A DNA stretch of 48,349 nt from a virus. The stretch is from IMG/VR virus record IMGVR_UViG_3300037110_000132; one strand, written 5' to 3'. Positions within the stretch are counted from its first letter, which is position 1. Each line of letters begins with the position of its first letter. The notes below the pieces were generated by a model, which did no database searches, had not been told where the DNA came from, and was given only the letters and a program-made list of their open reading frames with translations. Positions 1-48,349 of the stretch are shown one piece after another. The position numbers and the translations under genes were made by a program.

Positions 1-58
1 TGGTAAGGTCGTCCCTGATGGGGACGTAAATGCGCGGGTTCGAGTCCCGCTCTTGAAG
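1..58 (+). tRNA. tRNA 3' portion (class II, long variable arm), truncated at window start
   Basis: Variable-arm hairpin cgtccc/gggacg, T-arm GCGGG-TTCGAGT-CCCGC and a 3' acceptor strand. The 5' half lies outside the window. Confidence 0.55.
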
Positions 59-62
59 GTAA

Positions 63-135
63 CTTCGGGATAGCTCAGGTGGTAGAGCCGTCGTGGACGT
101 TAAAATGTGGGTTCAAATCCTGCCTAGCGATCAAC
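63..135 (+). tRNA. tRNA-like element (identity unresolved)
   Basis: Canonical D-arm AGCTCAGGTGGTAGAGC and T-loop GGGTTCAAATCC. No clean acceptor or anticodon pairing could be found by eye. Confidence 0.25.
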
Positions 136-148
136 TTGTAGTACAAAT

Positions 149-235
149 GCCGACATTCCTGAGTGGTTAAAGGGGTCTGCCTGTAAAGCAGATGAGTCAT
201 ACTCTTCGGGGGTTCGAATCCCTCTGGCGGCACCA
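149..235 (+). tRNA. tRNA-Tyr (GTA), long variable arm, CCA encoded
   Basis: Anticodon stem tctgc/gcaga with loop ctGTAaa. T-arm GGGGG-TTCGAAT-CCCTC, then acceptor 3' strand and CCA. Confidence 0.7.
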
Positions 236-240
236 ATTTT

Positions 241-330
241 GGAAGGTTGGCCGAGTGGTCTATGGCGCTAGTCTTGAAAACTAGTTGGGCGGTAACGCCT
301 ACGAGAGTTCGAATCTCTCATCTTCCGCCA
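241..330 (+). tRNA. tRNA-Ser (TGA), CCA encoded
   Basis: Acceptor ggaaggt/atcttcc. Anticodon stem ctagt/actag with loop ctTGAaa. Variable arm ttgggcggtaacgcctac. T-arm gagag-ttcgaat-ctctc. Confidence 0.8.
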
Positions 331-342
331 ATCGAAACTGAG

Positions 343-351
343 TGTTATAAT
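343..351 (+). promoter_or_regulatory. Extended -10 promoter element TGtTATAAT
   Basis: gagTGtTATAAT lies immediately after the tRNA-Ser 3' end, about 20 nt upstream of the AGAGGG Shine-Dalgarno and the ATG at 371. Confidence 0.45.
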
Positions 352-370
352 AATCAAAGAGGGTTCTAAG

Positions 371-1018
371 ATGAAACTACATTTAACAGCGTCTGTCAAA
401 GTTCAAGCTGGTTTCTCAAAAGAGCAGATTGATTACACGAATTCGTTCGCGGAACACAAGGGAGCAGAATTCAACTACGACGACCCAAAGCTTCTGTGGG
501 GAGGAAGCCGTTATTACATTTTGAAGACTCCGATCAAGAGCAAGAAATATGGTCTGACTAGATTTGTATTTGACACTGGATTTGGTGGACGAAAAGTATC
601 CCCAACTGGCCAGATGTCTGGTGATGGGACAATGGATGTACATCCCGCGAAAGAAGCTTACGGAGAGTTTGATAGAGATCAAACTCTAACTATAGAAGAT
701 GAAACCTGCAAGAGTCTCCCGATTCGTCACACCTACCACGCACCCCAGGATCTGTCCCCATACAAGAAGCCTTATTCTGGTCCTAAGCTTTTAAAGGCTA
801 AACTAGAGATTTGTGAAGCCAACACTGATGCATATGCCGCTACACTATACTTTCCCCTAGGGACTACTGCGAATCAGGCAAAACATTACCTCGTTAGTGT
901 AGACGGAAATCTCGGCTTGGAATTGGGTGTTGACATTGACGATGTGTTTTTCAGCGTAAAACAAACCAAGAAGCAACCAAAGAATTCAGTAAGATTCCAG
1001 GCTGATCCTTCGGTATAA
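371..1018 (+). CDS. Hypothetical protein carrying the conserved N-terminal leader (MKLHLTASVKVQ)
   Basis: 215-aa ORF with Shine-Dalgarno agaggg. Its N-terminus matches the M-K-L-x-L-K/T-A-x-I/V-K motif shared by about 10 proteins in the window. Confidence 0.65.
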   Translation: MKLHLTASVKVQAGFSKEQIDYTNSFAEHKGAEFNYDDPKLLWGGSRYYILKTPIKSKKYGLTRFVFDTGFGGRKVSPTGQMSGDGTMDVHPAKEAYGEFDRDQTLTIEDETCKSLPIRHTYHAPQDLSPYKKPYSGPKLLKAKLEICEANTDAYAATLYFPLGTTANQAKHYLVSVDGNLGLELGVDIDDVFFSVKQTKKQPKNSVRFQADPSV

Positions 1019-1024
1019 TCCAGA

Positions 1025-1099
1025 GCGATCGTAATTCAGTGGTAGAATGTCTGCTTGCCATGCAGAATGTCGTCGGTTCAAGCCCGATCGATCGCTCCA
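1025..1099 (+). tRNA. tRNA-Gly (GCC)
   Basis: Acceptor gcgatcg/cgatcgc. Anticodon stem tctgc/gcaga with loop ttGCCat. T-arm with ttcaagc loop. CCA encoded. Confidence 0.8.
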
Positions 1100-1116
1100 A
1101 TAAATATATTTTCCAT

Positions 1117-1192
1117 AGATCCGTAGCTAAGTGGTTAAAGCGCATGGTTTTCATCCATGTTAACGCCGGTTCGATCCCGGTCGGGTCTACCA
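1117..1192 (+). tRNA. tRNA-Glu (TTC)
   Basis: Acceptor agatccg/cgggtct (one GU pair). Anticodon stem catgg/ccatg with loop ttTTCat. T-arm gccgg-ttcgatc-ccggt. CCA encoded. Confidence 0.75.
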
Positions 1193-1337
1193 GATTCATA
1201 GAGACATAGTGAGCCAGTAAAGTCCTGCAGCGCACCGGCTGGTCCAGTACGATGGAAAGGTGCCCCATCCCACTATGTCGTTTCCAAGTAGGCGCTGGAG
1301 CTATGAATCCAATCACTGGCAAATCCAGGCGTTCCAA

Positions 1338-1366
1338 TTGCAGGACCGGCAGGTCCGTGGTAAGAT
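1338..1366 (+). promoter_or_regulatory. Sigma70-like promoter TTGCAG-17-TAAGAT with an embedded inverted repeat
   Basis: TTGCAG at 1338-1343, a 17-nt spacer containing the palindrome ggaccggcaggtcc, then TAAGAT at 1361-1366. A gaggt Shine-Dalgarno and the ATG at 1384 follow. Confidence 0.4.
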
Positions 1367-1383
1367 GGGATTTGAGGTAGAAA

Positions 1384-1950
1384 ATGAAGCTGTCTCTTAA
1401 TGCGCATATCAAGAAATCTGAGCGGGATGGGGTTATTCCACAGAAACCAGCGAAAGAAGTTCTTGAGGCGTTAAAGAACTATGTTCTCGTTCCCCCTCCG
1501 TTGAGTCTTGATGAGAAGCTTGAACAATGGAATTGTTGGAATGGAAATCATCTAACAAGGGAAGATGTTCTTGAATTAATTGCCCGGTTCCCTTATCATG
1601 GCGTATTATATCGGGGTCTCACCTTTACATCTCGATCTGATTATGAGACATTCTTGGATGTCATTAAAATGGAGGGATTTGAAGACTATCGTGCGTCCTC
1701 ATGGACCACCGATCTTGAGGTAGCGAGGACTTTTGCAACAGGGAAGCAAACCACCAGAAGGGGTCGATATGGTGTGGTGTTGAAACACGAGGGTGAAGCG
1801 GCTGATTTTAGTGCTTATGCCCAGCAACAACACATTTTTCATAAGAATAAAGCCGAGCAGGAGAAGGAAATGATCGTCGCTCCTGGCAAAATCGATGCAA
1901 AGGTCATTGAGTGGTATGTTAAAACAAAACAAGGCTGGATAGCTCAGTAG
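1384..1950 (+). CDS. Putative ADP-ribosyltransferase (R-S-E type) with the conserved N-terminal leader MKLSLNAHIKK
   Basis: Three catalytic motifs in canonical order: LYRGLTF (Arg), ASSWTTDLEVARTFA (STS-like) and EQEKEM (Q/E-x-E). Confidence 0.6.
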   Translation: MKLSLNAHIKKSERDGVIPQKPAKEVLEALKNYVLVPPPLSLDEKLEQWNCWNGNHLTREDVLELIARFPYHGVLYRGLTFTSRSDYETFLDVIKMEGFEDYRASSWTTDLEVARTFATGKQTTRRGRYGVVLKHEGEAADFSAYAQQQHIFHKNKAEQEKEMIVAPGKIDAKVIEWYVKTKQGWIAQ

Positions 1951-2009
1951 CGAAGAGCGCTGCTCTCATAAGGCAGAGGTCGTGAGTTCGATTCTCACTC
2001 CAGCCACCA
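1933..2009 (+). tRNA. tRNA-Met/Ile2 (CAT), elongator type
   Basis: Acceptor ggctgga/tccagcc with G1-C72 paired. Anticodon loop ctCATaa. T-arm gtgag-ttcgatt-ctcac. CCA encoded. It overlaps the last codons of the upstream ORF. Confidence 0.8.
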
Positions 2010-2147
2010 ATGAGGTAGTTAATGCCGATGGGAAAGATACTCTGGACGTTCGGGCCTGGGATATCTCGTCAAACATTGGAGAACTGGGCCGAATACCTGG
2101 GCTTCCTCGCCAGATCAAGTTGTGATATCCTAGGATAGAGGAATCCG

Positions 2148-2918
2148 ATGGAACTGAGACTGAAAGCATATATAGACAGTGACTGGCGTCGGAAATTTGA
2201 GAGTATTAAAGATTTCGTGAGGTCGTTTCACCGTCTACCTCCCAGAAGTTCTAAATTAGGTGAATTCATTTTTGTTCACGCTAATCCAGAATTTAAGGAA
2301 CAATTTATACCAGAAGTGAAAAAATGGATGGACGAACAAAATCTGGATTTACGAGATTTTGCTACTCCGGCTAAGAGAAAGGAAATGAGGGGAGAAGAGA
2401 AGAAAGTAAGAGAAGAGAAGAAAGCCAAAGAGAGAGTGATCAGAGAGAAGACTTTGGCAGAGAATCGGAAATTTAAAGAAGAAAGACTGAAAGAGAAAAT
2501 TACAGATGATAGAAAACAGAAAAGAATGAACAGAATTGATCGTATAAATAAATGTTTTAAATTCCTCAAATTGTATTGTGAGGGCAAAGATGCTCAAGAG
2601 ATTGCTACTGAAACTGGGATGAGTCTCGGTTACACTGGTATGGCTATTCGTGAAGCGAGAAAGTTGCTAGAGCAAGGGTATTTCACAGATTTTGCAGAGG
2701 ACCTGAGTTCTGATGGAGATATTTCCAGAACCCTTCTTAAATGTTGTTCGGGCAAAAAAATTACAGTAGATGATGCAAAACTAATTCTCAGAAAGAATAA
2801 CGAACTCCCCTGGCTGACAAGGGACATGGTGAAATGTAATCTAGACTGGCTGGGGGTTGAGGGTCTTGTATCCAAAACCGGGGATTGGAGGGAAGGTTGG
2901 ATATACCAATTCATCTAG
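2148..2918 (+). CDS. Hypothetical protein: leader-like N-terminus (MELRLKAYID), a highly charged K/E/R-rich central region and a C-terminal HTH-like segment
   Basis: 256-aa ORF. The K/E/R-rich central region is coiled-coil-like and low in complexity. The segment DAQEIATETGMSLGYTGMAIREARKLL resembles sigma-70 region 4 or a LuxR-type HTH. Confidence 0.55.
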   Translation: MELRLKAYIDSDWRRKFESIKDFVRSFHRLPPRSSKLGEFIFVHANPEFKEQFIPEVKKWMDEQNLDLRDFATPAKRKEMRGEEKKVREEKKAKERVIREKTLAENRKFKEERLKEKITDDRKQKRMNRIDRINKCFKFLKLYCEGKDAQEIATETGMSLGYTGMAIREARKLLEQGYFTDFAEDLSSDGDISRTLLKCCSGKKITVDDAKLILRKNNELPWLTRDMVKCNLDWLGVEGLVSKTGDWREGWIYQFI

Positions 2919-2944
2919 CATGATATCCTAGAGGGAAGGGTGCC

Positions 2945-3301
2945 ATGCTTACCAAGAAGATCAGATATCAGGGTGATTCACTTACGGCTGTCTGCGATGA
3001 GAAGTGCAATAAAGCCTGGGGAAACAATCTAAGGCCAGAGATCATACTATCAGATGACCTTGATGATTATGCCTATCTGGCCGATACGGAGCTTGGTGAT
3101 GCTCCGATTGATCCCGGAACTCGTGTGGGGAAAGTGGCGAAGCCTCTTGAACCCTATGACCGAATGAATAAGTGGTGCATCGGTGAATGCGAACGTTGTA
3201 AGCTCTTTGAGAAAGGCGCTGAGATCGAATTGGACGATTTCAATCAAAGATTCTATAACTACGAGCCACATTATAGGGATCAAGATGAAATTAAACTTTA
3301 A
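2945..3301 (+). CDS. Hypothetical Cys-rich small protein
   Basis: 118-aa ORF. It is preceded by gatatcctagagggaagggtgcc, which shares a GATATCCTAG motif with the sequence upstream of 2148. Confidence 0.5.
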   Translation: MLTKKIRYQGDSLTAVCDEKCNKAWGNNLRPEIILSDDLDDYAYLADTELGDAPIDPGTRVGKVAKPLEPYDRMNKWCIGECERCKLFEKGAEIELDDFNQRFYNYEPHYRDQDEIKL

Positions 3302-3725
3302 AGCAAAAATCGCTGGAGGACGGAAGATAAGGTTGGCTCCCTCTGCAATGTTATATCATGGGGGTCCCAAGGTTCCAACGCTGGAGTTGTATCAACCCTC
3401 ATTTTGGACCGACGATTATGAAGCTGCCGAGACTTACAAACCAAAGGGCGGGAAAATCCACATTGCCCAATTGCTAATTCACAACGCCGCTGATCGTTCA
3501 GCTGTTGATGAAGCGTTGGTAGCTATTGGATTAGACCCAATGTTGTATGATTTCCCATTAGATGGAAACGAAAACTTCAAACATCAGGGAGAGCTTGTGG
3601 CTGAACTGAAGCGACGGGGATTCGATGGTGCTGTTATCGAGGATATTGACCTGAATCAGAATGACATCGAGACATGGTGTGTCTTTGATGCTGACCAGAT
3701 TATTCCTCATGGATACGCAGGGTAG
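3285..3725 (+). CDS. ART-like protein with the N-terminal leader MKLNFKAKIAGG (His replaces the Arg of the R-S-E triad)
   Basis: Internal ATG at 3285 within ORF 3183-3725. Motifs LYHGG, SFWTDDYEAAETY and QGE parallel the ART paralogs at 1384, 12522 and 30980. Confidence 0.4.
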   Translation: MKLNFKAKIAGGRKIRLAPSAMLYHGGPKVPTLELYQPSFWTDDYEAAETYKPKGGKIHIAQLLIHNAADRSAVDEALVAIGLDPMLYDFPLDGNENFKHQGELVAELKRRGFDGAVIEDIDLNQNDIETWCVFDADQIIPHGYAG

Positions 3726-3823
3726 CTTTAAGTAGAACACCGGGAATCATCGCCCGGAGATGAGGGTCAGTGATCTGATCGAGTCCCTCCCCTGCCACCA
3801 ATCTACGCGTGTTCCTGTTCGAC

Positions 3824-4438
3824 TCAGGACGCATGCACCAATCTTTGATCTACAATTCTTTTTATAATTTCCAGATACTTGATATCTTTCTTCGGGCTAA
3901 AGAATTTGCTACCGCTAGTGTCAATTGTGCAAAATTCTATTCCCCTTTCTAAACACGCCTGGAATTTCCGCTGGTCGTTATTCTGAATACCATTCAATTT
4001 GTATTGACCATGAATTGGCTCATAATGGAAAATGCCGTTCAATTCGAAGGCCAGTTTCAATGATGGGACGTAGACATCCAATTCTGAATTGATGGTGTCC
4101 TTGCGATTGAAATGGAACTCAAGTAATGGATATGTCAAAACTAATTGCTCTCCGATCCAGGCTTCTAGTTTTGAACGAGTCGTCCCATGAAGCTTATGTG
4201 CATTACTATACCTTACACTACAGGATAAAGAACAGAAAGCTTTACCCGATTTTGAGTTCTTCATCTCATAAGGTTTCTTTCTTGTCTCTTGTCCACAAAA
4301 ACCACAGGGGATAAAGGTTTTCTGTGTTCTACTTTTGTTAAAGCAATCATAGTTGCAGTAGCATTTCTCCCCTTCTCGAAAGTTCTTCTCATCTCTGTCG
4401 AAACTTTTGCCACAATATTCACAAACTAGTGTTATCAT
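3824..4438 (-). CDS. Putative homing endonuclease: N-terminal zinc-ribbons plus a Vsr/DUF559-like restriction-endonuclease-fold domain
   Basis: CxxC pairs CEYCG, CYCNYDC, CGFCG. ELDVYVPSLKLAFELNG matches the Vsr/DUF559 catalytic core. Minus strand in a + strand context. Confidence 0.55.
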   Translation of the reverse strand: MITLVCEYCGKSFDRDEKNFREGEKCYCNYDCFNKSRTQKTFIPCGFCGQETRKKPYEMKNSKSGKAFCSLSCSVRYSNAHKLHGTTRSKLEAWIGEQLVLTYPLLEFHFNRKDTINSELDVYVPSLKLAFELNGIFHYEPIHGQYKLNGIQNNDQRKFQACLERGIEFCTIDTSGSKFFSPKKDIKYLEIIKRIVDQRLVHAS

Positions 4439-4617
4439 ACTTTAGGATAACACTAATCAACAGAACTGATCTCGGAATGTTAATTCCGCTGATTTCAGTG
4501 TTGAGTAAATTCAAGGTGTTTCCTAGGGGTGCGCACCCCAAAGAGGCTTTATAGGAGTGATCCTAAATTGAAAGCTTTCATAACCTGTAATCGGTTGAGT
4601 TGGGCTACACCAACTTT

Positions 4618-4686
4618 GCAAGCATAACTCAGTTGGCAGAGTATCGCCGCAAGCGGAAGCCACAGGTTCGAATCCTGTTGTTTGCA
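4618..4686 (+). tRNA. tRNA-like gene with an aberrant, shortened anticodon arm
   Basis: Acceptor gcaagca/tgtttgc, D-arm ACTCAGTTGGCAGAGT and T-arm acagg-ttcgaat-cctgt are all good. Only 19 nt separate the D- and T-arms; they form a ccg-CAAG-cgg mini-hairpin instead of a 7-nt anticodon loop. Confidence 0.4.
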
Positions 4687-4692
4687 AAAATT

Positions 4693-4767
4693 GCGCATGT
4701 GACCCGAGTGGTTAGGGGCAGGGCTGCAAACCCTGTGACGCTGGTTCGAATCCGGTCATGCGCTCCA
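4693..4767 (+). tRNA. tRNA-Cys (GCA)
   Basis: Acceptor gcgcatg/catgcgc. Anticodon stem caggg/ccctg with loop ctGCAaa. T-arm gctgg-ttcgaat-ccggt. CCA encoded. Confidence 0.8.
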
Positions 4768-4776
4768 TGTTAGAAT
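4768..4776 (+). promoter_or_regulatory. Extended -10 element aTGtTAGAATaa
   Basis: ATGTTAGAATAA directly follows the tRNA-Cys 3' end. The identical 12-mer recurs at 20903 upstream of tRNA-Ala. An AAGAGG Shine-Dalgarno and the ATG at 4792 follow. Confidence 0.45.
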
Positions 4777-4791
4777 AACAAAGAGGTTCTC

Positions 4792-5082
4792 ATGAAAATC
4801 ATCCTACAAGCTACTGTGAAGACAGCCAACTTCGATGCCAACACGGAATGGCAAATTTCCATCACAAGAGATGATGGCCAAATGCCCACAAGACAAGAAT
4901 GCGAAGCGGTGTGTACAGCTGCTGGTGCTACCCTCGTCAGATACGATCCTGAAGGAGATGGAGAAGGCGTTACTAGCGCGAAGATTGGACCACAAATCGC
5001 GAGAATTAAGCAAGTTGCTGGTTATGTTAAAGGTGTCAAACTTCATGGGACCAAATATTACCTTGAGTTCATGGGAAGATAG
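4792..5082 (+). CDS. Hypothetical small protein with a leader-like N-terminus (MKIILQATVKTANF)
   Basis: 96-aa ORF with Shine-Dalgarno aagagg. Confidence 0.55.
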   Translation: MKIILQATVKTANFDANTEWQISITRDDGQMPTRQECEAVCTAAGATLVRYDPEGDGEGVTSAKIGPQIARIKQVAGYVKGVKLHGTKYYLEFMGR

Positions 5083-5108
5083 AAGGGGTGAGAGATTACC
5101 TCCATTAT

Positions 5109-5183
5109 GGGACTAGGTGCCGCAAGGCATCCACACGGCAAAGGGGTCATGTCCAAGCTTCGGTTCGAATCCGAGTAGTCCCC
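5109..5183 (+). tRNA. tRNA-like gene (perfect 7-bp acceptor and T-arm, non-canonical core)
   Basis: Acceptor gggacta/tagtccc is perfect. T-arm ttcgg-ttcgaat-ccgag. The D-region is a gcc-GCAA-ggc tetraloop hairpin, and no standard anticodon arm could be placed. Confidence 0.35.
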
Positions 5184-5419
5184 CATTTGTATAAACAGTC
5201 TATATGTTATTTCTCTTAATCGCGCATAGACGATCGTAAGAGAAGTTGCGCGAGGGCCAAAGAACTGAGCAATTCACGTCCGGTTGCTCTTCCGACTGGG
5301 GTCAGGTAGATAGTGGATCTGGCACTCACGATCGAGGCAAAAGCGGGTGCTGGAGGAATCTGGCACCCGTTCCTATGTTCAATCGCTCAAGGGTTATTAT
5401 AGGTAGAAAGCGAGGAACA

Positions 5420-5743
5420 ATGGACGTCGAATCAGTCAGGAATTCTCTCCCCAAAGGAACGATTCTCGTTGAACTCACTGAACCAATGAAGGGACTGAAG
5501 GTCGGAAAGAAATCAGTACGATTCGGACCTCAGTCTTTCTCCATGTTGGGCAAGTTAATCACTGCCATTCATGTGCTTAAGGAAGCAGTGAGGAAGCAGG
5601 TCCCGGATCAGGAACCCCAGGTTCTGGTGGCGCTCTATGAGGACCGGACCTGGATTTATGCTTGTCCTGCTGAAACTGAGATCATGGTCGCCCTGGACGA
5701 TAGAAACTACCAGCTGAGTGAGCTTAATACCACGGTGATCTAA
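5420..5743 (+). CDS. Hypothetical protein (start uncertain; the longer ORF begins at 5246)
   Basis: ATG at 5420 is preceded by gcgaggaaca. The N-terminal extension of ORF 5246 is low-complexity and looks non-coding. Confidence 0.45.
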   Translation: MDVESVRNSLPKGTILVELTEPMKGLKVGKKSVRFGPQSFSMLGKLITAIHVLKEAVRKQVPDQEPQVLVALYEDRTWIYACPAETEIMVALDDRNYQLSELNTTVI

Positions 5744-5789
5744 ATGGCGATAAGTTTGAACAATTAATCAAAGCTAGGAGAGGTATCCT

Positions 5790-6071
5790 ATGATCCTTAG
5801 CGCAATCCACAAGCATTTCGAAGCACAGAAAGGAAAACCGGTCACTGTCAAAACCCAAGGTAATAGATTCATTGCTAACTGTCCCAACCCTAGACATGAG
5901 GATAAAAATCCTAGTTGTGTTGGGAGTTTGATCACCGGTCAGTATAAATGCCTTGAATGCGGGGAAACTGGGGTTGTGGATTTTGATACCATTGATTACA
6001 CTCCGCTCACTCCAACTAGGATAGTGACTCTTTCAGCCTACAAACCAGATGAAATATCATCAGAGGCATGA
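5790..6071 (+). CDS. Hypothetical zinc-ribbon protein
   Basis: 93-aa ORF with Shine-Dalgarno aggagagg. Cys pairs CPNPRH...C and CLECGETG. Confidence 0.55.
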   Translation: MILSAIHKHFEAQKGKPVTVKTQGNRFIANCPNPRHEDKNPSCVGSLITGQYKCLECGETGVVDFDTIDYTPLTPTRIVTLSAYKPDEISSEA

Positions 6072-6094
6072 GAAAATAAAGGCTGAGGATCGGC

Positions 6095-6664
6095 ATGAAG
6101 CTAAGATTCATCGCAACTACAGCCAAAATTTTTCTCTACTACCCGACCAAGCATCCTGAAATTGTGCTGGCCAGCGGATTTGATCTACAAAAGGAAAAGA
6201 CTTTTCTTGCCAACAGTTATTGTGTCCACGCATTCTCCTCAGTAGCCGCACTGCGTAAATATCATCGCAGTCCCTTTGTCAGAATTATTAAGTTCATCTT
6301 TGATGGTAATTTCGAGGATCCCTGGAAGGCGGAAGATTTGGTCAAACCATTCCATCCTAGGACTCCGGAAGCCTACGCTGAGATCGTACTAGATGGTGGG
6401 ATAGATGCAGTAGTCCATGGTCCTGGTGGGTTGAAGGGTGACAGAGAGTTTGATGTCTTTAAACTCTCTTGCATCAGCAATATTGAGCTAGTACCAAGTG
6501 AACCAATCAGAGGGAAGATCATCAACCCTCTTAGTGGATTGGAAGAAGGTCAGGAAGTGGTTATCCTGACTGAAGAAGGCAAGTACTACATGATCCAACC
6601 TCCTGCGGGAGTGAGGATGAACAAGCCAATCAAAATGCCAAAAGTAAACGTGACCTTGCTGTAA
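6095..6664 (+). CDS. Hypothetical protein with a leader-like N-terminus (MKLRFIATTAKIF)
   Basis: 189-aa ORF. Confidence 0.55.
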   Translation: MKLRFIATTAKIFLYYPTKHPEIVLASGFDLQKEKTFLANSYCVHAFSSVAALRKYHRSPFVRIIKFIFDGNFEDPWKAEDLVKPFHPRTPEAYAEIVLDGGIDAVVHGPGGLKGDREFDVFKLSCISNIELVPSEPIRGKIINPLSGLEEGQEVVILTEEGKYYMIQPPAGVRMNKPIKMPKVNVTLL

Positions 6665-6689
6665 GGTTATTGACTTGAAGGAGTAAGAA

Positions 6690-6869
6690 ATGCAGACAGA
6701 GCAGGTTCCACCTTCCGAAGTTCCCCAGGGCCTCCCCCTCAATCTCAAGAAAGGTCCTGCCAAGCCTCCTCGTGGTCCAAATAATTACACCCAGGAAAGG
6801 GAACGAAAGGCGAAACAGACACAGCATCTGAACAATAAGCCTCCTTTGGTTCCTAGGAAGGCTAAGTAA
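6690..6869 (+). CDS. Small basic Pro/Lys-rich protein (59 aa)
   Basis: Shine-Dalgarno gaaggag upstream of the ATG at 6690. Falls below the ORF-track threshold. Sequence MQTEQVPPSEVPQGLPLNLKKGPAKPPRG... Confidence 0.35.
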   Translation: MQTEQVPPSEVPQGLPLNLKKGPAKPPRGPNNYTQERERKAKQTQHLNNKPPLVPRKAK

Positions 6870-6874
6870 ATAGA

Positions 6875-6949
6875 TCTCTCGTAGCTCAGTGGCAGAGCAA
6901 TCGGCTGTTAACCGATGGGTCGTCCGTTCAATCCGGACCGAGAGAGCCA
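6875..6949 (+). tRNA. tRNA-Asn (GTT)
   Basis: Acceptor tctctcg/cgagaga. Anticodon stem atcgg/ccgat with loop ctGTTaa. T-arm gtccg-ttcaatc-cggac. CCA encoded. Confidence 0.85.
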
Positions 6950-6954
6950 ATTAG

Positions 6955-6963
6955 TGTTATCAT
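6955..6963 (+). promoter_or_regulatory. Extended -10-like element TGtTATCAT after the tRNA-Asn 3' end
   Basis: ccaattagTGtTATCATtaggtaggagg. Same architecture as 343-351. Confidence 0.3.
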
Positions 6964-6978
6964 TAGGTAGGAGGATTT

Positions 6979-7359
6979 ATGTACTCAGTAACCAAGACCC
7001 CCTACGGCTTTCTGTTGTATTTCTCTGGAACAATCTCTTTGGTAGAGATCACTAGATGGTATAACCAACTGCAACCCCATTTGCAGCCATTATTGACCCC
7101 TAAACCCAAATTTGGAATTGTTGTCCATCGGGAAGGTCTTGCTCCAATGGCCGAAAATGTTAAAGTGATTTATATCAAAGGAATGACTGAATTCAGAACA
7201 GCCGGTATGCTTAGATCTGCCTTCTTGGTTGATACAATCACTGATAAAAACCTAGCCAGGGAGACTGCTGAACCCTGGGAGAGATATTTTGCCCTTGGTG
7301 ATCCTGGACATGAAGTTGCAATAATGGATTGGGTCACTAAGGGGATAGATCCTCATTGA
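6979..7359 (+). CDS. Hypothetical protein
   Basis: 126-aa ORF with Shine-Dalgarno aggtaggagg. Confidence 0.55.
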   Translation: MYSVTKTPYGFLLYFSGTISLVEITRWYNQLQPHLQPLLTPKPKFGIVVHREGLAPMAENVKVIYIKGMTEFRTAGMLRSAFLVDTITDKNLARETAEPWERYFALGDPGHEVAIMDWVTKGIDPH

Positions 7360-7375
7360 TTATAAGGAGACAGAA

Positions 7376-7615
7376 TTGTCACCACTCAGGAAATGGGCTT
7401 TAAGAATCGTTACCGGTCTTGCCATCTCACTGGTTGCGTTGTTTGAACTAGCAAGGCTCTTCTATCATAGTCGTGTTTGGTTTCCTGATTCTATTGCTCG
7501 AAAAGGACTAAAGTTAAGTGTATATTGGCCCTATAGCTCAGCGGTTAGAGCAAGCGGCTCATCGGGTTTGATGAACGTGTTTATTGAACTCCAGCATATA
7601 ATCGCTGGGTCCTAG
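7376..7615 (+). CDS. Possible small membrane protein (TTG start); doubtful because it overlaps the tRNA at 7526
   Basis: Strong Shine-Dalgarno taaggaga 6 nt upstream of the TTG. Hydrophobic N-terminal helix. The 3' third overlaps the intron-containing tRNA. Confidence 0.25.
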   Translation: MSPLRKWALRIVTGLAISLVALFELARLFYHSRVWFPDSIARKGLKLSVYWPYSSAVRASGSSGLMNVFIELQHIIAGS

Positions 7616-7638
7616 GTTCGAATCCTAGTAGGGCCACC
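7526..7638 (+). tRNA. tRNA-Met/Ile (CAT) interrupted by a 37-nt insertion in the anticodon loop
   Basis: Acceptor ggcccta/tagggcc. D-arm gctc-agcggttag-gagc. Anticodon stem agcgg/tcgct spans 44 nt. Mature loop ctC|ATaa is obtained if the insert sits between nt 34 and 35. Confidence 0.65.
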
Positions 7639-8170
7639 AATTGATAATCGAAAGAGGATTGTGAAGTTCACCATGACAATTGGTGCATAAAAGATCGCAT
7701 TTGGCCGCCTCCATGAGAAGATTTTCCCAAGAATGGAATGCACAGTTATTATTATCAAGTTCGAATTCTTTAGTGGTTGGATTTTTGTGATGAAAACTCA
7801 AAACCGAATAGTTCTTATGATATCCACAAGAAATGCATGCGGATCCTGCTGACATGATTAGCTCAATTCTTCTTTTTCTACCAAAAGCGATTTGAATTTT
7901 CCAACTTCTTGATCGAATATTATTGTTACATTCTCTACACCAAGGGTATACTCTACCATCCGCTTTGGTTGGGAATTTGTCGGTTGGCTTCTTCAGATGA
8001 CATTGCGGACAAACTTTTCCCTCCGAATAGTCTGTCTCGTAACGCAGACTCTTCCCACTCTTGAATGGAATACAATCAAGACAAGCTTTCCGATTTCCCA
8101 GATTTCTGGGTTTCCCATCCACAGTGATCCAACTAGGGAATTCTTTTCCACATTTTATGCAATTTTTCAT
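7625..8170 (-). CDS. HNH homing endonuclease
   Basis: Motif HHKNP...KEFELDNNNC...W..L..KCDLLCTNCHGELH, with N-terminal CxxC zinc fingers. Confidence 0.7.
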   Translation of the reverse strand: MKNCIKCGKEFPSWITVDGKPRNLGNRKACLDCIPFKSGKSLRYETDYSEGKVCPQCHLKKPTDKFPTKADGRVYPWCRECNNNIRSRSWKIQIAFGRKRRIELIMSAGSACISCGYHKNYSVLSFHHKNPTTKEFELDNNNCAFHSWENLLMEAAKCDLLCTNCHGELHNPLSIINWWPY

Positions 8171-8251
8171 CTTGGCCTCTGTTTCATTATAGCGTAGCAG
8201 TTAGGGTAACCTTTGTGGATGTGGGGTAAGCTACAGGTTGATTTCACATAA

Positions 8252-8281
8252 TTGACAAATGCTGGGATTTCGTGCTATACT
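8252..8281 (+). promoter_or_regulatory. Strong sigma70 promoter TTGACA-18-TGcTATACT
   Basis: -35 TTGACA at 8252-8257. Extended -10 cgTGcTATACT at 8276-8281. A gaaagg Shine-Dalgarno and the ATG at 8308 follow. Confidence 0.6.
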
Positions 8282-8307
8282 TTGGTTCGGTTTTGAAAGG
8301 AACCAAC

Positions 8308-8607
8308 ATGGCATCTCTCATCAACAAACGTGAAATCATCGCAGCCCAGGTCGCCAGCCAGGGTGGATGCCGAATGCCACTGCTCATCGCTGCCATGATG
8401 CAAGATGGTAGAATGCGGACCGGTGACAAATCCCTGGTGGATATCACCGACCTGATCGAGGAAATGATCGTGGACGGGGATCTCGTGGAAGTGATCTACT
8501 TCCTCCCTCCCGAACTCACTGATTCCGAACAGCCTATATCGTTCCTCTTGCCGAAAGGCACGAGGGTTACAAGCTTGGACGCGATTTTGTCCAAGACCGC
8601 AAGCTAA
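8308..8607 (+). CDS. Hypothetical protein (GC-rich)
   Basis: In-frame ATG at 8308 has a better ribosome-binding site than the ORF start at 8272. Confidence 0.5.
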   Translation: MASLINKREIIAAQVASQGGCRMPLLIAAMMQDGRMRTGDKSLVDITDLIEEMIVDGDLVEVIYFLPPELTDSEQPISFLLPKGTRVTSLDAILSKTAS

Positions 8608-8989
8608 ATCTGATCTTTGATATTGCTGATGGGATTTTGAGGAATGGACCTCTGGGAATTGGACAGAGCTAAATAAACCTCGAGCCTTAATTCCGCTCTT
8701 CGTTAAGCCGCAAGGCGACGTTAAGAGTAGGCCGGGAACCGGTGAATCAGCACAAATCTTGGACCCCTCGCAAGGGGATGAAACCTTGCACCGGCCTTGG
8801 GAATAGGAGTTGCGAATCCCCCAAGCCGTTTGTCACTCATATTGGCTACCAATAGTGCAAGCTGGTAGATCTGGTATGACTAAACCTAGCTCACAAGGCG
8901 ACAGTGGTGGATACGATCAGAGGAAAGCCAATTCCAAGAATCTCTGAGGCCCCGAAAGGGGCCAAAGGGGTGTAACTGATCTTTAACAT

Positions 8990-9066
8990 GCGCCCATAAC
9001 TCAGTTGGTTAGAGTACCCGCCTTTTAAGCGGAAAGTCGCGGGTTCAAGTCCCGCTGGGCGCACCA
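8990..9066 (+). tRNA. tRNA-Lys (TTT)
   Basis: Acceptor gcgccca/tgggcgc. D-arm actc-agttggtta-gagt. Anticodon loop ctTTTaa. T-arm gcggg-ttcaagt-cccgc. CCA encoded. Confidence 0.8.
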
Positions 9067-9084
9067 GTTTCAACCTTCCTTCAT

Positions 9085-9948
9085 ATGAGAAATCTAATGA
9101 GTAAGCCGGAACTGCACTACAACATCGCTCAGCCGGTACTGCACTACAACATCGCTCATAAGGGTGTGGAACTGAAGTTCAGCGAGAAGCCCAATGAGGA
9201 GATTCTCCAACTCCTCAGCAGCAACAGATTCCGCTGGCATCCTACCAGGAAAATCTGGTTCGCCAAGCATAACGAGGCATCTGAATTGATCGCCCGACAA
9301 GTCATCGCCAAGTTCAACGAACCCAAGTTCAACGAACCCAAGTTCAACGAACCCAAGTTCAACGATGGTGATCAGGAATTCAGAAAGTCAGAAGTGGAGG
9401 CATTCCTAGGTTTGAAAGGCCATCCCACCTTCTTGGGAAACCTTAGGGATCGTTCCCTCAATATTCCCTATACCCTTCGAAAGATGCCCACCAAAATCGG
9501 GGCACGGCTAATGGGGATCTACAGGAAGAGCGACGTCCTGGAATTTCGGGAGAAGTGGAACATCCATATCAAATCTCTAAACAGGGAGGGGTCCATCTTC
9601 TTCAACGAGGATTTCTCCCCCTGCGGAATCATCAGGCATTCTGATGCTGCTCCCCGGAAGGAACCGGTCCTGCCAGCCTCCATGCTGCCTTCCACTCCTG
9701 ATCCCTTTATCCCCAAGGCCCTGGAACCCATCATCAGGCTGCTCCAGGAGAAGGATGAAGAGATCACTCATCTGCGGGGTGAACTGCAGAAGAGCCAGCA
9801 CAAATGTCTCCTGGTGGAACAGGATGCCCAGAAGTATCAAGAGTCGAACAAACTGTTCAATGATTTGGTCGCGGAGAATGCTCTGCTGAAGCAGCTCCAT
9901 GTTCAGCTCACCATCAAGCTGGATGCGATTAGGGACTCTCTGAAATAG
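9085..9948 (+). CDS. Hypothetical protein with tandem KFNEP pentapeptide repeats and a C-terminal coiled coil
   Basis: 287-aa ORF. N-terminal duplicated VLHYNIAQP segment. 15-bp unit aagttcaacgaaccc repeated four times. Confidence 0.55.
   Translation: MRNLMSKPELHYNIAQPVLHYNIAHKGVELKFSEKPNEEILQLLSSNRFRWHPTRKIWFAKHNEASELIARQVIAKFNEPKFNEPKFNEPKFNDGDQEFRKSEVEAFLGLKGHPTFLGNLRDRSLNIPYTLRKMPTKIGARLMGIYRKSDVLEFREKWNIHIKSLNREGSIFFNEDFSPCGIIRHSDAAPRKEPVLPASMLPSTPDPFIPKALEPIIRLLQEKDEEITHLRGELQKSQHKCLLVEQDAQKYQESNKLFNDLVAENALLKQLHVQLTIKLDAIRDSLK
9310..9369 (+). repeat. 15-bp tandem repeat x4 (aagttcaacgaaccc) inside the CDS
   Basis: Perfect direct repeats. Confidence 0.9.
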
Positions 9949-9972
9949 GCTGCTGTCGCTGACTATACCACT

Positions 9973-10245
9973 GTGATTCAGTTTCTCGCCAAGGCTTTAC
10001 TTATGCCTGATCAAATGATCGAAGACCTACGCGAAAAGCTCCTTCTGGAGTTACAGACGCTGCAAGAAGCCTTTAATCCCAAGGCTATGCTGTTCGACCA
10101 TAAAGAGAAGGACTCGAAAGAGCAGTACGAGTGGGTCCGCGAGTATAACGTCAACGAACGGCGTTTGGATCGAGTAGCCGGGATCAAACACTTCCTATCG
10201 GACCTCAGCAGGGAATCAGTAGGAGACTCTCATGAAAATGCTTGA
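9973..10245 (+). CDS. Hypothetical protein
   Basis: 90-aa ORF. Confidence 0.45.
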   Translation: MIQFLAKALLMPDQMIEDLREKLLLELQTLQEAFNPKAMLFDHKEKDSKEQYEWVREYNVNERRLDRVAGIKHFLSDLSRESVGDSHENA

Positions 10246-10705
10246 AATCTTCCCTATCAGTCTGCCAAGATATGCACGGAGGCTGTGTGAGAGGTATTGC
10301 TGGACCGAATTCCAGAAGAGGACCTCATTTCAGCCTAACTGTACCAATTATGAGTTTATGGCCTCTCTCCAAGAAAACGGTGACGTCAAGCTATCGGCAT
10401 ATTTCGATTACAACAGCCCTGCAAGAAGCTCGGTTAGCACCTGTCCAGGATCACCTGGACCCCATCTGGAGGAACCATGGAATCAAAACATGGACGATGG
10501 CTTCTGTCAATCTTCCGGTAGTATCGTTCTCGCAACTATCCAACCTTTCAATGAGCAGGAATTGGCAGAGATCATTGAGGCTGAGAAATTCCGTCTGGCT
10601 AAGATAGAATATTCCAAACGCAAGGATGAGGCACTAATCCTGGCAATCAAGCAAATTCAGGATGAAATGTTCGGTCCAATTGACCCTCCAATTGACAATT
10701 GTTAA
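10232..10705 (+). CDS. Hypothetical protein
   Basis: 157-aa ORF, preferred over the overlapping frame 10242-10607. Confidence 0.45.
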   Translation: MKMLEIFPISLPRYARRLCERYCWTEFQKRTSFQPNCTNYEFMASLQENGDVKLSAYFDYNSPARSSVSTCPGSPGPHLEEPWNQNMDDGFCQSSGSIVLATIQPFNEQELAEIIEAEKFRLAKIEYSKRKDEALILAIKQIQDEMFGPIDPPIDNC

Positions 10706-10770
10706 CTATGCAACCTGCCCGATGGAACACCACCGGGATCTTCAAAACCTCTCTTTACAAGGAGAATTCC

Positions 10771-11163
10771 ATGAACAAGTCCACCGAAATTAAGCGTGTG
10801 GAAGGCGTCATCCATCATCACATCCGCAACCAGGAACCCCTCCTTGATAAGGAAGGTAACTGCATCTGGGATGCGGATGGCAAGACCTACAAAGTGAAGA
10901 ACAACCCGATCGGCATCCTGGTCGCCAGCCACGAGAAGATCAACGGTGAGGACATCATCCACATCGGTTGGGCCAAGTGGCATCTGGACAGCAGCATGCC
11001 CTGGCTGATCTACGATGAGCAGAAGGGTTACAACAAGGCCGTGAACCGCATGCGGAATCATGCTCCGATGCCAAAACGGGATTTCGTGATTCCGGCCAAC
11101 GATCTCCAGGTCATCCTGGATCGTGCGGTCAAGTACTTCAAGATCGAGTCGGTTCAGGCTTAA
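10771..11163 (+). CDS. Hypothetical protein
   Basis: ATG at 10771 with a strong Shine-Dalgarno acaaggaga. The longer ORF starts at 10699. Confidence 0.55.
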   Translation: MNKSTEIKRVEGVIHHHIRNQEPLLDKEGNCIWDADGKTYKVKNNPIGILVASHEKINGEDIIHIGWAKWHLDSSMPWLIYDEQKGYNKAVNRMRNHAPMPKRDFVIPANDLQVILDRAVKYFKIESVQA

Positions 11164-11235
11164 GTCTTCAAGATACCTCTGGAGATTGGCTTATGCAGAG
11201 GGTAGCCTGATAGACCATGACTCAGGCAGTTTTAA

Positions 11236-11309
11236 GCTTCTATGGTGTAGCGGTAGCATAAGACCCTTCCAAGGTTAAGGTGTCGGATCATCCCCGACTA
11301 GAAGCTCCA
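11236..11309 (+). tRNA. tRNA-Gly (TCC)
   Basis: Acceptor gcttcta/tagaagc. Anticodon loop ctTCCaa. T-arm gtcgg-atcatcc-ccgac with an atypical T-loop. CCA encoded. Confidence 0.6.
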
Positions 11310-11325
11310 ATAGAAAGGTAATGAA

Positions 11326-11727
11326 ATGGCTCTTGAACGCAAAGGGACCTTCACTCTGCAGTCGGTGTTTGATCACATCGGCAGAGAGGACAAAATCTAT
11401 GAAGGTGATTCCATTCATATGGACAGCCTTCGTTATGAAGTGTTCCGAAATAACCCAGTCTGCGTGAAATGTGGTCTTAAGGGCCAGTATTTCGCGAAGG
11501 AACGAAATATTCTCCTTCGCGAAATACCAGGACAGAATCCTGATCGTTACCATTTCAATATGTATGGGGTGAACGAGAAGGGTGAAGAGATTTTGTTCAC
11601 CAAGGATCACATCATTCCTAGGTCGAAGGGTGGGAATAACGGAATTAAAAATATGCAGACAATGTGTTATCTCTGCAATCAGGAAAAAGCAGACGAGGTT
11701 GAGGTTGCTGATGTTAAAGAAGCCTAA
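11326..11727 (+). CDS. HNH endonuclease
   Basis: KDHIIPRSKGGNNGIKNMQTMCYLCNQEK HNH motif with an upstream CVKCG zinc finger. Confidence 0.7.
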   Translation: MALERKGTFTLQSVFDHIGREDKIYEGDSIHMDSLRYEVFRNNPVCVKCGLKGQYFAKERNILLREIPGQNPDRYHFNMYGVNEKGEEILFTKDHIIPRSKGGNNGIKNMQTMCYLCNQEKADEVEVADVKEA

Positions 11728-11857
11728 TGATCCGAAAGAAATCCAGGAAGACCCAATTGCTCCGGAGCCGCTCTGGGAGAAAATTGAAGTGTGGTTCTGG
11801 ATCGCTCTTCCCATTGCTCTTCTGATTATTGCAATGTATTTCAAGTTCAAGCACTAG
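11711..11857 (+). CDS. Possible small membrane protein (48 aa)
   Basis: ATG preceded by gaggttgagg. C-terminal hydrophobic helix WFWIALPIALLIIAMYF. Confidence 0.3.
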   Translation: MLKKPNDPKEIQEDPIAPEPLWEKIEVWFWIALPIALLIIAMYFKFKH

Positions 11858-11865
11858 GAGATTTC

Positions 11866-12426
11866 ATGAGCCTATTTGGTAGCATGTTCGCGTCAATGGA
11901 TTTCAGCCGGAAGCTCCAGCGTCTGCATGAAGCACGAAATACTGCTGCCAAGGTGGGTTCCACCGAATGCCAGAAATGTGGATTCTGCTGCTGGAGAATG
12001 CCAGGAGGATTGCACCCTGAGAACGTTCTGCCGCTGGCGAAGCGGATGAATATGACTCCTGGGGAATTGTTCAGCAAATGTCTTACGGTCCATGACATGG
12101 GCAAGTACGATGATAAGTACGCCGTGATTCCAATCCGCTATGATCAGCGATGGGAGGCTGGTGGATATCTGAGCGACAAGGGTTCCTTCGATATTGACCG
12201 GCCCTGCATGTTCTTGGATGAGGCTACCAATTTGTGCACCTTACATGGGACTGATGCCCAACCGGCTGATTGTAGTGGGGAAAAGCCTTGCACAATAACG
12301 GAATACAGGGATGATCGGCCTTGGACCCCCGAGATGCTAATGGAAACTTTCGGATTTGATATTCATGCGGCGAAGAGTTGCGATTACGATCAGGACTCTG
12401 ACAATGATGATCCTGACGATGATTAA
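11866..12426 (+). CDS. Putative zinc/iron-chelating CxxCxxCC-domain protein (YkgJ/UPF0153-like) with an acidic C-terminal tail
   Basis: Shine-Dalgarno aggag before the ATG at 11866. Motif CQKCGFCCW. C-terminus DYDQDSDNDDPDDD. Confidence 0.45.
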   Translation: MSLFGSMFASMDFSRKLQRLHEARNTAAKVGSTECQKCGFCCWRMPGGLHPENVLPLAKRMNMTPGELFSKCLTVHDMGKYDDKYAVIPIRYDQRWEAGGYLSDKGSFDIDRPCMFLDEATNLCTLHGTDAQPADCSGEKPCTITEYRDDRPWTPEMLMETFGFDIHAAKSCDYDQDSDNDDPDDD

Positions 12427-12521
12427 AATACTCTGGCCAATCTGTTTCAGTCTGATGGTCGTTGTCGATTCTATGGGCGAAAGAAAGAAAGGTATCTATC
12501 CTCAGCAATTGAATCAAACCG

Positions 12522-12905
12522 ATGTCTGATCCTTCTGCACTTCCCCGATGGGTGATCGAATGGATTTATCGTCGTGTTGAGCCTACCAAGGGCCAATGGC
12601 TGAATTTACTAAGGATCCGACCACTGAAAACCCCAACTGTGCTTTATCGGGGCCTCGAGTGGAGTTCCCGGACTTGGGAGACTCGTAGAGAGAACTATGG
12701 AGTGCATGAATCCTATAACTCATGGACTGGAAGTATCTGGATAGCCAAAGGATTCGGTGGTGCTTCCGCAAGGTTTGGGGTAGTTTTATCTAGGGAATTT
12801 TTGCCAGGGGAAGCCGCTGATATAGCCATTAACATGGAACAGGAATTTCTGGCCCCTCCAGGAAACTACAAGGTTAAGGTAGTAGAGAAATGGGGTTTCC
12901 GTTAG
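12522..12905 (+). CDS. Putative ADP-ribosyltransferase (R-S-E type), no leader
   Basis: Motifs VLYRGLEW, YNSWTGSIWIAKGFG and EQEFLAPPG. Confidence 0.5.
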   Translation: MSDPSALPRWVIEWIYRRVEPTKGQWLNLLRIRPLKTPTVLYRGLEWSSRTWETRRENYGVHESYNSWTGSIWIAKGFGGASARFGVVLSREFLPGEAADIAINMEQEFLAPPGNYKVKVVEKWGFR

Positions 12906-12940
12906 ACGAAATAATCAAGAGTTAAAATAAAGTAGGAAAT

Positions 12941-13080
12941 GCGCACGTGGCGGAAGTGGTAGACGCACTGGATTTATCGAAAGGCTCTAAGGTGAAAGAG
13001 CCTCTCCCATCGGGTCAATGACCCCCAGATAGGTTCCAGCGAGTAAAATCGTGAGGGTTCGAGTCCCTTCGAGCGCACCA
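12941..13080 (+). tRNA. Class II tRNA, probably Leu(TAG), interrupted by a ~55-nt insertion in the anticodon loop
   Basis: Acceptor gcgcacg/cgagcgc (one mismatch). Anticodon stem ctgga/tccag spans 62 nt. Variable-arm hairpin cga-gtaaaa-tcg. T-arm gaggg-ttcgagt-ccctt. CCA encoded. Loop ttT|AGgt is obtained if the insert sits between 34 and 35. Confidence 0.55.
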
Positions 13081-13098
13081 AATTTAAAACTGGACTAT

Positions 13099-13175
13099 TG
13101 AGGAGTAGCCAAGCTGGTAAGGCATCATCCTTTGAAGGTGACCATGCGCTGGTTCGAATCCAGCCTCCTCAGCCA
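13099..13175 (+). tRNA. tRNA-Gln (TTG)
   Basis: Acceptor tgaggag/ctcctca. Anticodon stem tcatc/ggtga with loop ctTTGaa. T-arm gctgg-ttcgaat-ccagc. CCA encoded. Confidence 0.75.
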
Positions 13176-13196
13176 ATACTTGTATTCAATGATTAA

Positions 13197-13229
13197 TTCG
13201 GCCCCTCTGCAGGGGCCGAAACTTTGTCT
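13197..13229 (+). terminator. Rho-independent terminator-like hairpin
   Basis: 9-bp GC-rich stem ttcggcccc/ggggccgaa with a 6-nt loop, followed by a T-rich tail. Confidence 0.5.
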
Positions 13230-13276
13230 AAATTGGCAATTGTTAATTAGATGTGAACTTCCACAGGAGAGCAGAA

Positions 13277-13513
13277 ATGCAAGGAAATATCCGTGTCAAG
13301 CCAACCCCTTCGATCTTGTGGACCGCGATCAAGATCACAGTGGCATTCGTCCTCGCCAGTCTATTCCTGGGAATTGTCCTCCCTTGGTTGCTCAATGGAG
13401 AGGATATTGCGGTGATCATCGGCTATGTGACCATCGTGGCGATTCCCGCTGGAGTTGCTGCCTATATCTGCTTCCTCATCAAGCAGTTCTTCCCCAACAT
13501 TCCTAACTCCTAA
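13277..13513 (+). CDS. Small integral membrane protein (two TM helices)
   Basis: Shine-Dalgarno aggaga before the ATG at 13277. Hydrophobic segments AFVLASLFLGIVLPWLL and VIIGYVTIVAIPAGVAAYICFLI. Confidence 0.55.
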   Translation: MQGNIRVKPTPSILWTAIKITVAFVLASLFLGIVLPWLLNGEDIAVIIGYVTIVAIPAGVAAYICFLIKQFFPNIPNS

Positions 13514-13525
13514 GGAGAAACACCA

Positions 13526-14407
13526 GTGAAAAAGTTCTTCAGTTACCTCACTCTGATCGTCGGGATGCTGTTCCTGACCTTCAACATCGGCTGCGGTCTG
13601 TTCAACCGACAGTACGTAGAGCCGGGATACGTGGGAGTGCGCGTCTACCTCCATGGCTCCAGCAAGGGTGTCGACCATGAAGTGGTCGGGGCTGGCCGCT
13701 ACTATGTGGGAATGAACGAGAAGCTCTACCTGTTCCCGGTCTTCCTGCAGAACTATAACTACACGCAGTCGGCCAACGAAGGCAGGGCTATGGATGAGTC
13801 GTTCTCGTTCCAGGACAAGCAGGGGATGACCATCAAGTCCGATGTCGGCATCAGCTACGCCTTCGACAAGAACCGGATCGATGATATCTTCACCCAGTTC
13901 CATTCTGGCCCTGACGAGATCACCAATGTGTTCCTCCGTTCTCTGCTGCGTGATGCCTTCAACCGTGCGGCTTCCACTCGTGAGATCCAGGACATCTATG
14001 GTCCCGGTAAGTCGGCCTTCGTCAACGAAGTCCAGGCTGATGTGCAGAAGAGAGCCGCTATCGTCGGCGTCAACGTCAAGAGCGTCCTGCTGATCAATGA
14101 ACTTCGACTCCCCGATCAGATCATCAAGGCCCTGAATGACAAGACCGCTGCGACTCAGAGAGCCATGCAATCTGAGAACGAACTCCGAGTGACCCAGGCT
14201 GAAGCTGCGAAGACTGTCGCCCAGGCTGAAGGATACGCCAAGGCTCTGCTGGTCAAGGGTAATGCTGAGGCCACCTACAACCGTCAGATCTCAGCTTCCA
14301 TCACTCCGGTCCTGGTCGACAAGATGAAGGCCGAGAAATGGGATGGCAAGCTGCCCCAGGTCCAGGGTGGTGGTACTCCGTTCATTAGTCTCGGTGGACT
14401 CAAGTAA
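13526..14407 (+). CDS. SPFH/band-7 (prohibitin/HflK/C-like) family lipoprotein
   Basis: Lipoprotein-type signal (LTFNIGCG). SPFH-like core followed by an Ala/Gln-rich coiled coil (AEAAKTVAQAEGYAKALLVKGNAEATYNRQ). GC-rich gene. Confidence 0.65.
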   Translation: MKKFFSYLTLIVGMLFLTFNIGCGLFNRQYVEPGYVGVRVYLHGSSKGVDHEVVGAGRYYVGMNEKLYLFPVFLQNYNYTQSANEGRAMDESFSFQDKQGMTIKSDVGISYAFDKNRIDDIFTQFHSGPDEITNVFLRSLLRDAFNRAASTREIQDIYGPGKSAFVNEVQADVQKRAAIVGVNVKSVLLINELRLPDQIIKALNDKTAATQRAMQSENELRVTQAEAAKTVAQAEGYAKALLVKGNAEATYNRQISASITPVLVDKMKAEKWDGKLPQVQGGGTPFISLGGLK

Positions 14408-14454
14408 CAATTCAAGTGGGTTAACAAGAGACAATTCAAGTGGGTTAACAAGAG
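14407..14454 (+). repeat. 24-bp perfect tandem direct repeat x2
   Basis: Unit acaattcaagtgggttaacaagag is repeated immediately after the SPFH stop codon. Confidence 0.9.
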
Positions 14455-14476
14455 GGGGAGCAATCCCCCTCTTTTC
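14453..14476 (+). terminator. Rho-independent terminator
   Basis: Stem aggggga/tccccct with a GCAA tetraloop, followed by cttttc. Confidence 0.6.
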
Positions 14477-14491
14477 ATATCTGGAGTTAGT

Positions 14492-14743
14492 ATGTCTTTT
14501 AAAACAATCTGGAAATTCTTGTTTGAGAGAGAACTTACTCATCATACTGGAGTGTGGGTCAGAAGATACCAGTGTAAATGTGGGAACCTGGAAGAATGGG
14601 CACACATGACTAGGGTATGTCAGGAATGTGGATATACGGATTCATTTGAGGAAGTCTCAGGAAGGTATGAATGGGATAGAAAAGGGAGTAAAATCCTCAA
14701 TCAAGTGTTTATTCTACATCCAGCGATGAGGGAGAAGAAATGA
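14492..14743 (+). CDS. Small Cys-rich zinc-ribbon protein
   Basis: 83-aa ORF with CKCGN...CQECGY. Confidence 0.5.
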   Translation: MSFKTIWKFLFERELTHHTGVWVRRYQCKCGNLEEWAHMTRVCQECGYTDSFEEVSGRYEWDRKGSKILNQVFILHPAMREKK

Positions 14744-14889
14744 GTATCGAAAATGCTGATCCTGTCGAATTGATTGATGGCCTATGGTATTACTGGGATG
14801 AGGTATGGTGCGATTGTTATGGTCCCTTCGCTACCGAAGAAATCGCACGTGAGGAATTACGCCAGTATTGTGTAGCGGAGGGGCTGTGA
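14740..14889 (+). CDS. Small hypothetical protein (49 aa)
   Basis: ATGA overlap with the upstream stop. Shine-Dalgarno gagggagaag. Below the ORF-track size cut-off. Confidence 0.4.
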   Translation: MSIENADPVELIDGLWYYWDEVWCDCYGPFATEEIAREELRQYCVAEGL

Positions 14890-15290
14890 CTAACAAGGAG
14901 GTCCTCGATCTGATCCTCGCCACTAAATCTAGAGAAGATGATCCCAGCTACGAGAACATGGATGTCTTTGTGGAATTTCTTGACTCCATCCTTGACGGTA
15001 TGCCGCTACCTTCCATTGATCGTCCTGCCATCTATCCCCACGAGTATCAGCCTTGGCTCACTAAGATGGAACAGTTTTTGGATGAGTTCATGGCAGTGGA
15101 CCCTCATCTCAGTTATTGGTTTGCTTGGATGCCTTATCGATCCTTGCTGAAGAGAGAGCGGGGTGGACCCTCCAAATGGTGTGTTTTCGTGGATGCTCAT
15201 GACGCGAAAGTCGAAAGAGAATTTCCAGAGGAACGTTGGCCGAAATTGAAAATTGCCTGGAGCAAAAATGAGAATAGAATTTCTGAATGA
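14886..15290 (+). CDS. Hypothetical protein (GTG start suggested; the ORF track uses TTG at 14868)
   Basis: In-frame GTG preceded by gcggagggg. Confidence 0.45.
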   Translation: MTNKEVLDLILATKSREDDPSYENMDVFVEFLDSILDGMPLPSIDRPAIYPHEYQPWLTKMEQFLDEFMAVDPHLSYWFAWMPYRSLLKRERGGPSKWCVFVDAHDAKVEREFPEERWPKLKIAWSKNENRISE

Positions 15291-15606
15291 GAGATTAATT
15301 GAACAGCAGGGTCTAACAGAGGCTGAGGTCTTAATCCTGGTAGAACTCCATGAGGAACGGGAGAGAATTTTTGATTTGATGACTGACACTGATGATCCTG
15401 ATCTCCTTCAGGAGTTAGCTGCCAAGGTGGAGACTGTGGAGTTTGCCCTCCAGAGGACCTGGAAATTTCCAGAAGATAGTAATTGGCATTGTTGGTGGTA
15501 TCAGGTGCCCAAGTGTTGCTGTCCCAAGCTCGACAACGCGGATAGATGGGGAACTAAGTATCGAATCTTCAATGGTAATTGCCCAGTTCATAGGATGAAA
15601 TCATGA
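15268..15606 (+). CDS. Hypothetical protein
   Basis: ATG at 15268 with Shine-Dalgarno ggagcaaaa. Acidic. CCCP Cys cluster. Confidence 0.5.
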   Translation: MRIEFLNERLIEQQGLTEAEVLILVELHEERERIFDLMTDTDDPDLLQELAAKVETVEFALQRTWKFPEDSNWHCWWYQVPKCCCPKLDNADRWGTKYRIFNGNCPVHRMKS

Positions 15607-16013
15607 TTATTTTCTTGCGTGACAAAAAAGGTAAAACTGTCGCTGAAGTTGAAATCACTAGACAGACTGGTGAGATTACGGGACCAGTGAGATCAGAATC
15701 CTATGATCTTCGAGAGCGAGAGCGTAGTAGGACTGGAGTGATCGCTGATATCGTAAAAGATCTTCATGTATCCATTAATATTCTTGAATATTCCAGGCTG
15801 CTCCTCAGGGTAATTGGCAAAGACCCAGGTGTTCTCTTTAACATCGCAATTCATCAGTTGATTGCGGATTTCTCTGAGTTGGATGAATTGCGAGGGTGGT
15901 ATTGGGAGATGTACTCTATGACCACTAATTCATACAATGAAGTCGTGAAGGAAGTTAGATATCTCTTCAAGATATTGGCCGAGAAATATGAGCTATTCGT
16001 AGTGGAGGACTAA
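15603..16013 (+). CDS. Hypothetical protein
   Basis: 136-aa ORF with ATGA overlap to the upstream gene. Confidence 0.5.
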   Translation: MIIFLRDKKGKTVAEVEITRQTGEITGPVRSESYDLRERERSRTGVIADIVKDLHVSINILEYSRLLLRVIGKDPGVLFNIAIHQLIADFSELDELRGWYWEMYSMTTNSYNEVVKEVRYLFKILAEKYELFVVED

Positions 16014-16014
16014 A

Positions 16015-16308
16015 ATGACGATGATTTTTCTACTGTTTCTCATCGGTTTAACACTCTTTTGTAGTTGGTCTCTTTCGGGATATATTGCAGCACTTCTTGG
16101 CAGGTATTTCCTACCAGAGAATCATCCTATTCGTATTGATAATAGGGAGGAGGCAAAATACGCTACCCTCTGTGGACCAGTTGCCCTCGTTTTGATTGTG
16201 GGTGCAATCATTATTCATAAAACTATTGGGCGCAGACCCCTACAGAGATTAGGGGATTTCTTCTATTCTCATTTTGATCAGCAATCCAAACCTGTTAAAA
16301 ACAAGTAA
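16015..16308 (+). CDS. Small membrane protein
   Basis: Two hydrophobic helices (IFLLFLIGLTLFCSW and LCGPVALVLIVGAIIIH). Confidence 0.5.
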   Translation: MTMIFLLFLIGLTLFCSWSLSGYIAALLGRYFLPENHPIRIDNREEAKYATLCGPVALVLIVGAIIIHKTIGRRPLQRLGDFFYSHFDQQSKPVKNK

Positions 16309-16327
16309 TTCTCACACGGAGAAATTC

Positions 16328-17320
16328 ATGTTGAAGCTAAATAAATCTCTCATCGTGGCAGCGTTATTGCTGATGGTGCCCCTCTTCGCTGGAAAAGGGG
16401 GCGGGGGTGGAAGTTTCAGTTCAGGCTCATCCAGTCGGTCGAGTTCCTTCTCGTCTAGTTCCTCATCGTCCAGGCCGAGCAGCTATTCGAGTCCTTCATC
16501 TTCTTCGAAGTCCAGTGGCTTAAGTTATGGCAGCTTCTCTTCGAAGCCCAGTGCGACTGCCACCGCAAGCAAATCTGGCGGAGGGAGTTTCTCTTCGACC
16601 AGCAAGTCAACTGCTTCGACTCCTTCCCAGCAAGCATGGGTGAGATCTCAGCAGTCCACTCAGGCTGCTGCCCAGTCCAAGGCTTCCTTGGCCCAGTTCA
16701 AGACCGCTTCCGTACCTCCCCCTTCGGCCAAGGTCGCTGCATCCCCAGTGTTCAGCAGGGTCTACACGACATCTGGTGGTACTTCCGCTCCACGTGTTAC
16801 CTACAACACTTATGTGATTCAGCGGCAGGGCTACTACAGCAGCTATCATCCCAATCCTTACGTCTATAATTACCGGCCCAGTTATGGTGCCTGGGATGCG
16901 ATGTTCATGTGGATGATGCTGGACAACATGAACAGCCAGATGTATTACAACCATCGCAATGACGCCGATTACCAGCAGTGGAGAATCGATGCCAACAAAC
17001 AGGCTCAGACTGACGCTGCGGTAGCGGCCAAATTGGCAGATATGGACGCCAAGGTGAAGGCTCTGGAGGCTGCCAAGACCCCAGTTGATCCTGCCTACAT
17101 GCCCCAGGGAGTTGATCCCAGTATCGCCATGGCCCCCGATTTTGCTGCGGCAAATCTGACTCAGGAAGCTCCTGTTTCAGAACCTGCGCCAGAAGCCTCA
17201 GGTGTCAATGGATGGGTAGTCGCAGTGATCATTGCCCTCACCATTGGTATTATCGCCTTGGGCATCTATATTGTCAATCGCCCTCATCGTGGTCCTTATA
17301 AATCCCGTTACGATCTGTAG
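16328..17320 (+). CDS. Secreted or membrane-anchored protein with a Ser-rich low-complexity region
   Basis: ATG with Shine-Dalgarno acggaga. Signal peptide LIVAALLLMVPLFAG, a long poly-Ser/Gly tract, and a C-terminal TM helix WVVAVIIALTIGIIALGIYIV. Confidence 0.55.
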   Translation: MLKLNKSLIVAALLLMVPLFAGKGGGGGSFSSGSSSRSSSFSSSSSSSRPSSYSSPSSSSKSSGLSYGSFSSKPSATATASKSGGGSFSSTSKSTASTPSQQAWVRSQQSTQAAAQSKASLAQFKTASVPPPSAKVAASPVFSRVYTTSGGTSAPRVTYNTYVIQRQGYYSSYHPNPYVYNYRPSYGAWDAMFMWMMLDNMNSQMYYNHRNDADYQQWRIDANKQAQTDAAVAAKLADMDAKVKALEAAKTPVDPAYMPQGVDPSIAMAPDFAAANLTQEAPVSEPAPEASGVNGWVVAVIIALTIGIIALGIYIVNRPHRGPYKSRYDL

Positions 17321-17328
17321 AGGGAATC

Positions 17329-18096
17329 ATGGACTTTCATTTTTTCTCAAAACCGAAGGTAACTGAGTTTGAGTTGGTCACATTGATCTCTGATGGTGAG
17401 AAGTGGGAAATAGAGCGTAAGGATGCTCATCTGCCCAAGGGTCTAAGAATTGGAGCAATTGCCACTATGCCCGAATCGGTCTTCATCGCGGCTCAGGCTT
17501 TCGGCTCTGTAATTCCCAGTAGAACCGGTGATTTTGGGATCAAGAGCATCAGCGCTATTCACGTGCCGTTAGTGCCAGGAATGAAGGTCTATCGAGCCTA
17601 CCTCACCGTCTGTGGTGATAATGACAACTGCAGTTTCATTCAGGCCACTGTTCAAATCAGGGAAGAAACGTCTGATAAAGTGGAGAAGTTGATCGAACTA
17701 GCTTACTTCACGACTGTCTTTACTGACTACCCATCCAGTGAAGAAGATTGGAACAACTACCTTGGAGAAGAAGGAATTGGTTCCATTAACTTCACTGATA
17801 ACGATGGTCATGAATACCATCGGGTCACTGGCAGGGGGGAACATTGCAGATGTCTTACCGCTGAAGAGAAGGGAATCATCACCCCGGCTGGTGATAAGGG
17901 CTGGGCCTCTGAACTCAGTTTCCATGTTTACGAACGAGAGCTTCAAGATGGATCACCGGAATTCTGCACCATCGAAGTGTTCGAAGTCAAAAGCAGCAAT
18001 GTTATGAACGAAGAATCAGGTGGTGTCCGATTCATGGTCGGAATTCCTTTACCCCTTGATATCGTTCTCATCCAAACCAACTCCATCAGGAGCTAA
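17329..18096 (+). CDS. Hypothetical protein
   Basis: 255-aa ORF. Confidence 0.5.
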   Translation: MDFHFFSKPKVTEFELVTLISDGEKWEIERKDAHLPKGLRIGAIATMPESVFIAAQAFGSVIPSRTGDFGIKSISAIHVPLVPGMKVYRAYLTVCGDNDNCSFIQATVQIREETSDKVEKLIELAYFTTVFTDYPSSEEDWNNYLGEEGIGSINFTDNDGHEYHRVTGRGEHCRCLTAEEKGIITPAGDKGWASELSFHVYERELQDGSPEFCTIEVFEVKSSNVMNEESGGVRFMVGIPLPLDIVLIQTNSIRS

Positions 18097-18097
18097 C

Positions 18098-18823
18098 ATG
18101 TCGTTCAAGAAGCTGTTTGCAATGCTCACCGGCCAGGGTCAGGCCGCGATTGATAGCGCCACCATGGCGCTTGAGGCCGCGAATCCTGAGGTCGCCATCA
18201 AGGTCGACAAGCAGGAGATCGAGGACAACCTCCGCACCATCGCTATCTCTCTGGCCCAGGCTGAAGAGAAGCTGAAGGCTGAAGAAGCTGAAGTCGTGGT
18301 GACCCAGGCCAAGATCGACAAGGACCTGAAGGCCGCTGAGATTCTGATTGGCCAGGGTAACGAGGACAAGGCTAATATCCTCATGTCCGAAGTGGAGAAG
18401 CTGAAGAACACCATGGCCCACGAGAAGCGTGAGCGGGATTCTGCCCTGCTGATCGTCAAGAACTTCCACGAAGCCAAGGACAAGCTGCTCAAGACCCTCA
18501 ACGAATATGACGAGAAGTCTAGTGAGGTCGTCAGTGTCCTCCAGGAAGCCAAGTCGGAGAGGGAATCGGCCAAGGCCATTCGTGAATCCGAAGCCCTGTC
18601 CAGTAGTCAGACCAATCTGACCAACGTCAATTCTTCGCTGGCTTCCATGACCGCCATGGCTGCGAAACTCCGCGCCCAGGCTGATGTGGATCGCACCATG
18701 ACCGATCTCAACAAGCCGGTCGCTGAGAAAGATTCCGATATCGCTGCGGCTCTGGCCCAGGTCGAAACCGGAAGTGCAACAAAAGAAACCGCTACGGAAC
18801 GCCTTGCGCGTCTTCGTGGCTAG
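18098..18823 (+). CDS. PspA/IM30-like coiled-coil protein (tentative)
   Basis: Shine-Dalgarno caggagc. N-terminus MSFKKLFAMLTGQ...ALEAANPE resembles the PspA/Vipp1 start. Extended K/E-rich coiled coil. GC-rich. Confidence 0.35.
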   Translation: MSFKKLFAMLTGQGQAAIDSATMALEAANPEVAIKVDKQEIEDNLRTIAISLAQAEEKLKAEEAEVVVTQAKIDKDLKAAEILIGQGNEDKANILMSEVEKLKNTMAHEKRERDSALLIVKNFHEAKDKLLKTLNEYDEKSSEVVSVLQEAKSERESAKAIRESEALSSSQTNLTNVNSSLASMTAMAAKLRAQADVDRTMTDLNKPVAEKDSDIAAALAQVETGSATKETATERLARLRG

Positions 18824-18963
18824 AGGTTCCACGCAAACCCTAAACAACCTCTCGTATCCTGCGTGATGGGGTGGCCACTCTATAACGTTGAAGAGCTAGT
18901 AATATTAGTCCACTGCTAGTGTTACGAGTCAAAGTTGGGCCTAATTAACCGAGGGTGTGGAAA

Positions 18964-19036
18964 CAGTGTTTGGTCTATTGGAAGGGCACCGAGCCGCCAA
19001 GGTTCGGGGGTGGAGGTTCGAATCCTTCAACACTAC
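18964..19036 (+). tRNA. tRNA-like gene with an apparent 9-nt anticodon loop
   Basis: T-arm ggagg-ttcgaat-ccttc. Acceptor cagtgtt/aacacta (6 of 7 paired). Stem ccgag/ttcgg encloses loop ccgccaagg. An alternative perfect acceptor partner, tagtgtt, lies 47 nt upstream. Confidence 0.3.
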
Positions 19037-19049
19037 CAGGAGGTGCAAT

Positions 19050-19355
19050 ATGGATTTCTTCACTATTTTAGACCCTGACGATAGTTGTACTGGACGTTTA
19101 TATCTCATGGTGTCACAAAAGGGACGATTTTCCTCGTCCGTTCGCGATCCTACTGATCTAGAAGTAAACCTTCTCTCCGGCCAGTTAGAGCAGCCCACTG
19201 AAGGATATTTCATTGTCTTCCGCAACTTCTTTGGTTATTATATAATCATTGAAGACTCAAATACTCATGAAGTTCACCATACATTAACTCCGTCCCAGAT
19301 TTGTATTGTAAACCAAATAATCAAAGCTGCGAGTGAAGCCTTGAAGGGGAAGTGA
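19050..19355 (+). CDS. Hypothetical protein
   Basis: ATG at 19050 with Shine-Dalgarno ccaggaggtg. Confidence 0.5.
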   Translation: MDFFTILDPDDSCTGRLYLMVSQKGRFSSSVRDPTDLEVNLLSGQLEQPTEGYFIVFRNFFGYYIIIEDSNTHEVHHTLTPSQICIVNQIIKAASEALKGK

Positions 19356-19549
19356 TGGACTATGAATTTGATTTTGTCAAAGTTGTGCTTGAAACCCTAG
19401 TCAGTATTGATAATTCTATCGATCATGCCTACCCTCTTAATAATTTTGATGAGGATCGAGCGCACGTTGCTCTAGCAGCTATTCGGGGAAAGATTAAGAC
19501 CCTACGTAGCGTAGCCAGTAATATAACTTTGAAACCCGAGATAAAATAA
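19352..19549 (+). CDS. Hypothetical small protein
   Basis: 65-aa ORF with an ATGA overlap to the upstream gene. Confidence 0.45.
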   Translation: MMDYEFDFVKVVLETLVSIDNSIDHAYPLNNFDEDRAHVALAAIRGKIKTLRSVASNITLKPEIK

Positions 19550-19923
19550 TGGACCTGAAACCGGCTACAAAGATCGTCTACGGCATGGACATGGAAGAAC
19601 TCCTAGCTATGACCGAGGGTGCTGTCGAAGCAACCAGCTACGAATCAATGATGCTCTGGTCTGAGAATAACCGGGACGAATCCCCGAAGACCTGGGTTGA
19701 GCATCTTTCCGGCTGGGTTCCCAGGATTGGGTGTATCGATGGCGACGAAGGGAAACCGGTCACTCTCAGTTTGTTCTGGGCCGAAGTAGGAGACAAGATT
19801 ATTTTGTTCTATGACAGTCCCTCCCGATTTGTCGATCATACGATGGTTCGTGAATGGCTCGAGAAATACTGTCCCAATGCCAGATTCACTGATGCCATGA
19901 ACTTCTGTAATATTTTCAGGTAG
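19549..19923 (+). CDS. Hypothetical protein
   Basis: 124-aa ORF, tightly packed against its neighbours. Confidence 0.5.
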   Translation: MDLKPATKIVYGMDMEELLAMTEGAVEATSYESMMLWSENNRDESPKTWVEHLSGWVPRIGCIDGDEGKPVTLSLFWAEVGDKIILFYDSPSRFVDHTMVREWLEKYCPNARFTDAMNFCNIFR

Positions 19924-19926
19924 GCC

Positions 19927-20184
19927 ATGAGAAAGATTATTGATATCATTAATGAAATAGAAGAAGAGATCCTGATTGCAGATGGGTTCGATGATGCTCT
20001 GATCGGTGTAGGCCATAGGTGTGGACAACCTCCAATCGCTGTCTATGACAGAGATAAATGTATAATCCTGATGCAGAGCATGGCCTTGGAAGAGGCTGAG
20101 GAATTTTTTGAATTCAATACAGTAGGTGCATGGGTAGGGGATCAGACCCCAATTTTCGTGGACACTTTCCGAGAGATGCGATGA
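19927..20184 (+). CDS. Hypothetical small protein
   Basis: 85-aa ORF. Confidence 0.45.
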   Translation: MRKIIDIINEIEEEILIADGFDDALIGVGHRCGQPPIAVYDRDKCIILMQSMALEEAEEFFEFNTVGAWVGDQTPIFVDTFREMR

Positions 20185-20270
20185 AAAAAGGGTTTTCTCT
20201 TATCGGCCTCCTTTCTATCCTTGTCATTCTGGGAATTTTTCTCCCCTTCTCAAAATCGAGGAAATCATGA
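20181..20270 (+). CDS. Tiny ORF encoding a truncated prepilin-like N-terminus (MKKGFSLIGLLSILVILGIF...)
   Basis: 29 aa. ATGA overlaps at both ends. The sequence parallels the N-terminus of the next gene. Confidence 0.3.
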   Translation: MKKGFSLIGLLSILVILGIFLPFSKSRKS

Positions 20271-20545
20271 AGGGTTTTAATCTTATCGAACTGTTGCTAG
20301 TTCTGGCAATTCTAGGAATCATTTCTGCTGTTGCCATTCCGGCTCTCATGACCCAGTATGATCGCAACAACCGGAAACCCGGCTCTGTCATGCTTTGGAC
20401 CTCTGATGAATTGGTCCAGAAATGGGGTGCTCCCGATGCTGTGGTGAACGCTAATGATCTGTCCTTCCTGGAATTCAGGAGTCATGGGGTGGTCATTACC
20501 CTCAAAGATGGAAGGGTTATCAGTATTACCCCAAGGAATTTTTAA
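20267..20545 (+). CDS. Prepilin-type N-terminal cleavage/methylation domain protein (type IV pilin or pseudopilin-like)
   Basis: MKGFNLIELLLVLAILGIISAVAIPAL matches the class III signal and N-methylation motif (G-F-x-L-I-E). Confidence 0.55.
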   Translation: MKGFNLIELLLVLAILGIISAVAIPALMTQYDRNNRKPGSVMLWTSDELVQKWGAPDAVVNANDLSFLEFRSHGVVITLKDGRVISITPRNF

Positions 20546-20902
20546 ATGGAAATGCTCTGCCCACAGAAATTTGATCAGTGGAAGTGCGTTGGGGGTTATA
20601 ATAAAGCATTTGAGCGATTAGTATTACCCTCGCTTTCCAGAAGGAACAACATGTTAGCATCAGACGCACGAAAAATGACCGACGAGATAATCTCTAAACG
20701 AGATAATCTTAATGCTGATAAATTGATCGAAACTGTCTTGGCCAAGATCAAGAAACAGGCCCTGGGAGGATATGACTTTTTGGACAGTCCTTTCGGCCAG
20801 ATGGATTCTGACGGTGCCAGAAAGATCGTCCGGAAGCGTTTGACTGAACTGGGCTACTCTTGTACTGGTGATGGGCGTGATGGGGAGCAGATCAGCTGGT
20901 AA
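20546..20902 (+). CDS. Hypothetical protein
   Basis: 118-aa ORF. Confidence 0.45.
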   Translation: MEMLCPQKFDQWKCVGGYNKAFERLVLPSLSRRNNMLASDARKMTDEIISKRDNLNADKLIETVLAKIKKQALGGYDFLDSPFGQMDSDGARKIVRKRLTELGYSCTGDGRDGEQISW

Positions 20903-20903
20903 A

Positions 20904-20912
20904 TGTTAGAAT
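20904..20912 (+). promoter_or_regulatory. Extended -10 element aTGtTAGAATaa (same 12-mer as at 4766)
   Basis: Sits just upstream of tRNA-Ala. Confidence 0.45.
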
Positions 20913-20919
20913 AATATAT

Positions 20920-20999
20920 GGGGTACAGGACTACACGGGGTGGTCACCTCCCTTGCACGGAGGATATTCAGAAGGGTTCGATACCCTTGTGCTCCACCA
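20920..20999 (+). tRNA. tRNA-Ala (TGC) with an unusual 8-nt variable region
   Basis: Acceptor ggggtac/gtgctcc (two GU pairs). Anticodon stem cctcc/ggagg with loop ctTGCac. T-arm aaggg-ttcgata-ccctt. CCA encoded. Confidence 0.55.
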
Positions 21000-21033
21000 A
21001 ACCAGGAATGTTACAAGATGAAGGGAAGATAAA

Positions 21034-21408
21034 ATGTCAACAGTAACCCAAATTCTAGCAGGATCCACTTTCGCAGCAACAGGTGTTTCTACCAATGCAA
21101 CAATTAATGGAGATGCAGACATCACCCTATGGTTGAATACCAGAGGAGGAACTGGTCCCTATAAAGTATTCTTACAAGTTTCTCCTGATGGGCTTATCTG
21201 GGCCAATGTCGGATGCATTGAACCTCAAGTCGAGAAGATGATGCCCAAACCAGAGCCAGGGACTAGTGTAGGGTGGGGATCTTCTGCTGTTGAATCAGTC
21301 CCAATTGGGAGCCTTGATTATTTGAACGTGAGAGTAAAGGGTCTTTATGCCAGGATTTACTGCGAGACAGGCACTGCCAATAACGTTTATGCCTGGATTG
21401 CTAACTAA
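21034..21408 (+). CDS. Hypothetical protein
   Basis: 124-aa ORF with Shine-Dalgarno gaaggg. Confidence 0.5.
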   Translation: MSTVTQILAGSTFAATGVSTNATINGDADITLWLNTRGGTGPYKVFLQVSPDGLIWANVGCIEPQVEKMMPKPEPGTSVGWGSSAVESVPIGSLDYLNVRVKGLYARIYCETGTANNVYAWIAN

Positions 21409-21447
21409 CGAATAAAGCTCAGATTTCTTTCAAATAGGAGAATTCCC

Positions 21448-21867
21448 ATGTTTTGGATCCTCGCTGCCCTTATGAGCCTGATTGTCGCCAGTATTTTTGC
21501 GGCTGGAACCTTTCTCATTACCTTTTGGTTTTGGGAATTATGGGATGGTTTGAGCATAAAGATCAAAAACCCTAGGATTGAGGGTTTGTTCGGATTCGCA
21601 ACGGGTATTCTGATCCTTGGTTTGCCTTGTGCAATTGGAGTCTTTAGCGCTGGTTATTTATATAGAACATTGATGCAGGAGAATGTTCGTTCAGAATGGA
21701 GCCAGGAGCTGAATCATAAAGTGATTGATCTAAAGACCGCTCATATCACATTGCTCAATCAGTCAAGTCTACCAGACTCCAAGAAGATTTTGTTTGAGAA
21801 AGCCCTTCGTGGCTGTGAGACTGAGGCCGAACTCAATATGGTCCTCAAGGAAATAGGTCAAAAATGA
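21448..21867 (+). CDS. Membrane protein (two N-terminal TM helices)
   Basis: Shine-Dalgarno taggagaa. Hydrophobic segments ILAALMSLIVASIFAAGTFLITFWFW and ILILGLPCAIGVFSAG. Confidence 0.55.
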   Translation: MFWILAALMSLIVASIFAAGTFLITFWFWELWDGLSIKIKNPRIEGLFGFATGILILGLPCAIGVFSAGYLYRTLMQENVRSEWSQELNHKVIDLKTAHITLLNQSSLPDSKKILFEKALRGCETEAELNMVLKEIGQK

Positions 21868-22253
21868 AGTGTAGAGAGAGTTTTGATAGCGAGAAGGAAT
21901 ACCAGGATTATTTGGAGAATGAATATTACTCAGGTAGAGCTTTAATCGAAGGCTTAAGCTTCCTACTCACCGTTCTAGTTCTACTCCCCCTCTTGATTCA
22001 ATACCTCTGTAAATAAGAGCGGAATCTATGTCTCCGTTGTCTAAAGAAGATTATTGCATTAAAGATCAGAATGGTTAGAATACTTTCAAAGTGGTCTGCC
22101 CATGGACCCCCTTCTTGACCAAGCGGACATCCTGGCGTTGAAGGTTCAGTAAGACTTGACGGAATGGTAACCCGTTAGCAGTGGACACCACGAACAAAGC
22201 AAAGTCTGAAAACTACAGAGGCCACTGGTTCCAGTTGAAATACTGGATAGGTA

Positions 22254-22281
22254 CCCGGAGCCGACAAATCCGGGACTTTTT
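22254..22281 (+). terminator. Rho-independent terminator
   Basis: Stem cccgga/tccggg with a 9-nt loop, followed by actttttg. Confidence 0.6.
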
Positions 22282-22287
22282 GACAAT

Positions 22288-22404
22288 AGGGGTATAGCTC
22301 AGTTGGTCAGAGCGTCTGGCTTATCACTTTCCATGAAGTTGGTGGTTCGTGCAAAGTATTCCACACCCAGAAGGTCGTAAGTTCGAGCCTTACTGCCCCT
22401 ACCA
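22288..22404 (+). tRNA. tRNA, probably Val(TAC), interrupted by a 40-nt insertion in the anticodon loop
   Basis: Acceptor aggggta/tgcccct. D-arm gctc-agttggtca-gagc. Perfect anticodon stem tctgg/ccaga spanning 47 nt. T-arm gtaag-ttcgagc-cttac. CCA encoded. Loop ctT|ACac is obtained if the insert sits between 34 and 35. Confidence 0.6.
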
Positions 22405-22510
22405 GTTTCTGCCCATCATTTAAAGAAGTCCTAATGATGGGCAGAAAATTTATAAAGGATGATAGAGGTTATCAATTCGAGGACTTCCAACCAGCACATT
22501 ACTATTATCG

Positions 22511-22519
22511 TGCTATACT
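22511..22519 (+). promoter_or_regulatory. Extended -10 promoter cgTGcTATACT for the prkA operon
   Basis: The 11-mer cgtgctatact is identical to that at 8271-8281. A taggagaacc Shine-Dalgarno and the ATG at 22547 follow. Confidence 0.5.
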
Positions 22520-22546
22520 GCAGGTATCACTTAGGAGAACCATCCG

Positions 22547-24469
22547 ATGGCATTAATGGATCGTTATCAGAATCGCCAGATCAGTTCCAAGAAAGAAGAA
22601 TTAACTCTACAGGAATACCTGGATCTCTGCAAAGCCGACCCAACCACCTACGCCAATGTAGCAGAGCGGATGCTAATGGCCATTGGTGAACCCGAAGTAA
22701 TCGATACTCACCTGACTGACAGGAATTCCAGGATCTTCGCTAACAAGATGATCAGGGTCTATCCCGCTTTCAAGGACTTTTATGGCATGGAAGAAGTGAT
22801 TGAGTCTATCGTCGCATATTTCCGACATGCTGCTCAGGGGTTGGAAGAGAAGAAACAGATCCTTTATCTTCTCGGTCCTGTCGGTGGTGGTAAGTCCTCC
22901 CTGGCCGAGGGCCTTAAGTATCTGCTCCAAAAGGTCCCGTTCTTTGCCATTAAGGGTTCTCCCGTCAATGAGTCACCCCTTGGGCTATTTGATGTGGTGA
23001 ACGATGCCAAGGCGTTAGAAGAGGAATATGGCATTCCCAGTCGGTATCTTGGTAGTATTTTGAGTCCTTGGGCGGTCAAGCGTCTGGAAGAGTTTGATGG
23101 TGATATCTCCAAGTTCAAGATCATCAAGCTTTTCCCTTCTACCTTGTCTCAGGTCGCTATCTCCAAGACGGAACCCGGAGATGAAAACAACCAGGATATT
23201 TCTTCACTGGTTGGCAAGGTTGACATCAGGAAGCTGGAAAAGTACAGCCAAAATGATACCGATGCTTATTCTTACTCCGGTGGTCTGTGCCTATCTAATC
23301 AGGGCATCTTGGAATTCGTTGAGATGTTCAAGGCTCCGATTAAAGTACTGCACCCTCTGCTGACTGCTACCCAAGAAGGAAACTACAAGGGAACTGAGGG
23401 CTTTGGTGCTATTCCGTTCAACGGTTTAGTCCTGGCTCACTCAAATGAAGCTGAGTGGCAGACGTTCAGAAATAACAAAAACAACGAAGCCTTCCTGGAC
23501 CGCATCTACATTGTCAAGGTTCCTTATAGCCTTCGTTTCACTGATGAAACTAGAATCTATCAGAAGCTGCTGGATAACTCTAGCTTGAGCGCAGCACCCT
23601 GCGCTCCTGATACCCTCAAGATGCTGGCCCAGTTCTCTGTCCTCTCTAGACTAAAGGTTCCAGAAAATTCCAGCGTCTTCAGTAAGATGAGGATCTATGA
23701 TGGTGAGAACCTCAAGGATATCGATCCCAAGGCAAAGAGCTATCAGGAATACAAGGACTTTGCTGGTGTGGATGAGGGAATGATCGGTCTGTCCACCCGG
23801 TTCGCCTTCAAGATTCTGTCCAAGGTGTTCAACTATGACCACAATGAGATCGCTGCCAATCCAGTCCATCTCATGTACATCCTGGAGACTCAGATCGGAC
23901 AGATGCAATTCCCGACTGCCACTGAGGACATGTATCGCAAGTACATCAAGGAGTACCTCTCACCCAAATACGCGGAATTCATTGGCAAAGAGATCCAGAC
24001 TGCATACCTCGAAAGCTATGGTGAGTATGGACAGAATATCTTCGATCGCTATGTGGTCTATGCTGACTTCTGGATCCAGGATCAGGAATTCAGAGATCCC
24101 AACACTGGCGAGATGCTGGACCGGGCTGCGCTCAACGAGGAACTGGAAAAGATCGAGAAACCAGCTGGTATCTCTAATCCGAAGGACTTCCGTAATGAGG
24201 TAGTCACATTCGCACTCAGAGCGAAAGCCAAGCACGAGGGCAAGAACCCTTTGTGGACCTCTTATGAGAAACTCCGTGCAGTAATCGAGAAGAAGATGTT
24301 CTCTAATACTGAGGAATTGCTCCCTGTCATTTCCTTCAACACCAAGGCAAGCGCGGACGATCAGAAGAAACACAAAGACTTCTTGGACCGGATGATCGCT
24401 AGGGGTTACACTGAGAAGCAAGTCCGTCTGCTGTGTGACTGGTACCTGCGCGTAAGGAAATCTTCATGA
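22547..24469 (+). CDS. prkA: PrkA/YeaG family serine protein kinase (AAA+ N-domain)
   Basis: 640 aa. The N-terminus aligns with E. coli YeaG (TLQEYL...YANAAERLLMAIGEP...YPAFEEFYGMEDAIEQIV...AAQGLEEKKQILYLLGPVGGGKSSLAE). Walker A motif GPVGGGKS. Confidence 0.85.
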   Translation: MALMDRYQNRQISSKKEELTLQEYLDLCKADPTTYANVAERMLMAIGEPEVIDTHLTDRNSRIFANKMIRVYPAFKDFYGMEEVIESIVAYFRHAAQGLEEKKQILYLLGPVGGGKSSLAEGLKYLLQKVPFFAIKGSPVNESPLGLFDVVNDAKALEEEYGIPSRYLGSILSPWAVKRLEEFDGDISKFKIIKLFPSTLSQVAISKTEPGDENNQDISSLVGKVDIRKLEKYSQNDTDAYSYSGGLCLSNQGILEFVEMFKAPIKVLHPLLTATQEGNYKGTEGFGAIPFNGLVLAHSNEAEWQTFRNNKNNEAFLDRIYIVKVPYSLRFTDETRIYQKLLDNSSLSAAPCAPDTLKMLAQFSVLSRLKVPENSSVFSKMRIYDGENLKDIDPKAKSYQEYKDFAGVDEGMIGLSTRFAFKILSKVFNYDHNEIAANPVHLMYILETQIGQMQFPTATEDMYRKYIKEYLSPKYAEFIGKEIQTAYLESYGEYGQNIFDRYVVYADFWIQDQEFRDPNTGEMLDRAALNEELEKIEKPAGISNPKDFRNEVVTFALRAKAKHEGKNPLWTSYEKLRAVIEKKMFSNTEELLPVISFNTKASADDQKKHKDFLDRMIARGYTEKQVRLLCDWYLRVRKSS

Positions 24470-25698
24470 TCATTGATCGAAGATCGGATAGCAAGCATAA
24501 AAGCTCCGTTAACCGAAGTAGATTCATCCAACGCTTTAAAGGCCAGATCAAGAAAGCTGTCTCTGATACAATCAACAAGGACAGCATCAAAGATCTGGCT
24601 GGCAAGAAGATTGGGATTTCCAATAGAAGCATCAAGGAACCACGATTCAGGACTGGGCCTGGAGGGATATCAGAGGATGTCCATCCAGGTAATGATAAAT
24701 ATCATTCAGGTGAAGAAGTAGAAAGGCCCTATGGCGATGATGGCATGGGATCTAGCGCCAGTCCTGATGGAGAGGGTATGGACGAATTCGTCTTCACCCT
24801 TTCTAGAGAAGAATTCCTGGATATCTTCTTTGAGGAACTGGCACTTCCTAATCTGACTAAGAAGTATTTGGCCAGTTTAAAGGAATTCAAGCGGGTAAGG
24901 GCTGGGATTAGTAATGCCGGAACTCCTAATAATATCAATCTCGTCCGGACTTTCAGGAGCGCCACAGGCCGAAGGGTAGCCATCGGTGGTCCTTATGCCA
25001 CTGAATTAGCAGAATTAGAGGAGAAACTAGCTGAAGTCACAGATGAAGAAGAATTCACATTCCTAACAGAAGAAATAGAGAGGGTCAGGACTCGGATTAG
25101 TCACATTCCCTGGATTGATACCTTCGACCTCCGGTATAATTATCATGATAAGGTTCCTCAGCCTTCGGCTCAGGCTGTTATGTTCTGCTTGATGGATGTA
25201 TCTGGATCAATGGACGAGGAGAAGAAGAACATCGCTAAGCGATTCTTCACCCTCTTATATCTGTTTTTGACTCGTACCTACGAGAAAACTGATATCGTCT
25301 TCATTCGCCATCATGTTCATGCCGAAGAAGTGGATGAGGATACTTTCTTCCATTCTCAGGAAACAGGTGGAACTATTGTTTCCTCAGCATTGAAGCTGAT
25401 GCTCCAAATCATCGAAGAGCGTTACAACAACGGTCAATGGAACATCTATGGTGCACAGGCTTCAGATGGTGACAATTGGTTCGAAGATTCCAATGGGTGT
25501 ATTCAGCTATTGGAAGATCAAATTCTTAAGTTGGTCCAGTATTTCGCGTATGTAGAGATTGCTGAGCGCCCACAAAGCTTGTGGGTTGAATATGAATCAA
25601 TCACGCCGAAATATGAAGGGCTGTTTGCGATCAGACGGATTAATAGCGCGGCTGATATCTATCCAGTGTTCTGTGATCTCTTTAAGAAGCACGAGTAA
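24466..25698 (+). CDS. yeaH: YeaH/YhbH (DUF444) vWA-like protein
   Basis: 410 aa. Stop/start overlap with prkA. MIDAS-type DVSGSMDE motif. Canonical partner of PrkA. Confidence 0.75.
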   Translation: MIIDRRSDSKHKSSVNRSRFIQRFKGQIKKAVSDTINKDSIKDLAGKKIGISNRSIKEPRFRTGPGGISEDVHPGNDKYHSGEEVERPYGDDGMGSSASPDGEGMDEFVFTLSREEFLDIFFEELALPNLTKKYLASLKEFKRVRAGISNAGTPNNINLVRTFRSATGRRVAIGGPYATELAELEEKLAEVTDEEEFTFLTEEIERVRTRISHIPWIDTFDLRYNYHDKVPQPSAQAVMFCLMDVSGSMDEEKKNIAKRFFTLLYLFLTRTYEKTDIVFIRHHVHAEEVDEDTFFHSQETGGTIVSSALKLMLQIIEERYNNGQWNIYGAQASDGDNWFEDSNGCIQLLEDQILKLVQYFAYVEIAERPQSLWVEYESITPKYEGLFAIRRINSAADIYPVFCDLFKKHE

Positions 25699-25700
25699 CT

Positions 25701-27224
25701 ATGCGACAGAAAAAGCCCAAGCTCCCAAAGCTCCCCACCCCTCTCCCCACCGGCTCTGAATGGAGCTTTGATTCCATTCAGGCTTTTGATGATGCATGCA
25801 AGAAGGTAGCGGATAGATTCTCATTGGATTCCTATCCTCACCAGCTTGAAATCATCAGTGCTGAGCAGATGATGGATGCCTATGCGAGCATTGGTATGCC
25901 AGTGTTCTATCATCACTGGTCTTTTGGTAAATCCTTCCTAGCCACGGAGAATAAATATAAACGTGGCTACATGGGCTTGGCATACGAGATCGTGATCAAC
26001 TCAGATCCCTGCATTGCCTACCTAATGGAAGAGAACACCCTGACAATGCAAGCACTCGTCATTGCCCATGCCGCATATGGTCATAATAGCTTTTTCAAGG
26101 GCAACCACTTGTTCAAGCAGTGGACCAGTCCAGATTCTATCATCGACTATCTGGTCTTCGCTAAGAATTTCATCACGGAATGTGAAGAAAAATATGGTCA
26201 AGAGACAGTAGAGAAGATGTTAGATGCTTGCCATGCCCTGATGAATCTTGGTGTGGATAGACACAGACGCGCTCCTAAGCTCTCAATGGTGAAAGAGAAG
26301 CTTCGTCAGAAGGAACGTGAGGAATATCTACAGTCACAGGTCAATGAGCTTTGGAAGACTTTACCTTTCCAGTCCAAGAAGGAAGAAGGAAATACAGAGA
26401 AGTTTCCTAAGGAACCAGAGGAGAACGTCCTCTATTTCATCGAGAAGAATGCTCCCCTCCTGGAACCCTGGCAACGAGAAATTATCAGGATTGTCCGTAA
26501 GATCGCACAATACTTCCACCCTCAGAAGCAAACTCAGCTAATGAACGAAGGGTGGGCATGTTTCTGGCACTATAAGATTCTGAACACATTATATGACGAT
26601 AATTTGGTCGGTGATGGGTTCATGCTTGAGTTCCTACAGTCCCATACAAATGTCTGTTATCAACCAGCCTATAGTAGCAAATGGTATTCGGGAATTAGTC
26701 CCTATGCCTTTGGTTTTGCAATGTGGCAAGATATTAAGCGGATTTGCGAGAAGCCAACAAAAGAGGATTCTGAATGGTTCCCTAGCATCGCAGGATCAGA
26801 CTGGCGTGAGACACTTGAGTTCGCTATGAACAATTTCAAGGATGAGAGTTTTGTCTCCCAGTATCTCTCTCCAAAGATGATGAGAGATTTCCATTTATTC
26901 TCTGTGCTAGACGATGATGAGGAAGAAGATCTCATTATCGGCCCAATCCATGATGAGGTTGGTTACTATGGATTGCGTCAGAGATTGTCGGATCAATACA
27001 ACCTGGGCAGTCGTGAACCAAATATTCAGGTTTGGAATCTGGATAAGCGTGGAGATCGGACTCTGACCCTGAGATATTTCAGCTACCATCGGAAACCCCT
27101 TTACAAAGATTTCATTGATGTTGTGAAATACACCGCTTATCTCTGGGGCTTCCCAGTTGCCCTGGAAGAGCAAGATGAAACGGGCTTCGTGGACTTCTTG
27201 GGGATGGAAACTCCTGAAATTTGA
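25701..27224 (+). CDS. spoVR: SpoVR/YcgB family protein
   Basis: 507 aa. Third member of the conserved prkA-yeaH-spoVR triad. Assignment rests on size, operon context and conserved blocks such as YHHWSFGKSF and EGWACFWHYKIL. Confidence 0.7.
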   Translation: MRQKKPKLPKLPTPLPTGSEWSFDSIQAFDDACKKVADRFSLDSYPHQLEIISAEQMMDAYASIGMPVFYHHWSFGKSFLATENKYKRGYMGLAYEIVINSDPCIAYLMEENTLTMQALVIAHAAYGHNSFFKGNHLFKQWTSPDSIIDYLVFAKNFITECEEKYGQETVEKMLDACHALMNLGVDRHRRAPKLSMVKEKLRQKEREEYLQSQVNELWKTLPFQSKKEEGNTEKFPKEPEENVLYFIEKNAPLLEPWQREIIRIVRKIAQYFHPQKQTQLMNEGWACFWHYKILNTLYDDNLVGDGFMLEFLQSHTNVCYQPAYSSKWYSGISPYAFGFAMWQDIKRICEKPTKEDSEWFPSIAGSDWRETLEFAMNNFKDESFVSQYLSPKMMRDFHLFSVLDDDEEEDLIIGPIHDEVGYYGLRQRLSDQYNLGSREPNIQVWNLDKRGDRTLTLRYFSYHRKPLYKDFIDVVKYTAYLWGFPVALEEQDETGFVDFLGMETPEI

Positions 27225-27266
27225 CACCAAGTCGTCCCGGTGTTATCCTAAAGCAGGAGAACTCCA

Positions 27267-28010
27267 ATGATGAATTCGTTTGACTTCGAAGAGGAATCAG
27301 CTAAACATGATGCGATTGTGGCCGCGATGACTCCGTTCGACAAGATCAAGAAGATCAAGAGGAACAATCTCCAATTGATGAAGATGGATAGATACTTGGA
27401 GAAGAAAGTTTCCAGGATTCTCAAGGACTACTTCAAGAAGCCCCTGGATCAGCGTGTTATTTATATCACCAATTATGAGATGATTCACCGCTCTGATTGC
27501 TTTGAAACTCATCCAGGGGCCGTCGTCACTCATACTTCGGATATCTTGGTCAATGGTAGTAGCTATTATTGTGCTATCTGTGGCTATTACATTAGCACCC
27601 ATGAGGGCTGTGGTTCCTGCGATGTGATGATGAGGATCCCTTATTCCCTGTGGGAGCGAGTCTATTCCTGCTTCAGTCAGCTACAATACCTCACTGAGGG
27701 CTGGAAGTGGTTTCGAAAACGATTCTACTGGCTACCCAAACGGGGTTACCATTGGTTCTTCGAAGTCGATGATATCAGCCATTCCTATTTCAACCTGGAA
27801 CTGAAGCCTGATCATGACGGGGATACATGGCTTGAGCGGGATCTCAAGTATATGCTGTCCCGCAGCACTTTCGAATCTGATATCCGCTGGATCGGCACCC
27901 TGCCCGATGGCCTGGGAGAGAAGGACCTGGAAGATGCTGTGAAATGCTGGTTCAAGGACCGGTATGACCTTGAAATTAACGTCAAGTGGGTCCCGAACGA
28001 TCTTGACTAA
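27267..28010 (+). CDS. Hypothetical Cys/Trp-rich protein
   Basis: 247-aa ORF with Shine-Dalgarno aggaga. Motif CAICGYYISTHEGCGSC. Confidence 0.5.
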   Translation: MMNSFDFEEESAKHDAIVAAMTPFDKIKKIKRNNLQLMKMDRYLEKKVSRILKDYFKKPLDQRVIYITNYEMIHRSDCFETHPGAVVTHTSDILVNGSSYYCAICGYYISTHEGCGSCDVMMRIPYSLWERVYSCFSQLQYLTEGWKWFRKRFYWLPKRGYHWFFEVDDISHSYFNLELKPDHDGDTWLERDLKYMLSRSTFESDIRWIGTLPDGLGEKDLEDAVKCWFKDRYDLEINVKWVPNDLD

Positions 28011-29467
28011 AGAATACTTGTGTTAGAAGTCGTGTTGTGGTATAATTTTTTCGGATAAGGCTAACGCCGAATCCCGCTCCCCCGCCAGGGTGCGACTGGT
28101 GTAATCCTGGTGGGTGTAGGTCCGGGGGAGTCAACAAATCTTCCCCGGACCACCGAGATCCTTGACAACTTGGCATGCAGAGATTGTAAGATTAGGATCA
28201 CGAGCCTATTCAAAGCCTTGCGTTGAAGCTATAAACCGACCTGCGAGGGTCTGTTCTTGGTCTGAGTCGATGGAGGGGGCAACTCCTGAGAAATTGGCAA
28301 CATGATACGCGGAGACTAAAAAGGATCTTACTTGTGGAGATATAATCGCCACCTGGACCTAAAAAATCTAGAAATGGATTTGCGTTTCACCGCAACGTGG
28401 GCGGTGCAACTTCCGGTATAAGCTAGCGATAGTGAAGCTGGAGGCCATGATGGTTGAGGGAGAGCCATCTGCTAGGCTACGGTTTGTTGGCTTGTTGCCG
28501 TAGTAAAAGATAGCCTAAAACCAACACCCATTCGGTCTTGCTAACCGGGTGGTTTCGATGGGACCGGCATGAAGGCCGATCACAGCCAGTCATCAGAGCG
28601 CCCTTAGAGCCTGTGGCAAAGAGCCTGAAAGTTAGGCCGCGCCGGTAAAGCAGGATTGGGTGCAATTTCGGAAAAGAACAACTTGGAATCGCCGGGAAAC
28701 CGGAGTCCGCAAAGAGGCCGATGGACTGAGATACTGGTGATGCCCCTGGAAGCATCAAAGGGAATGGAGCGTGGAGCATAAGGGAGATCTAATACAAGCC
28801 CGAAAGCTGTGAAACAATCCATCTGATCTAGACTCACCCTTTGACGCTGGATGACTCCTGATAGATTAGGTGCATCTCAATTTGATATCAGGATAAGCGA
28901 AGAATTCTGGACCCAGCGGATGAATTCGTCGAAAACCCCCTATGCAGTGACATGGGATGGTTGCAGGTATGAGAAACCTGATACTTTCAGTTGAGAAAGA
29001 CTGGATTACTTACACGTGGTAAAGAACGTGAGGTCCTGGACACGCTTGAATTTGCTAAGGGCGTGGATGCGGTGAGCCAGGATGCTGGGGAGAGGGTACC
29101 AGCAGGGGTGAAGTTTCGCATTGACTCCTTAGTCCTTCTTAGGATAAGCTGCGAGATAGGGTGATGATTTCCCTAGACGAATGGACGAGGAATAAGACGC
29201 TGAGTCCAGAAACTATAATCCGGTGCTCGATCTTCCGCCGTGAGTGGAGATCCGGTAATTGAGACACCCTCCTCGTAAATAGGGAATCTCCGGTGACAAT
29301 GAGAACTAACGCCATCAGGAAACATCGTCCAGTTCTACAGTCAGCTGCTACACCGGTAGTTTCGCCTCATAAGGTGCATGCTGGTTACGCTGCGAAATGT
29401 TGACGTCTTGACCGAGGGCATGAGGTCATGCAAATTGAGGGGGAGCCTAAAAACTCCCCCTCAATAT
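28011..29467. ncRNA. Candidate large structured non-coding RNA (1.45 kb ORF-free region)
   Basis: No ORF of 60 aa or more on the + strand, in an otherwise gene-dense window. Contains a 9-bp perfect hairpin ggtccgggg/ccccggacc (28119-28151), a hairpin tgatgc/gcatca (28735-28754) and several GNRA-type tetraloop hairpins. Confidence 0.3.
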
Positions 29468-30805
29468 TTATATATGAACGAGTGGAGCAAATCTATCTTG
29501 TCCGTCATAATATTCAGTAAACCCAAGTTCTTTAGCTCTCTTTATAAGAGTAGCCTTATCCTCATTAGCTCCTCTTAACTGCAAATCTCTATAAGTCTCG
29601 CTGGCAAACAAAACATACCAAGGGCGCTTGGAAGCTTTTAGATTCTCATAGATAAAACATTCCACCACAAATTTTTTTATCTTGATCTTGATTGGTAGTT
29701 TCTTGCCTCTAGGCTTAATATAGTTTTCAGATTCTCCAATGAAACCCCCAGGCCATTCTCCATTGATAACTGCTCCATTAATGAGTTTTATCCCATCGAA
29801 CCCAACTGAGAACCAACTCCATATTAGTTCGATTGCAGCGTTCTCAAATTCGCATTGAATTCCATTTGGTAATTCATACCAACCATCTACTTCTTTGTAT
29901 CCATAATCACCCTTTGTGAATTTCTGTAATCCCAGAGGATCTTTCGGCATATTGTTGGTTTCTAGGGTCTTCCCGGTTAGTGCATGCACTGCTTTTGCGA
30001 AAGGCCCTCTTAATTGTCCTGACACTTTATGATATAGCTCAAATTCGTCTTCTAATTTATATTTGTTGTTCAATGCTTTCTGAAGAGGAAATGCCATTTC
30101 ATGATATTTATTGTCAAAATGATCCCAAATGCTCCCATTATGATGGCAGACATCATAAGCATGGTCTATGGCGATTACCTTTTCTATTAAACTGTTTGCG
30201 GATAACAACCTCTTATATCCTGGTACCACCTGCAAGTACCAAGGATCTTTCTCTCCTCCCATGGACAAGTATTCATGGACAGTCTCACAAAATAGTAATC
30301 CCTTGTTTCCCAAAAGTTTTAATTGGGCTTTTATATTATTATCCTGAATGTTCGCTCGTTCTTCTTGGATTTCCTTAGCCTTTTCAGGGTCTTTGGTATA
30401 TAGAACCGGAGACAGATCAGGTAAAGGTTTAATAGTATTTTTATCAAATAATAATTCGTAATTTGGGAACACTTTAGAGACTTTGGCTAAACCTCTACGA
30501 CGTTTCTCTTCTAGTCTTTCCGTTATTTCCTTTGTAGCACATTCAGTATGTTGCATCGCATCTTTTAATTCATCAATTGCTCTCCAATAAACCGCTTGCT
30601 TGAAATTCTCCAAAAGATCCCGATGAAGGTAATCAATCAATTTCTCTTCTGCATCTTTGACGTAAGACTCTAGGTCAATATCTAGTTCTTTAGCCCTATG
30701 AGTAACTAAAGATAAAGCGTAAAAATCGTACAAACACAAAATCGGGTCCTTCGGAATCTCGTAGGACCGAGAAGATGCAATTTTAGCCTTCAGATATAAT
30801 TTCAC
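29468..30805 (-). CDS. Hypothetical protein (445 aa) with the N-terminal leader MKLYLKAKIASS
   Basis: Minus strand, AT-rich. N-terminus matches the leader family. Confidence 0.6.
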   Translation of the reverse strand: MKLYLKAKIASSRSYEIPKDPILCLYDFYALSLVTHRAKELDIDLESYVKDAEEKLIDYLHRDLLENFKQAVYWRAIDELKDAMQHTECATKEITERLEEKRRRGLAKVSKVFPNYELLFDKNTIKPLPDLSPVLYTKDPEKAKEIQEERANIQDNNIKAQLKLLGNKGLLFCETVHEYLSMGGEKDPWYLQVVPGYKRLLSANSLIEKVIAIDHAYDVCHHNGSIWDHFDNKYHEMAFPLQKALNNKYKLEDEFELYHKVSGQLRGPFAKAVHALTGKTLETNNMPKDPLGLQKFTKGDYGYKEVDGWYELPNGIQCEFENAAIELIWSWFSVGFDGIKLINGAVINGEWPGGFIGESENYIKPRGKKLPIKIKIKKFVVECFIYENLKASKRPWYVLFASETYRDLQLRGANEDKATLIKRAKELGFTEYYDGQDRFAPLVHI

Positions 30806-30979
30806 AAGTTCCTCTAAATTTCATTTTAACATTTGAGTGATATACTTGGATAAGGAGGTCAGATTTATGGATTTCATTGAGAAGCGTAAACACAAACATT
30901 TTAGACTCCTCTTCATTAGCTTCCATGATTTATGGATTAGACATATCAAACCAGATATTTACTCGGCTTTCTCTGATCA

Positions 30980-32023
30980 CTAAATCTTTTTCTTTCGTGG
31001 ATTCTTTTCGTGTTGTCCAGCCCAAAGTTCATCAAAGATCTTCTCGATTCTGCCAGTAACTAATAGATCTAGGAATTCTCTCTTTGAGCTATTTTTAATA
31101 TCAAATTGGAAAGTATCACAAGGTCTATGATCACTATTATTCCATTTGTTGTATTCACACTGGAAATGATCGGGGTCAAGGATAGCAAGAGACAGATTGC
31201 CACCTTTATTGGGTAAATCAAAGCTCCAGCCGGGGTCGCTATTCCAGGTTTTATGGGGTGTCCCACCACCGAATTTTTGAGATAATTTTTCACCCAATTT
31301 CTTCATTTCCCTTTTGATTAGTGCATCAATTTGGAGGCCCTCTTGCCCTCCCCACTCTCCGAATAACTTACAAATTTCCACAGGGTAGGAACCGCCTTTA
31401 AGCAGATATTCCTTCTGGTGGAATCTCACAATATGATCCAGGATCTCATCCGGGAGGTCCGACATAGCAATACCAATTTGGTCGGGTGTGACGGTAGTCT
31501 TTAGGATCACCCCCAGAGAATCTGGGTCCCGACCCACAATAGAGAAGGTGCCTGCAAACTGTTCAGCAATTTCTGGGTTTGAACTCCAAGATTGCACCTT
31601 GAGGGTCTTATAGATCCCAGTACTCCCTACTTGAGGATCTTTGATACCCAATTTCTTCATGAAAGGAGCACCATTGATGGATTTGAAACCTAAGCCTCTA
31701 TAGAGGACTATTGGCTGGGTTGGGCAGAAGCGTTCGAAATAGGGAAAGATGTCCTTGTCAACGATCTTGCCTGCGTTGTTGTTATATCGATTTAGTTCTT
31801 CTGCGGCCCAAGTAGGGATTTTGTTATCTCTTAGATAATTTTCATAATTTTCTCTGATTTGGCTCTGGACCTTGCGATATTGACGATCAATTTTTTCCGT
31901 CTTGGAATTTTCATCCCAACTGTTGACTCCCCGTGCTCGCTCCTCGTCATTGACCCTGATGTACTCCTCCCTCAATTTAGTGAGTTTATCACGTAGAGGA
32001 CCAGCTATCATGGTTAGTTTCAT
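30980..32023 (-). CDS. Putative ADP-ribosyltransferase (R-S-E type), 347 aa
   Basis: Motifs VLYRGLGF, VQSWSSNPEIAEQFA and HQKEYLLKGG (Q-x-E). N-terminus MKLTMIAGPL is weakly leader-like. Confidence 0.55.
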   Translation of the reverse strand: MKLTMIAGPLRDKLTKLREEYIRVNDEERARGVNSWDENSKTEKIDRQYRKVQSQIRENYENYLRDNKIPTWAAEELNRYNNNAGKIVDKDIFPYFERFCPTQPIVLYRGLGFKSINGAPFMKKLGIKDPQVGSTGIYKTLKVQSWSSNPEIAEQFAGTFSIVGRDPDSLGVILKTTVTPDQIGIAMSDLPDEILDHIVRFHQKEYLLKGGSYPVEICKLFGEWGGQEGLQIDALIKREMKKLGEKLSQKFGGGTPHKTWNSDPGWSFDLPNKGGNLSLAILDPDHFQCEYNKWNNSDHRPCDTFQFDIKNSSKREFLDLLVTGRIEKIFDELWAGQHEKNPRKKKI

Positions 32024-32401
32024 ACAATCATCCCATTTAATTTTAACCTGAATGGATGGAGTTAATATTTAATAAATTCAGGTTATAATTAAAACACTGG
32101 GATTTAGGCTAGTTGGCAAACCTGAGGACTCTGACTCCTCCATCCTCCGTTCAAACCGGAGAGTCCCAACCAAAACGAGGGGTTCATGTGGCCCATAAAT
32201 CAACTCCCAAATTACACCTCCATTGAACCAACGAAATCCACAAAGGTCATTATTCCTGTTGGCAAGGTGGAGAAAGCGAATTGCCAGTCTTTTAATCCGG
32301 ATAGTCTTATTGGCCTCATCATTGATATTTGGGGTTAAAATGAAAAAGATCAAAATTACCGCTATCGGGCACACTACCTGACCGACGAGGACTTTGCGAC
32401 G

Positions 32402-32662
32402 ATGCAACTGGAAATGATGGCGAATCCGGAAATGGGCGATGTGATTGAAAATACGGGCGGTCTCAGAAAGCTGAGGCAACCGGATCCCAAGCGAGGGAAA
32501 GGGAAACGCGGCGGTCTGCGGGTGATCTACTACTGGTGGGAATCGGGTCGGCAGTTCTGGCTGTTCACCCTCTATAACAAGGATGAGGTCAGTGACCTGA
32601 CCGCCCAGGAGCGCAAGGCTTTCAAGGGAATGCTGAAGCGGGAACTTGAGGTGCGACGATGA
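32402..32662 (+). CDS. Type II toxin, RelE/HigB superfamily
   Basis: GGLRKLR...GKGKRGGLRVIYYW...LFTLYNKDEVSDLT signature. GC-rich. 4-bp overlap with the downstream antitoxin. Confidence 0.6.
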   Translation: MQLEMMANPEMGDVIENTGGLRKLRQPDPKRGKGKRGGLRVIYYWWESGRQFWLFTLYNKDEVSDLTAQERKAFKGMLKRELEVRR

Positions 32663-33012
32663 AGAAGCGGAATCTGTTCGAGGAAATCCAGGAGGGTTTC
32701 GAGGCCTTGGCCGAGGCGAGGGCTGGGAAGCTAACCTTGCGCACCCATCGCGTGGAGATGGCTGCCGTGTCTGAGGTAACTCCCGGCGAAGTGCTTGCTC
32801 TGCGTGAGAAGCTGAACCTGTCGCGTGCCGTGTTCGCCCGCTATCTGCGAACCAACCCCCGGACCGTCGAGAACTGGGAACAGGGTCGGGTCCATCCCAA
32901 CGCCCAAGCCAGCCTATTATTGCAGAAAAGCAGAAGACCATCTTTGGGATTAGAATCCCTTTTTTGGTGGTATTCCTGCGAAATCGAAATTGAGGACGAT
33001 TTATCCCTCTAA
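32659..33012 (+). CDS. HTH (XRE/HigA-like) antitoxin
   Basis: Helix-turn-helix LSRAVFARYLRTNPRTVENWEQGR. Translationally coupled to the upstream toxin. Confidence 0.6.
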   Translation: MKKRNLFEEIQEGFEALAEARAGKLTLRTHRVEMAAVSEVTPGEVLALREKLNLSRAVFARYLRTNPRTVENWEQGRVHPNAQASLLLQKSRRPSLGLESLFWWYSCEIEIEDDLSL

Positions 33013-33018
33013 TACCCT

Positions 33019-33094
33019 GGGTGCGTGGGAAAGTGGTTAATCCGCTAGCTTGTCACGCTAGAGAACGCCAGTTCGAAACTGGTCGCACCCGCCA
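33019..33094 (+). tRNA. tRNA-Asp (GTC)
   Basis: Acceptor gggtgcg/cgcaccc. Anticodon stem ctagc/gctag with loop ttGTCac. T-arm gccag-ttcgaaa-ctggt. CCA encoded. Confidence 0.8.
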
Positions 33095-33130
33095 TTGACA
33101 CACAATAAGAAGGAGTTAAAAGCATGTAAA

Positions 33131-33276
33131 CTTCCTATGGCGGATTGGTAGACGCAGCGGACTTTTCGGGGATGGAGAGAAACATCCCCACCATATCGTG
33201 AGGTCTTGAGGGACCCACACAGGAAAAATCCGCCGCCCGAAAAGGCGTTCCGGTTCGACTCCGGATAGGAAGACCA
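33131..33276 (+). tRNA. Class II tRNA, probably Leu(TAA), interrupted by a ~60-nt insertion in the anticodon loop
   Basis: Perfect acceptor cttccta/taggaag. Perfect anticodon stem gcgga/tccgc spanning 67 nt. Variable-arm hairpin cgcc-cgaaaa-ggcg. T-arm tccgg-ttcgact-ccgga. CCA encoded. Loop ctT|AAaa is obtained if the insert sits between 34 and 35. Confidence 0.6.
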
Positions 33277-33313
33277 AAAAATTTCGCATAGAATTGACTT
33301 CTAGATTTCCTTC

Positions 33314-33322
33314 TGTTATAAT
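33314..33322 (+). promoter_or_regulatory. Extended -10 element cTGtTATAATtgg
   Basis: Follows the tRNA 3' end. A gaggt Shine-Dalgarno and the ATG at 33340 follow. Confidence 0.4.
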
Positions 33323-33339
33323 TGGTGACTGAGGTTCTC

Positions 33340-33996
33340 ATGAGGCCCAAGACCGCAGGATGGCAGAATGGAGTGAAATTGGTTGAGCTTTGGCATGTCA
33401 GCCCATTTAAGCTCACTAGCCTTCAGCCCCGGTCGATCTTTTGGGGTCATAGTGGTCTTTACATGTCACCCAGCTACCAGTCTATGATTGAGGACTGGTG
33501 CCCTGTGATTTTCCACCGCAAGGGGAAGAAGCACCCCTATCTTGAATTCCGCAATAAAGCCTGTGATCGCTCCTTGGAACTTGAGGATCTGGAATCGCGG
33601 ACTCCTGGACAGGAAAAGGAACTTGAACGGCTCAATCGAATCCTGGATGACAACCGGGATTACGAGCGCGAACACTATTCACGTGTCTACCTGCATCGGG
33701 TTCTCTGCCCCAGGAACGTCTATGATGCGGCAGCCAAGCACTATCAGGCTACCCATGATGAGAAGAACAGCGATGATTCTAATACTAGCCAGTGGGCCTT
33801 CTGGTATTGGGGTGAGCAGGTGTTCTTCACCGACAGCTTCCTGCCCAGTCTTACCATTAGCAGGATCACCGAAATGAATTTTGCCGAATATAAGGTGGAA
33901 TACAAGCAGATGCAGAGGAGCCGAGAGTATCGGAATTTTCATCTCTATCGCTTGATGGCTGAGGAAACTAAGAAGCGTGAGGCGAAAAAAACATGA
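33340..33996 (+). CDS. Hypothetical protein
   Basis: ATG at 33340. The ORF track starts at 33322. Confidence 0.5.
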   Translation: MRPKTAGWQNGVKLVELWHVSPFKLTSLQPRSIFWGHSGLYMSPSYQSMIEDWCPVIFHRKGKKHPYLEFRNKACDRSLELEDLESRTPGQEKELERLNRILDDNRDYEREHYSRVYLHRVLCPRNVYDAAAKHYQATHDEKNSDDSNTSQWAFWYWGEQVFFTDSFLPSLTISRITEMNFAEYKVEYKQMQRSREYRNFHLYRLMAEETKKREAKKT

Positions 33997-34178
33997 TTCG
34001 TTTGGTCCCGCTCCTCTTCTTGGTTCAGGTCTACATCACCACGTTGGTGGCAGTTGATCTGCTGCTCCTGAGCTACTTTTGGGCGGGATTCTTCTTCATT
34101 GTCGGGATGATTAATCTCAGGATTATCGATCTCGCCTGTCACCCTAAGGAATCCAAACATGATTCTCTGTCGAAATGA
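33993..34178 (+). CDS. Small membrane protein
   Basis: ATGA overlap with the upstream gene. Hydrophobic LLFLVQVYITTLVAVDLLLLSYFWAGFFFIVGMI. Confidence 0.45.
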   Translation: MIRLVPLLFLVQVYITTLVAVDLLLLSYFWAGFFFIVGMINLRIIDLACHPKESKHDSLSK

Positions 34179-34371
34179 TTACCAGAGAAAATCCAGCTAT
34201 CTACTGCGCTGGCTCATGGGTCCTGCCTCAATTGTGGACGGTGTTATACGAACCGTGACCCTGGGATTTGTTTCTTCCGGATTGGAGTATCAGTGCGCTA
34301 TGTGCATCTTGAAAAACGAGTCGGTGAATGGTCAAATCATCGATGTTGAGGAGGCCGAGCATGAAAAATGA
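34159..34371 (+). CDS. Hypothetical small protein
   Basis: 70-aa ORF. Confidence 0.4.
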   Translation: MILCRNDYQRKSSYLLRWLMGPASIVDGVIRTVTLGFVSSGLEYQCAMCILKNESVNGQIIDVEEAEHEK

Positions 34372-34564
34372 GGAACTGATTGGCAAACGGGTTCAGTGGC
34401 AAGAAGTGATCAGCCGGGTCAAGGGAACTTTCAAGACCTGCAGGGGAAAGGTCGCTGAGGTTCGGGGTCAGGAAATCAAAATTGACAAAGTGTGGCGTTG
34501 GCTTCCCCGTTTGGAGAATCTCGCAGTGGTCGAAAAGAAGAAAAGGGGTAGACCGTGTTCATAA
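34361..34564 (+). CDS. Hypothetical small protein
   Basis: ATG with Shine-Dalgarno gaggaggccgagc. Confidence 0.4.
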   Translation: MKNEELIGKRVQWQEVISRVKGTFKTCRGKVAEVRGQEIKIDKVWRWLPRLENLAVVEKKKRGRPCS

Positions 34565-34905
34565 CGATGTGCAAATCGAAGATTCATCGTGCGACCGTCA
34601 CTGGAGCGAAGCTGGATTATACCGGAAGCATTACCATCGATACTAATTTGATGGAAGCTGCAGGAATTCTCCCGTTCGAAATGGTACATATCAACAGCAT
34701 GTCGAATGCGGCTCATTGGGAAACCTATGCAATCCCCGGAGGGGATGGGGAGATTACCCTAAATGGCTGTCCCGCCAGACTCTTCATGCCAGGGGATGAA
34801 GTTGTGATCCTTTCGTTGGTACAAGTTACACCCGAAGAAGCCAGAACCTTAGCTGACCGGATGCATAGAACCGTCCAGGTGGACAAACAGAACCATAGGT
34901 GGTGA
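34555..34905 (+). CDS. panD: Aspartate 1-decarboxylase (pyruvoyl-dependent)
   Basis: Aligns with E. coli PanD across its length: KIHRATVT, the Gly-Ser self-cleavage site YTGSITID, AAGILPFE, TYAIPG and NGCPARLFMPGDEVVI. Start is GTG at 34555 or ATG at 34567. Confidence 0.8.
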   Translation: MFITMCKSKIHRATVTGAKLDYTGSITIDTNLMEAAGILPFEMVHINSMSNAAHWETYAIPGGDGEITLNGCPARLFMPGDEVVILSLVQVTPEEARTLADRMHRTVQVDKQNHRW

Positions 34906-35271
34906 ATGAAAGCAAAAGACCTGCTCAACAAAGAGATCTCTTGGACTGAGGAGTTCGATCCTTATCAGGGGATTTATACAACTAAATCGGGCCGAGTGGT
35001 TGCGGCCCAGGGCAGGAACATCATGGTAGATGGCAATTGGTTGTGGCTTCCGAGTCTTCGTAGGATCAAGGCGATAAGTTATACCTTCACCATCGAAGAA
35101 CCAACCATTAAGTATCAGGTCGTTCACAGTCTGAACAAGAACATTGAATCCCTTAATGTGGTTGCTGACGAGAGAATCACCATTCATGAAGAGGAACAGG
35201 ACCATAAGGATCCAAATTGGGTGCAAATTACCACCTATGTGCCCCATACAACGATCAAAATTTTCAGCTGA
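34906..35271 (+). CDS. Hypothetical protein
   Basis: 121-aa ORF starting 1 nt after the panD stop. Confidence 0.5.
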   Translation: MKAKDLLNKEISWTEEFDPYQGIYTTKSGRVVAAQGRNIMVDGNWLWLPSLRRIKAISYTFTIEEPTIKYQVVHSLNKNIESLNVVADERITIHEEEQDHKDPNWVQITTYVPHTTIKIFS

Positions 35272-35279
35272 GGTATACT

Positions 35280-36008
35280 ATGGACAGAGATAAGAAATAC
35301 GAAACCCATCCTTCGTTCGGTATGATCAGCTTCTCTCGCATCCACAGTGGTGGCAAGGGACCCCGGCTGTTCCAGTCTTTCACCGATAATAGCACCTTTA
35401 TTAGTTGCAAAATCAAAGGGGCCGAAGTCGGTCATGATCTTGGCCGTGATTGGGTCCATGGCAATAAGACCATGATCGAGGTTTATATCTCGGCTTCCCA
35501 GTTCGCTGAGCTTCTGACCTCAATGAATATTGGGGATGGGGTTCCCTGTACCATCAAACAGGTCGCTGGCGTGGAAATTCCCAAGGCTCCGCTTTGTGAA
35601 ACAGTGGCGTCTAAGGTCCGCAATACTTTCAAGAACGAAGTGAAAGACAAGATCAACGATCTCCAGAAAGTGGCCAAGGAGATCGAAACAATGCTGGCTG
35701 GTTCCAAGCTGAGCAAGGAGAATCAGAAACAATTGAACTGGAAAATTCAGGAGTTGGCTGGTTTGTTCTCCGATCACGCCCCATTCATGCTTGATTCGTT
35801 CGAAGAGGCAGTCGAGAAGACTGTCGTCGGGGCCAAGGCTGAATGTGACGCATGGCTCACCCATAATATCATGAGAGCGGGACTTGAAAGTTTGCTGAAT
35901 CAAGCACCCTCGCTCAGTAACAATTCGAATCCCGCTCTGGAGTGCAAGGACGATATCGCGCATGGCCTCTCGCAGGACAGCATCGAGAAGATCATGGGGT
36001 GGGAATGA
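35280..36008 (+). CDS. Hypothetical protein
   Basis: ATG at 35280 preceded by gaggtatact. The ORF track starts at 35217. Confidence 0.5.
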   Translation: MDRDKKYETHPSFGMISFSRIHSGGKGPRLFQSFTDNSTFISCKIKGAEVGHDLGRDWVHGNKTMIEVYISASQFAELLTSMNIGDGVPCTIKQVAGVEIPKAPLCETVASKVRNTFKNEVKDKINDLQKVAKEIETMLAGSKLSKENQKQLNWKIQELAGLFSDHAPFMLDSFEEAVEKTVVGAKAECDAWLTHNIMRAGLESLLNQAPSLSNNSNPALECKDDIAHGLSQDSIEKIMGWE

Positions 36009-36418
36009 GATATACTGAGCCGAACATCACACGCTTGGAACCGAACGAGATCTTCGTCTTCGGTTCTAACGAGGGCGGGAAACATGGTAAGGGGGCCGCT
36101 CTGACCGCCAAGAGATATTTTGGCGCTATTCAATACCAGCCAGAGGGTCTTATGGGTCAGAGCTATGCCCTGCCGACTGTCGATGAAGAGATTCGCAACA
36201 AGCTTCCTCTTGATCAGATCAAGCGATATATTGGCAATTTCATCGAGTGCGCCAAGGCTCATCCCGAATTGACTTTCCTCGTCACTGAGATTGGTTGTGG
36301 GCTGGCTGGCTGGAAGGTTGGCTATATCGCTCCGCTCTTCAACAATTTCAAACCTCTTCCGGATAATATAGTTTTACCCTACAGTTTCCATCTTAAACCA
36401 GAATTTCAGGAGAAATGA
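36005..36418 (+). CDS. Conserved small-domain protein with an FGSNxxGxHGKGAA motif (function unassigned)
   Basis: ATGA overlap with the upstream gene. Motif IFVFGSNEGGKHGKGAALTAKRYFGA...GQSYALPT...VTEIGCGLAG. Confidence 0.45.
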   Translation: MRYTEPNITRLEPNEIFVFGSNEGGKHGKGAALTAKRYFGAIQYQPEGLMGQSYALPTVDEEIRNKLPLDQIKRYIGNFIECAKAHPELTFLVTEIGCGLAGWKVGYIAPLFNNFKPLPDNIVLPYSFHLKPEFQEK

Positions 36419-36532
36419 AATGTGGTATGCCCTTGGAGTTACTTCTTTTTGTTTGATGGTGGCTGTAAGCTGCGCTGGCTGGCCCTCTTTCATTACTATC
36501 AACCATTATCACAACGATGATAAGGAAAAGTA

Positions 36533-36826
36533 ATGTTCACGCCCTGGGATAATGACAAAGAGATTCCTTCCCCAGTATTCATCAATAAACTTGGTACAAA
36601 ATGGTGGTTGGATCCCAGTAGTACAGACTATCTTCATAACGAGGATGTCCATGGGACTAGGATCTTGGATGCCAATGTATTCTTCACTGAAACCAGGGAT
36701 GCCTCTAGGGCTCGTGTCATTGTCTACAAGGACCAAGTTGTTCATGAGAGTCAATCCCTAGAAGCGACCGGTCGCTTCATTGACATCATGAAGAGGATGA
36801 AGCGTGATGGGACTCTGGATAAATAA
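36533..36826 (+). CDS. Hypothetical protein
   Basis: 97-aa ORF. Confidence 0.5.
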   Translation: MFTPWDNDKEIPSPVFINKLGTKWWLDPSSTDYLHNEDVHGTRILDANVFFTETRDASRARVIVYKDQVVHESQSLEATGRFIDIMKRMKRDGTLDK

Positions 36827-36843
36827 TCAAGGGAAGAAGATTT

Positions 36844-39043
36844 ATGATAAGTAAAGCTGATAGGCTAGAATGGGGAATAGACCTTATTCCTGAAACATTC
36901 TATCTAATCAAAATCAAAAATTGGTCGCAGAGTGGTGATCCCTGGCCCTGCTTATTTCCCACTCTGGCCCCGTCAGTCCCATACGGTCATCAGCGGTCAT
37001 CAGCTTCGTTCGAATCAGTACCTTCTGGTGCGGGTCTACAATGATCATGAAGCTGCTGCTAACTGGGACAAGGCAGTCATTAAGAAGGCCAGCCATGATT
37101 CGAAGAGCGAAGTGGCTAAGCCCGAGCAGCTTACCACCGGCCAGCTACTGATCATCAAAGGCACCGAAGTATCCTTCTACATTCCACCGACTGGAATCGA
37201 AGTGGTCGCGGATCGTGTTGGCAACTTCGTCCGTGAAGCGGTCACCTTGGAACGGATGGAATTCTGCATCCTGAAGGAAGAGCGTGGTGAGAAACGCTAC
37301 GTTCAGGGTCCTGATGTTGTATTCCCCTCTCCCACGGAAACCTTCGTGGAAATGAATGGGGAAATGAAGTTCAAGCCCATCGAACTCACTCCTATTTCGG
37401 GCCTGTACATCAAGGTTATCGCGGATTACACGGAAGGTGGGACCGAATACAAGAAGGGTGACGAACTCTTCATTACTGGCAACCAGCAAGCCATTTACTA
37501 CCCCCGTCCTGAACACAATATCATCAAATATGGGGATCGGACCGTTCATCATGCGGTTGCGGTCCCCAGGGGTGAGGGCCGGTATGTGCTGAACCGCGAA
37601 ACCGGTGAAGTGGGTCTGATTAAGGGACCCCTGATGCTCCTGCCCGATCCGCGTCGGGAAGTGATCGTGCGTCGGGTGCTGGATGCGAATCAAGTGTCTC
37701 TCATGTATCCGGGGAACCAGCAAGCCCTAGAAGTGAACAAGCTACTCAAGGCTGAACTGGAATCCTCCCCCAAGCAGGAAGCTACCTTCTCTCGTGGACT
37801 GATCGCTTCGGCTGCTTCGGCTATGAACACCTTCGCGGGAGATGCGCTGACTCGTAGCACCAGCTATAATCCTCCTCGCACGATCACCCTGGACACCAAG
37901 TATGACGGAGCCGTGGCGATCAGCCTTTATTCCGGATTCGCTGTGCTGATCGTCAACAAGTCTGGTGACAGAAAGGTCGTCGAAGGTCCCGCCGCGATTC
38001 TGCTGGAATACGACGAGACTCTTATGCCCATGGCTCTGTCCACCGGCAAGCCCAAGACCAACAACACCCTCATTCACACCGTCTACCTACAGGTCAAGAA
38101 CAACCGGATCAGCGACAAGATCATGGGAGTGGAAACCAAGGATCTGGTGCGAGTGGATATCACTCTGGCCTACCGGGTCCATTTCGAAGGCAATGATCCG
38201 CTCAAATGGTTCCAGGTCGACAACTACGTTCACCATCTGGTGGAACATGGCCGGTCCATGCTGCGCAACGCGGTCAAGCAGGTGGGGATCGAGGAATTCT
38301 ACAACAACCCGATCGCCATGGTGCGTGATACCCTGCTGGGTCCCGCCTCTGACAATGAAAGTCGCAGAGGACTCGTGTTCAAGGAAAATGGCATGCGGGT
38401 CTATGATGTCGACGTCCTGATGGTCGAGATCGAAGATTCGAAGATTGCCAGTCTGCTCGAAACCGCCCAGGAGGAGGTCATCGCTACTACCCTGGTGATC
38501 GCTGGCAAGGAACGGGAACTGCAGAAGGTGATGCGGGTTGAGGAAATCAACCGCAACATCGAGAAGGAACAGGCTATCACCGTGGCGACCAGGGTTGACC
38601 TGGAAATCGAGAAGGCCAAGAATCAGCTGAAGAAGAGATTGGAAGAACTCACTGGCAACGCCCTGGTAGAATCCTCCCGCCTCCAAGCTGAAGAAGATCG
38701 ACTGGCTCTGGTGGACAACATTTCCACTGCGGAATTAGCCCGTCGCAAGGCTGAGAAAGATCAGGAGATCGAATTCACTCGTCAGGAGATCGAACAGGAA
38801 CTGAAGCGGCTTCATGGTGAGACTGAGGAAATCGTCCAGCGGTCCACTGCAGTCAGTGAGAAGCTCATTTCCGCGCTCCAGGCTTTCGGGGACAAGGCTC
38901 TGCTGGAGAAGGTGGCTGAAGCGATGGCCCCGCTGGCTATCCTGCGTAATAGTGGAGTGGTGGAAGCTTTCACCGGTCTGCTGAAGGGAACCCCCTACGC
39001 GGATATCCTCCTCAAGAGCACTGTGGCCAAAGTCATCAAATAA
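36844..39043 (+). pseudogene. Major vault protein (MVP)-like gene, split by a frameshift at a 10-bp tandem duplication; the downstream frame 36932-39043 is intact
   Basis: MVP-repeat-like segments (compare RYVLNRETGEVGLIKGPLMLLPD with human [24 protein letters not shown]). Shoulder/SPFH-like block ITLAYRVHFEGNDP (compare LQLAYNWHFEVNDR). Long C-terminal cap-helix-like coiled coil. Deleting one copy of GGTCATCAGC (36985-37004) joins the ATG at 36844 (frame 1) to the 703-aa frame 2. Confidence 0.6.
36985..37004 (+). repeat. 10-bp perfect tandem duplication GGTCATCAGC x2 that causes the frameshift
   Basis: Read directly from the sequence. Confidence 0.95.
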
Positions 39044-39071
39044 TTGCCAACAGCCAATAACTGTGATTTAA

Positions 39072-39105
39072 TTGACCCTGGGTGTCCAAAGGCATCCAGG
39101 GTCAA
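39072..39105 (+). terminator. Terminator-like hairpin after the MVP-like gene
   Basis: 10-bp perfect inverted repeat ttgaccctgg/ccagggtcaa with a 14-nt loop, followed by attctaa. Confidence 0.45.
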
Positions 39106-39121
39106 TTCTAAGGAGTGAACC

Positions 39122-39751
39122 ATGAAATTGAATATTACCCCGGAATGGCTGGGATGTCAATCTGATGATCCCGGAGGTTTACTCGCCATCAGTCCAGAAC
39201 TGCTCCATCAAATCAAGAATCAGTATAAATTTGATGCCCCAGATCACATGACTGGTGATCCCCTAGTTTATATTCTCACCGATGGCAAGAAATTCAAGGC
39301 TGAAGTCACAGCCTGTTTCTTTGCCAAGATGAAAGATGATGAGGATTTCTTCTTCCTCTACATCCACTGTGATCAGCCCAGTCTTGGGATTCAATTGTCG
39401 TTTAATAAGGATCTCAAACCGACTTGGATTGAGGAGGGTCATTATGTCCAAGGTGATCATGGATACTACCAAGTGGATGGGACTGAGAAGAACATCAAGG
39501 TTGCTAAGAAGCTGATCAAGGCTGTCCTGCACACGATGCGATCACTTCCGATCAAACCCTGTGAGGACTGCGGAGGTCGTGGTCTGATTGGATCTGATGA
39601 GGAGATCACGCTCGACGCGAGAATTTGCAAGGACCTGGGTATGCCAGTGGATATGGATGCGCTCAACGCGAGAATTTGCAAGGCTTGTCACTTGAGCGGC
39701 AGTACTCCGCTGACCGCTCCCAAAGAGATTAGGGTTAAAATCAGGTGGTAG
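39122..39751 (+). CDS. Hypothetical protein with an internal 22-bp direct repeat (leader-like MKLNI start)
   Basis: Shine-Dalgarno taaggagtg. The sequence ct(c/a)(g/a)acgcgagaatttgcaagg is duplicated at 39611-39632 and 39662-39683, encoding LDARICK and LNARICK. Confidence 0.5.
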   Translation: MKLNITPEWLGCQSDDPGGLLAISPELLHQIKNQYKFDAPDHMTGDPLVYILTDGKKFKAEVTACFFAKMKDDEDFFFLYIHCDQPSLGIQLSFNKDLKPTWIEEGHYVQGDHGYYQVDGTEKNIKVAKKLIKAVLHTMRSLPIKPCEDCGGRGLIGSDEEITLDARICKDLGMPVDMDALNARICKACHLSGSTPLTAPKEIRVKIRW

Positions 39752-39854
39752 GTGATTTGTGTGTAAAGAATGTCAAATAAAATCACGCCTCGGTGTGCGA
39801 CGAGGCCTACAGGTGCGCCAATCCCGTCCAGATCCTGTGGCTCTAGGAGGAACG

Positions 39855-40031
39855 ATGGAACCTCAGGAGATCATCGATATTATGTTTCAGATTGCCTTCA
39901 CCGCTAAAGAGAATGAGTGGTGCAGGAAAGCTGATTCAGAGGAATTCGCCGCCTGGATCCGAAACCAGTATAAACAATGCGGCCTAGAACTGGTTCCTGT
40001 GGGCTCCAGTCATGGAAGTATCAGCACCTAG
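39855..40031 (+). CDS. Hypothetical small protein
   Basis: ATG with Shine-Dalgarno ctaggagg. The ORF track starts at 39759. Confidence 0.4.
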   Translation: MEPQEIIDIMFQIAFTAKENEWCRKADSEEFAAWIRNQYKQCGLELVPVGSSHGSIST

Positions 40032-40254
40032 GGAGAGAGATGGACGAGGACCCCATGTTCGAGGGGGCGCTGTAACGGCCCCGTTCCCCACCCGGCGTGG
40101 TATTATAGACCTCCAGGAGCAGCATGATCAAATCAAATATATGGAAGAAATGTTGGCCAAGAAAATAACCAAGGAGGAAGCGTTATCTTTTCTCCAAAGA
40201 GCGGGAATTCTTGGTAAAGATGGTAAGCTAACTGAGCCTTACCGTCCAGTATGA
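40012..40254 (+). CDS. Hypothetical small protein (weak)
   Basis: 80-aa ORF with a Gly/Arg-rich N-terminus. It ends 6 nt before a tRNA. Confidence 0.25.
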   Translation: MEVSAPRERDGRGPHVRGGAVTAPFPTRRGIIDLQEQHDQIKYMEEMLAKKITKEEALSFLQRAGILGKDGKLTEPYRPV

Positions 40255-40259
40255 AACAT

Positions 40260-40345
40260 GGCCCTGTGGTGAAATTGGTGAGACACAGCAGTCTCAAAAA
40301 CTGCCGCTTTAGTGCATGCCGATTCGACTTCGGCCAGGGCCACCA
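40260..40345 (+). tRNA. tRNA-Leu (CAA)
   Basis: Acceptor ggccctg/cagggcc. Anticodon stem gcagt/actgc with loop ctCAAaa. 13-nt variable arm. T-arm gccga-ttcgact-tcggc. CCA encoded. Confidence 0.75.
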
Positions 40346-40401
40346 ATTTTCTGATTCACGATCTGTTGTATGATTTCTAAGAACTTGACCGGAGGTATAA
40401 T

Positions 40402-40866
40402 ATGTCTGATTGGGATCGACGCTTCTTAGATCTTGCGAAGCTGGTTTCCACTTGGAGTAAAGATCCCAGTACGCAAACCGGAGCGGTCATCGTCCGACCG
40501 GATAAGACTGTTGTCTCTATCGGATTCAATGGTTTCCCTCAGAGCATGCAGGATTATCCACATCTTTACGCCGACAGGGAAAAGAAGCTATCTCGGATTG
40601 TACATTGTGAGATCAATGCTCTGATTTTCGCTAACGGACCAATCAGAGGATGCACACTATATACCTATCCCTTCATATCCTGTGATCGTTGTTGTGTCCA
40701 GATGATTCAGGCAGGAATCGTAAGGATAGTGGCCCCAAGAGCCTCTGGTGAACAGCTTGTGCGGTGGGAAGAATCTTTTAATAAGACTAGAAGTTATTGT
40801 AAGGAGGCCGGTATAGAGCTGGTTGAGTTTTCAGAGGATTCATGTGGGAACGACTTAAGGGGTTAA
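40402..40866 (+). CDS. dCMP/cytidine deaminase family zinc enzyme
   Basis: Motifs VHCEINALIFA (H-x-E) and PCxxC-like ISCDRCC. Shine-Dalgarno ggaggtataat. Confidence 0.7.
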   Translation: MSDWDRRFLDLAKLVSTWSKDPSTQTGAVIVRPDKTVVSIGFNGFPQSMQDYPHLYADREKKLSRIVHCEINALIFANGPIRGCTLYTYPFISCDRCCVQMIQAGIVRIVAPRASGEQLVRWEESFNKTRSYCKEAGIELVEFSEDSCGNDLRG

Positions 40867-41141
40867 TTGGTTATTATCCAGAAGAGTATGAATATCTTGG
40901 GGAATTCCAGACCGTTCTTATTTGTAGATGTAGGACCGTGTTTGACCTTTCTCATGTCGTACTATTAGGCAATCGTGGACCCCGTTATAACAGCGAACCG
41001 GTAGTAAACTGCCCTTTCTGTGGCAAGGAACTAGATAAAAATACGAAGAAGTTAACTGGATACTGGATCATGAAGTATACCAGGAGATTCGGAAAGGATA
41101 GCGAGGGAACAAGAGCCAGATTCGTTGAAATAGCAGACTAA
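40842..41141 (+). CDS. Hypothetical zinc-ribbon protein
   Basis: 99-aa ORF with CRCR...CPFCG. Confidence 0.45.
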   Translation: MWERLKGLIGYYPEEYEYLGEFQTVLICRCRTVFDLSHVVLLGNRGPRYNSEPVVNCPFCGKELDKNTKKLTGYWIMKYTRRFGKDSEGTRARFVEIAD

Positions 41142-41156
41142 TGTTAAAATTAGTAT

Positions 41157-42590
41157 ATGGAACTGTGTCTGAAGGCCCACATCAAGAAGTCTTTTCGTAG
41201 GAGATCAACCTACGATATACCTTTGCACTTTTGGGTAGCATTAGCGGAAGTTAATTGGATTGGTGGGAGAGCAAGGGGATTGCCTTTAGATAAGTTCCTC
41301 CAGGATATGTCCCAGCAATATTTCCCAGAGATAGTCGGGATCTCCTCTCACCCTCGTGTCATTCAAAGATTCGCCACCGCTGGCTATCATACAATCCTCC
41401 GGATGCCTGGACCAGAAACACTTAAGGCCAATCCTGGTCTGAAGCCTATGCCCTATGGCGATCCCAAGGGATTATTAGCTAATAACGCAGAATTAATGAG
41501 GCGTAAACACGCAGACCCAGAGGATCCAGACAGCTGGCTTATGAGCATCGGCTGGGATACTCTTGGTGAGATGTTTGAGATGGGCGATGACGATGGAGAG
41601 TTGGAATCTTATGTTGAAGGGCTTCTACGGGATTATCTGCCAGAGGAACCAATTATTAATTGTGTAGAGGATCTTTGTAGTGTGATGAAGATTCCTATGC
41701 GTGACCTCATGGCCAAGTTGTCCTGGCGCACTAATATGAAGTGGAACTGGGATGAGGATAACTATTATGATGCTATCGAGCTTGTAATTCCAAATTACTT
41801 AAATCAATTCGACTTTGAGAGGGAATGGATCCTAGGTGGTGGGTTGCACGTTCCTGCTGGATCTACCTATATCTTCCAGGCTGATCTGCACCAGATTGAT
41901 GTCTACAAGCAGCTGTTGAAGACCTCAGGAGATCAGGCTTGGGCCTCTTTGACCCCAGATCAGCAATATGGTGCCGGGGCATTCCGTTATTTACCAAAGT
42001 TACAGGAATATGCTAGGGGTAGCAAGGTAACCATAGCAGACCGCACACGTACTAACAAATTACTAAGAGATTCATTTGGGAAGGATCGACCGGCTGAAAC
42101 CCCTCAGGACTATCCTAGAAGCAAGACTGCATCAACTCCAGTCATTAGAAAGATGAAACCCAAAGAACTCGCTAGCGCTATTCACGTGGCTCATCAATGC
42201 TTCACGCTGGATATGAGTGAAGAGTATATGGCGGAAATCATCCACGACGAGCTTGGAACTAATCTCTCTAGATGTTATGTGGCAACTGATCATGATAAAA
42301 TCATCGGCGGATATTTAATTTCCATGGATGGCTTGGGTCCAGGGAATGAAAAGGAATTAGAGCTAAAAGGACCAGGAGCACAAGGAGTTATCCTATTTCT
42401 ACTGCCTGAATATCGAGGCAGAGGAATTGGACGCGAATTGAGAGAGCTTCCAAGAAAACTCGGTCTTAGCTATATCTATGGTTGTCATTACAGAGAACTT
42501 GGCAATTTGAAGAACTGGACCGATTATGGACGCGAAGTAATTGGTGAGAATGAAATGGTTTATTACACTCTCATGCGGTATAAGAAATGA
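41157..42590 (+). CDS. Protein with the N-terminal leader (MELCLKAHIKKSF) and a C-terminal GNAT N-acetyltransferase-like domain
   Basis: 477 aa. GNAT motif A YRGRGIGRELRE near the C-terminus. Confidence 0.55.
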   Translation: MELCLKAHIKKSFRRRSTYDIPLHFWVALAEVNWIGGRARGLPLDKFLQDMSQQYFPEIVGISSHPRVIQRFATAGYHTILRMPGPETLKANPGLKPMPYGDPKGLLANNAELMRRKHADPEDPDSWLMSIGWDTLGEMFEMGDDDGELESYVEGLLRDYLPEEPIINCVEDLCSVMKIPMRDLMAKLSWRTNMKWNWDEDNYYDAIELVIPNYLNQFDFEREWILGGGLHVPAGSTYIFQADLHQIDVYKQLLKTSGDQAWASLTPDQQYGAGAFRYLPKLQEYARGSKVTIADRTRTNKLLRDSFGKDRPAETPQDYPRSKTASTPVIRKMKPKELASAIHVAHQCFTLDMSEEYMAEIIHDELGTNLSRCYVATDHDKIIGGYLISMDGLGPGNEKELELKGPGAQGVILFLLPEYRGRGIGRELRELPRKLGLSYIYGCHYRELGNLKNWTDYGREVIGENEMVYYTLMRYKK

Positions 42591-43252
42591 AACTCCATCT
42601 AAAGGCCAAAATCAAAGACAACTTCGTTCTCCCCTCGCAGGAAGAATTCGAAATTGTCTACAAATGGTTTCAAGGCGAATATATGGTTACTCCGGGGAAA
42701 GAACAGATGCCTTCTTCGGTGGAAAAGGCATTCAGGTCCTTTAATCTTCACTACGCTTCTCAACAGCTTTATCGATACTGCTGGCTTAAGAAATCTGAGG
42801 TAAAACAACTTAGACTTACTCCCACTATGCCATTTAAGATCCCTAATAAATACAATACGGTTCAAAGCTGGACTGAAGACGTACAATTTGCTCATGAGGC
42901 TAGTGATTTCTTGAGCCTGCCAGGGAAATTTCATGAGGACAAGGTAGGAGCGGTCATTGGTCATTGGACTCTGGGTTCTAGTATTCTAGCTAGTCACACT
43001 GATTTGAGAACCATTTGTGAAAGAGAAAGACACAAATATCTTAAGGCCAATCCTGTTCCCAAAGGAAATGAATGGGACATGTGGAATGAAGAAGGTGGGT
43101 CAATCGCTAGCCTTGGTGGCATTTTAACTGATTTCAGTGAACAGAAAGAATGGGTCGTTTGCAATCCTTCTGAAATTCAGTTGAATTATCTGAGTGTGGA
43201 CATGGGAACTGGGATGCTTGATCACCCCGAGTATATTCTAATCAATCAATAG
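42587..43252 (+). CDS. Hypothetical protein with the N-terminal leader (MKLHLKAKIKDNF)
   Basis: 221 aa. ATGA overlap with the upstream gene. Confidence 0.6.
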   Translation: MKLHLKAKIKDNFVLPSQEEFEIVYKWFQGEYMVTPGKEQMPSSVEKAFRSFNLHYASQQLYRYCWLKKSEVKQLRLTPTMPFKIPNKYNTVQSWTEDVQFAHEASDFLSLPGKFHEDKVGAVIGHWTLGSSILASHTDLRTICERERHKYLKANPVPKGNEWDMWNEEGGSIASLGGILTDFSEQKEWVVCNPSEIQLNYLSVDMGTGMLDHPEYILINQ

Positions 43253-43272
43253 ATGTTAAACTAGAGAACACG

Positions 43273-43350
43273 GAGAGTTGGCAGAGTGGTCGATCGCGTT
43301 GCACTTGAAATGCAAAGGACTGCAAGGTTCCGTGGGTTCGAATCCAAGTT
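43273..43350 (+). pseudogene. Degenerate tRNA-Ser(TGA)-like copy
   Basis: The D-arm, the anticodon arm ttgca-ctTGAaa-tgcaa and the variable arm are intact. The T-stem and acceptor no longer pair. It is preceded by gATGtTAAACTag. Confidence 0.35.
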
Positions 43351-43367
43351 TGAATCATGAGAGGAAG

Positions 43368-43472
43368 ATGATGAGTAAACATACTGAATCACCAACATAT
43401 GTTTTTATTTGGTCTATTCTAGGTATTACTTTAGGTATTTACGCTGTAATAAAGGCTTTAATTGGTCAATAG
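43368..43472 (+). CDS. Possible small membrane protein (34 aa)
   Basis: Shine-Dalgarno gagaggaag. Hydrophobic VFIWSILGITLGIYAVIKALIG. Confidence 0.3.
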   Translation: MMSKHTESPTYVFIWSILGITLGIYAVIKALIGQ

Positions 43473-43493
43473 ATCAGACGAATAGGAGGTCTT

Positions 43494-48349: not shown

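Follow-up and report, generated by a model that had tools for sequence, protein, structure and literature searches.

ADP-ribosyltransferases (ARTs) of the Alt/VIP2 family, which comprises T4 Alt, ModA and ModB, the MuF-fused ARTs of phages and the ARTs of Mimivirus and chloroviruses, have in common an R / S-x-S/T / [E/Q]-x-E signature. Several ARTs can be encoded in a single phage genome, three in T4 and at least ten in Bacillus phage G (PMC9503650). The prototype of another group, ART-PolyVal or N4-like ART (PF18760; Tox-ART-HYD2 clade), is the vRNAP of Roseovarius Plymouth podovirus 1, and the family is defined by His in strand 1, Tyr in strand 2 and Asp in strand 5 (PMC5512222). In T4, a short N-terminal peptide, the capsid-targeting signal (CTS), is the sole common feature of diverse, small and fast-evolving effector-like proteins including ARTs (PMC3012670). 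Multi-ART arsenals of jumbo phages have already been published, and what is less ordinary in the viral DNA described here (48,349 nucleotides, the whole of which is called the window) is a ten-residue N-terminal leader. Quite probably, the window is an accessory region, rich in tRNA genes, of a large phage that had not been sampled before; three of its genes encode R-S-E mono-ARTs, to which the Alt/VIP2-C3 type is closest, and a fourth probably encodes an ART of the H-Y-D type (N4-like/ART-PolyVal).

A sequence-only reading of the window had pointed to four ART genes, at 1384-1950, 3285-3725, 12522-12905 and 30980-32023 (minus strand), all of which are present together with the motifs quoted for them. 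ORF 1384 (1384-1950, plus strand; 188 aa) begins with the leader MKLSLNAHIK (nucleotides 1384-1413), followed by LYRGL at residues 75-79 (R77), SSWTT at 105-109 (S106 of SSWT) and EQEKE at 158-162; the EQE of the earlier reading exists, but the family alignment sets the catalytic register at E160-K-E162 and not at E158-Q-E160. ORF 12522 (12522-12905, plus strand; 127 aa) is a minimal ART without the leader, its N-terminus lying directly at the conserved domain, and it has LYRGL at 41-45 (R43), NSWTG at 66-70 (S67 of NSWT) and EQE at 106-108 (E106-Q-E108). ORF 30980 (30980-32023, minus strand; 347 aa) is located in a minus-strand cassette of low GC, and consists of a divergent leader, MKLTMIAGPL, within an N-terminal helical hairpin (residues 2-66), an ART core (about 100-222) with LYRGL at 107-111 (R109), QSWSS at 144-148 (S145) and QKE at 203-205 (Q203-K-E205), and a conserved C-terminal domain (226-340). 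Internal BLASTP relates ORF 12522 to ORF 1384 (E 7.5e-8) and to ORF 30980 (E 0.004), a pairwise comparison relates ORF 1384 to ORF 30980 (E 6e-5), and the family HMM finds the three at E 5e-55, 2e-39 and 3e-18 with no other ORF of the window below E 0.028. Judged by these comparisons, the likeness among the three is not due to chance.

A profile built from the three cores retrieves 384 cluster representatives at E<=1e-3 and 25 at E<=1e-10. Among 86 aligned family members, the Arg motif is nearly invariant (Y in 83, R in all 86, G in 84), as is the STS-like motif [S/T/Q]-S-W-[T/S] (S in 84, W in 85, T/S in 81), and the [E/Q]-x-E motif has E (58) or Q (27) at the first position in 85 of 86 and the final E in 84. 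In one retrieved protein, P0027, which also contains Phage_Mu_F, the profile matches residues 895-981 and 1160-1245, both within domains assigned by Pfam as ADPrib_exo_Tox (823-999, E 1.7e-44) and ART (PF01129, 1152-1252); the profile match in P0060 likewise overlaps Pfam-assigned ART-type domains. The tie of the window ORFs to ADPrib_exo_Tox (PF03496) and ART (PF01129) is thus only transitive, through P0027 and P0060. The three ORFs themselves have no Pfam match at E<=1 and do not reach the gathering threshold of PF03496 or PF01129, while weak matches to DRAT, ART or ADPrib_exo_Tox occur in 7 of 102 family members. None of the NCBIfam models and PDB sequence models directly detects any of the three. 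In PHROGs, ORF 1384 matches the MuF-type 'minor head protein' (E 1.6e-5) and phrog_832, 'RNA polymerase ADP-ribosylase' (E 1.3e-3), the latter matching none of the other ORFs; for ORF 30980, the sole match of the ART region in a PDB sequence search is Vis (E 0.16), with YRG aligned on YRG and ExE on ExE.

The structural evidence for the trio comes from one modelled protein, ORF 30980, for which an AF2 model was obtained at pLDDT 86 and pTM 0.76, with the ART core above 90. The split beta-sheet fold of ARTs is predicted in this model, where R109 lies on strand 105-113, S145 on strand 144-147, and E205 at the start of strand 205-208; secondary structure and homology would place these residues in the NAD+ cleft. 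Foldseek against BFVD retrieves Mimivirus proteins (E 1e-6), a MuF head-morphogenesis protein (E 2e-4) and the S-PM2 arginine ART (E 3.5e-3). Nothing significant is found by Foldseek against the PDB (best E 0.08), the nearest solved folds being the bacterial toxins C3stau2 (1ojz), Vis (4xzj) and Lmo0066 (8za7). With the profile link to Pfam-certified ART domains, the residue conservation and the predicted fold taken together, the assignment of the three ORFs as R-S-E-type ARTs with intact catalytic signatures stands.

The description of the four genes as paralogous copies does not hold, since ORF 3285 has no detectable kinship to the other three, and a set of local copies is not seen even among these. 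Each R-S-E gene is nearer to homologues in other viruses than to its counterparts in the window; relatives of ORF 30980 outside reach 43% identity at E 8e-57, while the best E within the window in that comparison is 1.8e-7. Because the closer relatives of each are found in other viruses, the trio looks assembled from three distinct subfamilies and not produced by recent local duplication.

ORF 3285 (3285-3725, plus strand; leader MKLNFKAKIA), whose 146-aa product is the same in an independent gene call made on a Logan contig, contains LYHGG at 23-27, FWT within 39-42 and QGE at 101-103, and had been regarded as a His-for-Arg variant of the R-S-E family. Membership of that family was rejected (BLASTP E 1.1, hhalign probability 2%, family HMM E 6.3). 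Its place in the ART superfamily is probable on marginal evidence, and the resemblance is to ART-PolyVal: among 24,736 Pfam families this is the only one matched, at E 0.077 and 14.2 bits, below the cut-off of 31.2, and of the 246 window ORFs, ORF 3285 comes first (E 0.011; 10.9 bits) with an independent HMM derived from 10 ART-PolyVal domains, at a score attained by none of 5000 shuffles (maximum 7.4). In this 10.9-bit match, the five motif blocks of the family, YHG in strand 1, aromatic-aromatic-T in strand 2, NP(L/M), G[YFH]D[GS] with the strand 5 Asp, and the C-terminal QI, are aligned in correct order and spacing with YHG (H25 of LYHG), FWT (F40 and W41 of SFWT), DPM, GFDG (D114 of GFDGAV) and the QI of the C-terminal strand VFDADQI. 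Phe/Trp replaces the Tyr of the definition, a position at which the prototype has Phe-Phe. QGE, formerly taken as the acidic motif, falls in a variable column, and the acidic residue would be the putative D114. It is rather unlikely that ORF 3285 is an orphan of another fold with a chance resemblance in YHG, FWT and GFDG, as might be suspected from the subthreshold Pfam score, from the non-significant BLASTP against the prototype domains and the hhalign probability below 2%, from the lack of homologues in any collection searched, and from a single-sequence AF2 model that is unusable (pLDDT 37); against it stand the uniqueness of the Pfam match, the first rank in the independent HMM and the five aligned blocks. 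The probable identity of ORF 3285 is thus a single free-standing ART-PolyVal domain (N4-like, H-Y-D clade); it differs from the family in that it stands alone and is not embedded in a giant polyvalent virion protein, and in carrying the phage's own leader.

The R-S-E trio has much in common with the Alt/VIP2 family: the signature, the h-h-L-x-P-G-x-Y that follows it, the predicted fold and the occurrence of several ARTs per genome. Matches of the profile to MuF-ART head proteins and of the structure to Mimivirus proteins agree with the published distribution of the family (PMC9503650). On the other hand, the window proteins are missed by PF03496 and PF01129, have a conserved Trp in S-W-T and an N-terminal leader of their own, and, unlike the MuF-fused ARTs, are solo, small (127-347 aa) and unfused. 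The phage appears large and virulent-looking, and its ART genes are set in a tRNA-rich region, not beside baseplate or head genes. The C3-like/Vis-type toxins (1ojz, 4xzj, 8za7) are only 13-16% identical in sequence to the window proteins, which are viral and without a secretion signal, ORF 30980 adding the helical N-terminal and the C-terminal domains.

By extension from the ART superfamily, each ART would bind NAD+ in the cleft of the split beta-sheet, where the Arg of beta-1 and the Ser-x-Ser/Thr of beta-2 would hold the dinucleotide and the invariant Glu of [E/Q]-x-E, where beta-5 begins, would stabilise the oxocarbenium intermediate, ADP-ribose then being passed to a host macromolecule. 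From the analogy with characterised toxins, arginine would be the target of the E-x-E forms (1384 and 12522), and the Q-x-E form (30980), with its extra N- and C-terminal domains, may use a different acceptor. The NADase and RNAylation chemistries of known ARTs arise from the same catalytic triad (PMC9503650), so that the R-S-E proteins might act mainly as NAD+ glycohydrolases or transfer RNA, as T4 ModB does, and not serve as classical protein mono-ARTs. This is improbable, although nothing in the window sequences separates the three activities: among the structural neighbours, Vis and C3stau2 were deposited as ADP-ribosyltransferases and Lmo0066 as an ART-type toxin effector. All three toxins have proteins as their modified substrates. 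The window ARTs would likely serve to take over the transcription or translation of the host, or to counter its defences. Phage ARTs are sometimes toxins or components of toxin-antitoxin systems (PMC9503650), and the nearest solved folds are those of bacterial toxins; even so, it is very improbable that these proteins are lysogenic-conversion toxins or toxin-antitoxin parts that serve or police the host, given that no secretion signal, receptor-binding domain or adjacent antitoxin/immunity gene (ARH or Macro) is detected among the ORFs scanned, that the genes lie in the tRNA-rich region of a large virulent-looking phage, and that their relatives are phage and giant-virus proteins, some of them MuF-fused.

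The leader, a decapeptide of the form M-K-L-x-L-x-A-x-I-K, had been noticed on two of the ARTs; it is present on three of the four (1384, 3285 and 30980) and on six orphan genes besides. On the plus strand these encode products of 215 aa (371-1018, MKLHLTASVK), 96 aa (4792-5082, MKIILQATVK), 189 aa (6095-6664, MKLRFIATTA), 221 aa (42587-43252, MKLHLKAKIK) and 184 aa (44916-45470, MKLTLKATIK), and on the minus strand a product of 445 aa with a GTG start (29468-30805, MKLYLKAKIA), directly downstream of the 30980 ART gene. The pattern occurs at 10 of 1040 candidate starts, nine of which belong to credible genes, and two 42-kb control phage loci give none and one spurious match, respectively. The leader has codons that vary at synonymous sites among its copies, is joined to unrelated domains, and is kept by the closest outside relative of ORF 1384 (P0032). 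It is a genuine, modular element that is specific to this phage.

As in the CTS set of T4, a short N-terminal peptide is the sole common feature of the leader proteins, ARTs included. The T4 peptide is MKTYQEFIAE-like and cleaved after Glu. The leader differs from it in sequence, having no Glu and no evident cleavage site, and genes for a prohead protease or scaffold are not seen here. The parallel with T4 Alt, which is packaged and injected, is a reasonable though wholly inferential one, and the best guess from this analogy is that the leader may be a sorting tag, for example a capsid-targeting signal by which diverse effectors are loaded into the virion, just as T4 Alt and the internal proteins are by their CTS. 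The chances are about even that the leader is no packaging tag and represents another sorting, stability or regulatory element, such as a degron, a strand recognised by a chaperone or protease, a localisation signal, or a peptide selected because it lets one temporal class of genes initiate translation efficiently. Such an element is favoured by the scan of about 35 neighbouring or large window ORFs, which turned up neither a head, portal or protease gene nor any match to head/packaging families, and by the lack of a common cleavage motif after the leader. In the 30980 model, the leader is not a free peptide but belongs to a long helix that runs on into the N-terminal hairpin, and -10-like TATAAT boxes upstream of several leader genes could mean co-regulated early genes that are expressed after injection and not packaged. 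The conservation of the leader as amino acids with synonymous variation among the copies, its modularity across unrelated domains, and a pattern that mirrors the T4 CTS, with diverse effectors having only an N-terminal tag in common, argue in the other direction. It is conceivable, though doubtful, that the leader directs proteins to the capsid or to ejection in a very-large-phage lineage, and loads at least nine unrelated effectors, including ARTs of two clades, into the virion for co-injection with DNA. If so, the leader system would be an independently evolved counterpart of the CTS/internal-protein system of T4, and its sequence could be used to search uncultured huge phages for injected effectors.

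The four ORFs that the sequence-only reading had described as paralogous ADP-ribosyltransferases (ARTs) all exist at the coordinates given, and the motifs quoted for them are present, although two motif registers had to be corrected. Three of them, ORFs 1384-1950 (plus strand, 188 aa), 12522-12905 (plus strand, 127 aa) and 30980-32023 (minus strand, 347 aa), share LYRGL and are related to one another, but ORF 3285-3725 (plus strand, 146 aa) stands apart, and the real structure of the set is three plus one. Within the window, BLASTP joins 12522 to 1384 (E 7.5e-8) and to 30980 (E 0.004), and a pairwise comparison of 1384 with 30980 gives E 6e-5. VLYRGL, SW, A..F, GV.L, E..D, the last Glu of [E/Q]-x-E and the Gly that follows are invariant in the alignment of the three. 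ORF 12522 is coextensive with the conserved domain and keeps every catalytic residue. A family HMM finds no further R-S-E member among the 246 window ORFs. The three genes are not recent local duplicates, because each has its nearest homolog outside the window. The relatives of ORF 30980 reach 35-44% identity across 200-285 residues (E down to 8e-57), and the closest, the outside proteins P0002 and P0003, also have its C-terminal extension, marked by KTWN..PG[FW]. ORF 1384 is best matched by another outside protein, P0032 (36% identity, E 1.6e-23), whereas the best pair inside the window, 12522/1384, reaches only E 1.8e-7. They therefore represent three subfamilies.

No direct match for any of the three R-S-E ORFs is obtained in Pfam, NCBIfam or PDB sequence searches, and a word-indexed homology search with ORF 1384 alone recovers only itself. 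The proposed membership in known ART families is instead reached indirectly, via two outside proteins and weak PHROG matches. The latter link ORF 1384, alone among the three, to a 1440-position 'minor head protein' profile (E 1.6e-5) and to 'RNA polymerase ADP-ribosylase' (E 1.3e-3). When 1.84 billion cluster representatives are searched exhaustively by HMMER with a profile built on the cores of the three window ORFs, 384 proteins match at E<=1e-3 and, at E<=1e-10, 25; P0082, one of the representative matches, is a false positive arising from 19 weak repeats. In an alignment of 86 sequences, Y-R-G is conserved (Y 83/86, R 86/86, G 84/86), as are [S/T/Q]-S-W-[T/S] (S 84/86, W 85/86, T/S 81/86) and [E/Q]-x-E, whose first position is E in 58 and Q in 27 of the 86 and whose last E is found in 84. 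Across these aligned family members the signature reads as textbook R-S-E. Directly after [E/Q]-x-E the family has h-h-L-x-P-G-x-Y, a tail that resembles what C2/C3/VIP2-type toxins have beyond E-x-E. Pfam domains are lacking in most of the family, and the few weak matches are to DRAT, ART and ADPrib_exo_Tox, all of them ADP-ribosyltransferase families. The 1814-aa outside protein P0027, which has an N-terminal Phage_Mu_F domain, is matched by the window profile at residues 895-981 and 1160-1245, within Pfam ADPrib_exo_Tox (823-999, E 1.7e-44) and ART PF01129 (1152-1252, E 2.3e-23), respectively. This overlap is the decisive sequence link between the three ORFs and the Pfam ART families, and in P0060 the profile match likewise overlaps Pfam ART domains. 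Many family members are multi-ART polypeptides. P0003 is carried by a phage-like 88-kb contig (NCBI GCA_030154545.1, JASEYN010000480; 8001-8840 and 9162-9641), on which a second gene with a weak Pfam ART match lies three genes downstream. Multi-ART loci therefore recur in related viruses.

Fold prediction agrees with the ART assignment of ORF 30980. An AlphaFold2 model of the 347-aa protein, built on the 86-sequence alignment, has a mean pLDDT of 86 and a pTM of 0.76, with the ART core above 90. It places R109 on strand 105-113, S145 on strand 144-147 and E205 as the first residue of strand 205-208, which correspond to canonical beta-1, beta-2 and beta-5; the cleft geometry of the three residues is inferred from secondary structure and homology. 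Foldseek with the full-length model finds nothing significant in the PDB, probably because of the multi-domain model and its helical N-terminus. Among viral models its matches are a pair of Mimivirus proteins (E about 1e-6), a protein labelled 'phage head morphogenesis domain' (E 2e-4) and, from cyanophage S-PM2, an annotated arginine ART (E 3.5e-3). In a profile search of PDB sequences the sole match in the ART region is Vis (E 0.16), with YRG aligned on YRG and KEkEvIL on KEAEVLF.

ORF 3285 has been regarded as a divergent R-S-E paralog, and this is rejected by BLASTP (E 1.1), hhalign (probability 2%) and the family HMM (E 6.3). In Pfam it matches only ART-PolyVal (PF18760), with E 0.077 and a score of 14.2 bits where the cut-off is 31.2. 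ART-PolyVal is defined by a His in strand 1, a Tyr in strand 2 and an Asp in strand 5, and Roseovarius Plymouth podovirus 1 carries the prototype within its virion RNA polymerase (Iyer et al. 2017, PMC5512222); there the domain spans residues 1023-1096 and onward (Pfam E 9.8e-9). An HMM was built from 10 complete domains out of 16 related viral-contig loci, with ORF 3285 excluded. ORF 3285 ranks at the top of the 246 window ORFs (E 0.011), and its score of 10.9 bits is reached by none of 5000 shuffles, whose maximum is 7.4. In the alignment, LYHG falls on [VF]YHG, SFWT on G[FI][FYW][FL]T, DPM on NP[LY], GFDGAV on G[YFH]D[GS]hh and VFDADQI on hhFxPxQI. QGE (residues 101-103), formerly taken as the catalytic motif, is aligned with a variable helix instead. 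Comparisons with four prototype ART-PolyVal domains by pairwise BLASTP and hhalign are not significant; no homolog of ORF 3285 is found by tblastn against phages, in PDB sequences or in scans of viral and metagenome contigs; a word-indexed search with it alone recovers only itself; and a single-sequence AF2 model is unusable (pLDDT 37). The usable signal comes solely from the 10-sequence HMM and the shuffle control. ORF 3285 is fairly probably a solo N4-like ART of the H-Y-D type, whose candidate triad is H25, F40/W41 and D114. The general ADP-ribosyltransferase interpretation is partly supported: it stands for the other three by their R-S-E signature and the P0027 link, but ORF 3285 would belong to another clade.

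The N-terminal leader decapeptide, previously reported for two of the ART ORFs, is actually present on three and missing from 12522; on ORFs 3285 and 1384 it stands apart from the catalytic domain. Its consensus is M-K-L-x-L-x-A-x-I-K. A relaxed form of this, M-[KR]-[LIFVM]-x-[LIFVM]-x-[ASTG]-x-[IVLTP]-[KRAL], is matched at 10 of 1040 candidate starts in the window, nine of which head credible genes: 371, 1384, 3285, 4792, 6095, 42587 and 44916, together with the minus-strand 29468 and 30980 (starts 30805 and 32023). Two 42-kb loci of other large phages give zero matches and one spurious internal match, which rejects a general property of phage gene starts. The copies differ in codons at synonymous positions; a DNA-level repeat is therefore rejected, and selection is on the peptide. 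Beyond the decapeptide the nine proteins have no mutual similarity, and family searches match none of those other than the ARTs. P0032, which comes from another metagenome (Logan contigs L002 and L003), retains a leader, MKLKLKAKV. In this protein ATGW replaces SSW and FEQAV surrounds the ExE position, and because of these replacements it may be a catalytically dead copy.

The leader might direct packaging into the virion. Many phage ARTs are head-packaged, often by MuF fusion (PMC9503650), a published view with which such a role would be in line. In ORF 30980, however, it is modelled within a long helix, no cleavage motif follows it, and the window ORFs scanned include no head or protease gene, so that packaging is doubtful as its role.

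Window genes are mostly plus-strand orphans, interleaved with 17 tRNA genes over the whole length (149-44889). The tRNA-Met gene (1933-2009) is overlapped by 18 nt by ORF 1384-1950, and a predicted tRNA-Gln(ctg) (32098-32172, plus strand) falls inside minus-strand ORF 32078-32941, at its 3' end. No near-identical relative of the 48,349-base window is found among 50,697 phage records, and genes identical to its own are present on short Logan contigs. A plus-strand operon at 22547-27224 encodes PrkA/YeaG-like kinase (640 aa), YeaH-like (410 aa) and SpoVR-like (507 aa) proteins. The nearest relatives of this operon, at 56-71% identity, come from an Enterobacter phage LAU1 record, uncultured huge phages of 630-640 kb (LR756502, LR745206, LR756504) and the Ralstonia jumbo phage RsoM2USA. 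We read the window as an accessory region, rich in tRNA genes, of a large phage that had not been sampled before. A three-gene cassette (29468-32941) that includes the 30980 ART and a 445-aa orphan with the leader may have been acquired as a module, because it is on the minus strand amid plus-strand surroundings and is poorer in GC (0.40 at 30-32 kb vs about 0.47 elsewhere). ORF 13526-14407 (plus strand, 293 aa) is among the few genes with a clear phage family, the 'lipoprotein' family phrog_200 (E 2e-64). Two small plus-strand ORFs, 34328-34564 and 34906-35271, are paralogous in an internal all-against-all comparison (35% identity, 51 aa, E 6e-10). Sigma-70 promoters are not enriched near genes (16 found vs 18 expected). 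Extended -10 boxes resembling TGTTATAAT occur on the plus strand at 343, 4768, 20904, 33314 and 44891, either immediately behind a tRNA gene or roughly 20 nt ahead of a leader-bearing gene, and the box is only marginally enriched (10 matches vs 4.95 expected, reached in 3 of 100 shuffles).

The roles of phage ARTs include reprogramming of the host's RNA polymerase and translation, and participation in NAD+-centred defence and counter-defence. The best-supported reading of the window ARTs is a set of predicted NAD+-dependent mono-ADP-ribosyltransferases that would be deployed against host macromolecules. Analogy with characterised toxins predicts that the E-x-E forms (1384 and 12522) would be Arg-directed and that the acceptor may be a different one for the Q-x-E form (30980). 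The set is not conceptually new. ARTs are encoded by more than 40% of jumbo phages, with at least 10 in Bacillus phage G; the commonest viral families are N4-like (H-Y-[EDQ] clade) and Alt/VIP2 (R-S-E clade), and the latter is also found in Mimiviruses, often fused to MuF (PMC9503650). Three R-S-E members and a probable N4-like one match this published distribution. What goes beyond the literature searched is the poor coverage of the R-S-E branch by curated profiles and the modular leader. The window adds three members to a branch that is missed by Pfam despite about 384 cluster representatives, and a probable solo N4-like ART to the known set; these can help annotation and offer candidates in which to look for new target specificities. 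The leader common to ARTs and orphans is a more useful lead than the ART set itself: if it is a packaging tag, the injected effector repertoire of an uncultured phage lineage would be identifiable computationally.

Follow-up and report, generated by a model that had tools for sequence, protein, structure and literature searches.

According to textbooks, tRNA introns in bacteria are group I ribozymes that splice themselves, measure about 200 nt or more and have a conserved P1-P9 catalytic core, and protein-dependent tRNA splicing is regarded as an archaeal and eukaryal trait. In cyanobacteria and plastids, tRNA-Leu(UAA) has a group I intron that interrupts the anticodon at the 34/35 site. In phage T4, the anticodon loop is cut by host PrrC, healed by T4 Pnkp and sealed by Rnl1. 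Large phages commonly mend tRNAs with ligases of the Rnl1, Rnl2 and RtcB types together with a kinase and a phosphatase, all encoded by themselves (PMC7824862). The only precedent that we found for the elements described below is in Lak megaphages, which carry unexplained 'enigmatic' tRNA introns (Devoto et al. 2019, PMC6784885).

The stretch of DNA analyzed here (48,349 nt; the window) is a metagenome contig in its entirety and derives from a tRNA-rich phage with a bacterial host. Bacterial context is given by a class II tRNA-Tyr, called by ARAGORN, and by a PrkA operon that is 81-85% identical to Rhodocyclales genes; the PrkA gene is host-derived, its closest homologs being chromosomal and Rhodocyclales-like. 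When PrkA was used as an anchor for relatives, upstream DNA similarity was found in none of 80 IMG/VR loci. The protein neighbors at 33322-33996 and 36932-39043 yielded no useful relatives as anchors, and a 17-nt word of the Val tRNA, required to match exactly, had only chance matches in IMG/VR, inside a coding gene. Megablast and blastn against GenBank phages left the region unmatched, the sole phage match being that of the 5′ exon of the Met gene to intron-less T4-like tRNA-Met/Ile genes.

A preliminary description, made from the sequence alone, had proposed that four tRNA genes of the window carry discrete, mutually related inserts at one common site, and this is borne out. With default settings ARAGORN called 17 tRNAs in the window, none of them an interrupted gene; all four were called when introns were allowed (-i0,300; Table 1). 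Intron-containing calls numbered 2 in total across 40 dinucleotide shuffles plus the reversed window, or about 0.05 per window versus 4 observed. Because the default finder skipped all four genes, phage tRNA repertoires are probably undercounted. Removal of the inserts left canonical cloverleaves in every case, with U33, a purine at 37, A73 and an encoded CCA, and the only blemishes were an A.A mismatch in the acceptor stem of Leu-TAG and a G.U pair in the anticodon stem of Met. The gene at 33131-33276 is labeled Phe(aaa) by ARAGORN; its class II body is consistent with Leu(taa). With the Rfam tRNA model, three of the four genes were recovered, one of them only with lax filters, and the Leu-TAA gene gave no match. 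A tRNA-like remnant at 3717-3801 was considered as a possible fifth case, interrupted in the T loop, and was rejected, as deletions of 9-13 nt gave no tRNA call.

Table 1. Interrupted tRNA genes of the window, their inserts and the shared block.
Feature	Position	Strand	Evidence or remarks
tRNA-Met(CAT), interrupted	7527-7639	+	ARAGORN -i; Rfam tRNA 55.9 bits (match 7527-7636); clean cloverleaf without insert
tRNA-Met(CAT) exons	7527-7560 and 7598-7639	+	CCA encoded
Met insert, 37 nt: ATC, 12-bp hairpin 7564-7591, CAGCAT	7561-7597	+	MFE -8.9, z -1.6
Shared block copy 1, CATCGGGT(N3)ATGA	7560-7574	+	Pattern count
tRNA-Leu(TAG), class II, interrupted	12941-13080	+	ARAGORN -i; Rfam tRNA 37.1 bits, lax filters (match 12941-13077); cloverleaf
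Leu-TAG insert, 55 nt: ATC, hairpin 1 12979-13006, hairpin 2 13012-13024, tail CCAGAT	12976-13030	+	MFE -18.9, z -2.5
Shared block copy 2, CATCGGGT(N2)ATGA; begins 3′ module of Leu-TAG insert	13008-13021	+	Pattern count
tRNA-Val(TAC), interrupted	22288-22404	+	ARAGORN -i; Rfam tRNA 59.2 bits (match 22288-22401); cloverleaf
Val insert, 40 nt: ATC, hairpin 22326-22357 with loop GUUGGUGG, tail ATTCC	22323-22362	+	Folding; L268 homolog
tRNA-Leu(TAA), class II, interrupted	33131-33276	+	ARAGORN -i; cloverleaf as Leu-TAA; L376 ortholog
Leu-TAA insert, 60 nt: TTC, hairpin 1 33168-33189, hairpin 2 33198-33218, tail ACAGGA	33165-33224	+	MFE -23.9, z -2.5

The common site lies between nucleotides 34 and 35 of the anticodon. 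Individually, the splice sites are ambiguous by 1-2 nt because of short repeats at the junctions. Specifically, the Met gene allows 34/35, 35/36 or 36/37, the Leu-TAG gene allows any site from 33/34 to 35/36, and the Val gene allows 34/35 or 35/36, with 33/34 giving CAC. The fourth gene reads TAA if the insert is at 34/35 and TTA if it is at 35/36, and only an insert after nucleotide 34 gives CT-TAA-AA. Thus 34/35 is the only site with a body-consistent anticodon in all four genes; 35/36 suits them all only if the gene at 33131-33276 is taken as a TTA ochre suppressor. Furthermore, 34/35 alone is possible in a phage tRNA-Lys(UUU) present in two other contigs (L108/L309), the body of which is closely similar to that of E. 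coli tRNA-Lys. In three of the window genes, the nucleotide just before the insert is U34.

The inserts also have the anatomy that had been ascribed to them. Three begin with ATC and the fourth with TTC, and each contains a hairpin (z -1.6 to -2.5) preceded by exactly 3 unpaired bases. The Met hairpin includes 4 G.U pairs, and its antisense MFE is only -0.9. The block CATCGGGT(N2-3)ATGA, which links the Met and Leu-TAG inserts, occurs exactly twice in the window versus 0.02 expected. No sequence signature was seen at the 3′ junction. When the four inserts were compared with the window using blastn-short, only self matches and chance matches of at most 14 nt were obtained, and no repeat family contains the inserts. 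A splint role, in which the loops of the inserts would base-pair with the interrupted anticodon loop, was rejected (summed best complementarity 98 versus 98.7 shuffled, p=0.61).

Pattern scans identified about 20 further interrupted tRNAs on large-phage contigs, covering at least 10 anticodon types, several of the metagenome examples lying on short contigs whose origin is not established. They include Arg-TCT (L100), Ile-GAT (L213/L226), Leu-TAA (L372), Leu-CAA (L376), L101/L314/L357, L261 and two genes each in L109 and L270; the examples on longer contigs (40-415 kb) lie within tRNA arrays of bacterial type, with class II tRNA-Tyr among their members. In the build that they share, exon YUN is followed by a spacer of 3 nt, most often AUC or UUC, and then by a hairpin. 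The WTC start of most of the added examples was imposed by the search pattern; one, L270b (CTC/ATC.../ATAA), was recovered without that filter. The final scan of IMG/VR, aimed at class II tRNAs, allowed a gap too short for the window's own Leu genes and still found L372 and L376. Many matches to the unbiased and WTC patterns proved to be archaeal introns, partial duplications of tRNAs or, on giant-virus contigs, eukaryote-type 37/38 introns, and these were excluded. A search keyed on the loop of the Val insert (GAAGTTGGTGGTT...GTTCRANYC) returned three chance matches only. The Val insert is homologous to the insert of a tRNA-Thr-like gene on a metagenome contig (L268), and L376 has a body orthologous to the window Leu-TAA gene and a different insert at the same site. 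We regard these inserts as a loose family that colonizes the tRNA anticodon loops of tRNA-rich, mostly large phage genomes, with a common build: anticodon stem, Y32-U33-N34, a 3-nt AUC/UUC spacer, 1-2 hairpins, 0-6 unpaired nucleotides and exon bases 35-38.

Comparison among these examples indicates that the hairpins are maintained on the transcribed strand. In minimum-energy folds, exactly 3 unpaired bases precede the hairpin in 16 of 22 inserts. The sense hairpin is more stable than the antisense one in 17 of 22 (mean difference -2.8 kcal/mol, Wilcoxon p=0.002), a bias that arises because of G.U pairs. Between the window Val insert and its L268 homolog, 4 of 11 hairpin pairs are altered on both sides and all remain paired, while the 8-nt loop is identical; slid controls gave zero pairs in five of six registers and one pair at +2. 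Similarly, L213 and L226 differ at 3 of 75 exon positions and at 9 of 24 insert positions, the latter mostly compensatory, and in the L101 family the interrupted tRNA has undergone compensatory changes in both its acceptor stem and its T stem. The interrupted genes show the marks of functional tRNAs, namely a canonical cloverleaf, invariant bases and compensatory stem changes among relatives, with the exon changes coming from the L101 and L213/L226 families and, among the window genes, only Leu having an ortholog (L376). Conserved exons combined with diverging inserts that undergo compensatory hairpin changes argue for removal at the RNA level over dead genes.

These observations provide the basis for a model that we favor with moderate confidence: the inserts are most likely mobile mini-introns, which would be excised from RNA by nuclease cuts and RNA-ligase sealing. 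We propose that the interrupted tRNA gene is transcribed whole and that the enlarged loop is then cut twice, at sites defined by how far they lie from the anticodon stem (3 nt after and 4 nt before). Since no sequence signature marks the 3′ junction, a ruler mechanism is assumed. The tRNA halves would be sealed by an anticodon-loop-repair ligase of large phages (Rnl1/Rnl2 with polynucleotide kinase, or RtcB), which would restore the 7-nt anticodon loop. That the elements move between tRNA genes is suggested by related modules in different tRNAs of one genome and by different inserts at the same site of orthologous tRNAs. More tentatively, we suggest that these features may define a third phage tRNA-splicing pathway, distinct from group I self-splicing and from the bulge-helix-bulge (BHB)/EndA route, in which hairpin mini-introns that carry a 5′ WUC spacer as their mark and keep a constant spacing from the anticodon stem would be cut by a ruler-type nuclease (a phage enzyme or a co-opted host RNase) and resealed by a phage tRNA-repair ligase; such introns would be mobile, and may time or shield the tRNA supply against host anticodon nucleases.

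The most serious alternative, which we nevertheless consider unlikely, is that the inserts are never removed, being a mobile hairpin element at the DNA level, and that the interrupted genes are inactive as tRNAs, either because they are pseudogenes of recent origin or because their RNAs do something else, for example serve as decoys for anticodon nucleases of the host. Since a phage can often dispense with its tRNAs, genes disrupted not long ago might still appear intact. The related modules in three window tRNAs would fit a recent spread, and the hairpins could equally be single-strand DNA recognition sites. No splicing machinery was seen near the genes: neither the 52 ORFs of the window (Pfam, PHROGs and NCBIfam; 48 kb is part of the genome) nor 88 ORFs adjoining interrupted tRNAs elsewhere gave a match to an RNA ligase, polynucleotide kinase or splicing endonuclease. 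Against this, each insert is surrounded by the full seven loop bases and none of the four bodies is less clean than those of uninterrupted tRNAs, while diverged phages preserve the stems by compensatory change even though the inserts evolve about nine times faster. Moreover, the window holds no insert copies beyond the tRNAs, and most inserts have a single hairpin, where a transposon needs two ends.

We give little credence to small self-cleaving or self-splicing RNAs, possibly aided by a ligase that seals 2′,3′-cyclic phosphate and 5′-OH ends, an option that the preliminary description had raised. The co-varying hairpins of the transcribed strand and the conserved AUC/UUC at the 5′ junction would be compatible with catalysis, and a sub-threshold twister match adjoins a tRNA in L134. 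Other small ribozymes, the theta ribozymes, are known beside phage tRNAs (PMC10879173). However, Rfam ribozymes gave no match in the window (E≤1), in 33100-33300 (E≤10), where the Leu-TAA insert gave noise only, or in nine other loci. With permissive thresholds, none of the mini-introns in the window and 13 other loci was covered by an intron or ribozyme family, and no hammerhead, twister, pistol, hatchet or HDV-like/theta model overlapped an insert. Beyond the WUC, the enlarged loop has no conservation between subfamilies, some inserts are just 24-27 nt, and two cuts would be required where most inserts have one hairpin. The ribozyme option is thus not supported.

Less probable again are introns of the archaeal/eukaryal type, cut by a phage-borne BHB (EndA-like) endonuclease and sealed by RtcB. 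Archaeal introns, too, are found at non-canonical sites and are able to pass from one tRNA gene to another, RtcB is common among bacteria and present in large phages, and the WTC pattern also caught many archaeal interrupted tRNAs (Bathyarchaeia, Woesearchaeota and Desulfurococcales), a BHB being shown in only one, L347. A strict 3-4-3 search restoring a 17-nt arm was negative in 12 of 13 phage examples, with a script of limited sensitivity that recovered a convincing BHB in only one of five archaeal controls; the sole match, in Leu-TAG, had marginal helices and would give the wrong anticodon, TAT. The bacterial context noted above and the lack of EndA domain matches among the same 52 window and 88 neighboring ORFs likewise speak against a BHB pathway. 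Finally, decayed group I or group II introns are very unlikely and, as a splicing mechanism, effectively refuted: although the site is that of the classic tRNA-Leu(UAA) group I intron, tRNA-Leu(UAA) is one of the four hosts and a genuine group II intron occupies a phage tRNA-Met anticodon loop in L104, the inserts (24-60 nt) are far below any catalytic core, RF00028 and RF00029 are silent in the window, the hairpins are kept by covariation with no decay, and remnants would not splice, yet the exons are constrained.

If the inserts are spliced as we propose, elements below ribozyme size at one anticodon phosphodiester of bacterial viruses would need an undescribed cut-and-rejoin activity, which may derive from tRNA-repair enzymes already present in large phages. 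The four window genes are compact substrates (113-146 nt) that, with natural variants from the wider set, make splicing testable in vitro.

The preliminary description had suggested a new class of mini-intron; the inserts are far too short for group I introns, showed no convincing BHB in the search above and match no Rfam ribozyme, but the Lak precedent of 2019 tempers the label. Lak introns and the window inserts are both short, non-group-I elements of phage tRNA anticodon loops that lack an Rfam match, are conserved across related phages and have no known splicing mechanism. Lak introns are, in contrast, longer (79-114 nt versus 37-60 nt), are placed at 37/38 by tRNAscan rather than at 34/35, and consist of a 5′ hairpin followed by a tRNA-like minihelix (an acceptor-like stem and a GGTTCGAATCC T arm), where the window inserts start with AUC/UUC and have plain hairpins without the T-arm motif GGTTCRAnYC. 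We found the Lak-type build in L134, L139, L187, L200 and L218. Group I introns of tRNA-Leu(UAA) and other bacterial tRNAs likewise lie in the anticodon loop of bacterial-type tRNAs, and the insert at 33131-33276 does follow U34 of tRNA-Leu(UAA), a position that by itself does not define the family; as the preliminary description had argued from length, no group I core is present (Intron_gpI, RF00028, without a match at E≤1 over the window or E≤10 over 33100-33300). Archaeal BHB introns, including those subject to intron transposition in Thermoproteales, are also short, occupy several positions, appear to spread between tRNA genes and are spliced by cut-and-ligate protein enzymes, but their geometry is unlike the 34/35 site, WUC spacer and hairpin seen here in a bacterial setting, where neither a convincing BHB motif nor EndA was found. 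REP/PATE/MITE-like hairpin DNA elements have dispersed intergenic copies, which these inserts lack. The tRNA repair of T4 and jumbo phages (PMC7824862) could supply the ligation half of the reaction, resealing beside position 34, although repair mends damage and removes no sequence, and the ligase gene is absent from this contig. The intervening sequences of 23S rRNA are likewise short hairpin inserts in a structural RNA and are excised by host RNase III; their rRNA fragments are not rejoined, whereas a tRNA split at the anticodon would be useless without ligation.

With introns allowed, ARAGORN called all four interrupted tRNA genes where the preliminary description had placed them, with insert lengths of 37, 55, 40 and 60 nt for Met, Leu-TAG, Val and Leu-TAA, respectively; with default settings it reported 17 tRNAs in the window and none of these four. 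By comparison, 41 shuffled or reversed windows together produced just 2 intron-containing calls, so that the four seen here far exceed background. Three of the genes exceed the Rfam tRNA gathering threshold despite their inserts (59.2, 55.9 and 37.1 bits), and deletion of the inserts leaves textbook cloverleaves with an encoded CCA, in keeping with the intact bodies already reported; one resulting exon-exon junction reads GGCTC followed by ATAATCGC. Other features of the original account were also reproduced. Three inserts start with ATC (the fourth with TTC), and whereas 0.02 copies of the shared block CATCGGGT(N2-3)ATGA would be expected, exactly 2 are present (7560-7574 and 13008-13021). 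Hairpins, one or two per insert, form in every case, with z-scores between -1.6 and -2.5, and in the predicted folds are always preceded by three unpaired bases, and A35 stands at the 3′ junction in all four genes.

Interrupted tRNA genes and other features of the window, and compared loci (L-numbers) from IMG/VR, JGI metagenomes or GTDB
Location	Feature	Remarks
7527-7639	tRNA-Met(CAT), interrupted	insert 7561-7597
12941-13080	tRNA-Leu(TAG), interrupted	insert 12976-13030
22288-22404	tRNA-Val(TAC), interrupted	insert 22323-22362
33131-33276	tRNA-Leu(TAA), interrupted	insert 33165-33224
3717-3801	tRNA-like remnant	acceptor-like 5′ strand; hairpin with 8-nt loop AATCATCG; 3′ CCACCA
4618-4686	tRNA without encoded CCA; anticodon arm looks truncated or aberrant	Rfam model only, 51 bits; missed by ARAGORN
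9104-9157 and 9308-9365	perfect tandem arrays of two 27-nt and four 15-nt units, respectively	inside ORF 9085-9948, just 3′ of tRNA-Lys
20920-20999	tRNA-Ala(TGC), 80 nt	D arm enlarged and odd; G3.U70 kept
22547-27224	PrkA/DUF444/SpoVR (yeaG-yeaH-ycgB-like) operon	81-85% identity to Dechloromonas- and Azonexus-like chromosomal genes
29468-32941	three ORFs (445, 347, 287 aa), no Pfam hits	minus strand, contig otherwise plus-strand; low-GC block, 0.40 vs ~0.47
36932-39043	703-aa ORF, Major Vault Protein shoulder and repeat domains	PF11978, 8.7e-25
44706-44793	tRNA-His(GTG), 88 nt	long class-II-like variable arm (~16 nt, stem GTC/GAC), unusual for His
L100 (Arg-TCT), L108/L309 (Lys-TTT), L101/L113/L251/L314/L357, L109 (two genes), L261, L097/L238, L268/L304, L318 (Ala-TGC), L265, L270 (two genes), L299 (Asn-GTT), L302/L313 (Phe-GAA), L213 and L226 (Ile-GAT), L126, L208, L227, L372 (Leu-TAA), L376 (Leu-CAA)	members of class (ii), whose inserts are plain hairpins, 24-60 nt long	as in the window
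L134 4219-4339; L139 809-928; L187 9373-9498; L200 7013-7132; L218 447-569	class (i), tRNA-like minihelix (acceptor-like stem and T arm) in insert	cf. Lak Table S6
L104 ~4318-4835	ORF-less group II intron in tRNA-Met anticodon loop	268-kb phage contig; RF00029, 47 bits; GTGAG start, AC end

Searches for relatives of the window loci by gene neighbours and by exact words failed. A structural DNA pattern (D arm, six bases, YTNWTC, 38-68 nt gap, T loop) recovered both class I window genes and identified interrupted tRNAs in IMG/VR, on contigs of up to 415 kb, and in JGI metagenomes; a variant for class II tRNAs added two interrupted tRNA-Leu genes. An unbiased form of the pattern, lacking WTC, showed that a large share of such matches are of other kinds: partial tRNA duplications, archaeal introns (recognised by a GTDB scan) and, on contigs resembling giant viruses, 37/38 introns of eukaryote type (Ile-TAT, Tyr-GTA). 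With these excluded, two phage-type classes were left, one built like the introns of Lak megaphages (class i) and one consisting of plain hairpins (class ii). Where the flanks suffice to tell, class (ii) genes lie among normal tRNAs of bacterial type, in arrays that usually contain one or two interrupted genes each, and their Rfam tRNA scores are 46-60 bits. Among GTDB bacterial genomes the same pattern detected no such gene except L357, a copy of a rumen huge-phage tRNA (the L101 family) on a MAG contig. Plain-hairpin inserts appear to be widespread in large phages.

Junction repeats leave each splice site in the window ambiguous by 1-2 nt. The proposed site between anticodon nucleotides 34 and 35 held up as the sole position at which every one of the four genes has an anticodon consistent with its body; placement at 35/36 would turn the Leu-TAA gene into a TTA ochre suppressor, and ORFs that stay long when read with the standard code show no apparent sign of recoding. 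The Lys-TTT gene of L108, whose body we take to be closely like that of E. coli tRNA-Lys(UUU), has a loop that can be restored solely with a 39-nt insert at 34/35 (CTT, insert ATCC...CAAG, then TTAA), and the Arg-TCT gene of L100 permits either 33/34 or 34/35. Taken together with the window genes, these alignments support 34/35 as the probable site for the plain-hairpin class. Exceptions occur in L109, where one gene is best read as 33/34 and the second may carry its insert at 36/37. The shared layout is an anticodon stem, Y32-U33-N34, a 3-nt spacer, the hairpin(s), 0-6 nt and then positions 35-38, and the hairpin begins at insert base 4 in the minimum-energy fold of 16 of 22 inserts. A WTC start was imposed by the search pattern for most added examples; the four window genes and one L270 gene (L270b) show it without that constraint. 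Because other unforced inserts start with CCT, TTT, ATA, GAG or AAT, WUC is a trait of a subfamily and not a law.

Comparison of related genes shows how exons and inserts evolve. A tRNA-Thr-like gene (L268) carries an insert homologous to that of the window Val gene, with an identical 8-nt loop (GUUGGUGG) and flanks; 4 of 11 stem pairs are changed on both sides and all still pair, and slid-register controls gave no such covariation except one pair at +2. Between the Ile-GAT genes of L213 and L226, 3 of 75 positions in the exons are changed, as against 9 of 24 in the insert, the latter mostly compensatory. In the L101 family, the acceptor and T stems of the interrupted tRNA are kept via compensatory substitutions. 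The Leu-CAA gene of L376 shares its Leu body with the window Leu-TAA gene (anticodon stem identical, variable arm near-identical) and carries an unrelated insert of 43 nt at the same site. Furthermore, because of G.U pairs, the sense hairpin is more stable than its reverse complement in 17 of 22 inserts (p=0.002). As judged from such comparisons, the data fit tRNAs under purifying selection whose inserts are fast-evolving, structure-constrained and replaceable, and do not fit a reading of the interrupted tRNAs as dead genes. We consider it likely that the inserts are true intervening sequences and that the tRNA genes carrying them are functional.

As the most likely mechanism we propose that an endonuclease would cut the enlarged loop twice and so free the insert from the RNA. 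Distance from the anticodon stem would place both cuts, the 5′ one being additionally marked by WUC just 5′ of a hairpin, and an RNA ligase would then join the tRNA halves. Cleavage of single-stranded RNA 5′ of A/U-U, close to the 5′ side of a hairpin, bears a loose likeness to an RNase E site, a weak fit. The sealing half of the pathway is plausible, since Rnl1/Rnl2 or RtcB ligases, with kinase/phosphatase end-healing for anticodon-loop repair, are common in large phages (PMC7824862); Pfam, PHROGs and NCBIfam searches found no ligase or end-healing gene in the 48-kb window. Overall, we give a protein cut-and-ligate route an even chance.

Small self-cleaving ribozymes, another candidate put forward earlier, lose ground: no Rfam small-ribozyme model matches, and the enlarged loop conserves nothing but WUC. 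Group I and group II introns are rejected, the inserts being too short, as had been argued for group I, and matching no covariance model; the detection of a group II intron in L104 indicates that the tools are able to see such elements. The BHB motif was absent in a script search of limited sensitivity, which recovered only 1 of 5 archaeal controls. Splint pairing of insert loops with the anticodon loop was not enriched, and dispersed repeats were dismissed on finding no further insert copies within the window.

The window, a complete JGI metagenome contig of 48,349 nt that can also be assembled from the reads of SRR11596275, carries all its tRNAs and nearly all its ORFs on the plus strand. 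Pfam, PHROGs and NCBIfam identified phage-type genes (several HNH endonucleases, a dCMP deaminase and a phage non-structural protein family) and acquired cellular genes (the PrkA/DUF444/SpoVR operon, an SPFH protein, an aspartate decarboxylase and a vault-shoulder-like protein). PrkA shares 81-85% identity with the chromosomally encoded PrkA of Rhodocyclales-like bacteria, and the homologs nearest to it lie in ordinary bacterial neighbourhoods; the operon has the look of a stress-response module taken recently from a host and is a hint to the identity of the phage host. Given this homology and a tRNA-Tyr of bacterial class II type, the window is a tRNA-rich phage infecting a bacterium, probably a betaproteobacterium. 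The low-GC block may be an inserted island; tRNA-Gln(CTG) (32098-32172) lies inside the span of its third ORF, on the opposite strand. The vault ORF has a relative with 48% identity on a 215-kb IMG/VR contig (L096).

Several other tRNA oddities were recorded. The tRNA at 4618-4686 sits directly 5′ of tRNA-Cys. The remnant at 3717-3801 also has a T-arm-like helix, the loop of which measures 19 nt; T-loop deletions of 9-13 nt rescued no tRNA call. A 102-nt tRNA-like gene with normal acceptor, D and T arms and an aberrant anticodon region (GGAACCTCTTCAYGGTGAAGGACCAAATGCCAGAGGG...) recurs in IMG/VR contigs L099, L102, L103, L105, L107, L111, L112 and L315; it is at odds with the mini-intron model. 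Competibacter genomes (L333, L339, L342, L345, L354-L356, L359) have uninterrupted tRNAs with the anticodon loop CUCAUCA, C at 37, a loop that the L104 tRNA-Met may share. L134 contains a sub-threshold twister-P1 match (2610-2661; 34.7 bits, E 5e-4) directly 3′ of a phage tRNA-Glu, and L226 a skipping-rope RNA (7873-7972; 44.6 bits) within a phage tRNA array.

Lak megaphages have tRNA introns that were reported without explanation (PMC6784885), the only precedent for short phage tRNA introns that we found in the literature. In the Lak-type genes of L134 and L139, NCCA follows the minihelix just 5′ of the 3′ exon, which suggests excision of class (i) introns by RNase P and RNase Z; such cuts on the embedded minihelix would give ligatable 3′-OH and 5′-P ends. 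The preliminary description had listed a new class of mini-intron among its candidates. With the Lak introns as precedent, that novelty is only partial, and what stands is that the window inserts belong to a barely described kind, the mechanism of which may turn out to be new: compared with the Lak introns, they are structurally distinct, shorter and differently positioned in the loop.

Follow-up and report, generated by a model that had tools for sequence, protein, structure and literature searches.

Genes of three membrane-scaffold families on a tRNA-rich, most likely huge-phage fragment probably form separate accessory cassettes

The SPFH/Band-7, PspA-like and MVP-like genes in the 48,349-nucleotide stretch of DNA analysed here (the window) are probably three separate accessory cassettes on a tRNA-rich, most likely huge-phage fragment, a reading that takes in both their GC3 bias and the MVP gene as a remnant. 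It draws on family and fold assignments, the architecture and conservation of the cassettes, a truncation, the lack of linkage between the three genes and the pattern of GC3, with functions, protein localisation and expression level being predicted throughout. A sequence-only reading had grouped the three genes, each of which was found where it had been placed, under a membrane-scaffold theme; that theme is a grouping by family and not a system, such that the observation was partly confirmed overall and its interpretation partly supported. Coordinates of all features are collected in Table 1.

Table 1. Features of the two upstream cassettes and of the MVP-like locus, in window coordinates.
Position	Strand	Feature	Basis
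13197..13220	+	GC-rich terminator-like hairpin lying after tRNA-Gln (13099-13175) and before the SPFH cassette	Pattern scan: 10 pairs, 7 G-C
13253..13513	+	Small two-TM membrane protein, 86 aa, partner upstream of SPFH	ORF list
13526..14407	+	SPFH/Band-7 protein with N-terminal signal peptide and lipobox-like Cys	Pfam, PHROG
14454..14470	+	Terminator-like hairpin ending the SPFH cassette	Pattern scan
16274..17320	+	First module gene: signal/TM, Ser-rich low-complexity region, 'GAWD...QQWR' plus coiled coil, C-terminal TM	BLASTP
17329..18096	+	DUF2491 (YjfK-type) protein, middle module gene, cytoplasmic	Pfam
18098..18823	+	PspA-like (YjfJ-like) helical-hairpin protein, last module gene	Fold search, hhalign, gene context
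36905..36931	+	MVP gene truncation junction: in-frame TAA 36905-36907, then 8 codons without start or SD	Sequence and DNA alignment
36932..39043	+	5'-truncated bacterial-type MVP homologue, 703 aa: MVP repeats, SPFH-like shoulder, cap-helix coiled coil	Pfam, phmmer

The sequence-only reading had gone further and proposed that the three genes may act together, as one cell-derived membrane-scaffold toolkit whose joint task in infection would be membrane remodelling or the building of a compartment. We found no positive evidence of such joint action and consider it very improbable, even though all three genes come from families that form oligomeric scaffolds and are among the five most GC3-rich of the window's 54 genes. 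Rarity also speaks for it, as PspA-like genes were found in 0 and MVP genes in 3 of 50,697 phage records, so that meeting both with an SPFH gene within 26 kb is unusual, and functional PspA-Band-7 pairs do exist in bacteria: in the pspA-ydjGHI operon of B. subtilis, a precedent for such coupling, the SPFH protein YdjI recruits PspA to the membrane (Scholz et al. 2021, PMC8581546). There, however, one operon encodes both proteins and both are cytoplasmic, whereas in the window the genes lie in separate cassettes 3.7 kb apart, the SPFH protein carries an export signal and the PspA-SPFH link recurs in none of the related loci. The three genes are not adjacent (the second gap is 18 kb, and tRNA genes and unrelated ORFs lie between them), and a second member of the trio was absent from the flanks, covered as far as 5-20 kb if the contig was long enough, of all 80 viral SPFH, 89 MVP and 10 PspA-like loci (179 in total). 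Prediction places the SPFH protein in the periplasm and the other two, which have no signal peptide, in the cytoplasm; the MVP gene is truncated and without a Shine-Dalgarno (SD) sequence; and the partners that are conserved are instead the small two-TM ORF, the DUF2491 protein and the Ser-rich TM protein. The three could still cooperate in this particular genome, even if they are not co-located in others.

Evaluating the three as separate cassettes, the SPFH gene is, to judge by its sequence, a typical member of the pan-phage family PHROG_200 (Pfam Band_7 E 1.9e-19; PHROG_200 'lipoprotein' E 2.2e-64), and it is preceded by a strong SD, 'taaggag'. This family was recovered by tblastn from 592 phage records, matching over the full length at 38-44% identity, and from 304 IMG/VR stretches, and no relative above 48% identity was found; named examples are Burkholderia phage phi1026b gp48, Stenotrophomonas phage Piffle gp43 and the HflC/HflK-family lipoprotein of Burkholderia phage Maja. 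The earlier call of a lipoprotein is probably right, as the Cys of the N-terminal hydrophobic segment falls on the lipobox Cys in 4 of 5 aligned phage homologues, and the SPFH domain is probably located outside the cytoplasm. The window's lipobox (F-N-I-G-C) is itself non-canonical and, unlike that of the other phage lipoproteins, is followed by a 5-8-residue insertion after the Cys.

The small protein encoded upstream, with a weak PHROG_34880 match and a gene GC3 of 0.655, carries the motif LPWLLNGED centrally, between its two hydrophobic segments. A small hydrophobic ORF (45-77 aa, with two TM segments in most) likewise lies directly 5' of SPFH in all five unrelated phages compared, four of the five ORFs having a P-[WFT]-L-[IL]-[SN] motif in common. 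The SPFH cassette of phage Piffle, like that of the window, comes after tRNA genes (a run of them in Piffle) and has terminators at its flanks, those annotated in Piffle being on the opposite strand and those of the window being terminator-like hairpins. We propose that the SPFH protein would be exported and lipid-anchored and would have the small TM protein for a membrane partner, that, as with other SPFH proteins, it would oligomerise on the membrane's periplasmic face into a ring or cage, and that the assembly may organise or shield a patch of the host envelope during infection.

The second cassette appears, on its protein families and gene neighbours, to be a phage counterpart of the YjfJ-type PspA neighbourhood known from bacteria, a membrane-stress module. 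Its first gene, for which the internal ATG at 16328 is probably the true start, encodes a protein with ~50% identity to the same-position gene in the phage-like contigs L010 and L011, a PHROG_26986 match (E 2e-6) and a conserved 'GAWD...QQWR' motif; in BLASTP (E 1.5e-14) it also aligns with residues 31-275, the N-terminal half, of a Rhodospirillales protein of 520 aa, the C-terminal half being DUF2491. The middle gene, preceded by the SD 'agaggg', encodes a DUF2491 protein (Pfam E 9.6e-11). In L005, L010 and L011 the gene directly 5' of PspA-like codes for a protein 31-36% identical to it, and in the window the PspA-like gene starts 1 nt past the DUF2491 stop. The order of all three genes is kept in L010 and L011, and the DUF2491 and PspA-like pair is kept in L005.

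The PspA/IM30-like assignment of the last gene holds up on remote evidence, from fold search, hhalign and gene context, and has no sequence match in Pfam, NCBIfam or PDB behind it. The protein belongs to an unannotated ~250-aa family that adjoins DUF2491 throughout and of which 2 of 73 members weakly touch PF04012. It is unlikely that this is a generic coiled coil whose likeness to PspA is that of any long helical hairpin, as might be argued from the missing sequence matches, from a PDB profile search that ranked syntaxin and ROCK above Vipp1/PspA and from the 'chromosome segregation ATPase' label that JGI gives its relatives. Against this, the top 13-15 Foldseek matches among 350,542 chains were all Vipp1/PspA for two independent models of the protein, and hhalign of the family against the E. 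coli YjfJ family scored 31.2, far over a column-shuffle null of 12.4 +/- 2.1 (maximum 19.3), with the alignment in register up to the C-terminal 'S..D.LARL' motif. The neighbours also agree: in 4 of 4 alphaproteobacterial genomes DUF2491 and DUF350 lie directly 5' of the family member (as separate genes in three and as one fused gene in Siccirubricoccus), and yjfJ of E. coli has neighbours of the same families, although in the order yjfJ-yjfK-yjfL.

YjfJ-family pspA operons with DUF350, DUF1190 and DUF2491 have been described (Ravi et al. 2024, 10.1101/2020.09.24.301986), and in E. coli yjfIJKLMC the products YjfJ, YjfK and YjfL are of the PspA, DUF2491 and DUF350 families, respectively. The window module resembles this operon in that a PspA-type hairpin protein adjoins DUF2491 and has a membrane-spanning partner, with the same C-terminal motif as YjfJ. 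It differs in its reversed order (PspA-like gene last), in having no detectable DUF350, DUF1190, CesT/Tir-like YjfI or polyamine genes, in a PspA-like protein below the PF04012 threshold and a DUF2491 protein without pairwise BLAST similarity to YjfK, and in that modules of the window type are on phage-like contigs. The alphaproteobacterial triad of Rhodospirillales 69-11, Azospirillum agricola and Siccirubricoccus deserti, arranged as [TM + S/G-rich + DUF2491]-DUF350-[~255-aa coiled-coil protein], has a coiled-coil protein of the same family as the window's (alignment A2), and the first two window genes correspond to the two halves of its fused protein. Unlike the triad, the window type has that fusion split into two genes, lacks a detected DUF350 and is found in phage-like contigs, with ~25% identity between the PspA-like proteins. 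Of the module products, the first would be a Ser-rich envelope protein with bitopic topology, the second a DUF2491 protein of the cytoplasm and the third a divergent hairpin protein of PspA/ESCRT-III type. This third protein, recruited or regulated by the DUF2491/TM pair, may form polymers on the cytoplasmic membrane's inner leaflet, so that during phage replication the membrane could stay sealed and energised.

The MVP-like gene was correctly recognised from sequence (MVP_shoulder E 8.7e-25; Vault_3 E 6.3e-9; phmmer of residues 212-632 against rat MVP 341-776, E 1.5e-16), as was the SPFH-like character of the shoulder, this region of a Nannocystis homologue matching Pfam Band_7 at E 5e-6. What had been missed is the loss of its 5' end. 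About 106 N-terminal residues are absent from the window protein, all 88 relatives with a readable N-terminus (80 bacterial, 3 huge-phage and 5 closer metagenomic) having at least ~105 more residues there, and an HMM of the missing part matches nothing across the whole window. Homology runs upstream of 36932, past the only possible starts, to the in-frame TAA ('IGRR' against 'FGRR' in relatives), a pattern typical of truncation and not of a designed short form. DNA similarity to the closest relatives (L092, L093, L095 and L097) begins at ~36920, ~12 nt upstream of the start, and GC steps at the junction from 0.43-0.44 to 0.50-0.58. A bacterial-type MVP gene may have been captured or rearranged with loss of its first ~106 codons and its ribosome-binding site, and the window copy is most likely a remnant or poorly expressed fragment and not a builder of shells.

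Production of a functional 703-aa protein, for example as a decoy for host MVP or as an open half-vault or cup that lacks the N-terminal repeats of the waist, is conceivable though we lean against it. The 2.1-kb ORF is intact with shoulder and cap-helix conserved, its GC3 is high like that of other presumably well-expressed genes, and a -10-like 'tagaat' can be read upstream; set against these are the absence of an SD where most other window genes have one, the retention of the N-terminus in every readable relative and the signature of truncation. An ORF open for 703 codons with high GC3 is odd for an old pseudogene, and translation could start from GTG 36932 without an SD. The protein has 65-72% identity to metagenomic relatives, 47-53% to those of 80 bacterial genomes (~830-aa proteins of Myxococcota, Cytophagales, Riflebacteria and others) and 42-48% to those of huge phages. 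Compared with bacterial and phage homologues (Sokolskyi 2019, 10.1101/872010; Santos et al. 2023, 10.1101/2023.11.10.566534) and rat/human MVP (PDB 4V60, 4HL8), it has the same MVP repeat, shoulder and cap-helix coiled coil, and differs in its missing N-terminus and SD. Rfam found no vault RNA in the window, and TEP1 and vPARP were not among the ~30 window proteins scanned against Pfam; no bacterial or phage MVP homologue is known to form vaults.

The tRNA-dense contig most likely represents part of a large (huge) phage genome, a call made from indirect signs because none of the genes in the 48-kb window encodes a capsid protein, a terminase or another hallmark of virions or packaging. That absence, together with PrkA-YeaH-SpoVR, PspA-like, DUF2491 and MVP genes being usually cellular, would fit a bacterial chromosome, plasmid or other non-viral element carrying ordinary envelope-stress genes, which we regard as quite unlikely. 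The window instead holds ~20 tRNA genes (17 by ARAGORN and 3 more Rfam matches) placed singly among mostly co-directional small ORFs, ORFans make up the majority of its ORFs, and HNH genes and PHROG matches including PHROG_200 and PHROG_6452 are present. Its modules are also found in IMG/VR contigs of 10-221 kb, and the three MVP-bearing phage records are all of huge phages (462-735 kb).

The three genes had also been described as GC-rich in an AT-rich background, of which the first part stands (GC 0.545-0.563; GC3 0.72, 0.71 and 0.66 against a median of 0.475, ranks 2, 3 and 5, z 2.0-2.8), whereas AT-rich overstates a window of 46% GC (0.464). The cellular donor deduced from this is not supported for the SPFH and PspA-like genes, whose nearest relatives are viral or phage-like contigs. 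High GC3 recurs in their homologues, the SPFH gene surpassing the median of its flanks in all 5 unrelated phages compared and the PspA-like gene surpassing its DUF2491 partner in 4 of 4 genomes (0.71/0.50, 0.46/0.35, 0.61/0.45 and 0.65/0.53), and since that operon partner lacks it, the pattern points to gene-specific codon bias in the SPFH cassette and Yjf-type module and not to recent cellular origin. A bias of this kind probably accompanies strong expression of structural proteins made in abundance. MVP alone looks like a fairly recent capture: the GC step falls where the gene is truncated, and GC3 is likewise high (0.63-0.68) in its closest relatives.

Extending recent acquisition to all three genes, as independent transfers from GC-richer donors that left compositional islands without a functional link, is in our judgement improbable. 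GC steps do fall on gene boundaries, the MVP breakpoint included, and GC-rich Alphaproteobacteria are the source of the bacterial PspA-like proteins, in addition to the GC3-rich MVP relatives. However, at ~25% identity to bacterial and 43-49% to viral members the synonymous sites of the PspA-like gene are saturated, its co-inherited DUF2491 neighbour is at background GC3 in all four genomes, the SPFH excess recurs across unrelated phages, and even for MVP the mean excess over flanks in 26 low-GC loci is just +0.06. The three genes do have unrelated origins, and the PspA assignment does not fail outright. Two further ORFs, at 10699-11163 and 9085-9948, are as GC3-rich as the trio.

The three genes that the sequence-only reading had grouped under a membrane-scaffold theme, an SPFH/Band-7 gene, a PspA-like gene and an MVP-like gene, are all present at the coordinates tabulated below, and the theme is confirmed in part: the family assignments hold, that of the PspA-like protein at a remote level, while the proposals of a cellular donor and of joint action do not. 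The window contains two accessory envelope cassettes, both intact, and a vault-protein gene that is truncated, with functions for the cassette proteins suggested by what is known of their families.

Coordinates of the window features discussed in the text
Feature	Coordinates	Strand	Remark
Rfam tRNA matches beyond the ARAGORN set	7527-7636, 22288-22401	+	
Rfam tRNA match beyond the ARAGORN set	4618-4686		
Repeat-containing ORF	9085-9948	+	GC3 0.670
GC3-rich ORF	10699-11163	+	GC3 0.735
Small hydrophobic 2-TM ORF	13253-13513	+	motif LPWLLNG; equivalent of phage upstream ORFs
SPFH/Band-7 gene	13526-14407	+	SPFH cassette
97-aa two-TM ORF	16015-16308	+	directly 5' of the Yjf-type module
Ser-rich TM protein	16274-17320		Yjf-type module
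DUF2491 gene	17329-18096		Yjf-type module
PspA-like gene	18098-18823	+	Yjf-type module
Type IV pilin-like N-terminus	20267-20545		translation reading only
PrkA, YeaH/DUF444, SpoVR/YcgB	22547-27224	+	Pfam: AAA_PrkA + PrkA, E 3e-171; E 3e-164; E 1.5e-170
PanD-like aspartate decarboxylase N-terminus	34555-34905		translation reading only
PHROG_6452 match	35217-36008	+	phage protein family, E 7e-42
MVP-like gene	36932-39043	+	5'-truncated
dCMP/cytidine-deaminase-like protein (HCE...C..C)	40402-40866		translation reading only
GNAT acetyltransferase domain, C-terminus of 477-aa protein	41157-42590		Pfam
Starts of ORFs with the common N-terminal pattern	371, 1384, 2148, 3285, 6095, 29468(-), 30980(-), 41157, 42587, 44916		

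The window is a complete JGI contig (48,349 bp, 46.4% GC), and we have good confidence that it is a fragment of a large phage genome given its tRNA genes, a majority of ORFs without a Pfam family, HNH-type genes, PHROG family matches for several ORFs, and two gene modules in common with IMG/VR viral contigs of 10 kb and 221 kb. The strong PHROG_6452 match adds to the evidence for phage origin. ARAGORN revealed 17 tRNA genes, single and scattered among mostly co-directional small ORFs, and Rfam contributed three extra matches for a total of about 20 in 48 kb; in the two tabulated as forward-strand, the full 71-position model is spread over ~110 nt, and an intron or some other interruption may lie within these genes. 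No virion or packaging gene was found in the window, and megablast of 13000-19500 against phage records gave no match.

Evaluating the SPFH cassette revealed a type of gene pair that is widespread. The SPFH protein matches Pfam Band_7 (PF01145) over residues 31-227 (70.8 bits against a cut-off of 23.6, E 1.9e-19) and PHROG_200, 'lipoprotein', over residues 6-288 (E 2.2e-64). Homologues at 38-44% identity were detected by tblastn in 592 of 50,697 phage records, with at least 80% of the protein covered in 567, and the phages that carry them have Staphylococcus, Pseudomonas, Bacillus, Klebsiella, Burkholderia and others as hosts. Another 304 IMG/VR contig stretches matched, none at more than 48% identity, and an exact-peptide scan found no close relatives in viral contigs. 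Cys23, the last residue of the hydrophobic N-terminus, occupies the same alignment column as the lipobox Cys in four of the five phage homologues aligned, which makes export and lipid anchoring of the SPFH domain probable as far as sequence can indicate; its lipobox, N-I-G-C, departs from the canonical form. The gene itself has a strong SD. In all five unrelated phages inspected (T7-like ProddE, Ruegeria phage V10, Myxococcus phage Mx1, N4-like Piffle and Burkholderia phage Maja), the position directly 5' of the SPFH gene is taken by a small hydrophobic ORF (45-77 aa). A P-[WFT]-L-[IL]-[SN] motif flanked by two TM segments is common to four of these ORFs, and the 2-TM ORF is their equivalent in the window. 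The window pair comes after a tRNA-Gln and lies between terminator-like hairpins, much like the arrangement in Piffle, where the pair is set between terminators after tRNAs. It is an ordinary member of a cassette common in phages.

The PspA/IM30-like assignment failed at the level of Pfam profiles and stands, remotely, through fold, comparison with the YjfJ profile and gene context. The PspA-like protein had no PF04012 match at E <= 1, and single-sequence searches of NCBIfam and, by phmmer, of the PDB returned noise, with no NCBIfam PspA match. From its one initial database relative (44% identity), a HMMER search with the pair yielded 77 representatives of ~250 aa that align end to end, and a profile of 73 relatives retrieved 233 proteins, mostly from Alphaproteobacteria (including Rhodospirillales, Roseomonas, Azospirillum and Siccirubricoccus). 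Source names of these relatives range from 'chromosome segregation ATPase' to 'phage shock protein A' and 'PspA/IM30 family protein'; none of the 120 matches listed, of the 233, has a precomputed Pfam domain, and just two of the 73 relatives touch PF04012 (best E 0.0022). Searched against PDB sequences, the 73-relative profile placed syntaxin and ROCK above Vipp1/PspA (E about 0.1), so a plain HMM search cannot tell homology from coiled-coil bias.

Support for a remote relationship came from structural and profile-profile comparisons. AlphaFold models (pLDDT 66.7 with two sequences and 79.2 with 73, where the hairpin exceeds 90) have an N-terminal helix, a 30-85/89-172 hairpin and then shorter C-terminal helices, matching the PspA/IM30 - ESCRT-III layout of N-terminal helix, long alpha1/alpha2-3 hairpin and shorter C-terminal helices. 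Foldseek against 350,542 PDB chains returned Vipp1/PspA for all of the best 15 and best 13 matches of the two models (E 5e-4 to 5e-2), and E. coli PspA (4WHE) superposed on them at 1.3-1.8 A over 117-121 positions. When the family alignment (A2) was compared by hhalign with the E. coli YjfJ family, which carries the PF04012 annotation, the two aligned through their C-terminal halves only (E 6e-4, probability 28%), the YjfJ profile being a shallow one, built from a homologue search that returned solely enterobacterial sequences at >=86% identity. The terminal motif 'S..D.LARL' is in register between the two families, and the score of 31.2 is above those of all 100 column shuffles (12.4 +/- 2.1, maximum 19.3), with the reversed profile scoring 17.6. 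The same comparison with E. coli PspA alone gave no signal. Taken together, fold, profile-profile comparison and gene context make it likely that the protein is a remote homologue of the PspA/ESCRT-III superfamily.

From that gene context, we have high confidence in the looser claim that the PspA-like protein fills the place of PspA in a Yjf-type module. A single nucleotide separates the stop of the DUF2491 gene (Pfam E 9.6e-11) from the start of the PspA-like gene, and an SD is present ahead of both; BLASTP of the window DUF2491 protein against YjfK gave no signal, though the two have a Pfam family in common. The E. coli gene order is yjfJ (PspA family), yjfK (DUF2491), yjfL (DUF350), and in four of four alphaproteobacterial genomes examined the PspA-like family member directly follows DUF2491 and DUF350, which are separate genes in three and one fused gene in Siccirubricoccus. 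YjfJ-family pspA operons have likewise been described by Ravi et al. as containing DUF350, DUF1190 and DUF2491 (10.1101/2020.09.24.301986). DUF350 was not detected in the window. The 97-aa two-TM ORF directly 5' of the module (no Pfam match, GC3 0.357) occupies the spot where DUF350 would be in bacteria. The first module protein combines a signal/TM segment and a Ser-rich region with a 'GAWD...QQWR' motif and a TM at its C-terminus; its match is to the N-terminal half of a 520-aa Rhodospirillales DUF2491 protein (E 1.5e-14), indicating that phage-like contigs have the bacterial fusion as two genes. All three module genes recur in the same order on two IMG/VR contigs (L010 and L011), and a Logan contig (L005) has the DUF2491 and PspA-like pair after a gene for a P/S-rich protein whose C-terminus includes a TM segment. 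By tblastn the module was found in 0 of 50,697 deposited phage records, and literature searches returned no publication on a phage-encoded PspA; as far as these searches show, no Yjf-type PspA module had so far been reported on phages.

For the MVP-like protein, homology is established by Pfam matches to MVP_shoulder (PF11978; 87.5 bits, E 8.7e-25) and Vault_3 (36.3 bits, E 6.3e-9), both above cut-off, and by a phmmer match to rat MVP (E 1.5e-16) that runs through the shoulder and cap-helix and includes rat residues 647-776. The SPFH-like nature claimed for the shoulder finds support in a Nannocystis homologue that matches Band_7 over it. Relatives include at least 200 matching stretches in a one-genome-per-species collection (47-53% identity), huge-phage records of 462 kb and 735 kb (42-45%, with two 735-kb records giving identical matches), one 215-kb IMG/VR contig (48%) and five metagenomic contigs (65-72%). 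Eighty bacterial loci were fetched, among them Myxococcota, Cytophagales, Riflebacteria, Vulcanimicrobiota, Anaerolineae and CPR-binned MAGs. MVP homologues have already been described from both bacteria (10.1101/872010) and phages (10.1101/2023.11.10.566534).

Several lines of evidence identify the window gene as a 5'-truncated copy. Relatives have a median of 833 aa, and 88 of 88 with a readable N-terminus (80 bacterial, 3 phage and 5 metagenomic) possess at least ~105 further N-terminal residues; the window protein lacks ~106 residues that all 88 have. Homology ('IGRRVVIPGP' against 'FGRRVVIPGP') extends 5' beyond the earliest possible start codon as far as an in-frame TAA (36905-36907), the closest relatives become alignable at the DNA level from ~36920 on, after unrelated AT-rich sequence, and the start has no SD, where most other window genes, including SPFH, DUF2491 and PspA-like, have one. 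The absent N-terminus was found nowhere else in the window by tblastn and HMM searches of six frames, which ruled out a split gene or an intron. In rat vaults the first MVP repeats, each ~55 residues, make up the particle waist; by length, the absent segment would correspond to roughly the first two (R1-R2). Rfam at gathering threshold returned only tRNAs in the window and thus no vault RNA, and no TEP1 or PARP domain was found in the ~30 window proteins scanned against Pfam.

Composition had been the basis for proposing a cellular donor. The three genes are indeed GC-rich, ranking second (SPFH, 0.724), third (PspA-like, 0.711) and fifth (MVP-like, 0.656) of 54 ORFs in GC at third codon positions (GC3; median 0.475, sd 0.097), and GC steps fall on gene boundaries; the 'AT-rich background' was an overstatement for a contig of 46% GC. 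SPFH GC3 is above the flanking ORF median in all five other phages (z 0.7-2.9), and the PspA-like gene outranks its DUF2491 partner in each of four module genomes (0.711/0.496, 0.455/0.345, 0.606/0.452 and 0.646/0.529). At only 43-45% protein identity between these genomes, no signature of a common donor could have persisted. The excess is seen in both C- and G-ending two-fold codons. Its recurrence in homologues leaves a cellular donor unsupported for the SPFH and PspA-like genes, whose GC3 fits better with a codon bias particular to each gene, of the sort that abundant scaffold proteins would be expected to have, than with recent acquisition from cells. Because scaffold genes are GC3-enriched over their neighbours in several genomes, composition alone is a poor sign of foreign origin here. 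The donor proposal fares better for the MVP-like gene, which exceeds its flanks by +0.18 in the window against an average of +0.06 in 26 low-GC loci (high-GC genomes, where naive ORF calls were misframed, being left out), and whose GC step coincides with the truncation breakpoint; its closest relatives are themselves GC3-rich (0.63-0.68), and illegitimate recombination could plausibly have captured the gene fairly recently. Far more extreme MVP excesses were seen on two CPR-binned MAG contigs, a Magasanikiibacteriota one (L071, MVP 8001-10139, GC3 0.89 against a flank median of 0.45) and a Saccharibacteria one (L088, MVP 8001-10112, 0.64 against 0.32), which points to transfer in the very recent past or to mobile or phage DNA that was binned wrongly. 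Two other window ORFs (9085-9948 and 10699-11163) equal the three genes in GC3; the former encodes tandem KFNEP and HYNIA peptide repeats with only weak PHROG matches.

The suggestion that the three proteins act together was likewise left without support. Under such a scheme, the SPFH protein would form a periplasmic cage, the PspA-like protein a cytoplasmic PspA/ESCRT-III-like polymer recruited via the trans-membrane DUF2491 pair, and the MVP-like protein an N-terminally shortened vault-type shell, the cassettes cooperating to build or maintain a membrane-associated compartment in the course of a long infection by a huge phage; the result would be a virus-encoded ESCRT-III/SPFH/vault toolkit for membrane remodelling in bacteria. 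Partnerships of PspA with Band-7 proteins are known from bacteria (10.1101/2020.09.24.301986; PMC8581546). In the window, the SPFH protein is predicted to be exported, and neither of the other two proteins has a signal sequence. The genes are separated by gaps of 3.7 kb and 18 kb holding tRNA genes, terminator-like hairpins and unrelated ORFs, and the trio is unlinked in all related loci compared: tblastn with all window proteins found no second member at 80 SPFH viral loci (1.36 Mb), at 80 bacterial MVP loci, at 4 phage and 5 metagenomic MVP loci, or at PspA-like loci L005, L010 and L011, and Pfam annotation of called genes in six bacterial PspA-like loci from four genomes held no Band_7 or MVP. 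Nor was there synteny around the MVP gene in L001, L002, L009, the metagenomic relative L093 or the 80 bacterial loci. We regard cooperation of the three cassettes as highly improbable. A weaker reading limits the proposal to the three-gene PspA-like module, as a membrane-repair system that the phage encodes, and is the more likely of the two. A defence-system reading of the cassette proteins was dropped, as PADLOC-DB gave no meaningful match for the SPFH, 2-TM, Ser-rich, DUF2491, PspA-like or MVP proteins.

If the explanation by separate envelope cassettes and a truncated vault-protein gene holds, the content is mostly ordinary, given that SPFH cassettes are widespread in phages and bacterial and phage MVPs were already reported. 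The compact module of Ser-rich TM, DUF2491 and YjfJ-like hairpin proteins, the last without Pfam annotation, recurs on phage-like contigs, and some large phages may thus carry their own version of the host's 'phage shock' machinery for membrane maintenance; its three genes offer a small, testable handle on the Yjf/DUF2491 system.

Beyond these cassettes, at least ten otherwise dissimilar ORFs open with M-K/E-L-x-L/F-x-A-x-I/V-K (e.g. MKLHLKAKIKDN, MELCLKAHIKKS), many with a 'gttaaaat', 'gttataat' or 'gttatcct' box and an SD upstream, and this common start could be a shared targeting/processing tag or mark a multigene family. The PrkA-YeaH-SpoVR triad, a conserved bacterial stress/starvation kinase module, is complete on this phage-like contig and had no meaningful PADLOC match. 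The PanD-like, deaminase-like, pilin-like and GNAT-containing genes look like auxiliary metabolic genes.

Follow-up and report, generated by a model that had tools for sequence, protein, structure and literature searches.

The yeaG-yeaH-ycgB operon (prkA-yhbH-spoVR) is among the most widely conserved stress modules of bacteria, and the enzymatic activity of PrkA is still disputed. Cofitness of the three genes is conserved in six bacteria, and the phenotypes of the mutants vary among bacteria (10.1101/072470). YeaG, described as a kinase, is required for the survival of sustained nitrogen starvation, via the rpoS programme (PMC4664914). In vitro, PrkA of B. subtilis is an ATP-dependent protease; sporulation requires the ATPase activity of PrkA, and the ATPase activity, the protease activity and sporulation all depend on K108, the P-loop lysine (PMC9512850). 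PrkA of B. anthracis, in turn, showed neither kinase nor protease activity (PMC13001217).

Copies of this trio in phages have been largely overlooked: in the literature searched, they surface solely in annotation tables and in a count of 'sporulation AMGs'. The cultured Ralstonia jumbo phage RsoM2USA, a large myovirus of 344 kb, encodes the trio as ORF30, ORF29 and ORF28, in the same order and on one strand; in the corresponding paper, PrkA and SpoVR appear in tables only, and the middle gene is not annotated. The Thermus phages phiYS40 and TMA (about 150 kb) combine all three families next to the terminase gene but in the order DUF444, SpoVR, a 616-aa ORF and PrkA, that is, with an extra gene inserted, and with a shorter YeaH. 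The trio is also present in the huge phages LR745206, LR756504 and LR756502 (634-642 kb), whose publication passes over it in the main text, and in large IMG/VR contigs, where it is flanked by PHROG families. In the huge phages and IMG/VR contigs, the trio often lies less than 10 kb from tRNA arrays, amber-suppressor tRNAs or tmRNAs. A purely architectural analogy is provided by the MoxR-type AAA+/vWA pairs (RavA-ViaA, CbbQ-CbbO and the MoxR-vWA pair of jumbo phages), in which an AAA+ gene appears beside a MIDAS-bearing gene of vWA type, as may also be the case for prkA and yeaH; PrkA differs from the MoxR-type proteins in having a C-terminal kinase-like domain and SpoVR as an obligatory third partner.

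The trio and its putative promoter

The window, that is, the whole 48,349-nt stretch of DNA analysed here, contains a complete prkA-yeaH-spoVR trio, as the preliminary description had stated: three full-length ORFs on the + strand, whose Pfam E-values range from 1e-164 to 1e-171. The locus consists of the following features:

22288-22401, + strand, tRNA with an insert in the anticodon loop, the 5' boundary of the locus (Rfam tRNA, 59.2 bits)
22406-22447, + strand, 15-bp hairpin, 3' of the tRNA and 5' of the trio promoter (folding)
22508-22519, + strand, extended -10 box TCGTGCTATACT, putative promoter (consensus match)
22533-22537, + strand, Shine-Dalgarno sequence AGGAG, 9 nt 5' of the prkA ATG (read from the sequence)
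22547-24469, + strand, prkA/yeaG, 640 aa, AAA+ ATPase with a C-terminal PrkA kinase-like domain
24466-25698, + strand, yeaH (DUF444, UPF0229), 410 aa, putatively vWA-like with a candidate MIDAS motif
25701-27224, + strand, spoVR/ycgB, 507 aa
27221-27249, + strand, promoter-like site overlapping the spoVR stop codon (TTGACA, 17-nt spacer, TG-TATCCT)
27267-28010, + strand, ORFan of 247 aa outside the trio, the 3' boundary of the locus

The PrkA protein contains both domains of the family at full length, AAA_PrkA (PF08298, residues 20-376, profile positions 2-358 of 358, 3e-171) and PrkA_C (PF06798, residues 379-632, profile positions 2-255 of 255, 2e-65), and its size falls within the 630-650 aa of the family. 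The Walker A motif GPVGGGKS is intact (residues 110-117) and aligns with GPVGSAKS of the solved PrkA homologue 9xip. PrkA represents an AAA+ family of its own, with a marginal similarity to AAA_5 (E = 0.007). YeaH matches DUF444 over its full length (PF04285, residues 2-408, profile positions 2-417 of 418, 2.7e-164), and the candidate MIDAS residues D244-x-S246-x-S248, T303 and D334/D336 are unchanged across 21 diverse homologues. VWA_2 is matched by 13 of the 21 family members, in all cases weakly (best E = 0.022), and when PDB sequences were searched with a profile of YeaH, no vWA chain was among the matches. SpoVR contains the SpoVR (PF04293, 1.5e-170) and SpoVR_C (PF24755, 3.3e-18) domains. 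The sites that are nearly invariant in bacteria are retained almost completely: 352 of 358 in PrkA (98%), 97% in YeaH and 185 of 197 in SpoVR (94%). When the proteins were compared with the PADLOC defence models, the sole match was a marginal one of the PrkA P-loop to IetA (E = 3e-4, 48 residues), and YeaH and SpoVR had none. The label 'Ser kinase' attached to the first gene in the preliminary description is contested, given the protease activity reported for B. subtilis PrkA (PMC9512850) and the lack of either activity in B. anthracis (PMC13001217).

The three genes follow one another directly on one strand, in the same order as in 139 comparison loci, and the trio matches the bacterial operon in order, strand, protein lengths and domains. 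Relative to that operon, the spacers have shrunk to -4 and +2 nt. The overlapping stop and start codons previously noticed are present between prkA and yeaH (4 nt, ATGA) but not between yeaH and spoVR, where TAA is followed by 2 nt and then ATG. The bacterial copies have upstream regulatory regions of 250-400 nt, whereas prkA in the window is preceded by 145 nt with an extended -10 box of a type that occurs contig-wide. The previously noticed recurrence of this box elsewhere in the window was borne out: the 12-mer TCGTGCTATACT, which includes TGCTATACT at 22511-22519, recurs in identical form at 8270-8281, and the motif family is enriched. Specifically, TGNTATACT occurs 6 times in the window vs 0.93 expected (0 of 100 shuffles reached 6), and TGNTATAMT occurs 10 times vs 2.2 expected (0 of 100 shuffles reached 10). 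Of the ten TGNTATAMT sites, nine belong to the + strand; these lie 15-40 nt 5' of a start codon, except for one that precedes a non-coding stretch. No good -35 hexamer was found 5' of the extended -10 box of the trio.

Upstream of the promoter, the tRNA has 43 nt after CUUA where the Rfam model has 3, and ARAGORN run with the intron option predicts a tRNA-Val(TAC) at 22288-22404 with a 40-nt insert. Both programs thus agree with the earlier report of an intron-containing tRNA 5' of the trio, the insert in the anticodon loop being a candidate intron. The hairpin that follows (-22.6 kcal/mol, z = -6.4) is more stable than expected, with 0 of 200 shuffles folding as well; it looks like a terminator or a processing site, though it has no U-tract.

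Origin and amelioration of the operon

The phylogeny that had been proposed as a way to identify the donor yielded one nearest bacterial operon for all three proteins. This bacterial locus, L164, is 85/65/74% identical to the trio (PrkA/YeaH/SpoVR) and is followed by L163 (84/63/72%), with every other locus at most 82/60/71%. In neighbour-joining trees of the concatenated alignment, with bacterial sampling by best hits, the window, L163 and L164 cluster in 100 of 100 bootstraps, and the next nearest copies come from Rhodocyclales and Burkholderiales. A neighbour gene of L164 encodes a protein 92% identical to one from a 'Holophaga sp.' MAG and points to Holophagaceae as the source of the nearest operon, which is nested among Betaproteobacteria. 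L163 and L164 are surrounded by genes for pyruvate formate-lyase, an aminotransferase and ABC proteins; the bacterial copies lie among metabolic genes, whereas the trio in the window lies in a phage-like tRNA island.

In base composition, the trio has parted from these relatives. Its GC content is 0.461, compared to 0.464 for the window, 0.67-0.69 for the nearest bacterial loci and 0.60-0.69 for the bacterial copies overall; its GC3 (0.46-0.585) is within that of the window genes (0.49 +/- 0.11). The earlier inference of native integration is supported by both the contig-wide promoter motif and a composition indistinguishable from that of the other genes of the window. Because the operon has the GC content of the phage and nevertheless retains 94-98% of the near-invariant sites, its capture as a whole appears to be old and maintained by selection. 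A gap as wide as 20 points from the putative donor lineage counts against this reading. The trio nests among cellular homologues, agrees with the contig in composition and has genes of phage families on both flanks, the combination by which a virus-encoded auxiliary module is recognized.

The trios of other phages belong elsewhere. That of RsoM2USA is 56/37/51% identical to the trio in the window and forms a deep branch of its own, and was therefore acquired independently. PrkA of phiYS40 and TMA is very divergent (27% identical to that of the window), and the huge phages and IMG/VR contigs, with PrkA 60-64% identical, form other clades with GC 0.27-0.32, some of them with intervening genes or a split SpoVR. 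The presence of the trio in a phage-like element is thus real but less new than had been implied, with phage copies already in GenBank; the trio in the window is a further example of a known, if little studied, phenomenon, with an identifiable donor lineage.

Phage-like setting and alternative explanations

The characterization of the region as tRNA-rich and phage-like agrees with the content of the window. About 21 tRNAs, all on one strand, are dispersed among ORFans, and the window further encodes three HNH homing endonucleases, a dCMP deaminase (phrog_174, 2e-40) and members of the PHROG-only families phrog_6452 (7e-42), with homologues in 92 phage records, and phrog_2072. Genes of phage families lie on both sides of the trio, at 3824-8170 and 35217-47131. 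Among the approximately 37 ORFs of the 48-kb contig that were scanned with Pfam or PHROGs, there was no capsid, portal, terminase or tail gene; the ORF at 1384-1950 has a partial, weak match to a 'minor head protein' family (E = 1.6e-5). The contig is probably part of a much larger genome, and, this 48-kb part being without virion or packaging genes, its assignment to a phage rests on context. A distant relative, a contig from Trout Bog Lake, has three genes in a syntenic block and HNH genes in common with the window and carries a T4 Rnl1-like ligase and an island of 15 tRNAs; the trio was not found in the 20 kb around the shared block.

The missing virion and packaging genes, along with cell-like genes of the window (SPFH/Band_7, DUF2491, a GNAT protein and a vault-shoulder-like protein), would be compatible with a bacterial chromosomal island, a megaplasmid or another extrachromosomal element, in which the trio would be the stress operon of the replicon itself. 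We consider this very unlikely: the 48 kb contain no housekeeping genes, the tRNAs on a single strand among ORFans, the HNH endonucleases, the deaminase and the phage-only families are of phage type, the syntenic relative has its ligase and tRNA island, and every close bacterial homologue has a GC content 20 points higher. An ordinary bacterial chromosome, the finding that had been named as fatal to the proposal, is likewise not what the window resembles, considering that the nearest bacterial homologues sit among metabolic genes. An assembly chimera of operon-bearing bacterial DNA and phage DNA, conceivable for a metagenomic contig with proteins 85% identical to bacterial ones, is hardly credible. 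The GC and GC3 of the trio match those of the flanking genes and not those of the bacterial homologues, the 12-mer of the promoter recurs at another locus of the contig, and an independent assembly (Logan SRR11596275) reproduces the 5' junction, running at 100% identity from the ORFans 5' of the trio through prkA and yeaH into the start of spoVR.

The trio could also be neutral cargo that a hyperplastic region acquired by chance and that is devoid of a role in infection, as its location among accessory tRNAs and homing endonucleases and its absence around the syntenic block of the relative might suggest. Such an origin seems most improbable for three intact, tightly coupled ORFs that kept 98, 97 and 94% of the near-invariant sites while GC shifted from about 0.67 to 0.46, that are preceded by a phage-type promoter and that have been kept in several deep phage clades. 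A role within the phage itself is unlikely, though less so. PrkA and YeaH would then act as a chaperone or protease pair, similar to MoxR-vWA, in the assembly or processing of virion or replication proteins or in the degradation of specific host factors (defence proteins, for example). In favour of such a role, the AAA+ ATPase PrkA has ATP-dependent protease activity in vitro in B. subtilis (PMC9512850), YeaH combines an invariant candidate MIDAS motif with weak similarity to VWA_2, a chaperone function in virion assembly has been proposed for the MoxR-vWA pairs of jumbo phages (PMC7824862), and the phiYS40 cluster adjoins the terminase gene. However, because 94-98% of the near-invariant sites of free-living bacteria are kept, an unchanged cellular target fits better than a new viral one; furthermore, unrelated phages have captured the trio from bacteria repeatedly, and it resides in accessory tRNA regions, outside structural modules and with no structural association in PHROGs.

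A possible role in infection

The explanation that we favour, and regard as fairly probable, is that a large tRNA-rich phage captured the whole operon, which was then retained by selection, placed under a phage promoter and used to rebuild or overdrive the starvation pathway of the host. The carrier would be of the T4-like or jumbo type, and the donor, a relative of Holophagaceae or Betaproteobacteria, would have provided the operon as one unit. Purifying selection would have preserved it long enough for it to acquire the base composition of the phage, and compaction to the ATGA overlap and the 2-nt gap presumably occurred in the phage. As to how and when the trio is transcribed, what its proteins do biochemically and how they act on the host, we infer the following. 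With a hairpin on the 5' side and an extended -10 box of the sigma-70 type, the trio is most likely transcribed by the unmodified host RNA polymerase. It would be read as one translationally coupled mRNA, independently of the starvation signals that govern the bacterial operon. PrkA (AAA+), YeaH (putatively vWA-like, with a candidate MIDAS motif) and SpoVR would together constitute the rebuilt or overdriven pathway, which in bacteria acts as a unit in starvation and stationary-phase adaptation. The likely outcome would be that a nutrient-limited infected cell is kept viable and of low heterogeneity, in an RpoS-type maintenance state, over a long latent period, with altered use of nitrogen and amino acids. 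Since mutants of the trio vary in phenotype from one bacterium to another (10.1101/072470), the direction in which the host would be affected is not predictable. It is nonetheless reasonable to think that the trio manipulates host dormancy or nutrient signalling, as suggested in the preliminary description, and its role in infection is probably to steer the starvation physiology of the host.

More tentatively, and with some doubt, the trio can be viewed as a general accessory module of large phages that locks host physiology, repeatedly captured by unrelated lineages from their hosts, kept over long times and expressed under phage promoters. The carriers would include the Thermus phages, the Ralstonia jumbo phage, the 630-kb huge phages, marine and freshwater IMG/VR clades and the contig described here. 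If this is true, such phages would impose or block the starvation-survival programme of the host while infecting nutrient-limited cells over long periods, the phage copies would represent a new class of regulatory auxiliary genes, and the culturable RsoM2USA or phiYS40 would offer a tractable route to the function of the bacterial pathway. The repeated, independent capture by phages of very different hosts, with the conserved sites kept and the codons and promoter rewritten, suggests that the pathway controls something important to the long infection of starving cells.

At its 3' end, the trio is followed by ORF 27267-28010, which has no match in Pfam, PHROGs or PADLOC and no homologue in IMG/VR or next to any other trio. 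Previously called Cys-rich, its product does contain two CxxC pairs but, with 7 Cys in 247 aa, is only modestly so. No terminator was found between spoVR and this ORF. The promoter-like site at 27221-27249, which in a consensus scan has 10 of 12 matches plus the upstream TG, probably serves this ORF.

The trio and its phage-type setting

Three ORFs, arranged head to tail on the plus strand, encode homologs of PrkA (YeaG), YeaH and SpoVR (YcgB), and the Pfam matches of all three are full length.

The trio and adjoining features
About 22288-22404, plus strand: tRNA-Val(TAC) with a 40-nt insert (Rfam, 59.2 bits; found by ARAGORN with the intron option)
22406-22447: 15-bp hairpin (z = -6.4)
22508-22519: promoter box TCGTGCTATACT, upstream of prkA
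22533-22537: AGGAG, just ahead of the prkA ATG
22547-24469, plus strand: prkA, 640 aa (Pfam AAA_PrkA, 3e-171; PrkA C-terminal domain, 2e-65)
24466-25698, plus strand: yeaH, 410 aa (Pfam DUF444, 2.7e-164)
25701-27224, plus strand: spoVR, 507 aa (Pfam SpoVR, 1.5e-170; SpoVR_C, 3e-18)
Downstream of the trio: ORFan of 247 aa with two CxxC pairs

At the prkA/yeaH junction, the stop and start codons overlap (ATGA), whereas yeaH and spoVR are joined by TAA, two bases and ATG, that is, by close spacing without overlap. The preliminary description of a complete module was accurate in its coordinates and gene content but erred in extending the overlap to this second junction. It also placed the module in a tRNA-rich, phage-like region under a promoter box used elsewhere in the window, and both of these observations held up, as follows.

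The window, one entire 48,349-bp metagenomic contig, contains approximately 21 tRNAs, all on the same strand and spread among small ORFs, along with three HNH homing endonucleases, a dCMP deaminase (phrog_174, 2e-40) and members of two phage-only families, namely, phrog_6452 (7e-42; 92 phage records have homologs, among them those of the jumbo phages phiR1-37 and BcepSauron) and phrog_2072. No housekeeping genes were found in its 48,349 bp, nor did these 48 kb yield any capsid, portal, terminase or tail genes. Unlike the window, the closest bacterial trios are flanked by genes for pyruvate formate-lyase, aminotransferase, glutamate synthase and EF-G. An independent assembly, Logan SRR11596275, matches the contig from the ORFans upstream of the trio into spoVR. 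Judged from context, the identity of the window as a phage is strongly supported but not proven.

No near-identical DNA was detected among 50,697 phage records, and the two ORFans that flank the trio have no relatives in IMG/VR. The search with one upstream gene led to two distant freshwater contigs of 51-69 kb from Trout Bog Lake (L173, Ga0214219_1000074, and L174, TBL_comb48_EPIDRAFT_1000077), the only relatives of the phage that were detected. These contigs share with the window a three-gene syntenic block (window 16274-18823; 36-63% amino-acid identity), beyond which lie 15 tRNAs, HNH genes, a T4 Rnl1-like RNA ligase and a DNA methyltransferase; within the 20 kb examined, they contain no PrkA trio. 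At this level of identity, they are too distant to define the insertion site of the trio.

The sequence TGNTATACT occurs 6 times in the window (0.93 expected), and the wider motif TGNTATAMT 10 times (2.2 expected); in neither case did any of 100 shuffles contain as many. Nine of the ten TGNTATAMT sites lie on the coding strand, 15-40 nt 5' of a ribosome-binding site and start codon; one of these sites precedes a non-coding stretch instead of a start codon. The 12-mer ahead of prkA recurs identically at 8270-8281. This enrichment and exact repetition show that the 5' region of the trio belongs to the contig's own signal family, a predicted promoter by its match to the consensus. We considered, and dropped, the possibility that a phage promoter replaced a sigma-54/NtrC promoter: the strict -24/-12 pattern is missing in the window and occurs upstream of only 3 of 83 bacterial homologs. 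Because this pattern is absent here and rare in the homologs, we make no claim as to which promoter was replaced.

Origin of the trio and selection on it

The PrkA of the window is 81% identical to the copies from Dechloromonas, Azonexus and Geothrix. Because PrkA is extremely conserved, all three proteins were used to trace the origin. The same two metagenomic bacterial chromosomal loci are nearest for all three, with identities (PrkA/YeaH/SpoVR) of 85/65/74% for L164 and 84/63/72% for L163, compared to at most 82/60/71% for all other loci. In a neighbour-joining tree built from the concatenated trio alignment, the window has L163 and L164 as its sister group, and together they fall inside a Burkholderiales/Rhodocyclales clade; with 51 taxa, all 100 of 100 bootstrap replicates returned both groupings. 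The branch of the window is modestly longer (mean distance to outgroups 0.40 versus 0.34). The whole operon was transferred as a unit.

The trio proteins by themselves did not identify the donor, PrkA being 81-90% identical across Rhodocyclales, Geothrix and the nearest lineage. The ABC-ATPase gene adjoining the L164 trio encodes a protein with 92% and 87% identity to 'Holophaga sp.' MAG proteins, 83% to Geothrix, 79% to Mesoterricola and approximately 74% to Betaproteobacteria. These identities, from a single neighbouring gene, point to a member of Holophagaceae (Acidobacteriota) as, probably, the nearest known carrier of the trio, and this carrier's trio is itself close to betaproteobacterial ones.

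The GC content of the trio (0.461) is that of the contig (0.464), as opposed to 0.67-0.69 in L163 and L164, and the GC3 values of the three genes (0.585, 0.462 and 0.514) fall within the spread of the other genes in the window (0.49 +/- 0.11). By its GC and GC3, the DNA is not that of a recent transfer. The sites constrained in bacteria, defined as alignment columns at least 97% conserved in 79 bacterial homologs, are retained at 352 of 358 positions in PrkA, 110 of 113 in YeaH and 185 of 197 in SpoVR. Taken together, complete codon amelioration and near-perfect retention of constrained sites mean long-term purifying selection on the trio inside the phage.

PrkA's Walker A motif (GPVGGGKS) is intact; in Bacillus subtilis, the ATPase and protease activities of PrkA, as well as sporulation, all require the lysine of this motif (PMC9512850). 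In YeaH, the MIDAS-type residues (DxSxS, T and D) are kept and do not vary among 21 diverse homologs from bacteria and phages. Weak VWA_2 matches were obtained for 13 of 21 family members, and a profile of 21 YeaH sequences retrieved no vWA chain among PDB sequences, only coiled-coil noise such as syntaxin. The searches for solved structures identified a PrkA homolog (9xip, 9xiq, 9xir; E = 6e-53) and no relatives of YeaH or SpoVR. An AlphaFold2 model of SpoVR, built with 30 homologs that are 67-74% identical, was too poor for a fold search (pLDDT 49.7, pTM 0.36). In our assessment, the trio is very probably intact, under selection, derived from a host and located on a phage-type element.

Other phage copies and a proposed role

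The phage-borne trio is already known but neglected. Thermus phage phiYS40 encodes DUF444, SpoVR, a 616-aa ORF and PrkA adjoining its terminase, and its relatives TMA, phiLo, MN1 and Lalka encode PrkA. In Ralstonia jumbo phage RsoM2USA, prkA-yeaH-spoVR are ORF30-29-28; the huge phages LR745206 and LR756504 (~635 kb) contain all three genes, and LR756502 contains at least prkA and yeaH. The 616-aa ORF of phiYS40 (L172, 3923-5773), located between SpoVR and PrkA, has no Pfam match and could be a fourth, lineage-specific component. In the 636-kb LR756504.1 (L171), the three genes are separated by extra genes, and the SpoVR match at 14567-16363 is split, with overlapping query residues 21-381 and 273-489, potentially through partial duplication, insertion or frameshift. 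'Enterobacter phage LAU1' (PrkA 71% identical) was discarded as an example: YeaG begins at base 1 of this 30.7-kb record, which looks like host DNA.

In IMG/VR, 218 contigs carry close PrkA relatives, and the full trio is present in most of the 80 retrieved. Some of these, such as L003 with its GC of 0.58, probably represent host DNA. Many of the others occur on 100-360-kb contigs, where their neighbours include tRNA arrays, amber-suppressor tRNAs, tmRNAs and PHROG-family genes; in L048, 22 tRNAs adjoin the trio. The trio lies at most 10 kb from tRNA arrays (up to 22), amber-suppressor tRNA(CTA) or tmRNA genes in the following loci.

IMG/VR loci with the trio near translation-related features
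L012, L015, L048, L059, L082
L014, L023, L046, L054, L057, L071, L074
L022, L036, L041, L062, L073

The trio seems to sit habitually in a translation-related accessory region of huge phages. In the neighbour-joining tree, the other phage copies form several deep branches apart from the window; therefore, the window represents an independent capture. In the searched literature, mentions of the phage trio are confined to the RsoM2USA paper, in its annotation tables, and one virome study, in which spoVR is the most abundant 'sporulation AMG' of a marine oxygen-minimum zone (PMC8940887); it is absent from the huge-phage paper's main text and from the comparative review of jumbo phages, and we found no papers there that link PrkA to viral AMGs. 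Thus, the window adds a member to an existing set: a phage trio is not new in kind, given phiYS40, RsoM2USA and the huge phages.

In bacteria, the phenotypes of the trio vary among species and mainly concern how amino acids are used as a source of nitrogen or carbon (10.1101/072470). Escherichia coli yeaG, induced by NtrC and many stresses, is required for survival of sustained nitrogen starvation, acting through its enabling of the rpoS programme and its limiting of the metabolically active subpopulation (PMC4664914). The B. subtilis PrkA showed ATP-dependent, Lon-like protease activity without kinase activity and is required for sporulation (PMC9512850), whereas neither activity was seen for the Bacillus anthracis protein, which the cell needs to sporulate and to tolerate osmotic stress (PMC13001217). 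Given these conflicting activities, 'stress kinase' is an over-simplification; more accurately, the trio is a module of unknown biochemistry for starvation and differentiation, centred on an AAA+ ATPase. With the second junction, the kinase label and the degree of novelty corrected, the earlier interpretation is supported.

The promoter type suggests that the unmodified host polymerase would transcribe the trio, which the hairpin at 22406-22447 might insulate from the tRNA transcript; the ATGA overlap and the 2-nt spacer suggest translational coupling. The infected cell would then receive the entire pathway from the phage, whether or not starvation had induced the host's own copy. Because of the bacterial phenotypes, we judge it most likely that the host would be pushed into, or kept in, the state of viable maintenance that nutrient limitation normally brings about through this pathway, with its nitrogen and amino-acid metabolism adjusted. 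Large phages that live in oligotrophic water or sediment and have a long latent period would be well served by such a state; the latent period of RsoM2USA is 270 min (PMC8504454). The main rival is that the AAA+/vWA pair is a chaperone or protease acting on phage proteins or specific host factors, as proposed for the MoxR-vWA pairs of jumbo phages (PMC7824862). The near-total retention of the sites constrained in bacteria speaks for a cellular target that has stayed the same and makes this rival less probable. We favour the role in host starvation physiology tentatively, with somewhat less than even confidence. A defence-system reading was rejected, as PADLOC gave only a marginal P-loop match.

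Additional features of the contig

Several other regions of the contig stand apart from the trio.

Other features in the window
13526-14407: SPFH/Band_7 protein
17329-18096: DUF2491 protein
28038-28046: extended -10 box TGGTATAAT, ahead of an ORF-poor stretch
29434-29465: strong 12-bp terminator, closing this stretch
29468-32941, minus strand: three consecutive ORFs of 445, 347 and 287 aa (block GC ~0.40)
36932-39043: 703-aa ORF (major vault protein shoulder PF11978, 8.7e-25; Vault_3 repeat, 6e-9)

Although the contig is otherwise densely coding, the ~1.45 kb at 28011-29468 contain no plus-strand ORF longer than 57 aa. This stretch folds more stably than shuffled sequences (z = -2.9 and -4.4, 20 shuffles each), matches nothing in Rfam at E<=1, has no counterpart by DNA similarity in the phage collection or the fetched loci, and is a candidate large structured non-coding RNA.

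Anticodon-loop inserts of 37-60 nt are present in the tRNA genes at 7527-7639, 12941-13080, 22288-22404 and 33131-33276 (Met-CAT, Leu-TAG, Val-TAC and a doubtful Phe). Of these, standard ARAGORN detected none, Rfam two, and ARAGORN with the intron option all four. In the tRNA at 22288-22401, the anticodon loop spans 43 nt where the Rfam model has 3; the inserts at 7527 and 22288 share one position in the loop, and both form hairpins. None of the four inserts comes near the length of a group I intron. An HNH gene (7625-8170, minus strand) abuts one of the insert-bearing tRNAs.

The vault-shoulder match is unusual for a phage-like contig, and the 703-aa ORF has no PHROG match. The minus-strand ORFs at 29468-32941, which have no Pfam or PHROG matches, form the only sizeable opposite-strand block in the window and may be an inserted island.

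What the first reader, a model, noticed from the sequence alone, without database searches (positions are those of the whole stretch)
28011..29467. 1.45 kb ORF-free, hairpin-rich region: candidate large structured RNA
In a window where genes abut or overlap, no + strand ORF of 60 aa or more lies between 28011 and 29467. The segment has balanced GC and many strong local hairpins. Examples are a 9-bp perfect stem ggtccgggg/ccccggacc at 28119-28151, a stem tgatgc/gcatca at 28735-28754, and GNRA-type loops. It is flanked by a strand switch. Large ornate ncRNAs such as GOLLD and ROOL are typically found in phages next to tRNA genes, which matches this context. I could not place group I, group II, RNase P or tmRNA consensus elements by eye.
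Basis: partly seen in the sequence, partly recalled or inferred. Interest (0 to 1): 0.65.

Follow-up and report, generated by a model that had tools for sequence, protein, structure and literature searches.

The report
Orphan 1.4-kb noncoding RNA candidate
A 1.4-kb stretch of a huge-phage-like genome has its own promoter and terminator, shows no sign of coding for protein and folds unusually well, so it is probably a large structured RNA of a family not yet described; no relative was found anywhere, so its structure cannot yet be confirmed.

Summary
Window 28011-29467 is the largest gene-free gap in the window. All three stop codons are dense in all six frames. There is no 3-base periodicity, no codon bias, no Pfam remnant, and the longest ORF has no protein homologue.

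The gap is bounded by transcription signals. An extended -10 promoter (TTGTGT-17 nt-TGgTATAAT, 28018-28046) starts 8 nt after the upstream stop codon. A 12-bp GC-rich terminator hairpin (29434-29465) ends 2 nt before the stop codon of a convergent gene. This predicts a + strand transcript of about 1.42 kb.

Single-sequence tests favour structure on the + strand:
- Full-length MFE z = -4.3, against -3.2 for the antisense strand and +0.5 to -2.6 for nine coding controls.
- Six GNRA-tetraloop hairpins, against 0.97 expected (1 of 5000 shuffles reaches six) and none on the - strand.
- High-probability long-range helices that delimit three domains.

Rfam 15 finds nothing, so it is not GOLLD, ROOL, HEARO, OLE, raiA, a group I/II intron, RNase P or tmRNA. 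BLAST and twelve seed scans of public collections found no homologue, and both flanking genes are orphans. Covariation is therefore untestable.

Verdict: a plausible new large phage ncRNA, currently a singleton, with no expression or comparative evidence. Function unknown.

The parts
28018..28046 (+). Sigma-70-type promoter: -35 TTGTGT (28018-28023), 17-nt spacer, extended -10 TGgTATAAT (28038-28046). The predicted start is G at about 28053-28054.
   Evidence: Read directly from the sequence. All four TGNTATAAT motifs of the window are on the + strand and sit at 5' ends of transcription units; 1.3 are expected by chance on both strands. The tool's simple promoter scan did not list it, because the -35 matches only 3 of 6. 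Function as a promoter is inferred.
28053..29472 (+). Predicted non-coding transcript of about 1.42 kb (the candidate large structured RNA).
   Evidence: No ORF or coding signal. MFE -506.7 kcal/mol, z = -4.3 against 48 dinucleotide shuffles; antisense z = -3.2; nine coding controls z = +0.46 to -2.61. The ends are inferred from the promoter and terminator and have not been mapped.
28081..28114 (+). 5' hairpin: 10-bp outer stem CCCGCCAGGG/UCCUGGUGGG with two G-U pairs.
   Evidence: Pair probability 0.99.
28119..28151 (+). 12-bp hairpin GGUCCGGGGGAG / CUUCCCCGGACC with a 9-nt loop UCAACAAAU.
   Evidence: I5; pair probability 1.00.
28238..28251 (+). GNRA hairpin gaccu-GCGA-ggguc.
28274..28287 (+). 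GNRA hairpin agggg-GCAA-cuccu.
28332..28345 (+). GNRA hairpin uugug-GAGA-uauaa. The stem is weak, with two G-U pairs.
28364..28381 (+). GNRA hairpin aaaucua-GAAA-uggauuu (7 bp).
28422..28433 (+). GNRA hairpin gcua-GCGA-uagu (4 bp).
28692..28703 (+). GNRA hairpin ccgg-GAAA-ccgg.
28525..28662 (+). Central domain: a 138-nt multi-branch fold closed by about 19 bp (28525-28548 with 28642-28662).
   Evidence: Pair probabilities 0.87-0.97. z = -2.34, with 3 of 200 shuffles as stable. The boundaries were chosen from the prediction.
28724..29342 (+). 3' domain of 619 nt, closed by about 19 bp in four segments (28724-28748 with 29316-29342). It contains a 307-nt sub-domain closed by 28905-28918 / 29198-29211.
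   Evidence: Pair probabilities 0.97-1.00. Inverted repeat I1, 14 nt and 93% complementary. z = -3.09, 0 of 20 shuffles.
29434..29475 (+). Intrinsic terminator: 12-bp perfect stem AUUGAGGGGGAG/CUCCCCCUCAAU, 8-nt loop, then AUUUAUAUAU. It probably also ends the convergent - strand gene, whose stop codon is at 29468-29470.
   Evidence: listed on the + strand only; pair probability 0.98.

Best explanation
Window 28053-29472 (+) is most likely a stand-alone gene for a non-coding RNA of about 1.42 kb in a huge-phage-like genome.

Host RNA polymerase would start at an extended -10 promoter placed just after the upstream gene, and stop at a strong intrinsic terminator shared with the convergent gene. 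No protein is made.

The RNA would fold into three domains closed by long-range helices: a 5' domain of about 470 nt, a central domain of about 140 nt and a 3' domain of about 620 nt. The 5' half carries a cluster of GNRA tetraloops. In known large RNAs these loops dock into helices to compact the fold.

The mechanism I consider most likely is that it acts as an RNA particle or scaffold during infection, in the manner of the ornate large phage and bacterial RNAs GOLLD, ROOL and OLE. I do not think it acts as an antisense regulator or an mRNA leader.

What is shown: absence of coding signal, the sequence signals at both borders, and the strand-specific excess of folding stability and GNRA hairpins.

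What is inferred: transcription, the exact ends, the fold, and any function.
For: Not coding:
- There are 26-31 stops per + frame and 15-18 per - frame, of all three kinds, so no single-codon reassignment opens a frame.
- Six-frame translations have no Pfam match at E<=1.
- Codon log-odds of every ORF of 33 aa or more are -0.18 to +0.15 bits/codon, against +0.07 to +0.42 for the window's genes.
- Period-3 power is 0.8, against 1.4-38 for genes, and residual best-frame codon bias is 0.016 against mostly 0.09-0.35.
- The 100-aa antisense ORF has only a low-complexity repeat hit among 1.84 billion representative proteins.

Transcription unit:
- The promoter TTGTGT-17-TGgTATAAT lies at 28018-28046.
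- All four TGNTATAAT motifs in the window are on the + strand at starts of units. The other three are followed within about 25 nt by a Shine-Dalgarno sequence and ATG. This one has no ATG for about 120 nt.
- The terminator is at 29434-29465.
- G-over-C and A-over-T skews match those of + strand genes.

Structure:
- Full-length z = -4.3 (0 of 48 shuffles) against -3.2 for the antisense strand. Nine coding controls give +0.46 to -2.61.
- Domain z-scores are -3.72, -2.34 and -3.09.
- Six GNRA hairpins against 0.97 expected, with 1 of 5000 shuffles reaching six. There are none on the - strand. Density is 4.2 per kb against 0.70 per kb in the rest of the + strand.
- Long-range helices have pair probability 0.87-1.00.

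Size: it is the largest non-coding gap of the window by about threefold.
Against: - No homologue was found, so there is no covariation, which is the accepted standard for a structured RNA.
- There is no transcript evidence.
- Local 200-nt z-scores are no better than in neighbouring genes, and some coding controls reach z = -2.6.
- Two other places in the window (4557-5355 and 7661-8954) carry five GNRA hairpins each. Such clusters are therefore not unique to this region, and some may be terminators.
- Domain boundaries were taken from the prediction itself, which flatters the domain z-scores.
- The -35 element matches only 3 of 6.
- No terminator separates the region from the upstream operon, so part of the transcription could be read-through.
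- A suspected loop-loop complementarity was not significant.
Confidence: 0.55

Rival explanations
1. Non-functional spacer: leftover or decayed DNA, for example an old gene remnant or recombination scar. It happens to lie between a promoter-like motif and the terminator of the convergent gene. It may be transcribed only as a long 3' UTR of the prkA-yeaH-spoVR-orf247 operon.
For: - It is a singleton with no homologue anywhere.
- Both flanking genes are orphans, so this part of the genome is evolutionarily fluid.
- No terminator lies between the upstream gene and the region.
- Best-frame codon bias is slightly above mononucleotide shuffles, 0.016 against -0.076 +/- 0.023.
Against: - Phage genomes rarely keep 1.4 kb of junk, and this gap is about three times larger than any other in the window.
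- There is no period-3 signal and no Pfam remnant.
- The extended -10 motif sits 8 nt after the stop codon, and all other copies of the motif mark real unit starts.
- The strand-specific GNRA excess (P about 2e-4) and z = -4.3 are not expected of decayed DNA.
Confidence: 0.2
2. The region is not one RNA. It holds several short products: small RNAs, for example a first RNA of about 200 nt ending at the terminator-like hairpin 28238-28251, and/or micro-peptides, for example the 17-codon ORF that starts at ATG 28450-28452, 5 nt after GGAGG at 28440-28444.
For: - A terminator-like site GACCUGCGAGGGUC followed by UGUUCUUGGU lies at 28238-28251.
- Five of the six GNRA hairpins cluster in 28238-28433.
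- Huge phages encode many very small genes.
- GGAGG followed by ATG is read directly from the sequence.
Against: - Only one convincing promoter and one strong terminator are present.
- The internal terminator-like site has a 5-bp stem and a poor U tract.
- No ORF in the region has gene-like codon usage.
- High-probability helices span 140-620 nt and tie distant parts together.
Confidence: 0.12
3. The functional strand is the - strand. The region would be a long 3' UTR or a downstream RNA (guide-like or antisense) of the convergent 445-aa gene, or would hold small - strand genes such as the 100-aa ORF 28477-28779.
For: - The - strand has the longest ORFs, at 100, 77 and 64 aa.
- The antisense strand also folds better than shuffles, z = -3.2.
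- The terminator stem is perfectly symmetrical.
Against: - A terminator hairpin directly follows the 445-aa gene's stop codon.
- There are no GNRA hairpins on the - strand, against six on the + strand.
- Codon scores of the - strand ORFs are negative or near zero, -0.18 to +0.05.
- The 100-aa ORF has no homologue in 1.84 billion representative proteins.
- No - strand promoter was found inside the region.
- Base skews match + strand units.
- The 445-aa protein has no Pfam or PADLOC match and no meaningful PDB sequence match at E<=1, so nothing identifies it as a guide-RNA-using enzyme. Its only homologue has no such downstream gap.
Confidence: 0.05
4. A highly divergent member of a known large RNA family (GOLLD, ROOL, ORF-less group II intron, RNase P and the like) that covariance models fail to recognise.
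For: - The phage and tRNA-rich context resembles that of GOLLD and ROOL.
- GUGCG, the group II 5' consensus, occurs at 28090.
- Many GNRA loops are present, as in introns and RNase P.
Against: - cmscan against all 4227 Rfam 15 families gives nothing at gathering score.
- At E<=10, on the whole region and on two halves, it gives only noise from snoRNA, miRNA and lncRNA models, all far below threshold.
- No 3' exon is possible because a convergent gene follows.
- At 1.4 kb it is about twice the size of GOLLD or of an ORF-less group II intron.
- ARAGORN finds no tmRNA.
Confidence: 0.03

Closest known systems
GOLLD RNA (Rfam RF01998)
   Same: A large non-coding RNA with many stems. It is encoded in phage or prophage genomes, often in tRNA-rich regions, is a stand-alone transcription unit, and has no known biochemical function. 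Recent cryo-EM shows it forms RNA-only homo-oligomeric assemblies (PMC12286853, abstract).
   Different: No sequence or structure match, even at E<=10. The candidate is about 1.4 kb, against about 0.8 kb (the GOLLD size is from my own knowledge). No tRNA gene is directly adjacent. No covariation support is available here.
ROOL RNA (Rfam RF03087)
   Same: An ornate, large, phage-associated ncRNA, often near tRNAs, that multimerises into an RNA-only assembly (PMC12286853; PMC5737381).
   Different: No Rfam match. The candidate is about 2.5 times longer (the ROOL length of about 580 nt is from my own knowledge). No significant loop-loop complementarity that could mediate assembly was found.
OLE and raiA RNAs, HEARO/omega RNAs
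   Same: Large structured bacterial ncRNAs with their own promoter and terminator.
   Different: No Rfam match. OLE works with partner proteins in Firmicutes, and HEARO lies next to an IS605-type nuclease gene. Neither context is present: the neighbouring proteins have no Pfam, PHROG or PADLOC hits.
Group II (and group I) self-splicing introns
   Same: Size class of 0.6-2.5 kb, multi-domain fold closed by long-range helices, and several GNRA tetraloops used for tertiary contacts. A GUGCG pentamer lies near the 5' end (28090).
   Different: No match to Intron_gpII, the group-II-D1D4 models or Intron_gpI. I saw no domain-V-like hairpin by eye. There is no reverse-transcriptase ORF, no interrupted host gene and no possible 3' exon. 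The region has its own promoter.

Membership tests
GOLLD (RF01998) | Significant match to the family covariance model (sequence plus conserved secondary structure). | tested here: not met
   cmscan of the whole window at gathering score, and of the region at E<=10 with permissive filters, whole and in halves: no GOLLD hit.
GOLLD / ROOL | Located in a phage or prophage, commonly adjacent to tRNA genes. | tested here: inconclusive
   The window looks like a huge phage: about 20 tRNAs in 48 kb, orphan genes, and homologues of two proteins in 460-735-kb uncultured phages. The nearest tRNAs are 2.6 and 5.6 kb away, so they are not adjacent.
ROOL (RF03087) | Significant match to the family covariance model. 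| tested here: not met
   no hit.
ROOL / GOLLD / OLE | Forms RNA-only homo-oligomeric assemblies. | not testable with these tools
   This needs cryo-EM or mass photometry of the transcript. The only computational proxy tried, loop-loop complementarity, was not above chance.
Group II intron | Domain V/VI and domain I-IV models match; 5' GUGYG and 3' AY at exon junctions; inserted in a transcript with a 3' exon. | tested here: not met
   No Rfam hit to Intron_gpII or the group-II-D1D4 families. GUGCG is present at 28090, but a convergent gene follows the region, so there is no 3' exon.
Group I intron, RNase P RNA, tmRNA, rRNA | Match to the respective covariance model or ARAGORN tmRNA model. | tested here: not met
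Protein-coding gene (standard or recoded, or recent pseudogene) | An open frame under some genetic code; 3-base periodicity; codon bias; protein homologues. | tested here: not met
   All three stop codons are frequent in every frame. P3 = 0.8. Codon scores are non-genic. No Pfam hits in six frames. No homologue of the longest ORF.
Structured ncRNA in general | Base pairs supported by covariation among homologues. | not testable with these tools
   No homologue was found. Searches: blastn against 50,697 phage and 72,556 plasmid records; 8 viral, 2 metagenome and 2 genome collection scans; synteny through flanking proteins.
Structured ncRNA in general | Folding energy and RNA-specific motifs beyond composition, on one strand. 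| tested here: met
   z = -4.3 on + against -3.2 on - and -2.6 or weaker in controls. GNRA hairpins: six on + against 0.97 expected, none on -.

The most novel reading that the evidence does not exclude
This is the founding member of a new class of giant ornate phage RNA. At about 1.4 kb it would be nearly twice the size of GOLLD (GOLLD size from my own knowledge). It would fold into a compact three-domain particle held together by GNRA-mediated contacts, and would act as an RNA machine, either a self-assembling cage or scaffold or a ribozyme, during infection by a huge phage.
Probability: 0.3. Interest if true: 0.8.

Novelty: new variant of a known kind. Interest (0 to 1): 0.55.

Why it matters
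Large structured non-coding RNAs outside the ribosome are rare, and each new class (GOLLD, ROOL, OLE, raiA) has shown unexpected RNA architecture. Huge phages carry many translation-related genes and tRNAs, but to my knowledge no large ncRNA of their own has been described.

If this 1.4-kb RNA is real, it would be among the largest non-ribosomal structured RNAs in the bacterial and phage world. It would be a natural target for cryo-EM and for functional work on how huge phages take over their hosts.

It also shows a limit of comparative RNA discovery. A candidate with good single-sequence signals can be missed by covariation pipelines because its lineage has been sampled only once.

Tried and rejected
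Recoding or alternative genetic code: rejected. TAA, TAG and TGA are all frequent in every frame.

Frameshifted pseudogene: rejected. There is no Pfam remnant in six frames, no period-3 signal and no switching codon bias.

Tandem or internal repeats (CRISPR, ToxI-like arrays, triplicated unit): several short repeats spaced about 513 nt apart looked suggestive. A diagonal analysis showed nothing above background.

Known RNA families: none. No tRNA or tmRNA in the region.

Synteny route to homologues:
- The upstream 247-aa protein is unique among 5.8 billion proteins.
- The closest SpoVR relatives (70-74%) are bacterial chromosomes with no such gap.
- Huge-phage SpoVR loci (L002-L019) and MVP-like loci (L033, L034) share no similarity with the region and have no syntenic gap.
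- The only homologue of the downstream 445-aa protein lies in a densely coded phage contig.

Exact-seed scans of public collections gave no true homologue.
- Chance hits inside unrelated coding sequence came from GGCTACGGTTTGTTGGCTTG (2 hits inside a 463-aa ORF), GGAGGGGGCAACTCCTGA (1 hit) and YYRRGAAAYYRRAGTCCGCAAAGRRR (3 hits in lysine-rich coding repeats).
- Zero hits came from a tRNA-Asp 24-mer, GGTCCGGGGGAGTCAACAAA, TTGCTAACCGGGTGGTTTCG, GCTGAGTCCAGAAACTATAA, CCCGCCAGGGTGCGACTGG and GACTGAGATACTGGTGATG.
- The metagenome collection does not contain the source contig itself.

Other ideas tested:
- Ribosome or anti-SD sponge: GGAG-type motifs are not enriched.
- Antisense regulator of window genes: the longest complementarity is 12 nt, which is chance level.
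- Kissing loops between 28129-28138 and 28483-28492: not robust in the MEA fold, and loop-loop complementarity is not above shuffles.
- The 11-bp inverted repeat flanking the region (28053-28063 / 29551-29561): about 0.35 expected by chance, so not pursued.
- AlphaFold model of the upstream 247-aa protein: pLDDT 36.8, unusable.
- PDB sequence searches of the three neighbouring proteins: nothing.
- Literature searches found no described large ncRNA of huge phages and no record of run SRR11596275.

Full report
CONTEXT

The 48,349-base window appears to be a complete metagenomic contig (a JGI record of that length). It looks like part of a huge phage.
- It carries about 20 tRNA genes scattered among mostly orphan ORFs, nearly all on the + strand.
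- A prkA-DUF444-spoVR operon lies at 22547-27224.
- Its SpoVR and a Major-Vault-Protein-like protein find their only phage relatives, at 42-52% amino-acid identity, in uncultured phages of 460-735 kb and in the 344-kb Ralstonia phage RsoM2USA.
- No close relative of the element exists in the collections. Megablast of 12 kb around the region against 50,697 phage records gives nothing.

THE OBSERVATION

Between the stop codon of a 247-aa + strand gene (28008-28010) and the stop codon of a convergent 445-aa - strand gene (29468-29470) there is no + strand ORF of 60 aa or more. A rough gene map built from codon usage shows this 1,457-nt gap is about three times longer than any other non-coding gap in the window. 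GC is 50.2%. The second quoted stem exists about 3 nt from the stated coordinates.

IS IT CODING?

Every test says no.
- All three stop codons are frequent in all six frames: 26-31 per + frame and 15-18 per - frame. No stop-codon reassignment can open a frame.
- Six-frame translations have no Pfam match at E<=1.
- Every ORF of 33 aa or more in the region scores -0.18 to +0.15 bits/codon under a codon model trained on the window's genes. Those genes score +0.07 to +0.42.
- Period-3 spectral power is 0.8, which is background level, against 1.4-38 in 22 genes. A frame-switching scan for residual codon bias gives 0.016, against mostly 0.09-0.35 in genes. A recently frameshifted pseudogene is therefore unlikely.
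- The 100-aa antisense ORF is of a length expected by chance on the stop-poor - strand. Its only hit among 1.84 billion representative proteins is a low-complexity repeat.

IS IT A TRANSCRIPTION UNIT?

Eight nucleotides after the upstream stop codon lies TTGTGT-17 nt-TGgTATAAT (28018-28046). The extended -10 motif TGNTATAAT occurs four times in the window, against 1.3 expected on both strands. All four copies are on the + strand and all sit at the start of a unit. The other three are followed within about 25 nt by a Shine-Dalgarno sequence and ATG. This one is followed by about 120 nt without any ATG.

At the other border, a perfect 12-bp GC-rich hairpin followed by AUUUAUAUAU (29434-29475) is the only strong terminator in the 2.5 kb scanned (27500-30000). 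The predicted product is a + strand RNA of about 1.42 kb starting near G28053. The excess of G over C and of A over T matches that of + strand genes and is opposite to the neighbouring - strand block. None of this has been checked experimentally. Because no terminator precedes the promoter, read-through from the upstream operon is also possible.

IS IT STRUCTURED?

Full-length folding energy:
- + strand: -506.7 kcal/mol, z = -4.3 against 48 dinucleotide shuffles, none of which is as stable.
- Antisense strand: z = -3.2.
- Nine coding segments of the same length: z = +0.46 to -2.61.

The region is therefore the most extreme of the ten, but not by a wide margin. Local 200-nt windows are unremarkable.

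The partition function gives high-probability long-range helices that define three domains. Their z-scores are -3.72 for 28053-28524, -2.34 for 28525-28662 and -3.09 for 28724-29342. The boundaries came from the prediction itself, which favours these values.

The most specific signal is the GNRA hairpins. Six hairpins with a GNRA tetraloop closed by 4 bp or more occur on the + strand (loops at 28243, 28279, 28337, 28371, 28426 and 28696). Shuffles give 0.97, and only 1 of 5000 reaches six. The - strand has none. The rest of the + strand has 0.70 per kb, against 4.2 per kb here. GNRA loops are the classic tertiary-contact elements of large RNAs, and they are strand-specific, which supports the + strand as the functional one.

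One caution applies. Two other spots in the window reach five such hairpins. At least one of them, a 382-nt gap before tRNA-Lys, may itself contain structured or terminator elements.

IS IT A KNOWN RNA?

No. Rfam 15 (4227 families) gives no hit at gathering thresholds. At E<=10, on the whole region and on two halves, it gives only noise far below threshold from snoRNA, miRNA and lncRNA models. ARAGORN finds no tmRNA or tRNA there. GOLLD, ROOL, HEARO, OLE, raiA, group I and II introns, RNase P and rRNA are therefore excluded as far as covariance models can see. A GUGCG pentamer at 28090 is not enough for a group II intron, and no 3' exon is possible.

HOMOLOGUES

None were found.
- blastn (word size 11) against phage and plasmid records gives nothing.
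- The upstream 247-aa protein is unique among 5.8 billion proteins.
- The downstream 445-aa protein has one 32%-identical homologue, in a phage contig without any comparable gap.
- The closest SpoVR relatives are betaproteobacterial chromosomes.
- Huge-phage loci carrying SpoVR or the MVP-like gene share nothing else with the window.
- Twelve collection scans gave either nothing or demonstrable chance hits inside unrelated genes.

The only other copy is an identical 4.2-kb Logan contig, probably from the same community. Covariation, the decisive test, is therefore not available.

INTERPRETATION

The best-supported reading (confidence about 0.55) is a stand-alone gene for a large, multi-domain structured RNA of a family not yet described. 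I place it functionally nearest to the ornate phage and bacterial RNAs GOLLD, ROOL and OLE, which were recently shown to form RNA-only assemblies (PMC12286853). It is not a member of any of them.

Ideas for a more specific mechanism were tested and not supported: an anti-Shine-Dalgarno sponge, an antisense regulator, and kissing-loop multimerisation.

The rivals are:
- an inert spacer or long 3' UTR (0.2);
- several small RNAs or micro-peptides (0.12);
- a - strand feature (0.05);
- an unrecognised member of a known family (0.03).

VERDICT

The feature is real and is most probably a novel large ncRNA. The evidence comes from a single sequence only. Interest is moderate to high (0.55). It would rise sharply with one RNA-seq track or a handful of homologues.

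Noticed in passing
window 22288-22401 and 7527-7636: Two tRNA genes are about 40 nt too long. The first has a 43-nt insertion in the anticodon loop after 'CUUA', an intron-like position. Rfam finds both across the full model (59 and 56 bits), but ARAGORN misses them. The inserts are far shorter than the group I introns usual in bacterial and phage tRNAs.
   Followed up: partly
window 22547-27224: A prkA-DUF444(yeaH)-spoVR(ycgB) operon in a phage-like genome. SpoVR is 70-74% identical to betaproteobacterial proteins (Propionivibrio, Azospira, Rhodoferax, Zoogloeaceae) but only about 50% identical to copies in other huge phages. This suggests recent capture from the host lineage and hints at a betaproteobacterial host.
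   Followed up: partly
window 36932-39043: A 703-aa protein with Major Vault Protein shoulder and repeat domains (Pfam 8.7e-25 and 6.3e-9). It is 42-45% identical to unannotated ORFs in the 462-kb and 735-kb uncultured phages LR756500 and LR756501. No other gene of the window is shared with those loci.
   Followed up: partly
window 32402-33012 (+): A RelE-like ORF (24.3 bits, below the Pfam cutoff of 27; the reading frame upstream looks disrupted) followed by an HTH_3 protein, likely a toxin-antitoxin pair. The 287-aa ORF on the opposite strand (32078-32941), which overlaps tRNA-Gln, has non-genic codon usage and is probably spurious.
   Followed up: partly
window 8608-8989: A 382-nt ORF-free gap upstream of tRNA-Lys with several GNRA-type hairpins (GCAA, GCAA, GAAA), including GGCCCCGAAAGGGGCC. 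Folding z = -2.1. It could be a smaller structured RNA or a set of terminator or processing hairpins.
   Followed up: partly
window 29468-32023 (-): A convergent block with lower GC than its surroundings (0.36-0.44 per 1-kb bin, against 0.47-0.50 on either side; window mean about 0.46), holding two orphan genes of 445 and 347 aa, set in an otherwise + strand genome. The 445-aa protein's only homologue in 5.8 billion proteins sits directly after a GH108 endolysin gene in another phage contig, so it may be lysis-related.
   Followed up: partly
window 343-351, 28038-28046, 33314-33322, 44891-44899: All four TGNTATAAT extended -10 motifs are on the + strand at the 5' ends of transcription units, two of them immediately after tRNA genes. 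This suggests the phage relies on host sigma-70 with extended -10 promoters.
   Followed up: yes
window 33100-33300: A segment between tRNA-Asp and the next promoter looks tRNA-like by eye, with GGTTCGACTCCGG near its 3' end and a long internal insert. Neither Rfam (E<=1) nor ARAGORN recognises it.
   Followed up: partly
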